DNA of 64,000 nucleotides from the IMG/VR virus record IMGVR_UViG_3300020047_008750. One strand, 5' to 3'. Below, piece after piece: positions 1 to 64,000 of this stretch. The DNA is from an uncultured virus (IMG/VR IMGVR_UViG_3300020047_008750). Lineage: Duplodnaviria > Heunggongvirae > Uroviricota > Caudoviricetes. The position numbers were made by a program, and so were the translations under genes. Under the pieces are notes generated by a model that did not search any database, was not told the DNA's origin, and saw nothing but the letters and a program-made list of their open reading frames with translations. The stretch's first letter is position 1, and each line of letters opens with the position of its first letter.

Positions 1-261
1 TACTTGAACCAGACAAAGCGCGCAGGAATCTTGACAATCACAAATGATGAAATCATTTCTGCAGGCGACACCAACAGTTCGAAATATAAGATTGTTGTTC
101 AGATGTCAGATGTCAGATTCATTTCTGAAGAAATGCCGACAGGAACAGACGAACTGTTCGCAATCAGCGTTGAAGCAGAATGCTACTATGACACTTCTGA
201 CGGTCAAGCGATTCAGATCAAAGTCACAAATGCGAAAGCAGGCACAGAGTACACAGCATAA
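1..261 (+). CDS. Major tail tube protein, 3' end (segment A, partial)
   Basis: Nearly identical to the C-terminus of 36896-38131 (ECYYDTSDGQAIQIKVTN..GTEYTA). Confidence 0.75.
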   Translation, partial: YLNQTKRAGILTITNDEIISAGDTNSSKYKIVVQMSDVRFISEEMPTGTDELFAISVEAECYYDTSDGQAIQIKVTNAKAGTEYTA

Positions 262-323
262 TTCACAAAAGGTTTTCGGGCTTTCCTTCATAAAAGCTTC
301 ACTTATTTTTTTATTTTTACACT

Positions 324-722
324 ATGTCAGGAACAAAGAAAGTCGAGTTCAACCTTGACGCGCGTCAGACAAAAACCGTTGAACTTCCTTCATTCCCTTG
401 AAGTGAGGTCATTGTATACCCTTCTCTTATCGTCAGCGATCAAAGAGAAATCGAAAGCAAATTCAAAGGTTCTGACAACAAGGTTGATGAAGCGAGAATT
501 CAAGATTTCAGTCTTGCACTTCTGGTCAAGTCAATCAAATCGTGGAATTTCACGAAAGATTGACAGGACCTTGCAATCACAGCTGAAATTCTTCAAAGCT
601 TTCCTTCGATTGACTTCCTTGTTCTGAATCAAGCAATCACAGGCAAGAAATTGACGCACACAAATGAGGCAGGTGAGCTTGTTGCAGGTGCAGGTGATGA
701 TTCTGACAGTAAAAAAAAATAA
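324..722 (+). CDS. Tail assembly chaperone (G form); -1 frameshift extension to 964
   Basis: Between tail tube and tape measure; A9 run just before TAA; -1 frame continues IIAKNRVFD...LAKEYGWT to TAA at 962-964. Confidence 0.8.
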
Positions 723-973
723 TCGCAAAGAACAGGGTTTTTGACGCAATGATACAGTGAAAGGGATTCACAGCGACAACACAAGATGAAGCAGACGCGG
801 TGACAAGGTTCTTTGACCTGACACTTGCGAAAGAATACGGTTGGACGCAGACAGACATTCTTCACAGGACGACGCAAGATTTTTACAACGACGCAATCTT
901 GCTCATGCAAAAGGAAGCTTTCTTCAGACAGAAGGAAGCGGAAAAGAAAAAAAACAATAAATAATTTTCTATC

Positions 974-3067
974 ATGGCAACAAATAAAGTCGAATTCGTC
1001 ATTTCAGCAAAAGATGAAGCAAGTCAGATCATCAAGAATGTTGACAAGAACGCGCAAGAAATGTCGTGAAGCGTTTGAAAAAGCTTCGACAACCTTGTTG
1101 CACCTTCCGCAGCATTTCTTTGAGTTTTGACCGCTGTCGGTGCGTGAATGGTTGTTCTCGCGAAAAATGGTCTGACCGCTGCAGCTGATCTTGAAACTGC
1201 AGAAATCGGTTTGACAACACTTTTGAAATCTGCTGATGAAGCAGGAAAAACAGTTGAACGAATCAAGCAAGAAGCAGCAAGAACGCCTTTTGAACTTGTC
1301 GGACTGACACAAGCTGTTCAACTTTTATCTTCTGTGACAAAAGATTGAGACAAAGCAATCGACATTGTTCTTGATGTCGGTGAAGGTCTTGCGGCAATGG
1401 GTAAATGACAACCTGAACTTGACAGAATCATCGTGAATCTTCAACAAATTGCTTCTGTCGGAAAAGCGTCAATGCTCGACATAAAACAATTTGCGTTTGC
1501 AGGTATTCCGATTTTTGAAATGTTATCACAACAGACCTGATTATATGGTGAAGAACTCGGTGATCTTATCACTGACGGTGGTGTGACATTCACTCTTCTG
1601 ACAGAAATGTTTGACAAAGCAAATGACGCATGATGAGATTTTTTCAATGCGTATAAAAATCAAGCAGGATCATTCAATCAAGCACTTTCAAATATGAAAG
1701 ACAGCGTCACAATTTTTCTTGCTGAATTGGTCAAACAGACCTGACTTTTTGACGCGATGAAGAAATGATTCATTCTTGTCACAGATTCACTCCCGAAACT
1801 CATGACGCTCATGCAAGATTTTGCACAGACATTGAGAGAGAACCCGAATCTTGTTCTTGGAATTGCAGCGGCAATCACAGCAATGCTTGTCCCTGCTCTC
1901 TATGCAGCAGCAACCGCAGCACTTCCTTTCATTATCGCAGGCGGTCAATTGATTTTGATTGCTGCAGCAATTGGTGCTGCAGTATATCTTCTCGCTGAAG
2001 CGTGGTCTTCAGATTTTATGTGAATAAAAACAGCAACTTTGATTGTTTGGGAATATATAAAAGCTGCATTCAACTGAATTGTTGCTGCATGAATATATTT
2101 ATATGAAAGCTTCTTTGTTGTGAGAGACAAGATCGTCGAAGTGTGGTCAGAACTGAAATTATGGCTTTCAAACACTTGGGATTCAATAATCTGAACAATC
2201 TCTTCAGCATGGTCATGACTTGTTTGATTTTTTGAAGCTATTTGGAAAGGAATTATTGAACTTTTCAAACTGTATGTTGCACTTTCTGTCGGAATCATAA
2301 TTTTTGCATTCAATGCGATGTGAATCGACATTGTTTGAATATTCAATACGGTCAAAGATTATTTGACACTTTTCTGGGAAGGATTGAAACTTGTTTTCAC
2401 AGTTTCCTTGCTACTTATAAAAACACTTTGGGAATCAACTTGGTGAGCAGTCAAGAAATTTTCTTCTGATGTTTGGGATTCAATTTCGACAAAAATTTCA
2501 ACAGTTTGGTGAGCAATAAAATGATTCGTCACTGACGGAATGACATATATTTCAGAAACATTCAAAATACTGTCTGAACCTATCAAACAAGCGTGGTCTT
2601 CTCTTTGGGAATGATTGTCTTCTTCGGTGGTTGCAGTTTGGTGAATAGTGAAAGAAACAATCCGCAATTCTATGAACTGGATCATCGACAAGATCAATGC
2701 GGTCATTGAAATGGCGAATCGTGTTGCAGCAATGGGTTCGAAAGCGGTTTGAATAAATATAGTATCAATACCAACGCTTCCGCGATTCGCACACGGTGGT
2801 CTTGTCTGAATGTCTGACGGTGGTGTCGTATCGGGTGCAGCTTGAATCGACAAGGTTCCTGCAATGCTTTCTGCAGGTGAGATTGTTTTGAACGCAGCAC
2901 AACAGCAAAATGTCGGAAGACAGATCAAAGGAAACTGAACAACAATTCAGGTTGTTGTTGAATGAAACAATTTCTATTGAGACGATGAAAATTTCGCACA
3001 GAAAATCGGGAAAACTATTCTTGAAGATTTCAAACTTCACACTTCTTTTCCTTCTTTCAGTTCATAA
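974..3067 (+). CDS. Tape measure protein (697 aa), tape_meas_nterm-type core
   Basis: Open with TGA=Gly; AARTPFEL..LQQIASVGKA..DIKQFAFAGIPIFEML motif, Trp-spaced repeats, C-terminal FAHGG..DKVPAMLSAGEIVLN. Confidence 0.85.
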
Positions 3068-3079
3068 CATAAAAAGAAA

Positions 3080-5725
3080 ATGCAAGTCTTCGCAAACAAC
3101 ATTGATGTCACAGCTTATGTTTCGAAGAATTCGATTCGGATCACGGAACAGTTGAACAACAGGTCAAACACCTGTTCATTCACGGTTGATTCATACAATA
3201 TTTCTGAAGGTCTGAAAATTGAAGTGTTCGAAACTTTTGTCTTGCGAGCGCAGGCAAGTTCATGACAAGCGGTCCTGAATGTCAGCGACACTTTCGAATT
3301 CGAAAACAAATTCAAAGCAGGCGATGAAATCCTTCTTCGCATAAAAGAAGCAAGCGAAGTCTTTGTCACGATCCTTTCTGTCGATCACACAGCAAAGACA
3401 ATCACTTTGACTGCAAACCTGACTGCAACAATCCCTGTCGGTTCACAATGCTGACGGATTGTTTTTTCAGGTGTGACGCAAAAAAATCCGAATCAAGAAA
3501 TCTGAACTTCTGGTTCCTTTTCCTATAAAATCACCGCGACGGACTGGACGAAAATATTCGACGCAAAAAACATTGCTGACACTTTCGAAGATCAGTATTC
3601 TCGCGAAATGATCGGGCGTGTTCTCTATGGATTCGTTGCAAATGACACAGAAACAAACCTTGATCTGTTCGAATCAGCTTGGACTGAATCGGGTGTTGCT
3701 CTCGCGATGACAGCTGACAGCACTGACAGGATTCAAGGCACGAATTCAATGCAGACAGGAACTTCAGGTTCTTGAACTGCAACTTGGACGAAAGCAATTT
3801 CTTCTGTCGATATTTCAGTGATGACACGAATCAGATTCTGGTTCAAGATTTCAAACAACTATTGATCAAAGGTCACTTCATTGAAATTTCGCGTCGGTTC
3901 TGATTCTTCGAATTATTATGAATATTCGACAGCGTGGGTTTGAGTTGCGAATGAGGACTGTTGGAATTTTGACAGCTTCGATATAGCGCGCGCGACAGTC
4001 GTCGGAACACCTGTTGAAACTGCGATTGATTGGCTTCAGATTGAAGTCGTGGCAAGCGCTACAATTCCGACAGGGAATCTTCACTTCGATCATGCGCTGA
4101 CTTCTTCAGGTGGTTTCACAATCAAGAATGTGATTCGTGGTGACAAGAAATTCACTGATGTTCGTGTTCAATATAAAAAACCGACGGTCTTTGTTGAAAA
4201 CATTTCGAAGCTTCAAAATTTCTTCTGGTTCATTGACTATGAAAGGAATATTCATTTTTTCAAAAGTGACGCAACACTTGCACCTTTTTCGCTGACAGAT
4301 TCTTCTGAAAATTATGATGACTTGAATGTCACAACAGACATTTCACAAGTCAAGAACCGTCAGACTGTTCGTGGTTGAATCGCGGTTGATTCGAACCTAT
4401 ACACACAAGACGAAATCACAGATTGAGAAGCTGAATCATGGCGTCTCGATTATCCTGCGAAGACTTTGCGAATCTATGTCGACACAACAGGAACATGATC
4501 GAGTTTTGTCGAAAAAACAGTCGGTGTCGAAAATCTCGATAATCCTGCAAGTTTTGACTATTTGTTCAACTTCAGTGAAAAAGTTGTTCGAAAATCAGTT
4601 GCAACAATACCGCCTTTATGATCAATCTTCCGTCGCACTTATTATCCATACAAACCGATTCGCGTCAGAGTGATCAGTCAAGTTTCTATCGACGCGATGA
4701 AGCTTCTTCTGTGAGGTGACGGAATCTTCGACGGTGCAGTGATCAACGACAGTTCAATTCGCACCTTTGCTGAAGCAAGAACGCGCGGAAGAGCAGAAGT
4801 CGACGCATACAAAAATCCTATAATCACAGCAGATTTCGTCACACAAAAAGACGGTTTGAAAGCAGGTCAGGTCATTCATATCACTGACAGTTCTCGCTGA
4901 ATCAATACTGACTTTCTGATTCAGAGCATTTCGAAATCATCGAGAAACGATGATCGTTGGACATACAAAGTCACTTGCGGATCAACAATGTTCTGATTGA
5001 TTGAATTCTTTCAGCTTCTTCTTGCGCAAGCAGGAAAATTTGAAGTCGATATTTCTGAAATTGTCGATGTGGTCCTGAATCAAGACGAAACAATCACCTT
5101 CACACCTTCTGTCAGCTATACACACAAGACAGCACCATTCAAAGCAACTTCGAACCTGAAAAAATGGTTTGATTTCGTCGCTGAATCAGGAACCTTCACA
5201 ACTTCATGATTGATGACAAGCAGCGCTTGAAATACAGGTTGGTCAATGATTGAATCAGGAACAGAAGCAGCAACGGTTGTCTTCGACGCTTCTGCACGAT
5301 ATAACGCAGGAAAAGCACTGAAGATGACAACAACAGTCGGTTGATCTGGTCAAACACTGACGGTCACAAACTTTGTCAGAATCCCTGCGACACCTTCCGC
5401 AAATTATGCGCTTTCTGCTTGGATAGAAATTTTGACTGCGCTGACTGGTTCGGGTGGCTTCTCGATCAATGTGAAAGAATATGCAGCATTGACAGGCGGT
5501 TCAGCTCTCGCGACAACTTCAATTATTGCTTCAACAAAAACTGTTCGTGACTATAATCGAGCAAGACAGACTTTCACGACGAACGCTTCAACAAATTTCA
5601 TCGAGATTGAATTGAAAATCGACAACGCTGTTTGAACTGTTTCTGTCGGTGAATTGTTTCTTGAAGATCTTTCAACCGAATCAACTTCACTTCCTGCGGT
5701 TGCGAGCTTTTCCGAAACAATATAA
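3080..5725 (+). CDS. Large tail tip / baseplate hub-like protein (881 aa)
   Basis: Directly after tape measure; same length as and colinear with 41293-43938; WFIDYERNIHFF and VKNRQTVRGG segments. Confidence 0.65.
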
Positions 5726-5743
5726 TTCCATAATCAAAACAAT

Positions 5744-6346
5744 ATGAATTCAAAAATCGACAAGACAATCAACACCGCGACAAACTACAAACTGACGAAA
5801 GCAACTGATGAAGTTCTTGCGAAAATCTTTGCTGAAAAAATGCAAGAACCGAATCACTTCAAGTTTCTTGACTGGCGCGGAAGACTTTTGAAATACGCAC
5901 AGAAAAAGATTCCTGAATTGCTTCGAGACTACAAAGGACCGCTTCTGAATCAGATGACTGTCTGGGAAGGTCACAACATTGTTCCGCTTATCCTTCGAAG
6001 CGAACTTGCTGCACTGATATCATGAACAACAGTCACACCGACATTCAAGGCAAATTATATGGCTGTTTGAACTGGATCGACAACGCCTGTAAACTCTGAC
6101 ACACAGCTTGTCGCGGAAACTCTTCGCGCAACATTCGAAAACAGATTTTCTGTCGATAATGTTGCATATCTCGACAAATTTTTCACTTCTGCACAGGTTT
6201 GATGAACAACAATTTCTGAACTCGGAATTTTTGTTGATTGAACCGCGTCTGCAAACACTGGATATTTGCTTTCAAGAATTCTCGCGAATGAAGTCATGGC
6301 TGCAACAGAAACTTTGACCATAAATGCGTCTGTGACTATAGCATAA
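5744..6346 (+). CDS. Tail collar/fibre-type structural protein (200 aa)
   Basis: YMAVGTGSTTP..DTQL..E and ISELGIF motifs typical of tail-collar proteins; homolog at 43957-44553. Confidence 0.55.
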
Positions 6347-6412
6347 CAATAAATTGTACTTTGTTTCAAAAATAAATATATTGTTTTCATCTTATTTTTT
6401 ATCAATGATAAT

Positions 6413-6889
6413 ATGAAAAAATGAACTTATCATTCTGAAGACTCAAAAAAGAAAATGTCTGTTGCAATGGAATGAAAAATAAATTGGAATAAAGGTAAAA
6501 AATGAATTTATTCTGAAAAATCAAAACAGAAAATGTCAGAAAGCGCAAAAAAAAGATGAAACAATCAACCGATTGAATTCAGGAAAGAAAAATCGAGTTC
6601 TTGGCAATCGGAAAAAAATCCACGATTCAAACCTATTTGAACAAGGAAGGATAATTGACACGGATATATTTTGATAAAGGTCGCAACATGACTATGATTT
6701 AGAAACTGGGAATTTGAACATATTGTCAATATGGAAAAACATATATGAAGAAAAATAAACAAGAAAATAGAATGTGTTCACCATGTTGATTATGTAAAGC
6801 ACAACAACAATATTGATAATTTGAAACTGATGACAATCAGAGAACACAAAAAATTTCACTTGAAAGATAATCTTCAAAAAGACAGATAA
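6413..6889 (+). CDS. HNH homing endonuclease with NUMOD3-like repeats
   Basis: HSEDSKKKMS / SEKSKQKMS repeats, GYILIK, VHHVDYVKHNNNIDNL..EHKKFH; AT-rich; absent at the equivalent site in B (44553-44589). Confidence 0.85.
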
Positions 6890-6915
6890 TTTTTATTTTT
6901 CTATATACTTATTTT

Positions 6916-7488
6916 ATGCCGCGAAATAATTCAACAAACTGGTCAACAGGCGACAATATTTCTGCAACAAGATTGCAGCAAATCAATGCTGATCTCGACA
7001 ACCTATATTCAACAGGTTCGGACCGTTTGAAAGTCTACGCTTCAACAGGTTTGAATATTCTGATCGGTGCGTGAAATTTTCGCGTAGGAAGCACAGAATG
7101 AATCTATGCAGGCGGTACTGTCGCAATGACAAACAATGCGACGAATTATGTCATGATTGATTCTTCAGGAACAATTCAGGTTTCAACTTCTGCTTGGAAT
7201 GCGAATTATACAAGACTCGCTGTCGTGACGACAGTTTCGGGTGCAATCACTTCAATTGTTGTGTGGCGTGTCGACGCAATCGGTTGAGTTTTGTGAGGTG
7301 GTTGATTCAAAAACATTTCTGCGACGACATACACACAAGGACTTTTGACACAGTTCACAGCAGACTGAACGGTGTATAATCTGACATACAATTCACGATG
7401 ACAAGTTCTCACGATGACAAATGGTGTGAATACTTGGACTATAACATATAATTCATTGTGAGTTATAACATGAACCGCTGAATCATAA
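6916..7488 (+). CDS. Tail structural protein with YD-like C-terminal beta repeats
   Basis: TYNSRGQV..TWTITYNSLG repeats; homolog at 44589-45164. Confidence 0.55.
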
Positions 7489-7511
7489 TTTTTATTTTAT
7501 AATTTTTTTAT

Positions 7512-8645
7512 ATGCTTACAGTCATTGCAAATCCGCCTTCTGAATATTTTTCAAATATTGATTATAGGACTTCCGCACAAAACATAATTCCTACAGTGAC
7601 AAATCTTTGAACTGTTTTGTCATATTGGATTGATAAAACAAACAAATATATTTATATTCTGTCACCTCGAACTGCTTCAACATGGTTCACAATCAGGCGT
7701 TATGATTATAATGCTTGAATAATTTGATCAGGAGTTGATATTACTCTTTCTGGTTTTTGAACATTTACTTCGCAACCGATTTTTCATATTTTTCAAGGTT
7801 CACACAGTTGAGATTTTTATTTATATTGTGAATCAGCTTGATGAAGCGCGAGTTTTGCAGCGTTGACAATATATCCGATTACTTTTTCTTGAACAACTGC
7901 AACACGATGAACAGCAAATACACTTCCTGTCGTTGCTTCATATACATTGAGAAATTTATATGCAAAATGAGCAGTTTTATATGCTTTTTATGCTCTCACA
8001 GGATCACCATTCACAGCAAATGTGACAAGAAAATTTTCAGGTTCTTGGACTACTTTGACATGAAATGCTCTTTTGACGAGTGTTTGAGCATTTACATGAA
8101 CTTGAGAAATGTTTGCATGACAATGAAGATTCCCTGCATGATCTTCAAACACTAAATTATATTTATATCATTCATCGGGTTGAGGTGCTGTTTTTGACAC
8201 TTGAACTGAAGCTTGGTCACTTGAAACAAGAATCACAGGTGATCAAATTATCTGTGATGTTTCTTGAATCACTATAGTTCCGAATTTCGTCATTTTAGCG
8301 GATTGAACTTCAATTGTTTGACCGAGTATGCCTGCAGTGTCTTCGCCTGTTGGTAGTATATGGGACATGAACAATTGAATTGCGTTGAATATTGTGTCAA
8401 GTTGATCTTATTATTTTTCAGGTTGATTCGTTTGAGCTGCAAGAATTTTGAGAAGAGTATTTTGAACACTACAAAACGACAATTGTTTTGTTTTTTATTC
8501 AACAGATAATTGAACTACTTGGAAAACTCTTCCATATTTGACAACGCTTATTTCTGATTTTTATAATCTCAATTATCGTTGAGACATTATTTGTATTCCA
8601 TTTTATACAACGACTACAAAAGTTATGACTGTGGAGGTTGCATAA
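7512..8645 (+). CDS. Putative receptor-binding protein (377 aa)
   Basis: Ser/Thr/Gly/aromatic-rich beta protein at the end of the tail module; homolog 45192-46373 diverges in the C-terminal half. Confidence 0.5.
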
Positions 8646-8670
8646 TCATTTATATAATCAAATTTTTTTT

Positions 8671-8919
8671 ATGAAAATAAATATAATCACAAACGATGAC
8701 TGAAAGATCACTGAATCTTGTCTTGCAAAAATGGAAGATTCAGACGCAATTTCAATCACAGAAGCAGAATATGAACTTCTGGTTCTTCAATATGACACTT
8801 TTGTCAAAAATTGAAAAATAATTTCACAGACAAAATGAACTGACGCAGAAAATCTTCAAATTTTTATCACAGAAATAAAAGAAGAAGAAGAAGCAGCTGC
8901 GCAGACACCTGAAGCATAG
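8671..8919 (+). CDS. Small acidic protein, possible tail fibre chaperone
   Basis: Follows the putative RBP; homolog at 46400-46660. Confidence 0.45.
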
Positions 8920-8949
8920 TTTCATTTTTTATTTTTTTACTCTTTTTTT

Positions 8950-9624
8950 ATGGACTACAAATCCGCACTGCAGACAAAGAACAAGAGCGCAGGAACAAAC
9001 ACCTGTCAATTCATTATTCTTCACCATACCTGAACACCTGAAGGCACGATCAAAGGTGTTTTGAATACTCTGACAATCAGCAAAGGTGACAAAGCTGTTT
9101 CGTGTCACTATGTTGTTGACTCGAACGGTGATGTTCACAAGATCGGGAATGACACCGACATTCTGTGGCACGCAGGACTGTCTGCATGGTGAAATCTCAC
9201 AGGAATGAATTCATATTCAATCGGAATTGAAATCATCGGTGGTGCGACAGCTGAAGGGGGCTTCACGGATATTCAGCGCGAAGCAGTCTGAAAGCTTGTC
9301 GTCGAACTCTCGAAGAAATACGGAATCGGAAAGTGAAACATTTTGCGACACAAGGACATTTCACCTTGACGCAAGACTGATGTTTCGGATCCGTTCTGGT
9401 CTGATAAATTCAAAACCTTCAATGAATACAAGGATTCACTTTTTTCAGCACCGTCGGTCAATGTTTCTCGCTATACAGGAATTATGAATTCGGTTCTTGC
9501 AGAAACTGGATTCAAACCGTTGCTTGAAAAGCATGAAGGAAACGCACCATTGACGGAACAGGAAACAAAGGAACTGATTGAAATCGTGTTCGCACGATTC
9601 GCGGAAAGAAACGGTCTGAAATAA
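8950..9624 (+). CDS. Endolysin, N-acetylmuramoyl-L-alanine amidase (Amidase_2-like)
   Basis: IILHHTG, SCHYVV, WHAG, NSYSIGIE, RHKDISPGRKTD motifs. Confidence 0.9.
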
Positions 9625-9641
9625 TTCATAATCATTTTTCT

Positions 9642-9842
9642 ATGTTCGATTTTTCAAATCGCGAGACGGTCAAGAATGTTCTTCTTGTTCTTGTTGTTCT
9701 CGCAACAATCGCTTTCGTCGCAATGAACAAAGTTTCAGGTGAAAACTTTTTCAAGATAGTTGATCGAGTCACTGCACAATATTTCGCAACTACTGACAAA
9801 ACTGAAGTTCCGAAAGATCAGGTCAGCGAATTGTCGCAATAA
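9642..9842 (+). CDS. Small membrane protein, putative holin
   Basis: Hydrophobic helix VLLVLVVLATIAFVA, directly after the endolysin; homolog at 47376-47585. Confidence 0.55.
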   Translation: MFDFSNRETVKNVLLVLVVLATIAFVAMNKVSGENFFKIVDRVTAQYFATTDKTEVPKDQVSELSQ

Positions 9843-9870
9843 AAAACCGCCTTGTCGTGGCGGTTTTCTA
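9841..9870. terminator. Bidirectional intrinsic terminator
   Basis: AAAAAACCGCC-TTGTCGT-GGCGGTTTT hairpin between convergent genes; identical at 47584-47612. Confidence 0.8.
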
Positions 9871-9872
9871 TT

Positions 9873-10325
9873 TTACCAACTGATTCAACTGCATATTCTC
9901 GATATTGTAGATTTATGAACATTGAATTCTTTTGCAAGAGAAGAGATCGGGCGTCAGTCTGATCTTTTTTTTCGAATATCAATCACTTGTTCTTCGGTGA
10001 GTTTTGACCAAACAACCTGTCTTCATTTTTGAACCATATCGTCAAAATTTGCTTTCGGTGTTCAAACAAAAATATTGTCAGCAGCACAATTTGAAGGATC
10101 ATCGTCTTTATGACAAGCAAAAGCAGATCTGTCGAAAATATCCATTCAATGAAAAGCAGCTGCGACAAGACGATGAACCATAATACTTTTTGAAGCATGA
10201 CCTGTCTGAATCCAAACAGTTTTATATTTATCTGATCTCGATGTCTGTTTCAATTCTTTTCTTATTCTTCAATCAAAAGAAACTTCGACACCTTCGAGTC
10301 AAGGAACAGTTTTCCATGTAGTCAT
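9873..10325 (-). CDS. HNH endonuclease with C-terminal HTH
   Basis: WKTVPGLEG, VHRLVAAAF, ACHKDDDPSN..DNIFVGTPKANFDDMVQKGR, KLTEEQVIDIR..LAKEFNVHKSTISRI; absent in B. Confidence 0.85.
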
Positions 10326-10450
10326 ATTGTTTTTATTATAAAATAATGCAACAACATTATGTAAAAGAGTTGCACGAATGCAACTCTTTTTTTGGTTTGT
10401 CAGGTTTGTTGTATGCCACTTGCGTATCGGTTGCACACTGGTCGCACCGC

Positions 10451-11224
10451 TTACCGTAGCGGTTGCGCGTCAGAATTGATTTTTCGAAGCTCGAAGCGTC
10501 GAGAGGGAAGGGGAGTGACTTCGGTCACTTCCCTTTCTTGTGTCAGAAATTCAGACACGCGTTCAAGGATTGTCTTTCCTGAAGGTTCTGAAGTTCCGCT
10601 TGTTTCACTGGTCATTCTGTTCAACGGTTTGAGTTCTTCGGTTGAAGACTTCCCTTCAAGCATTATCGCGATATCGGATCGAGAGAAGTCAGGATTCAAT
10701 ATTCTCGAATTGTTTTCACCGCGAATCAGGACATGAAGTGATTCAAGCTTCTTCGCAAGGTCTGTGAATCGGTTTCGTGGGATTCAGAATTTGTCTTCGA
10801 TGTCGTCGCGCTTGAAGCTTTCAAATTCGAAGAGGTGATCAAGAAGTTCAACAACAGGAATTCATTCAATGGTGTTCCCTGTTGCCTTCACTTCATTTTC
10901 TTCGGGAAGTGGTTTCAATGCGTCAACGATTTTTCAAAAGTTGAAAACGATGACGACAGAAACAACGAACTTGATTGCAAGAAAATTGTATGCGGTCAAA
11001 AACTTCATTGCAAATTCAACTGTTTGATCTGTATATGTGAACAGAAGCGTCAGGAAGAAAGACAAAGCACAAAGCAGAACAAAAATCGAGATCTGTGAGA
11101 AGGTCGCATTCTCGATATTATCAAGAAGCTTGTTCCATATGATTGATTTTATACTCCTGTTTGATTTTTTCGGTGCGTTCTTGCTGTTTTCGATGACTTC
11201 AGGGGTGAATATATGGTTTTTCAT
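10451..11224 (-). CDS. Two-TM membrane protein with a C-terminal winged-helix-like domain
   Basis: Joins ORF-track pieces across TGA; homolog 47650-48420 is open even in the standard code. Confidence 0.7.
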
Positions 11225-11235
11225 AAATAAAGGGG

Positions 11236-11553
11236 TTATAAGCTAAAATTTGAAGTGTTCTGAATGAATGCTTTTTTCATTGCATTCCATATTCGAAATT
11301 CTGTTTTCGTCGCGATATTGTTTGAAATCAAGCTGTCGAGCTGTTCAAAAGATATCTGTCGACGGATATCAACTGGAATTTCAGTGATCATTTCATCGTC
11401 GTCGGATTCGACTTCGATTTTGATTTTTCGGGCAAGTGGTTTCATCGCACGGATTCACACGATTTTCGCAAGGTCAATTGTGTTTCTGAAGGGTTTCTGG
11501 TGAGTTTCTGGTGAGTTTCTGAAGCAGAAACTGTCGAATTGTAGGGGTTTCAT
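11236..11553 (-). CDS. Conserved hypothetical protein
   Basis: TIDLAKIVG..IEVESD..IATKTEFR conserved with 48433-48735. Confidence 0.65.
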
Positions 11554-11574
11554 AAGCAGAAATGAAGAAATAGA

Positions 11575-11660
11575 GGGGTTTCTGAAGTGTTTCTGAAGTG
11601 TTTCTGTAGCAGAAACGCTTCATAGTATAGTATAGTATAGTATAGTATAGGATAGATAGA
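11575..11660. repeat. GTTTCTG iteron-like repeats plus (TATAG)5 array
   Basis: GTTTCTGAAGT repeats then CAGAAACGCTT-CATAG-(TATAG)5-GATAG; same core at 29913 and 48791. Confidence 0.85.
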
Positions 11661-12336
11661 AACTACGGGGGCGGACGGATTGCATTCATATAGATAGAAT
11701 ATCATATGTAAAAATGAAAGTCAAAACTTTGTCAATAATTTATATTTTTCTTTTTTTTTGTTTCAGGAATAATGTTTCTGCGATTGCTGAAAGGAACTTG
11801 CAAATAATCCCCTGTATGTAGTTGGTGCAATCGCAAGTTCCGCCAATTACATATAGGGATTTATTTTTTTATGAAGAAGAAATCTTCACTGTATTGAACG
11901 CCAACCTATAAAAGTTGGGTTTCTATGAATCAGAGGTGCAACAATAAGAATAATCCTGTTTTTCCGAATTATTGATGAAGGTGAATCACTATCTGTGACG
12001 AATGGAAAGATTTTCTTCAATTTTATCGAGATATGTGAGAGCGTCCTTTTTGATGTTCAATCGACAGAATCGACAATAATTGAAATTATAATCCGAAAAA
12101 TTGTAAATGGTCCACAAGGAAAGAGCAGCAGAACAATAGATCGGTCAGTGTAAAATGTTTTTTCAGGTGAACTGTCTATTCAGTCGCTGAATTTTCTGAT
12201 ATATGCTGAATCTACAAATCAACTGTCAGATATAGAATTTGGGATTGAATGAGTTGTGAAGAAATATTTGAATACGCGCAAAATTTATTGAGAAGAAGAA
12301 TCAACAATGAAAAATAATCTTTCATCGGTGTCAAAT
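11608..12336 (+). repeat. ~730 bp direct repeat, copy 1 (copy 2 at 48789-49522)
   Basis: Near-identical by direct reading, in contrast to the divergent flanking genes. Confidence 0.95.
11871..12317 (+). CDS. HNH-type endonuclease (YGGRGI family)
   Basis: YKSWVSMNQRC..NYGGRGITICDEW..F..DMGERP..SIDRIDNNGNYNPKNCKWST..Q.NNR. Confidence 0.9.
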
Positions 12337-12338
12337 AT

Positions 12339-12458
12339 TTTGCAACACTTTGCAACACTTTGCAAACCGCTTCAATCAGGGCTTTTTGAAAAATCACCTG
12401 CTTTTTTCATATTCTTTTTGCGGAAAAGTGTTGCAAACTGTGGCAAGGTGAATATGAT
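12339..12458 (+). promoter_or_regulatory. Putative early promoter with 10-bp phased TTTGCAACAC repeats
   Basis: Repeats at 12339, 12349, 12359; TTGCAA(12431)-16 nt-TATGAT(12453); same layout at 49748-49866. Confidence 0.55.
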
Positions 12459-12606
12459 ACTTTCGTTCTATCTCTTCATCTTCATTTTATGACACACGAA
12501 AAAGTTCTCGGCAAGACATACCGAATCGGCACAAAGCAACACGCGAAAGCTGTCGCACAAAAAAAGCACTTCGACGATTTACTTGCAAGCGAAACAAAAT
12601 AGAAAT

Positions 12607-12705
12607 ATGAACTTCCTTGCTCTATACTCTACAATCTGGATCGCGTGAAAAGTCACGCGACTGCTTCAGCCGTTTCTGTTTTCGCTTATTGACTGGCGTC
12701 ATTAA
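12607..12705 (+). CDS. Conserved 32-aa peptide
   Basis: IWIAGKVTRLLQPFLF..IDWRH matches IWIASKITRKVTPFLF..IDFRH at 49897-49989. Confidence 0.6.
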
Positions 12706-12734
12706 ATTTCTATTTTCTCACTCTTTTTTCTTTT

Positions 12735-12998
12735 ATGGAAAAACTTTACTATCAGGAACCGTCCGAAGAGCTCTTCAATGAAATGAAGACACTTGCAATT
12801 CAGATCTGGGAACGAATTCATGATGTTCGATATTGACCGAACGAAAAAGCGGAACACATTCGCCGGATGTGAAATATTCGCGATAACTTCATGACGATTC
12901 TTGCGATGTTCGATGAAGGCAATCGACAAGACTTGCTCGATCAGGCTTCAGAAGAACTTCAGGAAGCAGTCAGGCTTCGAATCGAATCTGTTCAATAA
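12735..12998 (+). CDS. Hypothetical protein
   Basis: Open with TGA=Gly, U-rich leader, TAA stop. Confidence 0.55.
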
Positions 12999-13024
12999 AT
13001 TTCTATTTTCTTTCTTTTTACACT

Positions 13025-14284
13025 ATGCAGATCAAAAAATTCAAGCCGACAGATCACAAGGTGAAAGCCGTGATTTACGGTGCGTCAGGTTCCTGAAAAA
13101 CTGTTTTCGGCTCGACAGCTCCGAAACCGATCTTCGCTTCGGCTGAAGGTGGTCTTCTCTCTGTAGCCGACAAGAACATTGATTTCGTCGAAATCAAAAC
13201 GATCACAGATCTTCAAGAACTTCTCGTATTCCTGAAGACACAGAAGCACGACTTCGAAACTGTGGTGATTGATTCGATCACTGAAATCAATGACATAATC
13301 AAGCAGGATATCGAGAAGCGAACAGGAAAAGGAATGCAGCTGAATGACTGGTGAGAGCTCGCGAAACGAATCAGAAACATTTTCCGTTCGTTCCGTGACC
13401 TTCCAATGCATGTGATTTTTCTCGCACAAGAAGCCGTCGAACTTGATGAAGGAACGATCGTGAAGATCACGCCTTCGCTGAATGGAAAAGCAGCGACAGA
13501 AATTTCGTACTTCATGGATAATGTCGGGTATCTCTACATTGACAAGACAGGCGAACGCAAGATGATGACGAATCCGAATTCGAAGTTTCTGACGAAGAAT
13601 CGCGGATGATTGATCGGCAATGACACACCGCCTGACTTCTCTATTTGGATCGAGAAGGTCAAGAAGATGAAGATCGGCGAACAGAAAGTCACGACAAATT
13701 TCGAAGTCGAACTTGATGAAGCTTGAAATGCTCTTCCTGAAAAACCGAAACCGATCAGCGAGAAGACTCTGAAGGATCTCGCTGACGCGTGGTCTGAAAT
13801 GTGGACGCTTTCAATGGAAAAGAAGTTCGACGCAGTGAACAAGGAAGGTGTCTTGATCTATACCGCTGACCGGAATGAAATCGTGAAAGCAATCACGCTG
13901 AACAATAAATTCAAAACTGAAGACGCTTCACAGATTACTGAAGAACAGTGAATCGAATTCATTGCAGGTATTCGGAACACAATCACTGATCTTCAGAAAC
14001 TTCCTGATCTCGCAGAACGAATCAAGAAGCTTGAAGAAGAGATTGAACGCGAGTCTGCAGATTATGAAAATGCATGTGAAAACCCGACAGACACGAAACA
14101 ATTCCGCGACGCTCTTGTGAAACAATCAGAACGAATCGGCGACATGAAGACAGATCTTTCAATGCTGAAGGCGAAGCAGACTGCGAAGACAATGATCAAG
14201 CACGACAAGCCGAAAGCAGAACCTGTCGCAGAAACGCCTGTTTCTGAATCAGAAACTGAAGGCGAACTGAAATTCGGTGAATAG
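13025..14284 (+). CDS. Phage P-loop NTPase (AAA_24/Sak4-like recombination protein)
   Basis: Walker A YGASGS[TGA]KT, Walker B TVVIDSITE, DW[TGA]EL, HVIFLAQE. Confidence 0.85.
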
Positions 14285-14308
14285 TATTCCGTCGAATTCG
14301 ACGGAATA
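14285..14308. promoter_or_regulatory. Perfect 24-bp palindrome TATTCCGTCGAATTCGACGGAATA
   Basis: Intergenic; 22-bp core conserved at 51388-51409. Confidence 0.7.
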
Positions 14309-14357
14309 GGCTCCGGCACTGACAAAACTCTTTTATCATTTTTTTATTTTCATTTTT

Positions 14358-14834
14358 ATGACACAGTATTGAACACAAAAAGAAGCAATCGCCGGCGAAG
14401 AGATCGCGATTGAATTGTTTCGCAAGGAACTGATTGAGCTCGCGAAGAAGCACAGCGTTCATGTGCTCGCCGTTGGCACTCGATCAAGTCAGCCGATCAC
14501 CGATCAAGATTCGATGATCTGTGCAGGCTTCGTGATTCCGACAGTCGACTGAAACAGAAATCCGAAAGAACTCGACGCAATAATTTCATCATATACACAC
14601 GCCGGATTGATTGTTCAAAAAATGCAGGCTGACAGCAGTCAGAAGCAAGCAATCACCGACATGATTGACGCGATGAAGTGACTCTGAAAGATGATCGGTG
14701 AAGTCACATTCACGAAGGAAGGTGAAAAAATGCGTGCAATATTCGCAGACAATCGCGATGAATTTCTTTTCTGATTCTGAAACAATGAACAGGAAGCACT
14801 TTTCGATCTGCTGAAGAAGTGGTCAAAAAAATAA
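14358..14834 (+). CDS. Hypothetical protein (B-specific)
   Basis: Open with TGA=Gly, U-rich leader. Confidence 0.55.
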
Positions 14835-14870
14835 TCTATCTATCATCTTTTATCATTTACTATCAAAACA

Positions 14871-15476
14871 ATGAAAATCCTTTTTTTCGACACAGAGACG
14901 ACAGGAAAAATCGTCAAGAACTGACCGATCGAAGTTCAGCCGCGAGTCGTTCAATTCGGTGCAGTCGTCGGTGAATATGAAGCCGACTGAACAATCATTT
15001 CAGAAACGACAGTCGATCTGCTGTTCAATCCTTGAATGCCTATCCCTGCAGAAGCAGCGAACATTCACGGCGTGACTGATGAAATGGTCGCAGAAAAACC
15101 GCCTTTCTCTTCCTATCGACGCGACTTCATTCAGCTATGTCGTGACGCCGATATCATCGTCGCACACAATATCGACTATGACATGAATGTCGTCTTCTGG
15201 GAACTTGATCGCTTTTATACGAAGGAATCTGCAGAAAAAACGAACTTCAAATTTATGTTTCGCGACAAGTCGATCTGCACAATGCAGGCGACAATTGATT
15301 TCTGCAAGCTTCCGTGAAACTTCGGCAAGTATAAATTCCCGAAACTGTCAGAGCTTCATGTGAAACTGTTCGGAAATGATTTCGACGGTGCTCACAATGC
15401 TGTCGCCGATATCATCGCGACGCGTGCTTGCTTCTTCGAAATTCTGAAACGCGGATTGATAACAATCAAAAAATAA
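14871..15476 (+). CDS. DEDDh 3'-5' exonuclease (DnaQ-like)
   Basis: FFDTETTG, IHGVTDEMV, VAHNIDYD, PKLSEL, AHNAVAD motifs. Confidence 0.9.
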
Positions 15477-15940
15477 TTATGCGAAAAATCCTTTCTGATC
15501 AGGACATTGTGACCGCGTACTTCGAAGAGTGCTTTTGAAGGTGCAAAGTCTACAAAATCGAAAAGAAGGTGACGATGACGACATTCGATCCCGAAACGCT
15601 TCACTTCAAGATCTTCAGAATGAAGAAGAAGTTCGCGAATCTGAAGAATGTCATTCTGAACGGAATCGAAACTTCACTGAAGCGATAGTTTTATTTTCTA
15701 TTTTTTCCATTATGTCAAATTACGAAATCCCGCTCGATCAAGCGAAGGTGAAGGAACTTCACAGGCGAAGACAGGAAACACGCGATGTCGAAGAAATGCA
15801 CAAGATCGCAGATGAATTCTATGAATACATTCGTCCGCTTCACTTCCGTCAGAAGGAAGTCGCTGAATACATATTCGCACACGGTGAATATGTTCCGTAC
15901 TATCAGAGACGCGGAAAAACTACTTCATAATTGTCGCACT

Positions 15941-16273
15941 ATGCAGGAAAAAAAATGCAGGTGTTGCCTATGCACACAAGGCGACGCGATACTTCTGAAG
16001 CGATACTGGATCACTGATGATCTATGCAGTCACTGCGTCGATCATGAAAAAATCTTTCTTCAGTCTCTCGAACACACATTCAAGACAGTGCGACTTCGCA
16101 CGACAGGGGCTGTTCAGAAGGTGATTGAAGACGCAATCATGATCATGGAATGAAAGCACGGCTGTTCGGTTCGCTGAATGCGAGTCAACACGATTCATCT
16201 TGTCGACAAGCATTTTCCGAATCTGCACCGTGCACACTCTATCGGACTGACGAACAGGGCTTTCAAATTCTAA
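15941..16273 (+). CDS. Cys-rich hypothetical protein (possible Zn finger)
   Basis: CCLC..CSHC..C..CTVH pattern; open with TGA=Gly. Confidence 0.45.
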
Positions 16274-16622
16274 TTTTTATTTTTTTATCTTTCATTTTAT
16301 GAAACGCGAAACTTGATCATTCGATCACCACTTCGTCACAAACTACACAGGCGTTTTCACTGAAGAAACACACTTTTATTTTTCGGACACCTGACAGATC
16401 TTCGTTCTGACTTGATTCGGAAACTTTGCACACTATTTCTGATCAATGTGATCAGACATGAAGCGATTCCTTCTGTGACTCGACAAATACTACTTCACTT
16501 GAAAGATGGAATCATCGTATGCAGCGACACACAAAAAGCGTATGCCGAAAAGGCTTGTCAAGAGAATGCAAGATATTTTCGAAGCATTCAAAACTGATCT
16601 TTCTATTTCATAATTTTATTCT

Positions 16623-17375
16623 ATGTCTGAAACTCTCGACACAAGCGGCGTCAATATGACGCCTGAAGCTCCGATGTCTTCGGAACTTGAAAACATATTG
16701 TCTGAAGAAAACGCACGCCGTGCAAGGCTTCTTGTCGAAAACCTGAACAACGGATTTTTCGAAGAGGTCTGACGCGGACTGCTCGACGGTCAGAAGATGA
16801 CTTTTGAATTTGAGGATTGAACAAAGCGTGTGATCACGAACACCTGCAATCATTCGATATGAAAAGACAATATTGAATTCTTCGTCGATGACAAAGGTCG
16901 TCAGCGATGTCTGAACTGCAGAAGATCTGTCGCAAAGCGAAAAGTGTTTTTCAATAAGACGATGGCTTCGAGTGCAATCAAGATGTTCGAATATGCCGTC
17001 AAAAACAATGTGCAATTCATTCATATTCGCGATGTGAAGCTGACACATGTCGAATATTCGACGATGAACTATCTTGTGAAGTTCGGTCTTGCCTATCGCG
17101 ACGAAACAATTCAGATTCACTGATCGAATATCGGCGTTTATTGAGTACCGCGAAAACGAATCAGCGATTTCGTTCGTGGTCAGTGGAAGGTCGCTGCTTG
17201 CTTTCTTATTGATCCGACGATTCCCGAAGGTCAGGAATGAAAGCGTGAAATGTCTGCAAAAAGAATCACGATCGATCAGGTTCCGTCTATCGACGAACTC
17301 CGTTCAGAGCTTGGGAATACTCTGACTTCTTATGAATGGAATGAACAAGATTCCTTCGAAAGTCAAGTCACATAA
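16623..17375 (+). CDS. Conserved hypothetical protein with CxxC
   Basis: LNNGFF, FEYAVKNNVQ, LVKFGLA, YEWNEQDSFE conserved with 54647-55363. Confidence 0.7.
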
Positions 17376-17455
17376 TGCTGAAAAGTGTTGCAAAGTGTGA
17401 CAATCAGAATATATTCACAGGCGTCGGGATTCTTATTTTTTTATTTTCTTTTTCT

Positions 17456-17899
17456 ATGGAAATGTCTTCACTATATGTCACGATATTCGTGAACACGACA
17501 ATCATCGGGGTTCTGATTTTGATCGCTATAGTTTACAGCCTGCGACACAAGCAAATCACGAAGAGAGTTCATGAATCATTGAAAGGCGAAGCAGACAGAA
17601 AGATCGAAGCAATATTCAAGGAATACAAAAAGGAAATATCCGACTTAAAAACTGAATACTGTAAGAATGTTCGAGATATGGAATCAAAAATTTCAGAGAT
17701 CGAAGGATCTGCAGAGCTCGAGAAAGAAAGAAACATTGAATCAGGAAGACAGCAGGCGAACACGGAATTTATAGGGAAGCTTTCTTCATTCGCGGTCAAG
17801 CACTACAAATCAAAACAGAATAGAGAACGAACACTTGCATTCATCCGACAATTCAAGGAAAAGATTTCACCGTGTGAGAAGGTTCAGAAAACAAAATAA
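17456..17899 (+). CDS. Single-TM coiled-coil protein
   Basis: N-terminal hydrophobic helix then K/E-rich coil; positional homolog 55458-55907. Confidence 0.6.
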   Translation: MEMSSLYVTIFVNTTIIGVLILIAIVYSLRHKQITKRVHESLKGEADRKIEAIFKEYKKEISDLKTEYCKNVRDMESKISEIEGSAELEKERNIESGRQQANTEFIGKLSSFAVKHYKSKQNRERTLAFIRQFKEKISPCEKVQKTK

Positions 17900-17921
17900 T
17901 ATTTTTATAACATTCATTCAA

Positions 17922-18119
17922 ATGAACACACAGGAAGCACTTTTCACCGTCAAGGAAGTCGCAGAACGAAAACTTCTCTGATATTCAGGACGAACAATTC
18001 GTCAGCTGATAAAAGACAAGAAACTTCGATTCGTCGATCTGTCTGAAGATGGTGCGAAAAAAACGATTCGAATTCCTGAATCCGCAATCAAGGAATTCCT
18101 TGAAGCGAAAAAAACATAG
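17922..18119 (+). CDS. Excisionase/MerR-like HTH DNA-binding protein
   Basis: LFTVKEVAE..RTIRQLIKDKKL..IRIPESAIKEFL; homolog 55934-56140. Confidence 0.8.
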
Positions 18120-18146
18120 GTTGTCTATTTCATAACACTGCAAGAC

Positions 18147-18875
18147 ATGGCACGCCCTCGAAAAAACAATGCGGACTGGTTTTCTCACGATACCAATCTT
18201 CGCGACAATTTGAAAGTGAAAGCACTCCGTGCGAAATATGGTCTTGAAGGCTATGCGATATTTTCAATGTTCCTTGAAGTTCTCGCGGACGCTGACAATT
18301 TCATTCTTGAAGAGCAAGAAGAAAATCTTGTCGAACTTCTCGCCGGTGACTTTCAAATCGAAGCTGAAAAGCTCGATGAAATAATGCAATATTGTTTCAA
18401 AATCTGACTGCTTCAGCGTGAGAATTGAAAGATCTTCAATGCACACCTGATCGAGAGGATGGAAGCACTTTTGAACAAGCGAAAGAATATGCGTGAAGTC
18501 TATCATTGACGACACGACACACCGTCACCGCCGGTCAAGACACCACCGGAAAAATCTTCAGCACCGAAAGTCGCACTGATGACTGAAGAGGACTTCGCGA
18601 AGTTCTGGGACGCCTATCCGGTCAAGGAAGAGAAGAAGAAGTCGCATGAAAAATTCATGAAGCTTCAGCAGGCAATGCTTCAGACAATCCTTGATTCGAT
18701 TGCACTGAACAAAGCAAAAAACAAGCGTTGGATTGACGGCTACATAAAGAAGCCGACGACTTGGATCAATGGCGAGTGTTGGAATGATGAAATCCCTGAA
18801 ACTTTACTTCATAAACCTTCCAAAAATGGACAAGGAACAGTCAGCACACAGTGACACGCCGATGTCACAGTGTAG
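18147..18875 (+). CDS. Replication initiator (DUF4373/Lin1244-like N-terminus)
   Basis: MARPRKNNADWFSHD..LRAKYGLEGYAIF, FAKFWDAYP.K, PTTWINGECWNDE; upstream of DnaC. Confidence 0.8.
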
Positions 18876-19626
18876 CACATGCAACGACACAGGAAGGCTG
18901 CACAATGAAGTTCAGTTTCCCCCTTATTGATATGCAATCGACTTCTGCACTTGCGAGATCTGACACACAAAGTTTCGTGAATGGATTGAAGCACCGGAAC
19001 AGCAGACAGCATTTCGAAACTTTCAGACAGCACGAATCGAAAGCCTTCTGAAAAAGTCACAGGTGTGACCGCGATTCCGCTCGAAGCGAATCAGTGACCT
19101 TTCAGACATTCCAAAGCTTCAGAAACTCTGTGAGGACTATGTGACAGATTTCAAGAATCTTTCGCTGAATGGATGGTGATTGTATTTCTGGTGAAATATC
19201 TGATCAGGCAAGACGCACGCGGCGACAGCCGTCTGCAACGAACTGATTGAAAAACACCTGACGCCGATTCTCTTCGTGAATATGTCTGATGTATCGAACC
19301 GCGTTCGAAACAGTTTCGATAAACAAAACAATTCTGATTCAGATCTGTTCGAAGAGATGAAGAAGGTGAAACTGCTTGTCATTGACGACATAGGCGTCGA
19401 GAAGGTCACAGAGTGGCTGACAGAACAGCTGTTCCTTGTGATCAATCATCGCTATGAAAACAATCTTCCGATGATTATCACAAGCAATCAATCACTTGAA
19501 GATCTCTGACGGCTACACAAGCCGCAGATCGCGTCAAGGATTGACGAAATGTGCAAGTCGGTCAGATTCACCGGTGAAGACAGAAGACACAGCAGGCGTC
19601 CGAATTTCGGCTATAACGACAATTAA
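18826..19626 (+). CDS. DnaC/IstB-like helicase loader ATPase
   Basis: CxxC..CxC, Walker A [TGA]NI[TGA]SGKTH, Walker B LLVIDDIG, RYENNLPMIITSN. Confidence 0.9.
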
Positions 19627-19652
19627 ATTTTTATCTTTTCACTTTTTACACT

Positions 19653-20147
19653 ATGAAAACAATCTATGACAAGGAAGTTCGCGACAAGCTCGAAGGACTG
19701 AAGGAAATTCACACCGGATTCGAAGGTGTCGTCATGAACTGGAAACTGAAGGAACTGAAAATGAACAAGGAAGGATTCTGGTCACTGTGTCTTGATTTCA
19801 TTCAAGACTTCGAGTTCGACGGTCTGAACTACAATGTCGCGGTTGTTCTCGATCCTGACAACTACAATAAAAACATTCGAAACATTCTTTCGCAGATGGA
19901 TAGTCAGCAGCAGGAAATTTTCAAGAGTGTCGATGATTATATTGCAGACATTCAGAAAGTTCACGCCGGATATGCAAAAGATTCGAAGATGTTCTGAACA
20001 TATTCCTTTTATAGTCAAGTTTGTGAATTCAAGGATAAAATGACGGCTGACAAGGTTCGTTTCTCTCTCGGAACCGAAGCCGTCGAACACTTCACAAAAC
20101 ATTTTGACAGCATGTACAAAACCGCTCTTGTTCTTGAAAAAGCATAA
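19653..20147 (+). CDS. Hypothetical protein (B-specific)
   Basis: Open with TGA=Gly; TTTTACACT-ATG start context. Confidence 0.55.
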
Positions 20148-20372
20148 TATGACGAACCTTCTCGAATGAATGATGACTGAAATGAATCGCGTTCGCGAAT
20201 TGATCAGGGAATATGAAGATCTTCCCGAAGGCGTCTGAATGATGGCTGCAATGATCATGAAAAACAATGTGAAGGCTTGCGAAAAAGCGATTCAAAACGG
20301 TGACATTGTCGCACAGCTTGCCGCCTATGAAGAGCTGAAAAAATGCACTTGATAATTCTTTATTTTCTTTTT

Positions 20373-20585
20373 ATGATATGCCCTTTCTGCAATGTCGCTA
20401 TGCACCACCTGAACACAGGCGGCTGATTCGCCGAACAAACGAAATATCAGACATACGATTTCCTTGAATGCCCGAACTGTCACGAAACCGCTGTCGAATT
20501 CTATCACACAGAATTCGTGAGGCTTGAAGATCTCACAGGGAAGAAGCCTGACTTCAAGATGATTCCTGTTCCTGATCAATTCTAA
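20373..20585 (+). CDS. Small zinc-ribbon protein
   Basis: CPFC ... CPNC pair. Confidence 0.55.
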
Positions 20586-21000
20586 TTTTTATTTTTTTAT
20601 TTTATCTCTATGAAAGCACTTCTTGAAGCAATACTGAAAGCGATGAATCGCGAACAGTCATGATTCACTGATATCGAGTCTATTGATTCATATAGTGACG
20701 GAACTGTTCATATTACACACAAGGCGACAAATCCTTGAAGGACTATTGCAGTCATTTTTGAAACCGTCGATGAAGCGATTTCTTATGTCAAAAAATTCTA
20801 ATTTTATGCACGAATCAAAAATCATTCTTTCTGTCTTCTGCTGATTCATTCCGCTCGATAATCTGATTTTCTTATTGCCTGCACCGTCTTTCGGTTGGGT
20901 ATCGAAGAAGCAGTTTTCCTTCTCTATAAATTTCCTGAAGTGGTCGTTCTTTCTCACAGTCAAAATATAGTTCTTTTTTTATCTTTTTATTTTCATTTTT

Positions 21001-21486
21001 ATGAACTCTCTGAACAAAGTGCAACTGATCGGCAATGTCACAGCTGATCCTGAAGTCAAGGTCGTCAACGAAGATCGAACCGTCGCGAAGTTTTCCATTG
21101 CGACAAATCGTTCGTGGAAAAACGCTGCAGGTGAGAAGCAGGAAGAAGTCGATTTTCACAATGTCGTGATCTGGTGAAAGCTTGCCGAAATCGTGAAGCA
21201 GTATGTCACGAAAGGCAAGAAGCTTTATGTCGAAGGACGGCTTCAAAATCATTCGTGGACTGATGAAAACGGCGTGAAGAAATATCGCACTGAAATCATC
21301 GCTGATTCAATGATTATGCTTTCAGGCGGTGACAAGAAGTCGAACAACGAAGACGGAATGATTCAGGAAGATCCTGAAGACGATCACAATATTGTTTCGA
21401 AGGCTGAACTTGAAGCGAAGCCGAAAAAGAAGACAGCTGTTCGCGTCGGTGAAAGCACGGTTGATATAAATGACGTACCTTTTTAA
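21001..21486 (+). CDS. ssb: Single-stranded DNA-binding protein
   Basis: LNKVQLIGNV..DPE, FHNVVIW[TGA]KLAE, KGKKLYVEGRL, acidic DVPF tail. Confidence 0.95.
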
Positions 21487-21552
21487 AACGGACTTTACAT
21501 TGCAGAACATTTTTATATATTACAAATACCGTTTTAATTTTAATATACGAAG

Positions 21553-22005
21553 ATGAAAACCTGCAAAAAATGCTTTCAAGAAAAACCTTTTGAAGAATTC
21601 TATTCACATGCCTGAATGACTGATTGAATCCTTTCGACATGCAAAGAGTGTGTGAAGGCAATCAGAAGGACTCCTGAAGCAAGAAGTGCGGCGAGAATTT
21701 CAGACAAAAAAAGAAATTCGACGCAAAAACGTAAACAGATGAAAAAACAAATGTTACAAAATTTTAGACTGAAAAATCCTGAAAAGTGGAAAGCACAATG
21801 TGCTGTTAATAACTTTTTGAGGTATCACAAAGAAATGAAAAAAACTTGTTGTTCTGTATGCGGTAAAACTGCATTGATTCATTATCATCATTTTGATTAT
21901 TCAAAACCGAATCAAGTGATACCGTGTTGTGCTTTTGATCATTCAAAATTTCATCACTGAAAAACCGAAGTCAATCCTGAATGGATTCTAACTCTTCCAT
22001 TCTAA
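21553..22005 (+). CDS. HNH endonuclease with N-terminal Zn finger
   Basis: CKKC..CKEC, CSVCG..HYHHFDYSKP..CC..DH..FH; absent after ssb in C. Confidence 0.8.
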
Positions 22006-22030
22006 AATTTTATTTTTTACGCCTTTATTT

Positions 22031-22633
22031 ATGAAATCAAAAAATCCCCTTTCTCGCCTGCTGTTCTCATTCGCCGTCACAGTGCTGATCATGTTCTTTT
22101 CGCTCTGTCTGACCGGAATCATTCACTTCGCAGCTCTCGGACTTTCTGAATGGACTTTTCGTCACATTGATCGTTCAGTGTCTGAAGTGGTTCTGAACGG
22201 TGAAGCGACAATCAGAACGCCGACACCGACAATCAAGAAGTGTGCAGAAGTCGCCGTGACGGAAACATATATTCTTCGCTATGGTGTACGGAATGAGCTC
22301 GCGACAAAAGCGTTCAAGATGTCAGGCGGTGACATGGATTTTCTGAAGACAGTCGAAGTCGAATCGAACTGGGATCCGAAAGCAATCGGTGACAATGGCA
22401 ATTCGAAAGGCTTGTGTCAATGGCACTATCGTTGGCAAAAAGCAATTCGAAACGATCCGAATTTCAAGGATCCTGACTGGCAACTGCAGAAGTGTTTCGA
22501 CTTTTATTCATGATACAAGGAACAATGAATTCTCGGTTCGCGTCTCTATGGATTCAAGCAACGACATTCGAAGGATCATGTCTTTCAGGTGAAAACCTAT
22601 CAGAACATTGTTTCAATCTATAAATGCGACTAA
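22031..22633 (+). CDS. Membrane-anchored lytic transglycosylase (SLT-like)
   Basis: N-terminal TM; ESNWDPKAIGDNGNSKGLCQ; homolog 58258-58848. Confidence 0.7.
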
Positions 22634-22635
22634 AA

Positions 22636-23076
22636 ATGATCAAGAAAAAATCACCGCTCGAAGATGTCGAGTCGACAATCTTCACTTCGTGGCTTCGCTG
22701 AAATAATCTTCTGAATGGTCATGTTCCGAACGAAACACCGACGAAGCGAAAAATCGTCACAGAGGCTTGAAAAACTCTCTGGGTAGGATGACACAAGCGG
22801 AACATGCGAAATCACGCGGTAGGCGTCACGAAATGAATGCCTGATCACTTCATCATCGTTCGTGCTGATCAATGCGTCTACTGACGAACAATCGGTCTTG
22901 TCGTCGAAATGAAGAGGATTGACGGTGTTCCTTCTGACTTCAGCCCTGAACAGCTCGAGTGGCTTGAAGCTTTCAGTGAAATCTGCGATGTCGAATCTTT
23001 CGGTGCTTATGGTGCAAAGCAAGCAATCGAATTCGTTTCGCCTTTTATTATCAATCCGAAAAAATATGACTGGTAA
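22636..23076 (+). CDS. VRR-NUC domain nuclease (Holliday-junction resolvase-like)
   Basis: HVPNE, GVTKGMPD, VEMKR, SPEQLEWL. Confidence 0.85.
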
Positions 23077-23889
23077 AAAACAAATAAAATGTTCGCTTCA
23101 GCGAAAATACAGGGAACTTGTCGACGATTGCGTCTATTACTGGAATGAATGCACCTGCTGACGCCGTTGCGGTGCGTGGTTCGTGGATGAAGTCGAAGCA
23201 GACTTTGCACTTCACCTGAAGCCAAAATACTATCCGACGCTTGAAGAGCTGCAGGCGAATTGATTCCGTGTCACTGATCACGAAAACTTCAAGCGTCTTG
23301 TCGCTCGCCGGTGGCTGTCTTATTCTTCGAACTGGTGAGTTCTCACATATAACAAGACACACAAGATCACCTTCGACACGAAAGAAAACTTCACCGGATT
23401 TTTCTGAAACCTGAAGAACGAACTTCAGAAGCTTGATTCACTTTCTATCAAAAAATAACCTTTCTTCCTATGCCAAAAATTGAAAAACAATTCCTTGCTC
23501 GCGAAATGCAATGACTTCTGTGAAATGTGATTTCACTGAAAGGCGACAGCGTCCTTGACCTTCGTGAGATCTGCGAAAAGCTCGGTGTCGTCATGCAGAA
23601 GCTCGAACAGGATATTTATTATTTTCACAATGAGGATCAGCGTCAAAAAATGAATTATCAGTTCCGCTATATTCAAAAAAAATAATCTTCTCTATATGCC
23701 TATTCTCGAATCATTCCTTTTCTGACTTCAAGTCGCAGTCTTCATTCTCTCAATACTGTTCTGATGTGCAATCGGTGCAATCGTCTGAATCATTGTTTCA
23801 ATGTTCGCGTTCGAATGGATCTGTCGTTTTTTCTTTTATTTCTTCAGATAGTTCGTAAAATCTTTTTTATTATTTCTTAACACAAAATC

Positions 23890-24099
23890 ATGAAAAAGAA
23901 AAAGAAACGCGATATCATGAAAAAGAAAAAGAAACGCGATTCAAGGAAACTGTGGCTTCGACAGAAGAACAGATTCAATCAGTTTTCAGCTCTGAATCAC
24001 CGGCGTCAAAAGTTCTTTCTGCAATGCTTCGCCTGATTCATTCTGTCGATTCTTGCAATACTTTTCTTCACATTATTTTTTCAAATGCTGTTTCAATAA
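23890..24099 (+). CDS. Small basic protein with C-terminal TM; 27-bp tandem duplication at its start
   Basis: ATCATGAAAAAGAAAAAGAAACGCGAT twice (23887-23940); homolog 59963-60160. Confidence 0.55.
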
Positions 24100-24474
24100 A
24101 ATCACACTATGTCAACTTTCTGAAACACTGTCAGAAGCAGAGATGATCCGAAACCGGTCAGACACTTCGTGAAACTGACAAATCGTCTTGATAATTCCTA
24201 TTTTTCCCGATTATGGTCAGAGCTACAAAACAAAAAGAAGACTGGGAAAGCGAAGGTGCTGAAGTCTACTTCATAGACAACACCACGCTCGCCTATAATC
24301 TTTTTGAAGGCAGGATTGAAAAAGACAACGGCGACGGAACATTCGTCGTCAAAGCCGTCTGCAGGTCAAAGTTCGCTTCGAAGGATCCTGTCACGATGAC
24401 AGTTCCGTGAAGCAGACTGAAGCCGTCGAAATCATAGACACAATGTGTCACTTTTTATTTTTTATTTTTCTTTT

Positions 24475-24924
24475 ATGAAAACGATCACCGCAAGCAATCA
24501 GTCACTTCAGTATCTTTATTCTGTCGTCGCTGATTCACAGACACCGACAATCGCAATGATCCGAATGGCTCGTGCTATTCTGAAAAAAGCATTCCCTGTC
24601 GTTTCAGCTTATGAACTCGCAAAGCGTGAACCGATTGCAGAAGCTTCGAAGATCGGGAAGCAGCTCGACATGATTGTTCAAGCAGGCAAGGCTGACGCAC
24701 AAGCTGAAGTCATGAAGGATCTTCAGGAAAAGCACAAGGATATCATCGAAAACATTGTCACACCGATGTCTGAAACAATCGTCACGCTCGAACTCGAGGC
24801 TGATGAAATCGACTTTGTTCTGAATGAGATGAACGAATTCCTTGCACAAGCGAAGAAGGTGCAGACAATCGAAGAGATGAAACACTTCGACGATCTATAC
24901 ACTGCACTCGAATCAGCGAAATAA
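24475..24924 (+). CDS. Conserved helical hypothetical protein
   Basis: Homolog 60529-60978. Confidence 0.65.
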   Translation: MKTITASNQSLQYLYSVVADSQTPTIAMIRMARAILKKAFPVVSAYELAKREPIAEASKIGKQLDMIVQAGKADAQAEVMKDLQEKHKDIIENIVTPMSETIVTLELEADEIDFVLNEMNEFLAQAKKVQTIEEMKHFDDLYTALESAK

Positions 24925-24925
24925 A

Positions 24926-25020
24926 TTGACGCGGTATTTTTCCGCTTATACTGAAATTGTCTTGCAGTGTAAAAAGACAACGAAAAGGGATTCGACTTCG
25001 GTCGGATCTCTTTTTGTTTT
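24926..25020 (+). ncRNA. Candidate small RNA with own promoter and terminator
   Basis: TTGACG..TATACT, then GTCTTGCAGTGTAAAAAGACAA and a UUCG-loop terminator; same architecture at 60984-61070. Confidence 0.45.
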
Positions 25021-25098
25021 CGTTGCAAAATATTGCAAATTGCATATATTTCATTGCAACACTCGGACACAGAAAACACTATTTTTCACCATTTTGCA

Positions 25099-25728
25099 AT
25101 GATTGACAAAATCAAAAAAAAGTGAGCCGTCAAGACACCGAAAAAGAAGAAAAAAAAGGGCTGAAAAAAACCGCTTTCTTCGTGGAACAAACTTGACGAC
25201 AAAACAATCAAAGTCAATGACAATCGCAAGGCTGTTCAGGATAAGCTTTTGAAGGAAGAAGCCGAAGAAGATGATATCATAAAAGCACACCTGAAGACAC
25301 TTGAAAATCATTCATTGACGGATGGTCTTCGAGTCGAGAAAGTGGCGTTCGCAATTTTCCTTGCACTTCCTGAACGCGTTCGATGAACACAAGGCAAGTT
25401 CTCGAAGGACTGGTGAATCAGCGAACAGACTTTGTCATGATGGAAGTTCCTTCCCGAAATTCAAAAAATCCGAATGGCACTGATGAAGTCGGTTCTTGTC
25501 GACAAGACACCGGCTGTCATGGATAATCTTTTCGAAGCAGCTTCGATGAAGAATGCTTTCGGGAATGTGAATGTGTGAGCCGTGAAACTGTGGCTTCAAT
25601 TCGTCGAAGAATGGCAAGAGTCAAGCAAGCTTGATCTGAACGCGACAGGATGATTCACAATCAATTTCGGTGCAGGCAAGAGTCAATTCATTCAGCCGAC
25701 GGATGAATCGCCGAAGCCGCGTCAATAA
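25099..25728 (+). CDS. terS: Terminase small subunit (HTH-containing)
   Basis: Directly upstream of terL; HTH-like FSKDWGISEQTLSGWK, AVKLWLQ; homolog 61141-61767. Confidence 0.7.
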
Positions 25729-25746
25729 TCTCTATCAATTTTCGCG

Positions 25747-27159
25747 ATGGATCTGAACCTATATCCTCTTCAGCCTGTTCAAATGCGTGCGTCGAATTCG
25801 CCTGCTCGCTTTCGATTGATGTGAGGTGCGAAAGGTGGCTGAAAATCATACTGGATTCGTTCAGAAAGCACGCGTGAATGCTTGTCGGCTCGAGGTGTGC
25901 GAGGACTTGCCTTGCGTCGCACTTCGCCTGAAATCCGTGAAAATATGATCATCCCTATGCAAAGGGAACTACCACCGCCGAAGACTGGATTCTATGAATT
26001 CAATAAAACGGATTCGATCATGCAGTTTTACAATGGATCGACGCTTCGTTTCAGCTACTGTCAGAACATTGCCGATGTCATGAACTATCAGGGTATTGAA
26101 TATGATTTCATCGCGATTGAAGAGCTCACACACTGGACGGAACTTGAATGGAAACTTCTGATGTGATCCCTGCGAACGACACGAAACGGAATCAAGCCGA
26201 ATTTCTTCGCTTCGACGAATCCGTGATCGATCGGTCATGCTTGGGTAAAAAGACTATGGATCGAACGCGACTTCCGTGAAGGTGAACTTGCCGAAGATTA
26301 TGATTTCATTCCGGCTCGCGTGTGGGATAATGAAATTCTGATGAACACACAGCCGCAATATGTGCAGCTTCTTCAGGCACTTCCTGACAAGGAACGACAA
26401 GCATTTCTCGAAGGTGACTGGAATGTTTTTGATGGTCAATTCTTCACGGACTTCAGAACTGATCTGCATGTCGTTCAGCCGTTCGTTCCGAAAAATTGAG
26501 TCAAGCGACGAATTATTTGTCTTGATTACGGATATTCTGCACCTTCGGCGGTCTATTGGTTGGCACAAATGAACGATGACACAGTGTACGCATACCGCGA
26601 ACTATATGTCAAGGGTAAAACCTATAAACAGCTTGCATTGCAGATAATGGCGATGACGCCTGAAGATGAAAAGATTGATCTGACCGTCGTCGATCCTGCA
26701 ATATTGAACAAGCCGTCGGAAACGACAGGAACTTCAGGATCAGAAGAAATGAAAGCAGTTTGACTGAAAGTAAAAGGTGCTGATAATAGCCGTGTTGCAG
26801 GTTGGCAAGTTTTCAGACAATTTTTGCAGCCTTTTGAGGATCCGAACACTCACAGAATAGCTGCTTGATTCTATATCTGCTCGAACTGTGTGAACCTGAT
26901 CAGAACGCTTCCGATGATGGTTCACGACAAGATCAATGTCGAAGACATAAACACGAAGCTTGAAGATCATGCACCGGACGCGATTCGATACTGATTGAAG
27001 GAACTGTGAGCAAGAAGGACTTCACTTTCAGAGATCAAGACGATGAATGATGTTTTCAATAAACGCTTCGAACAAGAACTTTCGAACATATCATCCTTCA
27101 TCCAAAAGAAACCGCAGATCAAAAAATCAGAAGGCTGAATCCTCACAATCGAATTCTAA
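25747..27159 (+). CDS. terL: Terminase large subunit (470 aa)
   Basis: Walker A M[TGA]GAKGG[TGA]KS, YQGIEYDFIAIEE, STNP[TGA]SIGH, LEGDW, LDYGY, EDHAPDAIRY. Confidence 0.95.
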
Positions 27160-27186
27160 AAATCCCTATTTCTTTATTTTCTCACT

Positions 27187-29871
27187 ATGGTCAAGACTGA
27201 TTTCGACACCGAAGTCGCACTGCGTACACCTTCGCAGATTGCACCGACACGGATTCACGAAGACGACTTGAAGTCTTCAATTTTGAACAAGACTTTCGGT
27301 GCTTCATGAACGCCGCTGATTGAAGGCTACATTCAAGAAGAATACAATCCGAAGCTTGCAGGGGCTGCAGGTCTTCGCACATACGACAAAATGCGAAAAT
27401 CTGACGCACAAGTTTTCGCGACATTGCTTGCGATGGAACTTCCGATTCGTGCGACAAAGTGGGACATTGCACCGGCGACAAACGCCGACGGTGAAACAGG
27501 TGACTTCGAACATGAAGTCGCTGATCGAGTTCGTGCGAATCTCTTCGAAGAAATGGAAGTGACTTTCGATGATTTTATTCGTGAGGTTCTGACAATGCTT
27601 CCGTTCTGATTCTCTCTTTTCGAAAAGGTGTGGACTTCCGACGGTCAAATCGTTCGTCTGAAGAAGCTCGCTTCAAGAAAACAAATTTCAATTCAAAAAT
27701 GGCAGACAGAAAGCGGTGCAGCAGGTGTCACGCAGATTCTACCGCAGACAGGTGTCGAAGGCGAAGCAAAAGACAAAAATGTCGTTTCGATTCCTGCTTC
27801 AAAACTTCTTGTGTTCACCTTCCGTCGTGAAGGCGAAAACTATGAAGGAACTTCTGTTCTTCGTTCCGCATACAAGCACTGGTATTTCAAGGATTCGATG
27901 TATAAATTCGACGCAGTTCGTCACGAACGACAAAGCGTCGGAATTCCGGTGATCTATCTTCCTGATCAGGCGACACCTGAAGACAAGATTGAAGCACAAG
28001 CAATCGTTCTGAATATCCGTGCGAACGAACAGACAGGAATCGTCATGCCTTGACCGAAAGATTCAGGCTGGCTTTTTGAATTCGCGGACATGAAGGCTTC
28101 ATCATGAACGGATCTTTTCGAATCAATCAAGCACCATAATCGCGAGATTGCGAAGAACATTCTTGCACAATTCCTTGAGCTCGGCGACACTGAATCAGGT
28201 TCGAAGGCACTGTCTGAAGATCAATCAGATCTTTTCTTGCTTTCTCTCACGGCTGTCGCGAATGCAATCCGTGACACAATAAACCGATATTTGATCCCTG
28301 AAATCGTCGACTTCAATTTCAATGATGTGAAGGAATATCCGAAATTGAAATTCGAAAAGCTCGGTTCAATCGACTATGAAAAATTTGCGAATATTTTGTC
28401 TTCTCTCACTTCTGCAGAACTTCTGACAAAAGATGAAGATCTTGAAGACTATCTTCGAACGACGCTGAATCTTCCTGCGAGAAAAAAGGATGAAGGCACT
28501 GACGAAGATCCTGAAGGTGGCGTCGCAAAGGTTGCTGACAAGCCTGACAAGCCTGACGATTCAGGCAATGCTTCAAAAAAAGAAGACAAGCCGGATCCTG
28601 AAAAAATTGCTGACCTTCACGAACACGGCGAACACTGTGATCATGAAGTGATCGATCCGAACGCACAACTTTTCGTCGATCAGGACTTTCTGAAACTCTC
28701 ACGGATGTTCAATAATAAATTCATCACAGAGCTTCAGAACGAATGTCGAACTGCTGAAGACTATGCAAGACTGAAACAGAAGGGATTTCGCTTCAATGAT
28801 TATGAAAAGGAATCACCGCGTGTCATGACCTTCGCAGAACGCAAAGTGAACTTTGTCAGCCTGAAACGATCGATGTCGACTTTTGAAGATCAGCTGTCGG
28901 CAAGCGTAGACGAAACGATTCAAAAGATCAAGGATGATCTGCTTCTGCAGGTCAAGAAGGCTGTCGAAGACAACGACATTGCGGCAATCGGAACAATCAA
29001 GGCGAAATATACCGGCGAACTTTCACAGGCTCTGACGGATGTTCAGAAAGAAATGTTCGAGATCGGGAAGAAATCTGCAGCAGTCGAAATGTCTGTTCAG
29101 GTTCCGGCGACGAAGGCTGAAGTTCGCGGTGCGATGAGAGTGCAGAATGACGCACTGATCGAAGGGATGGTCAACGACATGGAAGTGACCGTGAAAAAAG
29201 CCGTCACGCAGGTGATAAACAAGAGAGGATGAACAATCACCACGACGAACGGAACTGAAGCCGTCACGGCTGCTTCAGACTCTATCGACAAAGTGATCAC
29301 AGGTCAGACGAACGCACTGAAGACACTCGGCGTCACAGGCTCTGTGAATCTCGGACGCTCTTCGATATTCGAACGATATCCTGAAAAGATATATTGATTT
29401 CAATTCTCGGCGATTCTTGATGACAGGACGACGGACACTTGTCGTTCTCTCGATGGTCGTGTCGTGAAGGCTTGATCCGATGAATACTACGCATACGCAC
29501 CACCGCGTCACTACGGTTGCCGTTCAATCTGGGTAGAAATTCTTCAGGAAGAAACCTTCAAGCCTGACTTCACCGGAATTCCGAAATCAATCCCTGCGAA
29601 CGCGACGATTGAAACCTTCAAGGATCTGAAGGCTCCGATTGTTCTGAAAAACTCGCCTGTCATTGCAGTCATTCAAAAAGAGCTGACAGAAACACGCGAA
29701 AAACTTGCAGCTCTCGAAGCAAGCGGAAAATATGTGAATCGTGCTGAAGGGTATCGAAAGCGGATTGACGAACTCGAAAAAGCTGTTCAAGGTGAATTCA
29801 ATGAATATTGTCGCGGAATCCTTGTCGCAGACTGAATTTCCTTCAAGTGAACTGAAAGTGTTTCTGAATAG
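27187..29871 (+). CDS. Portal (Mu gp29/DUF935-like) fused to a MuF/gp7 head morphogenesis domain (894 aa)
   Basis: One frame with no TAA/TAG; portal motifs GTSVLRSAY, EIAKNILAQFL, INRYLIPEIVDFN; MuF motifs AILDDRTTDTCRSLDG and PPRHYGCRS. Confidence 0.85.
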
Positions 29872-30050
29872 TTTCTGCGGAAGAAACTATTCAGAAAATG
29901 AGTTTCAGGCGACAGAAACGCTTCATAGTATAGTATAGGATAGTATAGGATAGAATAGTGAATTCTCTTTTTCAGCCGACAGACAGATTTTCGATACAGC
30001 AGAAAACAGAAAAAGGATTCCGTTTCTGTTTCAGAAATGATTCAGATTCC
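29850..30050. repeat. Second iteron-like/TATAG locus
   Basis: Exact CAGAAACGCTTCATAGTATAGTATAG at 29913 with multiple GTTTC/GAAAC motifs around it. Confidence 0.8.
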
Positions 30051-30092
30051 TTGCATTCGAAAACGAAATATTTATATTGTAGTCAACACACG

Positions 30093-30419
30093 ATGAAAAC
30101 TGCGATTCTCTCTGTCACGATTGACGAAAAAAACAGTGTCGAAGTCAGATTCGACGGCGAAATTGCTCTTGAAGTTCCGATGTTGTGAGCGTTGGCAATC
30201 TCGAAAGAATGGCTGATCGACAAAATCAAATCAGATCAGAATGTCGCACAAGCCGGAACACAAAAAGAAGAGCACACTGAAAGGCAAGTCACAAAATCGG
30301 AAGCACTCGGCGTCTATCTCGACGCAAGGAACACAATCGAACAGAGGCTTCAAATCATCGCACGGTCAAGTGATTCACAGACATTCCGCATTGATCCTGA
30401 AATACTTTCTAAAATTTAA
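30093..30419 (+). CDS. Hypothetical protein
   Basis: Two ORF-track pieces in one frame joined across TGA. Confidence 0.55.
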
Positions 30420-30421
30420 CA

Positions 30422-32035
30422 ATGAAACGCTTCAAAATCAAAATCGACGAATTCGTCGCGAAGTTCTCGGAAGAAAACAATCTTCCGAAAGAAGTCGCCT
30501 TGAAGGTGATCAATGCCTTGTATGAAAAATGACAGGACGGAAAACAATTCGAACGGCTCGTGTGGCGAATGGAAACATTCCTTCGAAAGAATGCACTTCC
30601 TGACCTTATGAAAAAAATGACGCCTGAACAAGTCGGACTTCTTGTCGATGACATGATCGCCGATGACTCTCGTGAATGTGCGGTCAACGAAAGCCGAATC
30701 TGCTGCAACGAAAAAGACAATTTCACCGTGTGGTGATTTTCTGATATCGGTGCAGTCTTCGCAGAAAAGACTTTCGAATCAGGTGACACTGTAGAATTGC
30801 AAATCGCTCGCGTCGGGAAGTGGAATCATCCGCTTTATTGACAGATCGAAATCACGAAGGAATCAATCGACGAAATGAAAAAGAACTTCGATTCGAATGT
30901 TCGTGGTGTCGATCTTGCCGTCGACGAAAATCATGATCCGCAACACAAGGCTCTCGGATGGTTCCGCGAGGTCACGAAGAAAGGCAAGGACACATTGTTC
31001 GCAACTATCGAACTCACGAAGAAAGGTGCAGAAGTTATGACAGAAGGTGCGTACAAATATTTTTCACCGGAAATCGTATTCAATAAAAAGGATGAAGAGA
31101 CAGGCGAAATCACACGAAATTTGTTGCTCGGTGGTGCTTTCACAAATCGTCCGTTTTTCAAGGCAATGCAACCCCTGCTTGCGAATGAAGACGGCGTTTC
31201 AAGTGACGCAGCCAATCAGCACCAAAAGATCGGCGAATTCACTGATTCTGCGTCAGATAACATTTTATTTTTTAATACTTCAAAAAGTATGAAAACACTC
31301 CTTGAACTTCTCGCGAAATTCTGCGAAGTGCAGACAATTTCAAAAGATGAGCTCGCACAAGTCACAGCCGCTTTTGCGGAAGTGAAACCTGAATTCATCA
31401 CGCCTGAAATGACGGCGGCGGTGGACGAAATAAAAGCAAAATTCACAGAAGAAGCAGCTGACCCTGCAGCACCTGCTGCAGTCGATCCTGCGACGCCTGC
31501 TGATCCTGCTCCGGTCGATCCTGCGACTGATCCTGCTCCTGCGGATCCTACAAAGGTCGATCCTGCTCCTGCTGACACTGATCCTGCTTCAGCTCCTGCT
31601 GACACTTCTGAAAAGAAAGTCGAGGCGAATGAAAAAGGCGAAGTCACACTTCAGTTTTCTGAATATGAGAGCCTCAAAAATCTCGCTTCAGAGGCTTGAA
31701 AACTGGTTCGAGAAGCACGAAAGCACAAGCTTGAAAAATCAGTCGAAGGACTGGTCTTCAGCGAGTCGAACAAAGTCGGTGTCGCTGTTCCAAAAAACAA
31801 GCAAGAAATCGTCGATTTTGCTCTCTCACTTTCTGAAAAGCAGTCAGACAAGTTCCTTTCAATCATCGGTGGTCTTCAGACTATCGCTGCAGGTGAAATC
31901 GGACATTCTGAAGGCGGTGCTTCATTCTCTGAAGAAGAGGCTGAAAAAGTCGCATTCTTCACAGAAAAAATGTGAATGACGCAAGATGAAGCGAAAATCG
32001 CAATCGAAGCAGCTCGAAAGGCAACTGCAAAATAG
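30422..32035 (+). CDS. Mu gpI-like prohead protease/scaffold (537 aa)
   Basis: VDENH, ALGW, YKYFSPE, LLGGAFTNRPF motifs; Pro/Ala/Asp linker; helical C-terminus. Confidence 0.85.
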
Positions 32036-32074
32036 TCACAGCGGTCAGCGTTTTATTTCAGTAATTTTTTTACT

Positions 32075-32536
32075 ATGACAGCACGAACTTCAGATTTCGA
32101 CGCGGTTCGGAAAGATGGTCAAATGATCTCTACACCGATGATCGCAGCAGAAATCATTTACAAGGGAACACCTGTATTCGCGAAAGCAGCAGGTGACGCG
32201 TTCAGCAACGACGGAACGACAAACACTCTCGCCGTTGGCGATGTGTTCATCGGTGTCGCAGTCGAAGGTGTCGACAATTCAGCAGGTGCAGCACAAGCAA
32301 AAGAAGTTCGAACATACCTTGAAGGATGTTTTCTTCTTCCGTTCTCTGATACGCTCACAAAAGCGAATCAAGGTGACGCAGTTTATGTGAACAATGCTTC
32401 TGACGATTCTGTCGTCACTATCACAACTGACACAGGAAATCCGCAGGTCACAATCGGTCAAATCGCACAATTCGTTTCTGCGAATCTTGCCTATGTGAAA
32501 CTTGTCGGCAATCTCGTGAAAGCTGCAAATGCATAA
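32075..32536 (+). CDS. Capsid decoration/cement protein
   Basis: Between protease and capsid; FIGVAVEGVDNSAG, GDAVYV..DD, IGQI pattern. Confidence 0.65.
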   Translation: MTARTSDFDAVRKDGQMISTPMIAAEIIYKGTPVFAKAAGDAFSNDGTTNTLAVGDVFIGVAVEGVDNSAGAAQAKEVRTYLEGCFLLPFSDTLTKANQGDAVYVNNASDDSVVTITTDTGNPQVTIGQIAQFVSANLAYVKLVGNLVKAANA

Positions 32537-32585
32537 TTGTTAATTGATCACTGCAATTGACAATTATTTCAGTAATTTTTTTCTT

Positions 32586-33491
32586 ATGCTTACTCGCAAA
32601 GATGTATCACGGCTCTTGACAGCAGGTCTTCAGACTATCTTCAAGACAGCCTATGACGGCGTTCCGACTCTCTATCAAGAGATCACGACAGAAGTTCCTT
32701 CAACGAAGGCAGGTGAGGAATACGGATGGCTTGGCTCTACTCCGGCTCTCACTGAATGGAAAGATGAAAGGGCTCCGAAAGCACTTATTCAGCAGGGCTT
32801 CACGCTCACGAATAAAGACTATGAAGCGTCAATCGCTGTCGATCGCAATGCAATCGACGACGATCAGACTGGAATGGTCAAAATGCGTGTTCAAGCAATG
32901 GCGGTCAAGGCTCGCAAGAGTTATGACAGCATTCTTGCAGCTACAATCGAAGCAAACGGTCTGTGTTATGACGGACAGAACATGTTCGACACTGATCATT
33001 CAGAAGGTTCTTCAGGAACACAAAGCAACTATCAGTCTTCTTCTTACGCTCTCGCACTCGACAAGCTCAAGCTTATCGTTTCCGCAATGCGTGGATTCAA
33101 GGATGATCAGGGCGTTCCTGCAGGAATCAATCCTTCGCATATCATGGTTCCTACCGGACTTGAATTCACTGCGAAAGAGCTTCTTGATCCGATGTATGTT
33201 TCAGTCACGACAGATCCTTCGAAGGCAACTGCGAAAGGACTCTTGAAAGTGATTGTCAATGCATATCTGACGAATGCAGGTACTGTCGCGAATTCAGCAT
33301 ATTATGTGCTTGATCTCACACAGCCTGTCAAGCCGTTCATTTTCCAGAATCGAAAGAATCTTGAATTTGTTTCGCTCGATGATCCTTCAGATATCGACTA
33401 CTTCATGAGAAAAACGCTTTACTTCGGTGTCGACGGACGCTTCGCGTTCGGCTTCGGCGACTGGCGTTGTGCGTACAAAGCACAAGGATAA
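32586..33491 (+). CDS. Major capsid protein, Mu gpT-like (301 aa)
   Basis: EEYGWLG..P.LTEWKDER, NKDYEASIAVDRNAIDDD, CYDGQNMFDTDH, KPFIFQNRK, FGFGDWR. Confidence 0.92.
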   Translation: MLTRKDVSRLLTAGLQTIFKTAYDGVPTLYQEITTEVPSTKAGEEYGWLGSTPALTEWKDERAPKALIQQGFTLTNKDYEASIAVDRNAIDDDQTGMVKMRVQAMAVKARKSYDSILAATIEANGLCYDGQNMFDTDHSEGSSGTQSNYQSSSYALALDKLKLIVSAMRGFKDDQGVPAGINPSHIMVPTGLEFTAKELLDPMYVSVTTDPSKATAKGLLKVIVNAYLTNAGTVANSAYYVLDLTQPVKPFIFQNRKNLEFVSLDDPSDIDYFMRKTLYFGVDGRFAFGFGDWRCAYKAQG

Positions 33492-33592
33492 TCCCTTCGC
33501 TTGTATCACTTCAGGACTGATCGCTTCGGCGGTCAGTCTCACAAGTGCTTCAAGTCTCACTGCAAGCACTTTTATTTCTTCATTTTCTTTTT

Positions 33593-34192
33593 ATGTCTTC
33601 AGAGAAAACACACCTGATCGTCGTCTGCACACAGCAGAATCATCCGACAGGAAAACGAAACCGTGCAGGATTTACATTCACAGAAGCACCACAGGCTTTC
33701 GAAGTCACAGACGAACAAGAAGCACTGATCCGTGCTGACTCTTGTCTTCGTGTCATTGAAAAGGGAACGGCTCGACAAGACGCCGTCAACACTTATGAAA
33801 AAAAAACGCAATCATCCGCACCTTCAGATCCGTCAGCCGATTCTGTGGATCCTGCGTCAACGCCTTCCGATCTCATTCCTACACCGGACGCTTCGACAAT
33901 CGAAAATAATTGACCTACAGGCGACGAAAACACCGCGACAGGTACTGACACACCTGAAGCACCTGAAACGAAGGTCACAGACGAACCTGAAACAACTGTG
34001 ACAGATCCTGCGAACACACCTGACCCTGAAGCTGGCAATGTTTCAGATCCTGAAGTCGATGAAACGCCTATTTCTCGAATGAACAAGGATCAGCTGATCG
34101 CAGCACTCGTGAAAAAAGGTCAGAAGTCAGGAATTGATTTTCAGCCTGACGCAAAAAATGAAGCTCTTCGAAACCTTCTTTCGTCACTGTAA
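33593..34192 (+). CDS. Mu-like gp35/HI1506-like protein with acidic linker
   Basis: RNRAGFTF..EQEALIRADSCLRV after capsid; C-terminal MNKDQLIAAL..AKNEALRNLL. Confidence 0.6.
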
Positions 34193-34218
34193 AATCTTAA
34201 TTCCTTAATTGTGCAAAA

Positions 34219-34866
34219 ATGGAACTTCAGACGATATTGAAACAGCTTGTCGATTTCGGCTTCTCGACTGTTTTCATAGCGATCGTGTTTTTTCTCTGAT
34301 ACAAATATCTTGATCGCAAGTTCTTCGGAACACAGTTCGTCAAAAAGACACGACAAATCAATCGTGATCTTGATGAACAAGAGAACGAAAATTCGAAAAG
34401 AATGATCAAGCGTGTTCAGAATTATCTGAACGATAACAATGAGAAATTCAAGAAACTCGGAATCGACAGGTGTTCCGTCTGGATCAATCACAACGGAATG
34501 CGAAACGGAAAGATTCACTTCATCTTTTATTCGCTGATTGCGGAATTTTCCGCTTCCGGTCTTCAGAAGTTCGCGGACACACCGACAGGAAGTCAAAAAC
34601 TTCCCTATTATATTTTCAGCGAATATGAAGAGATGATCGCCGCGAAGAATGGAATTGTCTTCATCGAAGATCAGGACATGCTTTCAGAAACAAGCAAGGC
34701 AATCGCAAGCGACATGTGAACACAGAGCCTGATCATCGCACCGATCTTCAGCATGAAGTGAAAAATCGAATGAATCATTTTCTTTTCTTCGGTATATCAT
34801 AAACTTCGACAGAAGCCTGCAGTCGAAAACACTGTCAGCGATCTGCGTGCATTGTTCATTTCATAA
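34219..34866 (+). CDS. TM plus GAF-like domain protein, possible T4-type holin (215 aa)
   Basis: Single N-terminal TM; IDRCSVWINHNG and M[TGA]TQSLIIAPIFSMK[TGA]KIE[TGA]II resemble GAF strands. Confidence 0.5.
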
Positions 34867-34875
34867 TTTTTCTAT

Positions 34876-35334
34876 ATGGCTTATACCACCACCGGACGCG
34901 TCAGAGCTGAAGCAGGTCTTGAAGGCAATACAAATATTCTCGACAGCGATATTGAAACCTATCTTTTGCAGTCGAACGGAATTGTGAAATCCTATGTGTC
35001 GGCTGCATACAATATCAATGACTTCGCAGGAAGTCTTTTCACCGGTTCACAGGCTGAATGAATGCTTCAGCGTGCTGAAGAGCTGATCGCGGCGTGATAT
35101 CTGCTGATCAAGGAATATTCGCTTGAAGGACGCGGAACCGAATCCGACGGATATATCAAGAAGGCTGAAGGCGAAAAAATCCTTCAATCAATTCTTGCGG
35201 TCAAGAATCCCCTTCGTCTTCTGAACACTTCAGGAATTGAATTCACACGCGTTGCAGTCTCACAGACAGGATGACTTGCGTCAACTGGTATCAGCACCGA
35301 CGCACCGAAATTCAGCGTCAACGACGATTTCTAA
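34876..35334 (+). CDS. Head-tail connector (gp36/gp6-like)
   Basis: MAYTT..VR, IVKSYVSAAY; position after capsid. Confidence 0.6.
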
Positions 35335-35345
35335 ATTTTCAAAAA

Positions 35346-35828
35346 ATGCAGCTCAGTTTCACCGTCAACGGCGACATTCAGCTTTCACGAAATCTTCGTG
35401 TATTCGTGACACACCTTTCACAGATGTCGCAATTTTACGGTGAAGCAATTTCAATCATCGAAGACAGGACTGATCGAATTTTCAAAACTTCATGATCAGA
35501 TGTCGAGAAATCGCCGACATGGAAACCGCTTGCGGCGTCGACACTTCGTGCGAGAGAAAAACAATGGTGATACTATAAAAAGCCGGCGAAGAATCCGTGA
35601 GTTCTTCGGTGGACTGGAAACCTTCAAGACAATCGAACGCGAAAGGTGAATGACACACAGGGCTCGCTTCGCTTCAATGCTGAATATGCAATCTATCACC
35701 AAAACGGATGAAGGTTCCTTCCGAAGCGTGCGGTTCTTGACATAAGCAATTCGGCAGGTGCAGAAATTGTCAGGTCACTTCAGACGAAGATCAATCGCGA
35801 TATTTGAATTTCAGGCTTGCAAGCATAG
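35346..35828 (+). CDS. Virion morphogenesis / tail completion protein (Mu gpG-like)
   Basis: WKPLAAST, LRWTGNL, YAIYHQNG..LPKRAVL. Confidence 0.8.
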
Positions 35829-35912
35829 GCAATTCGTCTATTATTATCACAAGCAAAAAAACACAGTTTCAGCTTCCTTCCCCTTGCTTATTTATTTACT
35901 TACTGAAGGAAA

Positions 35913-36650
35913 ATGCAAAAAGTCGTTTCAGCTATCAAGACACTTCTTGAAGCTTCAGTCGCGGATGATGAATCGCCTCTTTACGGAATCAAAAGGGTAT
36001 TTTTTGGCGATCCGATGATCATTCCCGAAAGCGATCTTCCTGCTCTCGCTATTCAGCCGATGTCTACAGATTTTGCACTTCGCGGATCTCGAGTCGATCA
36101 GAAGACGCACACAGTCGAAATCCGTCTGATCTATAATCAGAAGGATTATTTCGGTGCGAATCTCTCTGTTTCGAAGACAATCACTGCAGCGAATTTTTCT
36201 TCTTCAAGTATTGAATTCACGGCAACTGCACACTGATATTCTGTCGGTGACGCCGTTGTCGTTTCAAAAATTACGCCGGAAGGCTATAATGGCACATATT
36301 TGATCACTGCGAAAACAGCGAACACATTCACCGTCGCGAAGACGATTGATCCTTGAAGCTATTCCGCAGGCGGTATCGCACAAAAGGCAACGAATGACAA
36401 AGTTTTCGCAATCGAAGACGCAATCAATAAAGTCGAAATGTCTGATGATAACCACTGAACAGCGAGATCGTCTGTTTGTGGCGTCATTCAAGGCAATCCG
36501 ACGCTTCCTTATTCAGTAGGGGCTGAAACAAGGCAAGCAGCAGATCTTGCGAAAATTGTGTCGGTCAACTATTCACTGACTGAATCACGGTGATTCCCGA
36601 CTTTCGAAGTCGTGACCACTGTTCAGGCTGTCGTGATCGGTGACAGATAA
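35913..36650 (+). CDS. Tail terminator-like protein with an inserted beta domain
   Basis: IKRVFFGDP..DLPALAI; internal TAH[TGA]YSVGDAV..YNGTYLIT..NTFTV. Confidence 0.5.
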
Positions 36651-36895
36651 TCTTTATTTTTTCACTTTTTCACTATGAGCAAAACAATCACGCTGAAGAA
36701 TATCGGAACCGAAGATCTTGCATTCGCAGGATTTCCGCTGATACCTTCAGGAAAAACAATCGAAGTTTCAGAAGCAGACGCAGTCATTCTTCTTCGCAAT
36801 GATAACATGCAGGAAGACAAGAAAGCGAAACCTTCTGCAACCGACAAGAAAGAAGAAAAATAGTCACACTTTTATTTCAATAAAATTTTCATTTT

Positions 36896-38131
36896 ATGGC
36901 TTCAACACGCCTTTCATATCTCGCAATCAAGCGAGAAACAACCGTCGCAACCGCAGTCAAGCCGACACACTTCCTTCGATACAAGGACGGCGACTTGATG
37001 TTCAAGCAAGAGATCATCGCGAATGATCCGATTCAAAATAATCGTTGGAAAGCATTGAACGCAGTCAAGGGCAAGGCTACAGCAGAAGGGACATTCAATG
37101 TCGATCTTGACGCGAATGAATGTGTTCACTTCCTTGCTCCTGCTCTCGGTGGTCTTGCGACAACTGATGTTTCGTCAAATACTGCAGCATATCGTCACGA
37201 TATCACTGTCGCGAACACTCTTCCTTCATTCTCTCTCGAACAAGGAAAAGGAAACCTGACAGACAGTTCAGAAAACAATCAAAAATTCGTCGTCGAACGA
37301 TGATTCGGTGTTCTCGTGAATTCATTCACGATTTCCGGTTCTGATGGAATCCTGAACCTTGCAGTCAATCTGAAAGCTCACGGACTCTTGATGAAGCGTT
37401 CATTGATTGCAGATGTCACTTCAGGTTCGACAAAAACACTGTATCTTGAATCTGCAGAAGGATTCGTTGCGACTGATAATGTCACAACCTATGACGCGAC
37501 GCCGCAGTCAGAAATGGACGCACTTTCTGCGATCTCTCTCACAGCGAAAACTGTGACGATTGCAGCACTCGCGAATTCATATACTGTCGCGAACAAAGCG
37601 AAAGTCGAATTGCAACCGCAGTCACCTTCCTATTCGACACCTGCGAAAGTGTTTTCATTCACACACGCACGATTTCAATTCGGTGCAGATCTTTCAGCTG
37701 CAGCTTCTGCGTCTCTCGAGAATATCGAAGATTGGGAATTGAATCATGAAAACAATCTTGAAGAGCGTTTCGGCTCTCTTCGTGAAACTCCTTCCGTCAT
37801 AGCTCCGAAGGGTGCGAAATGTACTTTCAAATACACAAAGTATTTCGAGACTTCAGCAGAGCGTGACAGATATTTGAATCAAGAAAAGAAGGCTGCGATC
37901 CTCACGATCACGAACAATGAAGTGATTTCTTCAGGTGACACGAACCTGTCAAAATACACAATCGTCGTTCAGATGTCTGATGTTCGTTTCACAAGCTATG
38001 AAATGCCGACAGGAACTGATGAGCTCTACGCCGCAAGCGTCGAAGCTGAATGCTACTATGACACTTCTGACGGTCAGGCGATTCAGATCAAGGTCACGAA
38101 TTCGAAAGCAGGTACAGAGTACACAGCATAA
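36896..38131 (+). CDS. Major tail tube protein (411 aa)
   Basis: YLAIKRETT, LPSFSLEQG, VNSFTISG, ENNLE motifs; precedes chaperone and tape measure; no sheath gene. Confidence 0.75.
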
Positions 38132-38194
38132 TCGCTGAAAAGTTTTCCGGCTTTCTTCAAAAAAGCCGATTCCTATTTTTTCATTTTTTACACT

Positions 38195-38617
38195 ATGTCA
38201 GAAAAAAACACTGCAAGCGAAGCACCGAAAAAGATTGAATTCAATCTTGACACGCGTCCGACGAAGACGATCACACTTCCTTCATTCCCTTGAAGCTCTG
38301 TCACCGTTTACACTTCATTGACTGTGAACGAACAGCGTGCAATCGAATCAGAATACAAGACAGAAAACAACACTGTCGATCCGTTGCGTATTCAGGAACT
38401 GGGACTTGATCTTGTCGCGAAATCAATCAAGTCATGGAATTTCACGAAGGACGGTCAAGATCTTCCGGTCAGTGCTGAAATTCTCTGACAAATGCCGACA
38501 GTCGATTTTCTCGTCATGAATGAAGCGGTCACAGGTCGCAAGCTTACACACAAAAATGACGCAGGTGAAACGATGATCGGTTCAGACGATGAAGAACAGC
38601 ATAAAAAAAAATCATAG
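38195..38617 (+). CDS. Tail assembly chaperone (G form); -1 frameshift extension to 38856
   Basis: A9 run at 38603-38611; -1 frame IIAKNRIFD...LAKEFGWS. Confidence 0.8.
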
Positions 38618-38865
38618 CCAAAAACAGGATTTTTGACCTTTTGATTCAATGAAAACCTTACACTGCAAAAACCTTCGTCGACAAGCAAATTTTGAATCGG
38701 TTCTTCGATCTGAAACTTGCAAAAGAATTCGGATGGTCGGAAGCACAAATTCAAATGACTTCACAAGATTTCTATGACGACGCGGTGCTGCTTATGCAGA
38801 AGGAAGCCTTCTTCAGAAACAAGAAACCTGAAGCAGACAAGAATAAAAATTCTTAATTTTTCAAA

Positions 38866-41283
38866 ATGGTCAATAAAGTCGAATTCATCATTTCAGCAGA
38901 CGATCAAGCTTCAGGCGTGATCGAGAAACTGCAATCAGGGATCAAGGGAATCGGCGAAAACGGCAAGTATTCGAAGACGGAACTTGCAGCTGCAGGAACC
39001 GCGATCATCGGAACCTTGACCGCAATCGGCGTTTCAGCCGTGAACACTTTCGCAGACTTCGAAAAGCAGATGTCTTCAGCGAAGGCGGTTCTGTGATTGT
39101 TCGGCGATGATGAAAAAACGAAACAGACTTTTCAAGAACTGACGACGCTCGCAATGGATCTGTGAGCGACGACAAAGTTCACTTCAGAAGAAGCGGCTGA
39201 AGGAATCACAATCTTGTGACAAGCCGGATTCGACGCTGCACAAATCATGCAAGCGTTGCCTGCGGCTCTCGATCTCGCAGCTGCACAAAATATTTCTGTC
39301 GCACAATCAGCCGACATTGCTTCAAGCGTCCTTCGTCAATATTGAAAGGATGTTTCTGAAACAGGTTCCGTCATGGATGTTCTGTCTTCAGCCTCTATCA
39401 AATCGAATGCGACGATTCTTGATCTTTCGGAATCCTTCAATTATTTTTGACCGACTGCGAAAGTTCTCGGAATCTCTCTTGAAGAATCAGCGGCTGCAAT
39501 CGGTATTCTCGCGAATAACGGTCTGAAGGGATCAATGGCGACGCGTGCACTCGGAACAGCATTGACGCGTCTCGCGGATCCTACGGAAAAAATGGCGTGA
39601 GGTCTGAAGGCTGCAGGCGTTCAAGCGTTCGACGCGACAGGAAAATTCGTCGGATTGAATGGAATGCTTGCACAACTCCGAAAAGGAACAGCGGACATGT
39701 CGCAAGAGCAGAAAGCAGCGACGATTTCAGCTATTTTCGGGGCTGACGCATACGCGGAAATCAATATTCTTCTTGATTCCGGTGCTGACGCTCTCGCGAA
39801 CTTCACTGCAGAGCTCGAAAAATCCGAAGGAACAACGCAATCAATGGCGAAGGTCTTGATGGATAATGTGAAAGGATCCCTTGAACTTTTCAGCGGATCA
39901 ATCGACGCATTGAAAATCAAGCTCGGTGCGGCTCTCGCACCTGCTGTCGTTATTGTCACAGACGCATTGACGACGCTCGCGAACTGGATCGGCGTCGCGT
40001 TCGACTGGTTCAATAAACTTCCTGCACCTGTCAAGAATATCACGATGATTCTTCTCGGTGTCGCTGTCGCCGGCGTTGCAATCGTTTCAGCGATTGCCGT
40101 TCTCTCTGTGGCACTGTCAGGCGTCGGTGCGGCTTTCGTTGCGATCTGATCTGCTGCACTTCCCTTCATAGGAATTGCGGCGGCGATTGGCGTTGCGGTG
40201 TATGCACTATATGAAGCCTATCAACACAACTTTCTCTGAATAAAAACTGTTGTCGACATCGTGTGGTGAGCGATCAAAACAGCGTTTGCTGCGATCATCG
40301 CTGCAGGTGTCTATTTGTACGAAAACTGGGATCTGATCAAGCAGAAAGCCGTTGAAATATGGTGATCAATGATTCAATGGCTTGTTGACGCTTGGACGTG
40401 AGCTGTCACAAAAGTATCTGAAATATGGTGAGCGGTGACAGGATTTTTCGAAGGTGTGTGGAATTGAATTGTCGCGATCTTCAAGTTCGCTATTGCACTG
40501 GTCGTCGGAATTGTCATCGCAACTTTCAATGCGATGTGAATCGACATCGTTGCAGTATTCAACACCGTCAAGGAATATATAAATATTTTTTGGGAAGGTC
40601 TGAAACTGGCTTTCAACCTTGCCTTGATCGGGATAAAAATAATTTGGGAACAGACATGGTGAGCCGTCAAAAAAGTCGCAATTGAAATTTGGGATTCTAT
40701 TTCTTCAAAAATTTCTTCAGTGTGGAATGTGATCAAAGAAATGGTTTCGACTTGAATGGAATTTATCGCGAACGTATTTCACACGCTTGCAGATCCGATC
40801 ATGCAAGCTTGGTCTTCTTTATGGGAAGGGCTTTCGACTGCTGTTGTTTCAGTATGGGAAACGGTAAAAACAACGATCCGTGAATCTATGAACTGGATCA
40901 TCGACAAGATCAATGCGGTGATCGAAATGGCGAATCGTGTTGCAGCGATGTGATCAAAAGCAGTCGGGATCAATATCATCACTATTCCGACGCTTCCGCG
41001 ATTCGCTCACGGCTGAATGGTCTGAATGCTCGACGGTGGTGTCGTGACAGGTGCAGGCGGTCTTGACAAGGTTCCTGCAATGCTTTCAGCAGGCGAAGTC
41101 GTTCTGAACGCTGCACAGCAGCAGAATGTCGCACGCGGTCTTGAAGGGAACGGCTGAATGACAGTCGAAATTCATGTCGCTTGAAATAATTTCTATTGAG
41201 ATGACGCGAACTTTGCACAAAAAATCGGCAAGTCGATCATGGAAGAATTCAAGCTTCACACCTCTGTTCAATCTTTTTCATAA
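38866..41283 (+). CDS. Tape measure protein (805 aa), TP901/PhageMin_Tail-type core
   Basis: ADFEKQMS, TTKFTSEEAAEG..L[TGA]QAGF..LPAALDLAAA, LANNGLKGS.A.RAL. Confidence 0.9.
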
Positions 41284-41292
41284 CGAAATAAA

Positions 41293-43938
41293 ATGCTTCT
41301 CTTCGCAAATAACATTGATATCACTTCCTTCGTGACGAAGAACAGCATTCGCGTCACAGAGCAGATGAACAATCGTTCGAATACGCTTGTTTTCGGTGTC
41401 GATAATTACAATGTTTCTGAAGGCTCGAAGGTGGAATTGTTCGAAAACTTTGTGCTTCGTTCGCAGGCTTCTTCAGGTCAGGCGGTTCTTGCCGTCAGTG
41501 ACACTTTCGAATTCGAAAACAAGTTCGCCGCCGGCGATGAAATCATCCTTGATATAAAGCAGGCTTGACAGAAATTCGCGACAATCCTTTCAGTGAATCA
41601 TTCAGCGAAGACAATCACGCTGACTTCGAATTTGACTGCGACACTCGCGTTCGGTGTGTCTTGTGGACGGCTTGTCTTTTCCGGTGTCACGATGAGAAAT
41701 CCGAATAAAGAAATCGGAATGACAGGGACTTTCAGCTATTCATTGACCGCGACAGACTGGACGAAGATTTTTGACAATAAAGCGATTGCAGATGTTTTTG
41801 AAAATCAGTATTCACGCGAGATGATCGGTCGCATTGTCTATTCATTCACCGCTCGAGACACTTCGACTGATCTCGATCTTTTCGAAGCAATCTGGACGCC
41901 TTCGGGCACTGCTCTTGCGATGGTGCTTGATACTACTGACAGACTTCAGGGCACGAATTCAGTGAAGACGGGGACTTCATGATCAGGCGTCGCACTGTGG
42001 ACGAAAACAATTTCTTCAGTCGATATTTCTGCAATGGATCACTTCCGGTTCTGGTTCAAGATTGATACTTGATTCGGTGGGTATGTGACCGCAGTGAAGT
42101 TCCGAATCGGCTCTGACTCTTCGAACTATTATGAAGGCACTTCTGCATTCGTGGGACATGATGAAGAAGGGTGCTGGAATTTCGAGAGTTTCAAAATTGA
42201 TCGTGCGACAACTGTGTGAGCTCCGAATGAAGCGGCGATTGACTGGCTTCAGATTGAAGTCGTGACAACTGATGCAATCACGACAGGGAAAATTCACTTC
42301 GATCACGCCTTCGTTTCTTCCGGTGGCTTCACCTGCAAGAACTGCATTCGTGGCGACAGGAAGTTCGTCGATGTTCGTGTTCAATACAAGAAGCCGACGG
42401 TCTTCATGGAATCGCTCGCGAAGATTCAAAATTTCTTCTGGTATATCGACTATGAAAGGGATGTTCATTTTTTCAAAATGGACGCAACGCCTGCACCGTT
42501 TTCACTGACGGACTCTTCACAGAATTTCGCTGATCTCTCGATCACGACAGACATTGCAGAAATCAAAAATCGTCAGACGGTTCGCGGATGAATCGCAGTC
42601 GATCAGACAACCTATACACAAGATGAAGTGACTGACGGAAAACTTGAATCGTGGCGTCTCGACTACTCGCCGAAAGATCTTCAAATCTGGGTAGACACGA
42701 CAGGGACTTGATCTTCATTCGTTCAGAAGACAGTCGGAATTGAAAACCTTGATGATCCTGCTTCATTCGAATATCTCTTCAATTTCAGCGAAAAGATTGT
42801 TCGCCGTTCGACTGACACGATACCGCCTGACGGTGCGATATTTCGTCGCATTTACTATCCATACAAGCCGATCCGTGTTCGCGTGCAAAATCAAGCCTCT
42901 ATTGACGCAATGAAGCTGCTTCTGTGAGGCGATGGAATCTTCGACGGTGCAGTGATCAATGACAGTTCAATTCGCGACTGGAATGAAGCACGAATGCGAT
43001 GAAGGGCTGAAGTCAATGCATATTGCAATCCTGTGATCAGTGCAAGCTTTTCGACACAGCAGGACGGATTGAAAGCCGGTCAAATCATTCATATCACTGA
43101 CACTTCTCGCGGAATAAATAATGATTTTCTGATTCAGAAACTCACAAAATCTTCTCGCAACGATGACCGGTGGACATATCACATTGACGCCGGTTCGACG
43201 ATGTTCGGACTGATTGAATTCTTTCAGCTTCTTCTTGCGAAGACTGAAAAATTCGAAGTCGATATTTCTGAAATCGTTGACATTGTTCTGAACGATGATG
43301 AAACAATCACAATCACACCGGCTGTTCAGTATACACACACAGTCGCACCATTCAGAGCGACTGCGAACTTGACGAAGTGGTTCGATTTCGTCTATGAAGT
43401 CGGTTCCTATACAACGAATGTCACAATGATGTCAGACGGTAAGAATTCAGGATTCAATTTCACTGAAGAAGGAACGGAAGTCGGAACGATTGAATTCGAC
43501 ACGCTCGCGAACTATGAATGATGAAAAGCAATGAAGATGACAACGACAGTCGGCTGATCAGGTCAAAAGCTTCTTGCGACGAATTCGATTCGAATTCCTG
43601 CGAAAGCTTCTGCTTCTTATGCCTTCTCTGCTTGGGTAGAAATATTGACCGCACTGACTGGATCGGGTGGCTTCTCTGCAAGCGTGAAGGAATATGCAGC
43701 CGCTTCAGGATGAAGTGTTCTTGCAACTACAGTGCTTCTGAATGGCGTGAAAAGTGTTCGGGACTATAATCGAACACGAACGACATTCACAACGAATGCT
43801 TCGACGAATTTCATTGAAATCGAACTGAAAATCGACAACGCTGTCGGAACAGTCTCGATCGGCGAAATGGTCGTCGAAGATCTCACAGCAGAAACCGCGA
43901 CAACGCCTTGAAAAGCAAGCTTCGCAACTGCAATATAA
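41293..43938 (+). CDS. Large tail tip / baseplate hub-like protein (881 aa)
   Basis: Homolog of 3080-5725. Confidence 0.65.
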
Positions 43939-43956
43939 TTCTTAATTTTTGAAACG

Positions 43957-44553
43957 ATGAAAGCTGACAAAACAATCAAAACCGCGACAAACTATCGAAT
44001 CACAAAAGCTTCTGATGTGGTGCTTGCGAAGATATTCGCGGAAAAAATGTGAGAACCGAATTTCAATAAATTCTTGAACTGGCGATGAAAGCTGATCAAA
44101 TATGCACAAGAAAAAATCCCTGAATTGCTTCGCAACTATCAGTGACCGCTTTTGAATCAGCTGACCGTTTGGGAAGGTCACAATATAGTTCCTTCAGTGC
44201 TCCGAACTTCCCTTGCTTCACTGATTTCAGGAAACACTGTGACACCGACATTCAAGGCGAACTATATCGCAATTTGAAGCGGTTCGACAACGCCTGCAAA
44301 CTCCGACACACAGCTTGCGACAGAGATCCTTCGCTGAACTTTCACAAATCGTTTTTCTGTGGATAATGTCGCATATCTCGACAAGTTCTTCAGCTCTTCT
44401 GAAGTGTGAGGTCTGACAGTTTCTGAACTTGGCGTGTTCGTGGACGGAACCGCGTCGGCAAATACTGGATATCTGCTTTCACGAATCCTTGCGAATGAAA
44501 TCATGGCGGCGACAGAGACGCTGACAATCAATGTGACAATTACGATTGCGTAG
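43957..44553 (+). CDS. Tail collar/fibre-type structural protein
   Basis: Homolog of 5744-6346. Confidence 0.55.
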
Positions 44554-44588
44554 CTGTCTTTTTTCTCTTTTTTTCTTATATTTATTTT

Positions 44589-45164
44589 ATGCCACGAACA
44601 AACTCTTCGAACTGGTCTGTGAATGATCAATTGTCTGCAACACGAATGCAGGACTTGAACGAGGATATTGACGATCTATATTCAAATTGATCGGATCGTC
44701 TTCGTGCTTGGGTGACGACTGGTCTGAATATTCAGATCGGTGCTTGAAACTACAGGATCGGAAGCACTGAATGATTGTATGCCGGCGGCACTGTCGCAAT
44801 GACGAACAATGCGACGAATTATGTCATGATTGATTCTTCAGGTGTGATTCAAGTTTCGACTTCTTCGTGGAATACGAACTATGCAAAAATTGCAATCGTC
44901 GTCGCGTCCGGTGGTGTGATCACTTCCGTGACAAACCGCAGGATTGACGCAATCGGTGGCGTGATAGGATGAACAAGCTTCAAGAATATCACTTCGACGA
45001 CATACAATTCGAAAGGTCTTCTGACAAACTTCACAGCCGATTGAACTGCATACACTCTGACATATAATTTCAGATGACAAGTCGAGACGATGACAAACGG
45101 TGCGAACACTTGGACGATGACCTATAATGCAAGGTGAGATCTCACCGGAACAGCTGAAACATAA
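44589..45164 (+). CDS. Tail structural protein with YD-like repeats
   Basis: Homolog of 6916-7488. Confidence 0.55.
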
Positions 45165-45191
45165 TCCTTCTTATTTTTTCATTTTTCTTTT

Positions 45192-46373
45192 ATGCTCACA
45201 CTGAACACAAGTCAGCCGAAGCGTCTCTACACGAACGCAATCACACTGAAATCAATCGGTCAATATATTCCTGCGAGTAGTCAGACGACAGTCACTTGCA
45301 GCTGGATTGATCTTTCAAATAAATATTTATATCTGATTGAATCGCTCGCAGCTGCACCGTGGCTTCGAATGCGTCGTTTCACTTATGACACCGCGTGAAA
45401 CATAGGAACAGAAACAGAAATCACGCTTTCAGGATTCGGAACATTCTCTTCGTCGCCGAACCTGTATTCTTTTCAAGGCTCCGCTTCAGGAAACTTTTAT
45501 TTGTCTTGTGGTGGTGCAGGATGATCAGCGAATTTTGTTGTGAATGATGTGTGCACTGTTTCGATTTCAGGAACGACAGCGACAAAAGGTGCCAACCTTT
45601 CAGTTCCTGTCGTCGGTTCATATACATTGAACCGCGTCTTCGCGAAGGGGGCTGTCGTGTATGCGTTTTATTCTCTCACGGCGTCACCATATACCGCTGA
45701 TACTGGAAGAAAATATTCTTGATCGTGGTCTTCTCTTGCAGGTGCGGCACTTCCGACTTCCGTCTTGTCGAATGTTCGCGACAATGGTCAGCTTGCACAA
45801 GCAGCGAATGCAAGCAAGCTGAATCACATTCCTGTCTGATCTGGTGCTGATAAATTCTATAATCATTTCAATCAAGCAGGATTTTTCACTTCCCTGATAT
45901 TCAATGCGTCGACGGACACATGGTCTGCTTCACCTTATGCTTTTACAGAAGCATATTGAGAAATGAATTGACAGTGTATCATTTACGAATGATCATCACC
46001 GTGACGCGGAAGAATCCTGAATTCTTCAGGTGTTTCAATTTGAAATCTTTCGTGAGCTCTTGGAAATTTGAGCAGTGTGCAGATGATCCCAATCGATCTG
46101 ACGAATTGAATCTGGTGCTATTCGTGGAGTACAGGATGAATATATTTTCATAAATTTTATTCAGGTGCTGCAAAGCGTGCTTGAAAATGGATCAGTGCTG
46201 TCGGTGGATGAATCTTGTCGCAAATAGATTGAAGCGGTGAATGGTCACATTTTTTCACGCCGAATGCTCTGACGACACCGATTGACATGGATTATTATTG
46301 AGAAACTTCACTGACTTTGTTTCTCACAATGTGAACAATTTCAGCGACGAATTATCTCGAGATCACCGACTAA
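45192..46373 (+). CDS. Putative receptor-binding protein (393 aa)
   Basis: Open with TGA=Gly; N-half similar to 7512-8645. Confidence 0.5.
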
Positions 46374-46399
46374 TTTCTATTTTTTCACCTTTCTTTTTT

Positions 46400-46660
46400 A
46401 TGGTCAAATTGTTTATCAAAACAGACGACACCGGACTGATCACCGAATGCTCTCTTGCAAAATATTCTTCGAAGGAAGAAGAGCCTGCAGATTCAATCGA
46501 AGTCACTGAAGAACAGCTTCAGAAGATCCGTGACAAGTATGAAACGACAGTCAAGGACGGCAAGATCACGAAACAAGTCGCAGGGGCTGAATATGAAGCA
46601 ATTCAAGCGAAGGAAGCTGAACAGGCTTCGGAAGATCCGACACCGACACCTGAATCATAG
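46400..46660 (+). CDS. Small acidic protein, possible tail fibre chaperone
   Basis: Homolog of 8671-8919. Confidence 0.45.
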   Translation: MVKLFIKTDDTGLITECSLAKYSSKEEEPADSIEVTEEQLQKIRDKYETTVKDGKITKQVAGAEYEAIQAKEAEQASEDPTPTPES

Positions 46661-46683
46661 TTTTATTTTTTTATTCTTTTTTT

Positions 46684-47358
46684 ATGGACTTTAAGTCTAC
46701 ACTGCAGACGAAGAACAAGAGCGCAGGCACAAACACCTGTCAGTTCATCATTCTTCACCATACAGGCACAGCTGACGGAACAATCAAGGGTGTTTTGAAC
46801 ACTCTGACAATCAGCAAAGGTGAAAAGGCTGTTTCTTGTCACTATGTCGTCGATACAAACGGCGATGTTCACAAGATCGGCAATGATACCGACATTCTCT
46901 GGCACGCCGGACTTTCAGCGTGGTGAAATCTCACAGGGATGAATTCATATTCAATCGGAATTGAAATCATCGGCGGTGCGACAGCTGAAGGGGGCTTCAC
47001 AGATGTTCAGCGTGAAGCAGTCGGAAAACTTGTCGTCGAGCTCTCGAAGAAGTACGGAATCGGAAAAGGAAACATTCTGCGTCACAAGGACATTTCACCT
47101 TGACGCAAAACGGATGTTTCAGATCCGTTCTGGTCTGATAAGTTCAAGACATTCGATGAATACAAGAATGCACTTTTTGCAGCTCCGACGGTCAATGTTT
47201 CTCGATACACTGGAATCATGAATTCAGTTCTTGCAGAAACTGGATTCAAGCCGTTGCTTGAAAAGCACGAAGGAAACACACCACTGACGGAACAGGAAAC
47301 GAAGGAATTGATCGAAGTCGTGTTCGCACGCTTCGCAGAAAGGAACGGTCTGAAATAA
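46684..47358 (+). CDS. Endolysin, N-acetylmuramoyl-L-alanine amidase
   Basis: Highly similar to 8950-9624 with the same motifs. Confidence 0.9.
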
Positions 47359-47375
47359 TTCATAATCATTTTTCT

Positions 47376-47585
47376 ATGTTCGATTTTTCAAATCGCGAGA
47401 CGGTCAAGAATATCCTTCTTGTCGTTGTCATTCTCGCAGCAATCGCTTTCGTCGCAATGAACAAAGTTTCAGGCGACAGTTTCTTCAAGATAGTTGATCG
47501 CGTAACTGCACAATATTTCGGCGCGACTGATCAGAAGACAGAAACAAAAATTCAAGAAAGTCAGATTCTTGAATTGTCGCAATAA
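47376..47585 (+). CDS. Putative holin
   Basis: Homolog of 9642-9842. Confidence 0.55.
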   Translation: MFDFSNRETVKNILLVVVILAAIAFVAMNKVSGDSFFKIVDRVTAQYFGATDQKTETKIQESQILELSQ

Positions 47586-47612
47586 AAAACCGCCTTGTCG
47601 TGGCGGTTTTCT
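47584..47612. terminator. Bidirectional intrinsic terminator
   Basis: Same hairpin as 9841-9870. Confidence 0.8.
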
Positions 47613-47649
47613 ATATGGTGGCAATAGGGTTGCAAATCGGCTGCACCTC

Positions 47650-48420
47650 TTACCGCAGAGGTTGCGTGTCAGAATTGATTTTTCGGATTGTGAACCGGCG
47701 AGAGGGAAGGGAAGGGGCTTCGTCCTCTTCCCTTTTTTGTGGCAAGAGATCCGCGAGACGGTCAAGCATTGAAGGGCGTGAAGGCTCTGAAGTCGAACTG
47801 CGTTCACTGGTCATTCTCGAGAGTCTGCGAAGATCTTCTGCGTTCGACTTTCCTTCAAGAATCATTGCGATATCAGAACGCGTGAATTCAGGATTCAGAA
47901 CGCGTGAATTGTTTTCACCACGAACAAGAATTCCGATGTCGTCGAACTTTTTCGCGAGATCTGTGAAGCGATTGCGAGGAATGCCGAATTTCCCTTCAAT
48001 GTCGTCACGCTTGAAGCTCTCGAACTCGAACAGGTGATCAAGCAATTCATCGACAGGGATTCCTTCAATGGTCTTCCCTTTCGTCGCTGTCATTTCCGGC
48101 ACTGCGTCTTTCATCGCTCCGAATATTTTTTCCATATTGAAACAGAACAGGATCGATATTGTCATTTTGATTGCAAGCCAATTCCCGAACTGCAGAAATT
48201 TCATAATGATTTCGACTGCTGCGTCAGTGTATGTCAGGACGGATGTCAGGACTGCTGCAAGAAGAAGCAAGCCGACGAATGTCGAGAGCTGACCGAATGA
48301 AGATTTTTCAATCAGGTCAAGCAACTTGTTCACGATGATTCCTGAAATGGTGCGTCTTGCGATTTTTTGAGGCGTGGCGACGCTTTTGAATGTTTCAGTG
48401 ATAGGAAGGAAGGTTTTCAT
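47650..48420 (-). CDS. Two-TM membrane protein with a winged-helix-like domain (256 aa)
   Basis: Open ORF; LLDHLFEFESFKRDDIE.KF.IPRNRFTDLAKK...GIL.RGENNSR.LNP shared with 10451-11224. Confidence 0.75.
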   Translation of the reverse strand: MKTFLPITETFKSVATPQKIARRTISGIIVNKLLDLIEKSSFGQLSTFVGLLLLAAVLTSVLTYTDAAVEIIMKFLQFGNWLAIKMTISILFCFNMEKIFGAMKDAVPEMTATKGKTIEGIPVDELLDHLFEFESFKRDDIEGKFGIPRNRFTDLAKKFDDIGILVRGENNSRVLNPEFTRSDIAMILEGKSNAEDLRRLSRMTSERSSTSEPSRPSMLDRLADLLPQKREEDEAPSLPSRRFTIRKINSDTQPLR

Positions 48421-48432
48421 ATAAAAAATTGA

Positions 48433-48735
48433 TTATGAGTTAAAATTGACCGTTTTTCGATTGATCATTCGTCGCATAGCATTGAAAAGTCTGAATTCGA
48501 CTTTCGTCGCAACTTTGCTTTTCACGATTTCGTTCAGCTGCGAAACTGAAATTTCTCGAAGAACTCTGACCGGAATTGATTCGAATTCCGTTTCGTCGGA
48601 TTCGATTTCGACTCTGATCGTGTGACTGATTTTTTTCGCTGCAGGTGCTCCGACGATTTCTGCAAGATTTATTGTCGATTCGAAGCGATTCGGATTCTTT
48701 ATGAAGTCGAATGATAGGTTTTCAGGTGTTTCCAT
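48433..48735 (-). CDS. Conserved hypothetical protein
   Basis: Homolog of 11236-11553. Confidence 0.65.
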   Translation of the reverse strand: METPENLSFDFIKNPNRFESTINLAEIVGAPAAKKISHTIRVEIESDETEFESIPVRVLREISVSQLNEIVKSKVATKVEFRLFNAMRRMINRKTVNFNS

Positions 48736-48788
48736 AGGATGAAATGTTAAAAATAGAGGATTTCTGATTCTTTCTGTGTTATTTCTGA

Positions 48789-49522
48789 AGCAGAAACGCT
48801 TCATAGTATAGTATAGTATAGTATAGTATAGTATAGGATAGACAGAAACTTCGGGGGCGGACGGATTGCATTCATATAGATAGAATATCATATGTAAAAA
48901 TGAAAGTCAAAACTTTGTCAATAATTTATATTTTTCTTTTTTTTTGTTTCAGGAATAATGTTTCTGCGATTGCTGAAAGGAACTTGCAAATAATCCCCTG
49001 TATGTAGTTGGTGCAATCGCAAGTTCCGCCAATTACATATAGGGATTTATTTTTTTATGAAGAAGAAATCTTCACTGTATTGAACGCCAACCTATAAAAG
49101 TTGGGTTTCTATGAATCAGAGGTGCAACAATAAGAATAATCCTGTTTTTCCGAATTATTGATGAAGGTGAATCACTATCTGTGACGAATGGAAAGATTTT
49201 CTTCAATTTTATCGAGATATGTGAGAGCGTCCTTTTTGATGTTCAATCGACAGAATCGACAATAATTGAAATTATAATCCGAAAAATTGTAAATGGTCCA
49301 CAAGGAAAGAGCAGCAGAACAATAGATCGGTCAGTGTAAAATGTTTTTTCAGGTGAACTGTCTATTCAGTCGCTGAATTTTCTGATATATGCTGAATCTA
49401 CAAATCAACTGTCAGATATAGAATTTGGGATTGAATGAGTTGTGAAGAAATATTTGAATACGCGCAAAATTTATTGAGCAGAAGAATCAACAATGAAAAA
49501 TAATCTTTCAGCGGTGTCAAAT
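48789..49522 (+). repeat. ~730 bp direct repeat, copy 2, with (TATAG)6
   Basis: Matches 11608-12336. Confidence 0.95.
49057..49503 (+). CDS. HNH-type endonuclease (YGGRGI family), near-identical copy
   Basis: Same sequence as 11871-12317 apart from one noticed substitution near the end. Confidence 0.9.
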
Positions 49523-49622
49523 NNNNNNNNNNNNNNNNNNNNNNNNNNNNNNNNNNNNNNNNNNNNNNNNNNNNNNNNNNNNNNNNNNNNNNNNNNNNNN
49601 NNNNNNNNNNNNNNNNNNNNNN
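49523..49622. other. 100-N scaffold gap flanked by a ~120 bp duplicated overlap
   Basis: 49623-49743 repeats 49402-49522. Confidence 0.95.
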
Positions 49623-49896
49623 AAATCAACTGTCAGATATAGAATTTGGGATTGAATGAGTTGTGAAGAAATATTTGAATACGCGCAAAATTTATTGAGA
49701 AGAAGAATCAACAATGAAAAATAATCTTTCATCGGTGTCAAATGTTTTTGCAACAGTTTGCAACAGTTTGTAAACCGCTTCGGGAAGCGATTTCACAAAA
49801 AATCACTGAAAAAAACAGATGTTTTCTATTGAAAATAGTTGCAATGAAATGCAAATTGAATATAGTTCTTTTGTTCTATTTCTTCACCTTTCAAAA

Positions 49897-49989
49897 ATGG
49901 GTTTCTATCTATCAATTTGGATCGCGTCAAAAATCACGCGAAAAGTCACACCGTTTCTGTTCCGTCATATCGACTTCAGACATTCATAA
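49897..49989 (+). CDS. Conserved 30-aa peptide
   Basis: Homolog of 12607-12705. Confidence 0.6.
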   Translation: MGFYLSIWIASKITRKVTPFLFRHIDFRHS

Positions 49990-50215
49990 TCTCTTTTATG
50001 ACAATTCAAGAATCATTTCAAAAAACAAAATCAGAATTCGCTGAAATGTGAATTGATCTGAAATATTGGTTCGGTTCAGATCCTTGATACTATTACGAAC
50101 CGACAATTGTCATATTTTGACGCGATATATTTTGAAATATTGATCACGAACACGACACTGTTCAATTCATCATTCATCATATTCAATAAATTTTTTATTC
50201 TTTACCCTTTTTTTT

Positions 50216-51382
50216 ATGATACAGATCAAAAACTTTGTTCCGCTTGATCACAAAGTGAAAGCTGTCATTTACGGTGCGTCAGGTGCTTGAAAGACTGTGT
50301 TCGGTGCAACAGCACCAAAACCGATTTTTGCTTCAGCTGAAGGCGGTCTTCTTTCCGTCGCTGACAAAAACATTCAGTTCGTTGAAATCAAATCATTGAA
50401 GGACCTTCAGGAACTTCTGATCTATTTGAAAAACGAAAAGCATGACTTCGAAACAGTGGTGATTGATTCGATCACTGAAATCAATGACATTATCAAAATG
50501 GATATCGAGAGACGAACAGGCAAGTGAATGCAACTTCAAGACTGGTGAGAACTCGCGAAGAAAATCAAAGCAATCCTTCGATGATTCCGTGATCTCGACA
50601 TGCATGTCATTTTTCTCGCACAGGAAGTTTCCGAATCTGATGAAGGTGTCGTCACAAAGATTGTTCCTTCTCTGAATGGAAAAGCAGCAACAGAAATCGC
50701 GTATTTCATGGATAATGTCTGATATCTGATGATCGACAAGACAGGCGAAAGAAAGCTTCTGACACAACCGAACGCGAAACTTCTCACGAAAGACAGAAGC
50801 GGATTGATCTGAAATGACTGTCCTGTCGATTTCTCTGAATGGGTGAATCGCGTCAAGCAAATCAAAACAGGGACGCAGACTGTCAGCGTAGACTTCGAAG
50901 CAGCAATTGACGAAAAGACATGAAACGAACTTCCGCAACCGAAGAAAACAGAACCGATGATCACTGCAGGAACTGGTTCAAAGCTTTTTGAAGTCTGGTC
51001 TGAAATGTGGGACCTGTCGATTGAAATGTTTCCTGATGAACTCGATTCAAAAGGTTCGAAAAAATACACACTGGAAAAATCAGAGCAAACACGCGTCTTC
51101 ACTATACACAAGAAGTTCAATGTCGATTCTTCAACAAAGCTGACAGAAGCGCAGTGACTCGAGTTCATTGAATCATGCAAGAACAGGATTGCAGAAATCA
51201 AGAAGATTCAGGACCTGAAAAAAGAAACTTCAAATGATCCTGAACCTGAACCTGAACCCGAAGAAGTTCAAACAGAAGTTCCGAAGAAGAAATCAAAGAA
51301 GGATCTTGAACCTGAAACAATTCCTGAACCTGTTGAAGAATCACCTGCAACAGAACCTGCAGAAAGAAAGTTCGGTGAATAA
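50216..51382 (+). CDS. Phage P-loop NTPase (AAA_24/Sak4-like)
   Basis: YGASGA[TGA]KT, VVIDSITE; homolog of 13025-14284. Confidence 0.85.
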
Positions 51383-51586
51383 AATGAATTCCGTCGAATT
51401 CGACGGAATACGCTTCGACACTGACAAAACAATCTATTTTTTATTTTTTTTACTATGTCACAGACAAAAACAAAATTCAAATCATTTTCTGAACTCGGAA
51501 CACACTTCTGACTTCCTTCGATAGAAAATCAATCGTCTGACAAAGGCGCGACAGAACCTTCACTTCAAAAATAATCTTTCAAAAAT

Positions 51587-52231
51587 ATGACTACAAAGAA
51601 AATTCTGTTCTTCGATACAGAGACGACAGGAAAGATCGTGAAATATGGTCCGATTCAGGATCAACCGCGAGTTGTTCAATTCGGTGCGATTGTCGGTGAA
51701 TATGAAATTGTTTCTGTTGATCCTGCATTCCCGAATGATGACAATTTCAAAATTATTGATGAAAAGACAATTGACCTTCTCTTCAATCCTTGAATTCCGA
51801 TTCCTGCAGAAGCAGCAAACATTCACGGTGTCACTGATGAAATGGTTGCTGACAAACCGCCTTTCTCTTCTTATAGACTCGATTTCATTCAACTGTGTCG
51901 CGAAGCTGATGTGATCGTCGCGCACAATATTGACTATGACATGAATGTTGTCTTTTGGGAACTGGACCGAATATATCCTTCAGATTCTGCGGAAAAGACA
52001 GAGTTCAAGAATATGTTTCGAAGCAAATCAGTCTGCACAATGCAATCAACAATTTCATTCTGCAAACTTCCGTGACACTTCTGAAAATTCAAATTCCCGA
52101 AACTGTCAGAACTTCATGTCAAACTTTTTTGAAAAGATTTTGACGGTGCGCACAATGCAGTCGCTGACATTGAAGCGACACGAAATTGCTTCTTCGAATT
52201 GAAGCGTATTTGAATCATAAATTCTCTATAG
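51587..52231 (+). CDS. DEDDh 3'-5' exonuclease
   Basis: FFDTETTG, AHNIDYD, AHNAVAD. Confidence 0.9.
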
Positions 52232-52739
52232 TATGAAAACAATCCTTTCTGAAAATGAAGTTGCATTTCTCTATTTCAAAGAGCATGAAGAAAGAACAAA
52301 TCTTGTCTGAACAATCAACAACTGAACGCTTCGAACAATCAACGAATCAAGCTTTCATTTCAGAATGTTCAAGGTCAAACATTTCTTTCTGAATCAATGG
52401 AAACGCTTTTTGAACTGGTCCGAAGAAAAGTTCTTTCCTGAACTCGCAAAACCGCGATTCGAAAGACATGAATTCACAAAAACACAGAGAACCGAAGAGA
52501 AACAGGAAGAGCGAAAATGATTCAAGTATATGCAACGAATTGTCTTCACTTCTTGATTCTATGAAGGTTTGCAGGGTGTTGTTCTCTGAAATCATTGCTT
52601 CTTTTGATGAAAATATGAAGTTCAAATCATCGTCAAATGAGAAGAAAAAATCGTTGAAGCGTTCTGATCAGACATGCAAATCATCGAAGACAAAAAGAAG
52701 TCTTCAAAATCATAATTTTATTTTTTTACTTTTTACACT

Positions 52740-53705
52740 ATGGACACCGCAAAACCTCTTCTTTCACCTGAACAAATCGCGAACTTCCCTGTGCAACATA
52801 TTTCAGCGTCAGCGATTCGATCATATTTGACTGATCGTCAGTCATTCTTCAAGCGATATGTTCGTTTGGAATTCGAAATGACAAAGGGACCGTCACTGAT
52901 TGAAGGTTCTCTGTTTCACTCGGTCCTCGAATTGTTTTGGTGAGAAAGCAAAGAAGGTCGTCAGAAGGAATTCAACATTGAAGCAGCGTTTCAGACTCGA
53001 TTGCAACAAGCAGAAATCGACGGTTCATTCGAAGGTGTGAAATGGTGAGCAACTGGATCAAAAGAAAAATCAATCGAGACTGTTCAAAAAGCACTCTGAT
53101 TCTATTTTGCAGAACTTCCGCAGTGGACGACAGAACAGATTGTCGCAATCGAAGCACGATTCTTGTCAGACTTCGAAGATCTCGAAGGCAATTCAATGCC
53201 GATTCCTTTGAAATGATTCACTGACTTGATTGTGAAGGAAGGTGACGACATAATCGTTGAAGATCACAAGCTTGTCAGCATATGCACACCGCAAGACGAA
53301 ATTGATCCGAAATATGAAATTCAAGCGTGTGAATATTGGTTCCTGATTCGAAAACAGTTCTGATTGAATCCGAAAAAGATGATCTTCAGACAGGTCAAGA
53401 AAAGCAAGAATCGTGACGGTGGTCCGCAGATTGTTCCCTATGTCGTCGAATACAATGCAGCAATGCTGAATCGCTTCCTTGAAATATATCGTCGAATGGT
53501 GAAAGAATTGTCAGGTCAACCGCTTATTGATGAAGCGACAGGCGTTGTTCAATTCCTTCCGAATCCATATGATATGTTGGTGGGGAAGGAAGGTTGGATT
53601 GACTTCTGTGATGAGATTGATAATATGAAAACATGGAATATCAAAGATATTTTAGCAAATAAACCGAATAAATTTGCTGATGATGTTGATGCTCTTGATT
53701 TATAA
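52740..53705 (+). CDS. PD-(D/E)XK (RecB-like) exonuclease, C-specific
   Basis: HISASAIRSY, GSLFHSVLE, LK[TGA]FTDLIV..IVEDHK, IQACEY. Confidence 0.8.
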
Positions 53706-53720
53706 TTTATCTATAATTTT

Positions 53721-54236
53721 ATGATATTGAAGCCGATCAGGGATTTTGAAAAACTCTATTGAGTTGATGAAAATAGTGAAGTCTATTCATTCAGAAGGAA
53801 GAAATTTTTGAAAAAATGGAAAAATGACAAGTGATATTTCATGGTGAAGCTTCAAGATGATTGCAGAAAAGTCACACGAAAAAATTGTCGAATTTGAGCT
53901 GAAGAATGGGTTGAGTGATACTTCGAAGGCGCTGAAGTGAATCATGAGGACTGAAACAAAGAAAATGATCATATTTCAAATTTGAAATGGGTGACAAAAT
54001 CACAAAATATTCAACACGCTTGGAATACATGATTGTTGAAGGTCACTGACAATTTGAGAAGACAAGCTTCAATCAATGGAAGAAATAGATGTCGCGAAAG
54101 AAGAATGTTTTCACCGCAACAGATCATTGAAATCAGAGCGATTGAATGAATGACATTGCGAGAAATTTGAGAGAAATACGGTACAGATCACACAGTTATC
54201 TGAAATATCAGAAGGTTCAAATCTTATAATGACTAA
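53721..54236 (+). CDS. NUMOD4-HNH endonuclease
   Basis: KPIRDFEKLY, K[TGA]YFMVKL, EVNHED[TGA]NKENDHISNLKWVTKSQNIQHA, C-terminal HTH. Confidence 0.85.
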
Positions 54237-54239
54237 AAT

Positions 54240-54635
54240 ATGATCATCATTTCAATTCCCGAAAAATGACGGTGTGTCTTCGCTGACAAAGACTATAAAA
54301 AAGGCGAGACAATCGAAATCTGCGAATATATCACCATTCCGCAAGCGCAGATCGAAATGCTGAAGAACACCGTCGTCAATGACTACTGGTTCGGACTCGA
54401 TTGAGATCAGTGAGACGCACAGCTTCTTCTTTGAACCTGAAGTCTCTTCAATCACTCTCGAGAACCGAACATGACGCCTATATTCGAAAAAGAGACTTTG
54501 CGCGTTGGTTTCGTGGCAATCAAGGACATTGAAGACGGTGACGAACTTGTCTTCGATTACTGATACACACCGCGATTCCGCGAACAGTGACCGTGCAAGA
54601 TTGTCAGGAAAATCAAACAATCCGAAATTTCATAA
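54240..54635 (+). CDS. SET-domain protein lysine methyltransferase (131 aa)
   Basis: K[TGA]RCVFADKDYKKGETIE, [TGA]SLFNHSREPN, FVAIKDIEDGDELVFDY[TGA]. Confidence 0.88.
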
Positions 54636-54646
54636 TCTTTTTTCTT

Positions 54647-55363
54647 ATGTGAGAAACACAAACAACACTTCCGATCCGCACTGAAGCAGAAGACATTCTG
54701 TTTGAGACGAACCGCCTTCGCGCTGAAAAGCTTGTCGAAGACTTGAACAACGGATTCTTTCAAGACATTGCAGCATGACTGCAGGAAGGTCAGAAGATGA
54801 CTTTTGAATTCGCTGACGGTTCGAAGCAAGTCGTCACACCGAATTGTTCGCACAGAATTTGACCTGAAGGCGTTGATTTCTTTGTCGATGAATGCTGACG
54901 ACAATGTTGCACAAACTGCAAACGCTCGATTGCAAAAATGAAAGTGACCTTCAACAACATTCATCTTGCGACAGCAATCAAGGCGTTCGAATACGCGGTC
55001 AAAAACAATGTTCAATATGTTCAGCTGAATGATATCGGATTGACGAAACAGGAATATGCGAACATGAACCGTCTTGTGAAGTTCGGTCTTGCCTTCAGGA
55101 ATGATGAAATCAAAATCAGGTGATCGAATATGTGAGTCTATGGAATACCGCGAAAGAGAATTTTTGATTTCATTCGTGGTCAGTGGACGGTTGCAAGTTT
55201 TTTCATTCAAGATCCTCTTCTTTCTGAAGGTGACGAATGAAGAAGAGAAATGTCAGAAAAGCGAATCACGATTGATCAGGTTCCGCATATATCAAAACTG
55301 CGCGAGACTTTTTGACATACGCTGACAGCTTATGAGTGGAATGAACAGGATTCTTTTGAATAG
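54647..55363 (+). CDS. Conserved hypothetical protein with CxxC
   Basis: Homolog of 16623-17375. Confidence 0.7.
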
Positions 55364-55457
55364 TTTGTCAACATAAAATCAATTGCGAACAGTTGCAATT
55401 CAATGCAAACAGAATATAACAGTTGTGCGTCATTCTTTATTTTTTTACACTTCATTT

Positions 55458-55907
55458 ATGGAAACGCTTTTTTCTTCCGCTGTCGTCGCAGTCTCTGTTG
55501 TGTCACTTTGGACTTTCCTTTCAGCAATATATGTTTTCCGAAACAGACATATTGCGAAGAAGATCAGAACCGAACTTGAAAAAGAGTTCAAAGAGAAAAC
55601 AGACAATTCACTTCGAGAGATTCAGAAACAGAAAGTTGATTTCGAAAAAAGATACAATGAACTGACGCAGGAATTGAAAGACAAAATCATTGAAGTTGAA
55701 AAGACGAATGAAAATGTCAAAACATTGCAAAACAAGCATGTCGAATCGTGAGCAGCACAAGCAATCGTTGAACTCTGGTCTGAACTCTGAAAATTCATTT
55801 CAAAGAATTATAAGTCAGAGCAAAACAAACAAAAATATTTCGCAATGATCAATCACTTCAGAACTTATCTTCTCGAGAAAGCAAAAAAAGCGAACTCGAA
55901 AAAATAA
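55458..55907 (+). CDS. Single-TM coiled-coil protein
   Basis: Positional homolog of 17456-17899. Confidence 0.6.
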
Positions 55908-55933
55908 TATTTTATTTCAATAAATTTTTCACA

Positions 55934-56140
55934 ATGAGCAATCAAGAAATGCTTTTCACAGTCAAAGAAGTTGCAGATCGCAAGCTTCTCGGATATGGTC
56001 AGCGGACGATTCGTCAGCTTATCAAAGACAAAAAAATCAGGACCGTCGATCTTTCTGAAAATGATTCTTCTCGAGAGAGAAAAACGATTCGAATTCCCGA
56101 ATCAGCAATTCAAGAATTCCTTGAAACAAAGAAATCATAA
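55934..56140 (+). CDS. Excisionase/MerR-like HTH protein
   Basis: Homolog of 17922-18119. Confidence 0.8.
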   Translation: MSNQEMLFTVKEVADRKLLGYGQRTIRQLIKDKKIRTVDLSENDSSRERKTIRIPESAIQEFLETKKS

Positions 56141-56167
56141 TCAGTCTATTTCATAACACTGCAAGAC

Positions 56168-56899
56168 ATGGCACGCCCTCGAAAAAACAATGCGGACTGG
56201 TTTTCGCATGATACTGATCTGCGCGACAATTTGAAAATCAAGGCGGTTCGCGCGAAGTACGGACTTGAAGGATATGCAATTTTTGTCATGCTTCTCGAAG
56301 TTCTTGCTGACGCGGAAAACTTCATTCTTGAAGAAAACGATTTTCAGGTTGAAATGCTTGCAGGTGACTTCAGAATTGATTCTGCAGTTCTCGCTGAAAT
56401 GATTGATTATATAGTCAATATCGGACTGCTTCAAAGGGAAAACTGATCCCTGTTCAGCAGACACTTGATCGAGAGAATGGAAGCACTCTTGAACAAGCGA
56501 AACAATATGCGTTCAGTCTATCACAAGAAAGTTCCTGTCGCAGAAACACCTGTTTCTGAAGCAGAAATCATTCAGAAACTCGAACCGAAAGAAGAAAAGA
56601 TGTCTGATGAAGACTTCGAATCTTTTTGGAAAGAGTACCCTGTGAAGGAAGAGAAAAAGAAATCTCGCGAGAAGTTTTTGAAACTTCCGAAGGCACTGCT
56701 TCCGACAATTATTCAGTCTATAGCGCTGAACAAAACACAAAATGAAAAGTGGTTGAAGGGTTTTATCAAACAGCCGACGACATGGATCAACGGTGAATGT
56801 TGGAATGACGAAATTGCTTCTTTTTTACCCTCTAAAAATTCCGCAAATGGTCAACAAGGAAAAGTCAGCACAGACTGACACGCAGATCTTGAAGTGTAG
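56168..56899 (+). CDS. Replication initiator (DUF4373-like)
   Basis: Homolog of 18147-18875, with conserved [TGA]HAD..V-stop end. Confidence 0.8.
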
Positions 56900-57632
56900 T
56901 CATTGCGACGATACAGGAAGGACGCAGAATGAAGTTGTCATTCACCCTTTCTGATTCACGAAATGATTCTGCAGCTGCGAGAAATGAGATTCAGCATTCA
57001 TGAAGTGGAAGAATGAACCTGCACAGATTCAGAAGGTTCGAGAGTTCAAACAGAAACGAATCGAAATCCTTCTTGAAAAATCAAATGTCTGAAACAAGTT
57101 TCGAAGCAAGCGGATCAAAGATCTCTCGGATATTCCCGAACTGGAAAAACTCTGTCGATCCTATGTTGACGGATTCAAGACACACAAAGAAAAAGGTTGG
57201 TGACTATACTTCTGGTGAAACATAGGATCAGGAAAGACACACAGCGCAACAGCGGTCTGCAATGAATTGATTGAAGCGCATTCAACAGAAATCTTGTTCG
57301 TGAATATGTCAGATGTTTCGAACCGCGTCAGAAGCAGTTTCGATTCTGCATGAAACGATTCAGAACTGTTTCAGGACATGAAGAAGGTTGAACTGCTTGT
57401 CATTGATGACATAGGCGTCGAGAAGGTCACAGAATGGTTGTCAGAACAGTTGTTTCTTGTCGTCAATTACCGATATGAAAACAATCTTCCGATAATTATC
57501 ACAAGCAATCAATCAATTCAGGATCTCGCGAAGATACACAAACCGCAGATCGCGTCGCGTCTCGATGAAATGTGCAAGTCAGTCAGGTTCAAAGGTGAAG
57601 ACAGGCGAGTCGACAGGCGTCCGCGTTTCTAA
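56847..57632 (+). CDS. DnaC-like helicase loader
   Basis: [TGA]NIGSGKTH, LLVIDDIG. Confidence 0.9.
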
Positions 57633-57774
57633 AATTATTTATTTTTTACCTTTTTACACTATGAAAGAAACATTCGAAAAATGTTCAATGTTGCCTTTGA
57701 AAAAGGGTGTCAGTATGAAATTTTGTTTGGTCTTATAAATAGTCACTATTTTTTATTTTTTTATTTTTTTTATT

Positions 57775-58233
57775 ATGTCAAACAGCTTGAACAAGGTTCA
57801 GTTGATCGGGAATGTCACAGCTGATCCTGTCGTCAGAAAAATCGGTGAATCTCGCACCGTCGCAAACTTCAGCATTGCGACAAATCGGACATGGAAGGAT
57901 TCGGACGGAAAGAAACAAGATGTCGCTGAATTTCACAATATTGTGATCTGGTGAAAGCTTGCTGAAATCGTCGAAAAGTATGTCACGAAATGAAAAAAGA
58001 TCTATGTTGAAGGACGCCTTCAATCGAGTTCGTGGGAAGATGAACAAGGCGTCAAGCGATACAAGACAGAGATCGTCGCAGATCAGATGATTCTTCTTTC
58101 AGGTGGTGAAAAGAAGTCTGACAACAGCGACGGAATGATTCAAGAGGATCCTGAAGACACAGAGATTGTCACAAAGGAAGAGAAGAAGAAATATTCAGAA
58201 TCAAGTGTTGACATACTTGATGTTCCATTCTAA
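57775..58233 (+). CDS. ssb: Single-stranded DNA-binding protein
   Basis: LNKVQLIGNV, YVEGRL, DVPF tail. Confidence 0.95.
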
Positions 58234-58257
58234 TATATAAAATATAATCTTTCAAAT

Positions 58258-58848
58258 ATGAAAAAATTCCCTTGCTCGCAAACCGCGTCAAACCGTTCAT
58301 TCATCGCACTTGATGAAGCCATTTTCTTGATTCTCTTGACGGTGGCTGTTGTATATATTGCAATCCCGATGTTCGATTTCAGCAATCAGAAAATTGAAAC
58401 ACCTGAAACAGAAAAGATTCAGCTGATTTCAAAACCTGCTTGCATAAATATTCAATACAGCGAAACAACAATCCTGCGTCAAAAGTCATGGCGCGACAAG
58501 CGATTTCTTGAAAATGTTCATGTTCAACATGCCTATGAAATCTCTGAAGGCGACATGAATTTCGTGTTGACTGTCGAAGCTGAATCAAAGTTCGATCCGC
58601 AAGCAGTCGGTGACAATGGAAACAGTCGATGATTCTGTCAATGGCACTATAAATGGCACAAGGAAACGCGGAACAATCCGAACTTCAACGATCCTGTTTG
58701 GCAAATGGAAGAATGCTTCAAATACTACACACAAGTTTTGAACAACGGAACAATCAATTCGCGTCTGTACTGATACAAAGTCAGAAATCTGATGAAGGAT
58801 CGCTTCATATTCAAAGCAGAAGAAAAAACACTTCAAATCTGCGAATAA
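58258..58848 (+). CDS. Membrane-anchored lytic transglycosylase (SLT-like)
   Basis: TM plus ESKFDPQAVGDNGNSR[TGA]FCQ. Confidence 0.7.
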
Positions 58849-58858
58849 TCTTCTTTCT

Positions 58859-59296
58859 ATGAAAAAAAAATCACCTCTCGAAGATGTCGAATCGACACTG
58901 TTCACTTCATGGCTGCGCTGAAACAATCTTCTGAATGGTCATGTTCCGAATGAAACACCGACAAAACGAAAGATTGTCACACCTGAATGAAAAACCTTGT
59001 GGGTTGGTTGACACAAGCGAAACATGCGAAATCGCGCGGTGTGAGTCACAAAATGAATCCCTGATCACTTCTGCTTCATTCCTGCTGATCGTTGCACTGA
59101 AGGTCGTCAGGTGTGTCTTGTTGTCGAAATGAAACGCGAAGACGGTGTTCCTTCCGATGTCAGCGAAGAGCAAGAAGAATGGCTTCAAGCTTTCAATTCT
59201 GTGAAAGATGTCGAATCATTCGTCGCATTCGGTGCGAAGCAAGCAATTCTTTTTGTCTCGCAATACCTGATCAATCCGAAAAAATACGATTTTTAG
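58859..59296 (+). CDS. VRR-NUC nuclease
   Basis: Homolog of 22636-23076. Confidence 0.85.
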
Positions 59297-60528
59297 TCTT
59301 TTATTTTTACACTATGAAACAAAAATCTTGTCACCTTCAGCGTCGTTTTTCATGAATGCACGATGACTGCATATATTACACAAACGAATGCAGCTGCTGA
59401 CGGTCCTTCACAGACTGGTTTGCAGACAGATCAGAAATGCTTTTCGAAACACACCTGAAAGCGAATTTCTATCCTACAGTTTCGGAACTGAAAGAAAAAT
59501 GATTCCGCGAAGACGGTCTTTCGAACTTCAAAAGAAATGTCGCACGGAAAAATCTTCGATACAGAAACGATATATGACTTTTGGAATACAATCGCAATCA
59601 CTACATTGCTTTTGAATCAAAGGAACAATTTGAATACTTCTTCCTGCACCTGAAAGAAAGTCTTGCACCGTTCGACGCTCTCGATCTCAAAAATAATTCA
59701 TAATCTTTTTTCTTATGGTCAAAATCGAAAAACAATTCCTTGCGCGTGAAATGCAGTGACTTCTTTGAAATGTCATGTCACTGAAAGGCGACAGCACTGA
59801 TGATCTTGTCGAAATTCTCGAAAAGATGAAAGTCGTCACGGAAAAGATCGAAGAAGATCTATACTATCATTCAGCACCGTTTCACAAACAGGAAAGAAAC
59901 TATCAGTTCCGATTCATAAAATAGCACTATAATGAAGTCATTATTTCATAATTTTCCGCAACATGAAAAAGACGCTTCAACAGAAGAAACGCAATTCGCG
60001 TTCTCTCTGGGAAAAACAGAACCGAATCTTTGAAAATAGGTTCAAGCGAAATGAAAAACTTCACAAGAAGAACCTGAAACGCCTTGCACTTTGCTTCCTT
60101 GTCTTCCTTCTGGTTCCTGTCATGATCACAATCGTCGCTTTTATCTTTTATCAACTCTAAAATGAAAAACCTTTCTGCAAGGTGTCGCGGTGATCCTGTC
60201 AGTGAATGGCGCCTGTTCAACTCTCTATTCCGTCAGCAATGTAAAAATTCGCCTATATGGTCACTTCAAAATGAAACACAAAAACAAAACCGAAAGACTG
60301 GAAGCAAGAGAATGCAAACATTTTCTTCATAGGTAGGAAAGAAGTTCCTTGATTCAACTTCCCTTTGCTCGAAGGAAAGATAATCAAAGACAACCTTGAT
60401 TGAACCTTCACTGTTCGTGTCTTCTGCAAAACAAAGTGAGCGCCTGCGAATCCGATGACTCTGTCAATCGAATCGAACCGTCTCTGTCGTGGCAAGTCAT
60501 AACTCTATTATTTTTTTTCCTTTCTCTT

Positions 60529-60978
60529 ATGAAAACAATCAGCGCAACAAATCAGACAATGCAATATTTGTATTCAATCGCACTCGACGCGAATGTCGAA
60601 ACAATCGTGAAACTTCGAACGGTCCGTGCTATACTTCAGAAGTCATTCCCTGTTGTGAATGCCTATGAACTCGAGAAGAAGCAACCTATGGAACAAGTCA
60701 GAGCAATCGAGAAACAAATAGACAGCATTGTTCAGCTTGGAAAGCAAGACGCACAAGCAGATCAAATGAAACAGCTTCAGGAATCTCGAACAAAGATCCT
60801 TGATGAAGTCATTGCAACCTTCGCGAATGCTGAAGTCACTCTTGAACTCGAAGAATCAGAAATTGCTTTCCTTCTCAATGAACTGACTGAAGTTCTTGCA
60901 GAAGCAAAACGATTGAAGACTTCTGAAGAAATGGTGTATTTCGACAACCTATTCACAGCACTCGAAAACGCTGCATAA
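60529..60978 (+). CDS. Conserved helical hypothetical protein
   Basis: Homolog of 24475-24924. Confidence 0.65.
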   Translation: MKTISATNQTMQYLYSIALDANVETIVKLRTVRAILQKSFPVVNAYELEKKQPMEQVRAIEKQIDSIVQLGKQDAQADQMKQLQESRTKILDEVIATFANAEVTLELEESEIAFLLNELTEVLAEAKRLKTSEEMVYFDNLFTALENAA

Positions 60979-60983
60979 TTCTG

Positions 60984-61070
60984 TTGACGAATTTTTCTTT
61001 CGTCATAGACTGCTTTTCGTCTTGCAGTGTAAAAAGACAACAGAAAGAGAATCCTTCGGGGTTCTCTTTT
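60984..61070 (+). ncRNA. Candidate small RNA, second copy
   Basis: TTGACG..TAGACT, GTCTTGCAGTGTAAAAAGACAA, AAGAGAATCC-TTCG-GGGTTCTCTTTTT. Confidence 0.45.
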
Positions 61071-61140
61071 TGCATTGTTGCAATCTGTGGATTTCTGAAT
61101 ATATTTATTGCAATTATTGCGTGGTCATTCATACACTTTT

Positions 61141-61767
61141 ATGATCGAAAAGAAAAAAGACATTCCCTTGAAGAAAAAGAAAAAAAAGACTTGAAAAAAC
61201 AAGCGCTCTTCATGGAACAAAATTGAAGAAGGTTGAATCGCAGTCACAGACAACAGAAAGAAGCTTCAGGAAAAGCTTTTGAAGGAAGAAGCACAAGAAG
61301 ACAATATTGTCAAGGCACACTTGAAGACACTTGAAAATCATACAATGACTATCGGAATGCGGATTGAAAAAGTGGCTTTTGCGATTTTTCTTTGACTTCC
61401 TGAAGCAGTTCGATGAACGCAAGGTGACTTTTCTCGCGAGTGGTGAATCAGTGAACAAGCGCTTTCTGGTTGGAAGTACCTTCCCGAAATTCAAAAGCTT
61501 CGGTTGGTGATCATGAAATCAGTTCTGATTGAAAGAACACCTGCAGTCATGGAAAACCTTTTCACTGCAGCTTCGAAAGCAAATTCATTCTGATCAGTGA
61601 ATGTCGGTGCGGTGAAGTTGTGGCTTCAGTTCGTCGAAGAATGGAAGGAAGCAAGCACGGTTGATCTGAATGCTACAGGTTGATTTCAAATCAACTTCGG
61701 TGCGTGAAAGAGTCAATTCATAAATCCGACAGACGAACAACCTGTGAAGGAATCAGAGAAGACATAA
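61141..61767 (+). CDS. terS: Terminase small subunit
   Basis: Homolog of 25099-25728. Confidence 0.7.
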
Positions 61768-61778
61768 TCCTTTTTTTT

Positions 61779-62147
61779 ATGAAATATCGAATCAGCAACT
61801 TTGATTGATTATCTGTTTTCATTCCTTTGGATAAAGATGCAAAAAGATTCAGGAAAAAAACAATACAAAATCTTTCAGCAGAAAATTGAGTTATAAGAAA
61901 AAGAGATAGAGTTGCATTGTGATATTCTTCAAAAGATTTTTCTGAAAAAAGAAAAATTCTATTGTCTGAAGCTCGAAACAATTCATGATGTTCAGATTGT
62001 TCTTCAAAACAGTTTTTGCAGGTTCACCATAAAGACAAAGACATATTGAATAATGAATATGAAAATCTGCAAGTATTATGTTTCTATTGTCATGCAAAAT
62101 ATCATAAGCATATGCAAAACAAAAATCCACCTTCTTGGCTAAAATAA
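61779..62147 (+). CDS. HNH endonuclease inserted between terS and terL
   Basis: CSDC..LQVHHKDKDILNNEYENLQVLCFYCHAKYH; absent in B. Confidence 0.85.
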
Positions 62148-62149
62148 AT

Positions 62150-63565
62150 ATGACCGTTCTCAATCTTTATCCTTTGCAACCTGTTCAACAAAGAGCTTCA
62201 GCAAGCACTGCGCGATTTCGGTTGATGTGAGGTGCAAAAGGCGGTTGAAAATCATATTGGATCCGTTCGGAAAGTGTTCGTGAATGTTTGTCTGCTCGAA
62301 ATGTTCGATGACTTGCCTTGCGTCGAACTTCACCTGAAATCAGCGAGAACATGATCATTCCGCTTCAAAGGGAACTTCCACCGACAAGAACTTGATTCTA
62401 TAATTTCAACAAGACAGACAAGATCATGCAGTTTTTCAACGGTTCGACACTGCGTTTTTCCTATTGTCAGAATCTTGCCGATGTCATGAATTATCAAGGA
62501 ATCGAATATGATTTCATCGCGATTGAAGAGCTGACACACTGGACCGAACTTGAATGGAAACTTTTGATGTGATCCCTTCGAACAACTCGCGACGGAATCA
62601 AACCGAACTTCTTTGCGTCAACAAATCCGTGATCAATCGGTCACCAGTGGGTGAAGCGTCTTTTCGTGAAGCGAGAGTTTCAGGAATGAGAAAATCCCGA
62701 TGACTATGACTTCATTCCTGCGCGTGTGTGGGACAATGAAATTCTTATGCGGACACAACCGCAATATTATCAACTCTTGCAAGCACTCCCCGAAAAAGAG
62801 CGTCGCGCCTTTCTCGAAGGTGACTGGAATGTCTTTGACGGTCAGTTCTTCACCGAATTTCGAACTGACCTTCATGTCATTCAACCCTTTGTTCCGAAAA
62901 ACTGAATCAAGAAGCGAATCATCTGTCTCGATTACTGATATTCTGCACCGTCTGCTGTCTATTGGTTGGCGCAGGATAACAACGACACTGTGTTCGCATA
63001 CCGTGAACTGTATGTCAAAGGCAAGACATACAAACAACTTGCAGCGCAGGTCATGGCAATGACTCCCGATGATGAAAAGATTGATGTCACGATTGTCGAT
63101 CCTGCAATCTTGAACAAACCTTCAGAGACGACAGGAACTTCAGGAAGCGACGAAATGAAAGCGGTTTGACTCAAAGTAAAATGAGCAGATAATAGTCGCG
63201 TTGCAGGTTGGCAAGTCTTCAGACAATTTTTGCAACCGTTTGAGGATCAGAACACAAGAAAGATTTCTGCGGGATTTTATATCACTTCGAACTGCACAAA
63301 TTTGATTCGAACACTCCCCGAAATGGTTCATGACAAAGTCAATGTTGAAGATATCAACACCAAACTTGAAGATCATGCTTGTGACGCGATTCGATATTGA
63401 CTGAAATATTTCGGTGCGCGAACAAGTTCACTTTCCGAAATAAAAACGATGAATGATGTGTTCAACAAGAAGTTCGAACAAGAAGTTTGAAACATGGCTT
63501 CTTTTTTACAAAAAAAACCTACAATAAAGACAACAAAAGGTTGAATCCTGACGCTCGAATTCTAA
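62150..63565 (+). CDS. terL: Terminase large subunit
   Basis: Homolog of 25747-27159. Confidence 0.95.
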
Positions 63566-63584
63566 TATTTTTTATCTTTCATAT

Positions 63585-64000
63585 ATGACAAAGAAAGAAA
63601 CAATCAAGTCAACAGAATCAACTGTTGAAAAAGTTCCTTCACAGATTTCAGAGACGAAAACAAAAAAGCATTCGAGCGACAAGAAGGACCTTCTGAACAC
63701 TTTCGGTGCTTCAGGAACTTCACTTGTTGAAGGATATATTCTTGAAGAATACAACCCGAAGCTTGCATGATCTGCAGGTCTTCTTGTATATGAGAAAATG
63801 CGAAAGTCTGACGCACAAGTTTTCGCGACACTTCTCGCAATGGAACTTCCGATTCGCTCGACAAAGTGGGACATAATGCCTGCAAGCGATGAAAACGGTG
63901 AAACAGGTGATCGAGAACATGAAATTGCAGACTTTGTTCGAAAAGCACTTTTCGAGAAAATGGAAACACCGTTCGACGATTTCTTGCGAGAGGTTTTGAC
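63585..64000 (+). CDS. Portal protein, 5' part (runs off window)
   Basis: EEYNPKLA..MRKSDAQVFATLLAMELPIR as in 27187. Confidence 0.85.

Follow-up and report, generated by a model that had tools for sequence, protein, structure and literature searches.

Two related siphovirus-like phages, each about 37 kb long and with a Mu-type head module, make up the 64,000-nucleotide scaffold analyzed here (the window). Sequence comparison shows the phage genes to be written in NCBI table 25, in which TGA specifies glycine rather than tryptophan; this reading is supported because three independent tests (codon exchange within the window, the residue columns of standard-code homologues, and Pfam scores under code 25 versus code 4) agree. 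We consider it very probable that both ~37-kb phages use this code with TAA and TAG as their sole stops, that their TGA codons are decoded by the host, and that a Gracilibacteria-type host is the likelier one.

The original prediction treated the window as a single phage genome, a view displaced by self-blastn and by independent IMG/VR records. Genome B (12,337-49,522, plus strand) is a complete circular phage of 37,186 bp, flanked on both sides by parts of genome A, which is about 72% identical to it. Genome B matches an independent IMG/VR record (G002) of 37,307 bp that has 121-nt terminal repeats and is rated 100% complete: G002:940-37307 aligns to window 10,429-46,809, G002:34498-37307 equals window 44,000-46,809 at 100% identity, and G002:1-2834 equals window 46,689-49,522 at 99.9-100% identity. 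Part 1 of genome A (1-12,336, plus strand), with tail genes, two HNH genes and lysis genes, is collinear with 37,898-49,522 of genome B (self-blastn matches at 69-88%), and in several places it matches a second IMG/VR record (G003) at 96-98% identity. Part 2 (49,623-64,000, plus strand) carries the replication module, a terS-like gene, terL and the start of the portal gene, and is collinear with 12,216-27,593. The junctions between the genomes are a near-identical HNH cassette (11,660-12,336, plus strand, repeated at 48,846-49,522) and a scaffold gap of 100 N (49,523-49,622), the flanking 121 bases of which are copies of each other at 98%. To the left of the HNH cassette, whose copies agree at 674 of 677 bases, ungapped identity drops to about 20-30%. 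The presence of both copies on one 76,998-base record might be taken to mean a true tandem, either one molecule of ~75 kb or tandem prophages rather than genomes joined by the assembler, but this is very unlikely given that genome B is separately recorded as a terminally redundant 37,307-bp sequence, that an A-like genome exists as a 37,263-bp record, and that the A/B switches fall at the 677-bp stretch and at the N gap with its duplicated 121-mers. Moreover, steps in GC content (0.42-0.45 in genome B, 0.38-0.40 in part 1 of genome A) coincide with the switch points, contigs from run X1 cover 11,662-20,000 at no less than 99% while leaving 4,000-11,475 nearly uncovered, and the A-type terL recurs on six other contigs, 37.4-39.6 kb long.

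Within the two-genome scaffold, genome B is ordered as replication, packaging, Mu-like head, tail, lysis, two minus-strand genes and the HNH cassette, although gene calls are rough and home-made in a genome with most frames open. The content is that of a member of the Caudoviricetes with a Mu-type head, in that terL, portal, protease/scaffold, HK97-fold capsid, tail tube, tape measure and endolysin are all present. All features that follow lie on the plus strand. The replication region includes an AAA_24 ATPase (13,025-14,284; Pfam, an early gene), a DnaQ-like exonuclease (14,871-15,476; Pfam, 4 TGA), a DnaC/DnaI-like helicase loader (18,769-19,626; Pfam IstB_IS21) and SSB (21,001-21,486; Pfam, 1 TGA). 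The large terminase gene (25,747-27,159; Pfam Terminase_6N and Terminase_3) contains 10 in-frame TGA codons, and is followed by a Mu-type portal gene fused to a Mu F-like domain (27,187-29,871; Pfam, 9 TGA) and by the decoration (cement) and Mu gpT-like major capsid genes (32,075-33,491), in which none of 35 glycine codons is TGA; features and predicted structure both match the major capsid protein to gpT clusters. The tail block (36,896-41,283) comprises the tail tube gene (36,896-38,131; 1 TGA), two small genes and the tape-measure gene (38,866-41,283; 22 TGA). The Amidase_2 endolysin (Pfam) is present in genome A (8,950-9,624; 5 TGA) and in genome B (46,684-47,358; 2 TGA), and the HNH cassette holds an endonuclease gene (11,871-12,317; PHROG HNH endonuclease, E 1e-46). 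All four Pfam families of the Mu head module (Portal_Mu, Mu F, protease I and gpT capsid) are matched here. Unlike Mu, however, the window yielded no transposase, its terL is of the Terminase_3/6N type, and its tail consists of tube and tape measure, with no sheath match among the proteins scanned.

Every TGA position named in the original prediction was confirmed, including TGA at 9031 in the amidase gene of genome A opposite GGC at 46765 in genome B. TGA encodes both Walker A glycines of terL (25822 and 25840, in TGA GGT GCG AAA GGT GGC TGA AAA TCA), Walker A glycines of the DnaC-like protein (TGA AAT ATC TGA TCA GGC AAG ACG from 19192), and one in the GASGS[TGA]KT motif of the AAA_24 NTPase (GGT GCG TCA GGT TCC TGA AAA ACT from 13079); the HNH gene reads Y[TGA][TGA]R[TGA]I at 11970-11987 (TAT TGA TGA AGG TGA ATC). 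Comparison of genomes A and B over 24 alignments of homologous copies (at least 50% amino acid identity, 5281 codon columns) bears out the claim that TGA swaps with GGN and not with TGG: TGA is paired with TGA in 62 columns, with other Gly codons in 63, with Ser in 7, Ala in 7, Lys in 4, Gln in 3 and with TGG in 0, a pattern that chance comes nowhere near explaining. The only partners of TGG in the same alignments are TGG itself (62) and codons for Phe, Tyr and Arg. In a looser alignment set, Gly accounts for 88 of 169 non-identical TGA partners and Trp for none. When TGA sites are placed against standard-code homologues (71 for terL, 25 for the amidase), the most frequent residue is Gly at 20 of 31 sites and Trp at none; counted as distinct columns, Gly is on top in 12 of 21. 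The corresponding log-likelihood is -40.6 for Gly and -104.9 for Ala, the next best residue, with Trp outside the top six. Both terL Walker A columns are 100% Gly among the 71 homologues, and alignment to solved DnaI/DnaC chains puts Gly opposite all three TGA sites in or just before the P-loop of the DnaC-like protein. Some homologue columns at TGA are topped by T/S, K/R, N, E or P, as is expected at variable sites.

Profile scores point the same way, and TGA does not align mainly to Trp: in 19 family-by-protein Pfam comparisons, Gly scores higher in 15, the two residues are within 0.1 bits in 2, and Trp scores higher in 2. AAA_24 rises from 113.8 bits with Trp to 125.8 with Gly, and IstB_IS21 on the DnaC-like protein from 46.7 to 53.1. 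That TGA might instead specify tryptophan (table 4), the host being Mycoplasma-like or another code-4 organism or the phage itself being recoded to code 4, is suggested by the two families that score slightly higher with Trp (Terminase_3 by 1.1 bits and Phage_tube_2 by 2.1, as expected at variable sites) and by a protein database translation of the window's terL that has Trp at 10 of 10 TGA sites. Such Trp residues in the database proteins of relatives are, however, a translation artefact, because composition among these proteins is bimodal, high in Trp where it is low in Gly. The tryptophan reading is refuted by the codon exchanges (0 with TGG versus 63 with GGN) and by the homologue columns, in which Trp is never the top residue, and the TGA-encoded glycines of the Walker A GK[ST] motif in three ATPases also oppose it; we give it practically no chance. 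It would, in addition, raise Trp content to 3.4%, compared to 1.2% from TGG alone. With TGA read as glycine, Gly makes up 6.5% of residues versus 4.3% without it, and TGA accounts for about one third of all Gly codons.

The remaining codons behave as standard, in that the commonest non-identical partner of each across the 24 alignments is the standard amino acid or a conservative neighbor. CGA, CGG and AGG all pair with Arg between genomes A and B. CGA, the phages' most used Arg codon, is opposite Arg at 16 of 20 terL sites (log-likelihood -17.4 for Arg, -101.5 for Trp); CGG and AGG have few terL sites, and their Arg reading comes from the A/B codon pairing. The prediction that genes end in TAA or TAG agrees with the finding that, in 16 of the 24 pairs of homologous ORFs, both copies terminate at corresponding positions on one of these codons, which were assumed as stops in gene calling; TAA and TAG are swapped between the copies in 6 of the 16. 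Coding density, which had been proposed as a check on the code, was less informative. With TGA as a sense codon, 423 ORFs of at least 100 amino acids cover 99.99% of the window, but these ORFs overlap one another, and the test is confounded here because few TAA and TAG triplets occur in any of the six frames (observed/expected 0.19 and 0.12).

The original prediction also held that early, late and HNH genes are recoded alike. This is correct for the early, packaging, tail, lysis and HNH genes, and TGA is found in 70 of 88 (rough) gene calls across the window, but it fails for the capsid, decoration and tube genes, in which 1 of 56 Gly codons is TGA compared to 189 of 701 for genome B as a whole. 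Early genes of genome B write 0.36 of their Gly codons as TGA, packaging and head genes 0.20 and tail and lysis genes 0.27; the share in genome A is 0.42-0.44. Recoded relatives are likewise poor in TGA in their capsid, decoration and tube genes. Selection against TGA in the most abundant virion proteins would explain this pattern, TGA being perhaps a less favored sense codon rather than part of a timing switch.

As predicted, no suppressor tRNA is visible: ARAGORN and Rfam find no tRNA gene in the window, the complete records G002 and G003 have none either, and nor do the loci of seven recoded relatives. Similarly, no release factor or aminoacyl-tRNA synthetase was matched by Pfam or PHROGs among the proteins scanned. 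The absence of tRNA genes from a complete genome, together with TGA in replication genes, therefore favors a host-matched code over late-gene recoding, as had been proposed. TGA codons in the replication, packaging, tail, lysis and homing-endonuclease genes would then be decoded by the tRNA-Gly(UCA) of a host cell that lacks RF2. Phages that switch the code themselves in a standard-code host, by suppressor tRNA and late-gene recoding, are common, as recoded gut phages illustrate (PMC10746230; 10.1101/2021.08.26.457843), and the code-25 phage RSA-ATP1 is reported to carry tRNA-Gly-sup(TCA) (PMC13059738). For the present phages such self-recoding is nevertheless extremely unlikely, given the lack of tRNA in genome B, G003 and the relatives' loci, the lack of release factor and synthetase matches among the proteins scanned, and a TGA content that is highest in early and tail genes and lowest in the major structural genes, whereas a late-gene switch would produce the reverse.

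If TGA is glycine and the phages bring no tRNA of their own, they must therefore infect bacteria that use this rare code, which, in the accounts of PMC8629427 and PMC10746230, is known in bacteria only from the Gracilibacteria/Absconditabacteria group of the CPR. The prediction of a host in one of these two lineages holds in that both the code and the diagnostic codon usage fit the group, and the Gracilibacteria half fits better. Sequence data thus make a Gracilibacteria-type lineage the more likely host, over an Absconditabacterium that reads CGA and CGG as Trp, because CGA is Arg at high usage. Per 10,000 codons, the phages use CGA 104, CGG 19 and TGA 217 times, resembling mid-GC recoded genomes (G113, G223, G093 and G347: CGA 104-121, CGG 22-42, TGA 144-195) and not low-GC, CGA-free ones (G027 and G073: CGA 0-2, TGA 456-462). 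RSCU correlation between the phages and candidate host-type genomes is weak, at most 0.32. A host among the Absconditabacteria for which Trp is the predicted reading of CGA and CGG is brought to mind by PMC10746230, where most spacer-matched phages clearly in code 25 were assigned to Absconditabacteria, and by the similar size of RSA-ATP1 (39,071 bp), assigned to Absconditicoccaceae (PMC13059738). This host is improbable, however, since CGA is the top Arg codon of the phages and aligns to Arg, while sampled low-GC recoded genomes nearly lack it and Codetta, as reported in PMC8629427, gives fewer than 37 CGA per 10,000 codons in all Absconditabacteria examined, with Trp predicted computationally.

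Searches for a direct host link through a spacer or prophage found none and gave distant matches. A spacer search of 401 genomes from the GTDB class described below, with a 20-kb phage query that stopped short of the second half of genome B and with two candidates scored per genome, returned similarity mostly at the SSB level and nothing that looked cleanly like a spacer, and terL found no close prophage in the same 401 sampled genomes (8 matches, the best at 53, 47 and 38%). The nearest terL genes in named genomes, at 53% and 46% and free of internal stops, lie in prophage-like loci of two 'Candidatus Peribacteria' MAGs that use the standard code; this contig search used patterns with [W/G] columns, which recoded genomes could escape. 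The GTDB class of the Peribacteria MAG includes TGA-recoded genomes, and one recoded MAG of that class (G113) has a 36,689-bp contig (G113:C8) with a 59%-identical AAA_24 protein and weak collinear matches. This contig is a distant relative only, and host inference via binning is weak.

Viruses of these lineages are less poorly described than the original prediction had it: code-25 phages are in print (PMC10746230, PMC13059738), and the present genomes add no new category. The phages and prophages of Absconditabacteria and Gracilibacteria described by Liu et al. 2023 (PMC10746230) likewise combine tailed-phage genes with dense in-frame TGA and, according to that report, yield almost no callable genes in code 11. 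They were drawn from IMG/VR, which also contains records of genome B and of a genome closely related to A, and these two records may or may not be among the report's 107 phages. In that work hosts were called by CRISPR spacers, whereas none was found for the phages here, and the code was inferred from coding density, whereas Gly and Trp were compared directly here. RSA-ATP1, as described in PMC13059738, is similar in being a circular freshwater tailed-phage genome of ~39 kb in code 25 with HNH and TerL genes, and has internal UGA in 60% of its ORFs; it differs in having four tRNAs, including tRNA-Gly-sup(TCA), where genomes A and B have none. RSA-ATP1 does not figure among the tblastn matches in a phage collection, the best of which was at 40.6%. 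Stop-recoded phages of standard-code hosts (TAG=Gln, TGA=Trp; PMC10746230) also use in-frame stops as sense codons, but are described as encoding their own suppressor tRNAs, release factors or synthetases and as concentrating recoding in late genes; here no such machinery was found and recoding is lightest in the major structural genes. A parallel to the host decoding proposed here is offered by phages predicted to read AGG as Met with host tRNAs, following the host code with no tRNA of their own (PMC8629427), although codon and host group differ.

With one complete genome of 37,186 bp and a close relative to set beside it, this pair provides a clean example of a phage written wholly in the TGA=Gly code. 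In public protein collections, TGA in this clade is translated as Trp (code 4), which corrupts every glycine motif and inflates Trp content. The meaning and usage of CGA and CGG offer a simple second marker for narrowing hosts among code-25 lineages, and TGA avoidance in the most abundant virion proteins bears on the quality of TGA decoding in these hosts.

Avoidance of short words extends further: TAA and TAG reach 0.1-0.2 of their expected frequency whichever of the six frames is read, the words CTAG and GGCC do not occur, and ACGT, TTAA and GTAC hardly do. To our knowledge, this avoidance is more thorough than any described for phages. One tentative and rather doubtful explanation is that the closest recoded clade purged short words as a lineage-wide answer to a dense set of restriction or nuclease systems in the host, some of them orientation-dependent. 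The purging leaves almost every frame open and could permit overlapping genes. Many words are also avoided on one strand only, with 1 CCCA versus 57 TGGG, 3 CCAG versus 108 CTGG, and 4 GGAG versus 30 CTCC.

Self-comparison of the window shows that positions 28-27,593 are collinear with 37,898-64,000 at 69-88% nucleotide identity, so that a unit of approximately 37 kb is present about 1.7 times in the stretch. Its GC content is 41% over the 64,000 bases, with values of 0.38-0.40 at 1-12,000 and 48,000-64,000 and of 0.42-0.45 at 12,000-48,000. Near-identity between the copies is confined to 11,660-12,336 and 48,846-49,522 (674 of 677 bases), which carry an HNH endonuclease cassette (PHROGs); the single 100-N run in the window (49,523-49,622) adjoins this cassette directly and is flanked on each side by 121 bases that are 98% copies of one another. 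Taken together, the GC steps, the near-identical cassette and the duplicated 121 bases at the N gap mark the places of the joins. IMG/VR record G002 (37,307 bp with a 121-nt terminal repeat, complete by IMG/VR rating) maps without rearrangement onto 12,337-49,522, which closes as a 37,186-bp circle, hereafter genome B. IMG/VR record G003 (37,263 bp) matches stretches of the flanking copy (genome A) at 91-98% identity, and genome A-type terL is also present in another six contigs, which are 37.4-39.6 kb in length. Contigs from sequencing run X1, which is labeled as a freshwater metagenome, match 11,662-20,000 at 99% identity or more, with almost none over 4,000-11,475. We therefore concluded that the 76,998-base record is composed of two co-occurring phage genomes fused via their common HNH cassette, the join having been made because the cassette is near-identical in both. 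Genome B lies whole within the window, and the head genes alone are missing from genome A there. The identity of the cassette in two genomes that are otherwise only about 72% alike, together with a version in G003 that is only about 78% alike, suggests recent lateral spread by homing. Assignment to a wastewater habitat on the basis of sequencing run X2 (wastewater label) was rejected, as only diverged pieces are present in that run.

Nearly all genes are carried on the + strand. Pfam and PHROGs searches identify replication genes (an AAA_24 ATPase, a DnaQ-like exonuclease, a Lin1244-type replication protein, a DnaC/DnaI-like loader, SSB and endonucleases), packaging genes (a terS-like gene and terL), head genes (a Mu-type portal fused to Mu F, a Mu protease/scaffold, a cement protein and a gpT-type capsid), and tail and lysis genes (neck, tail tube, tape measure, large tail proteins and an Amidase_2 endolysin), with a GAF-domain protein (34219-34866; Pfam E 1.8e-5) amid the head and neck genes. 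The same searches gave no match to an integrase, sheath, tRNA, release factor or synthetase. The sole minus-strand genes in the window, at 47650-48420 and 48433-48735 in genome B (both without TGA) and at 10451-11224 in genome A, are flanked by the lysis genes on one side and the HNH cassette on the other; none of them has a Pfam or PHROG match, and they may encode a regulator or constitute a moron. A search of 50,697 GenBank phage records gave no close relative of terL, the best match being 40.6%, and comparison of terL with solved structures gave no match.

The original prediction held that TGA is read as glycine by these phages, and every in-frame TGA coordinate on which it relied is correct. 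In 24 alignments of two gene copies with at least 50% identity (5281 codon columns), TGA is paired with TGA in 62 columns, with glycine codons in 63, with Ser and Ala in 7 each, with Lys in 4, with Gln in 3 and with TGG in none, which bears out the proposal that TGA swaps with GGN and not with TGG; TGG itself is paired with TGG in 62 columns and otherwise with codons for Phe, Tyr and Arg only. Glycine codons likewise account for 88 of 169 non-identical TGA partners in a looser set of 32 alignments (GGA 44, GGT 25, GGC 11, GGG 8), Trp for none and Cys for 2. Among database homologues, the 119 terL relatives are bimodal in composition, approximately 40 having 3-9% Trp and 1-5% Gly and the remainder about 1.5% Trp and 6.5% Gly, and the high-Trp group consists of recoded relatives in which TGA was translated as Trp by the database, as it was in the terL of the window itself. 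In database entries P0001-P0120, the window phage and about 40 of the 119 relatives are thus rendered under code 4 (TGA as Trp), yielding Walker A strings such as WGAKGGWKS and raising the Trp content to 3-9%.

When only homologues of normal composition are used (71 terL and 25 amidase sequences), Gly is the most frequent residue at 20 of 31 TGA sites (12 of 21 distinct columns) and Trp at none, while both TGA positions in the terL Walker A motif are occupied by Gly in 100% of these standard-code sequences. The summed log-likelihood at TGA sites is -40.6 for Gly vs -104.9 for Ala, the second-best residue. Moreover, three TGA sites in or just before the P-loop of the DnaC/DnaI-like loader lie opposite Gly in solved DnaI and DnaC chains. 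Scanning 13 proteins against Pfam under both code 25 (TGA as Gly) and code 4 gave 19 family-by-protein pairs, and the glycine reading is ahead in 15 of these, including AAA_24 (125.8 vs 113.8 bits), Portal_Mu (181.5 vs 171.4 bits) and PhageMin_Tail (164.2 vs 153.2 bits); two pairs are within 0.1 bit, and the glycine reading is behind for Terminase_3 (by 1.1 bits) and Phage_tube_2 (by 2.1 bits). Amino acid composition agrees with these four tests: Gly represents 6.5% of codons when TGA is counted and 4.3% when it is not, and Trp would represent 3.4% under code 4.

That genes end in TAA or TAG is supported by 16 of 24 homologous ORF pairs that stop at a homologous place, with TAA and TAG exchanged in 6 of the 16. 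Coding density, which had been suggested as a means of choosing among codes 11, 4 and 25, was rejected as a test here. The standard bacterial code (code 11) fails, ORFs of at least 100 aa covering 57% of the window with a longest of 375 residues, but the gain obtained when TGA is sense (423 overlapping ORFs of at least 100 aa over 99.99% of the window; 257 ORFs of at least 150 aa listed) is not discriminating. TAA and TAG are scarce in all frames, so that most frames are open and ORF length and coding density are confounded as tests of the code; such a gain would arise in any frame.

Our gene set comprises 88 rough calls (18,267 codons) from a self-trained codon model, with four genes added by eye, and contains 397 in-frame TGA codons (21.7 per 1000), which make up 33.6% of Gly codons. 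The original prediction of even recoding across early, late and HNH genes holds insofar as 70 of the 88 calls contain at least one TGA, but the capsid, decoration and tube genes are nearly free of this codon. TGA makes up 0.42-0.44 of Gly codons in the genome A parts and, in genome B, 0.36 in early/replication genes, 0.20 in those for packaging and the head, and 0.27 in those for the tail and lysis. The tape-measure gene has 22 TGA sites and the portal gene 9. Among Gly codons, TGA is used at 0 of 13 in the decoration gene and 0 of 22 in the capsid gene (both within 32075-33491) and at 1 of 21 in the tube gene (36896-38131), giving 1 of 56 for the three genes vs 27% across genome B. Recoded relatives have 0-1 TGA in each capsid or decoration gene vs 5-14 in terL. 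Matches to the TGA-free capsid are assigned to the taxon 'Viruses' only. This distribution is the reverse of that in self-recoding phages, for which PMC10746230 describes enrichment of recoding in late genes, and TGA would appear to be a sense codon that is somewhat disfavored at the highest expression. The idea that TGA is used to avoid GG-containing sites is unsupported, its share being highest before A (188/430) and lowest before G (58/329).

As predicted, there is no visible suppressor tRNA, ARAGORN and Rfam searches of the window being without any tRNA; ARAGORN was likewise negative for the complete records G002 and G003 and for the loci of seven recoded relatives. Because TGA is present in genes required from the onset of infection, we infer from what is established about code 25, as set out in PMC8629427 and PMC10746230, that tRNA-Gly(UCA) must come from the host and that RF2 must be absent from it. 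RSA-ATP1, a 39,071-bp freshwater code-25 phage, encodes its own tRNA-Gly-sup(TCA) according to PMC13059738.

Efforts to identify this host gave indirect links only. An alignment-based terL scan of 185,579 species genomes returned 80 loci, nearly all of them in standard-code Firmicutes-type prophages, although its patterns with W/G columns cannot match TGA-encoded Gly and recoded genomes were possibly missed. The nearest loci (53% and 46%) are in two MAGs titled 'Candidatus Peribacteria', the remaining hits, none above 46%, being in prophages of Firmicutes type; a single-protein scan of species-genome contigs gave no match. The GTDB class of the Peribacteria-titled MAG, which we take to be c__Gracilibacteria, contains both standard-code and TGA-recoded genomes, and seven of its genomes (G137, G113, G223, G093, G347, G027 and G073) have an ORF cover of 0.12-0.69 under code 11 vs 0.89-0.99 when TGA is sense. 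Searching 401 sampled genomes of this class with terL gave no close relative (8 matches, the best at 53, 47 and 38%, and one additional weak match with three internal TGA), nor did the initial 20 kb of genome B give a clean spacer-like match in these genomes, with two candidates scored per genome. Recurrent 26-40-nt matches at 24,447-24,482 were rejected as spacers, as they fall in a T-rich stretch 5' of a gene and look low-complexity. The 36,689-bp contig G113:C8 (L213+L214) of a TGA-recoded MAG, the tetranucleotide profile of which fits other contigs of that MAG (r 0.73-0.82), encodes an AAA_24 with 59% identity and shows weak matches to genome B in collinear order; it would seem to be a distant relative, collinear with the window phages.

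Codon usage adds to this lead. For Absconditabacteria, Codetta predicts a Trp meaning of both CGA and CGG, with CGA below 37 per 10,000 codons, and CGG is still Arg in some Gracilibacteria (PMC8629427). The phages use CGA, their top Arg codon, at 104 per 10,000, CGG at 19 and TGA at 217; CGA is paired with Arg codons 52 times and with Lys 8 times between copies, and corresponds to Arg at 16 of 20 terL sites. This usage is close to that of the mid-GC recoded genomes G113, G223, G093 and G347 (GC 0.39-0.42; CGA 104-121, CGG 22-42, TGA 144-195), the low-GC recoded genomes G027 and G073 (GC 0.24-0.25) having CGA at 0-2 and TGA at about 460. CGA being read as Arg and the mid-GC codon match favor a mid-GC host that reads TGA as Gly and has kept CGA as Arg, but correlations of synonymous codon usage (RSCU) with host-type genomes are weak, at most 0.32, making this a lead rather than an assignment. 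Phages and prophages with code 25 are known for Absconditabacteria and Gracilibacteria from IMG/VR and GVD through spacer matching (PMC10746230), and the window phages are therefore not a first of their kind. What is added here is the direct test of Gly vs Trp, the resolution of the window as two genomes, the TGA-poor capsid genes, CGA as a host marker, and a warning that public protein sets hold the clade mistranslated, with Trp at TGA.

Extreme avoidance of short words was observed when the whole window and loci L001, L002, L003, L113, L114 and L116 were examined. Among 4-base palindromes in the window, observed/expected counts are 0/234 for CTAG, 0/119 for GGCC, 4/234 for ACGT, 18/461 for TTAA and 27/234 for GTAC, with TCGA, GATC, TGCA and CGCG at about twice expectation; CCWGG and ACATC also belong to the avoided words. 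The window lacks 57 of the 1024 five-mers and 770 of the 4096 six-mers. The TA dinucleotide stands at 0.33, and TAA is at 0.19 and TAG at 0.12 of expected on the + strand, their reverse complements being at 0.25 and 0.29. For many words the avoidance is confined to one strand (CCCA 1 vs TGGG 57; CCAG 3 vs CTGG 108; GGAG 4 vs CTCC 30), and GGC is followed by C in 0 of 161 cases and GGA by G in 3 of 258. The nearest recoded relatives behave likewise (GGCC 0, ACGT 0-2 and TTAA 0-12 per 4-21-kb locus), and the avoidance is absent from standard-code relatives. The tendency is also present, in weaker form, in G113 contigs, G113:C8 having observed/expected counts of 0/137 for CTAG and 1/82 for GGCC. 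The obvious reading would be restriction avoidance, orientation-dependent systems included. A literature search on the motif avoidance returned general papers on restriction-site avoidance, with nothing on CPR phages among the entries listed.

Two further features lie outside the genes. A 46-nt element, consisting of CAGAAACGCTTCA and then tandem TATAG units, has three intergenic copies (11610-11655, 29913-29958 and 48791-48836) and may be a regulatory or protein-binding site; its TATAG units stand out in a genome otherwise poor in TAG. T-rich leaders of the type TTTTTATTTTTTTATTTT precede most + strand genes, for example at 24445-24474, 13000-13024 and 20975-21000, and T makes up 47% of leader bases. 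TTTATTT, TTTTTAT or TATTTTT is present within 30 nt of 33 of the 79 called starts and a Shine-Dalgarno-like word (GGAG, GAGG or AGGA) at 3 of the 79, so initiation is apparently not Shine-Dalgarno-led.
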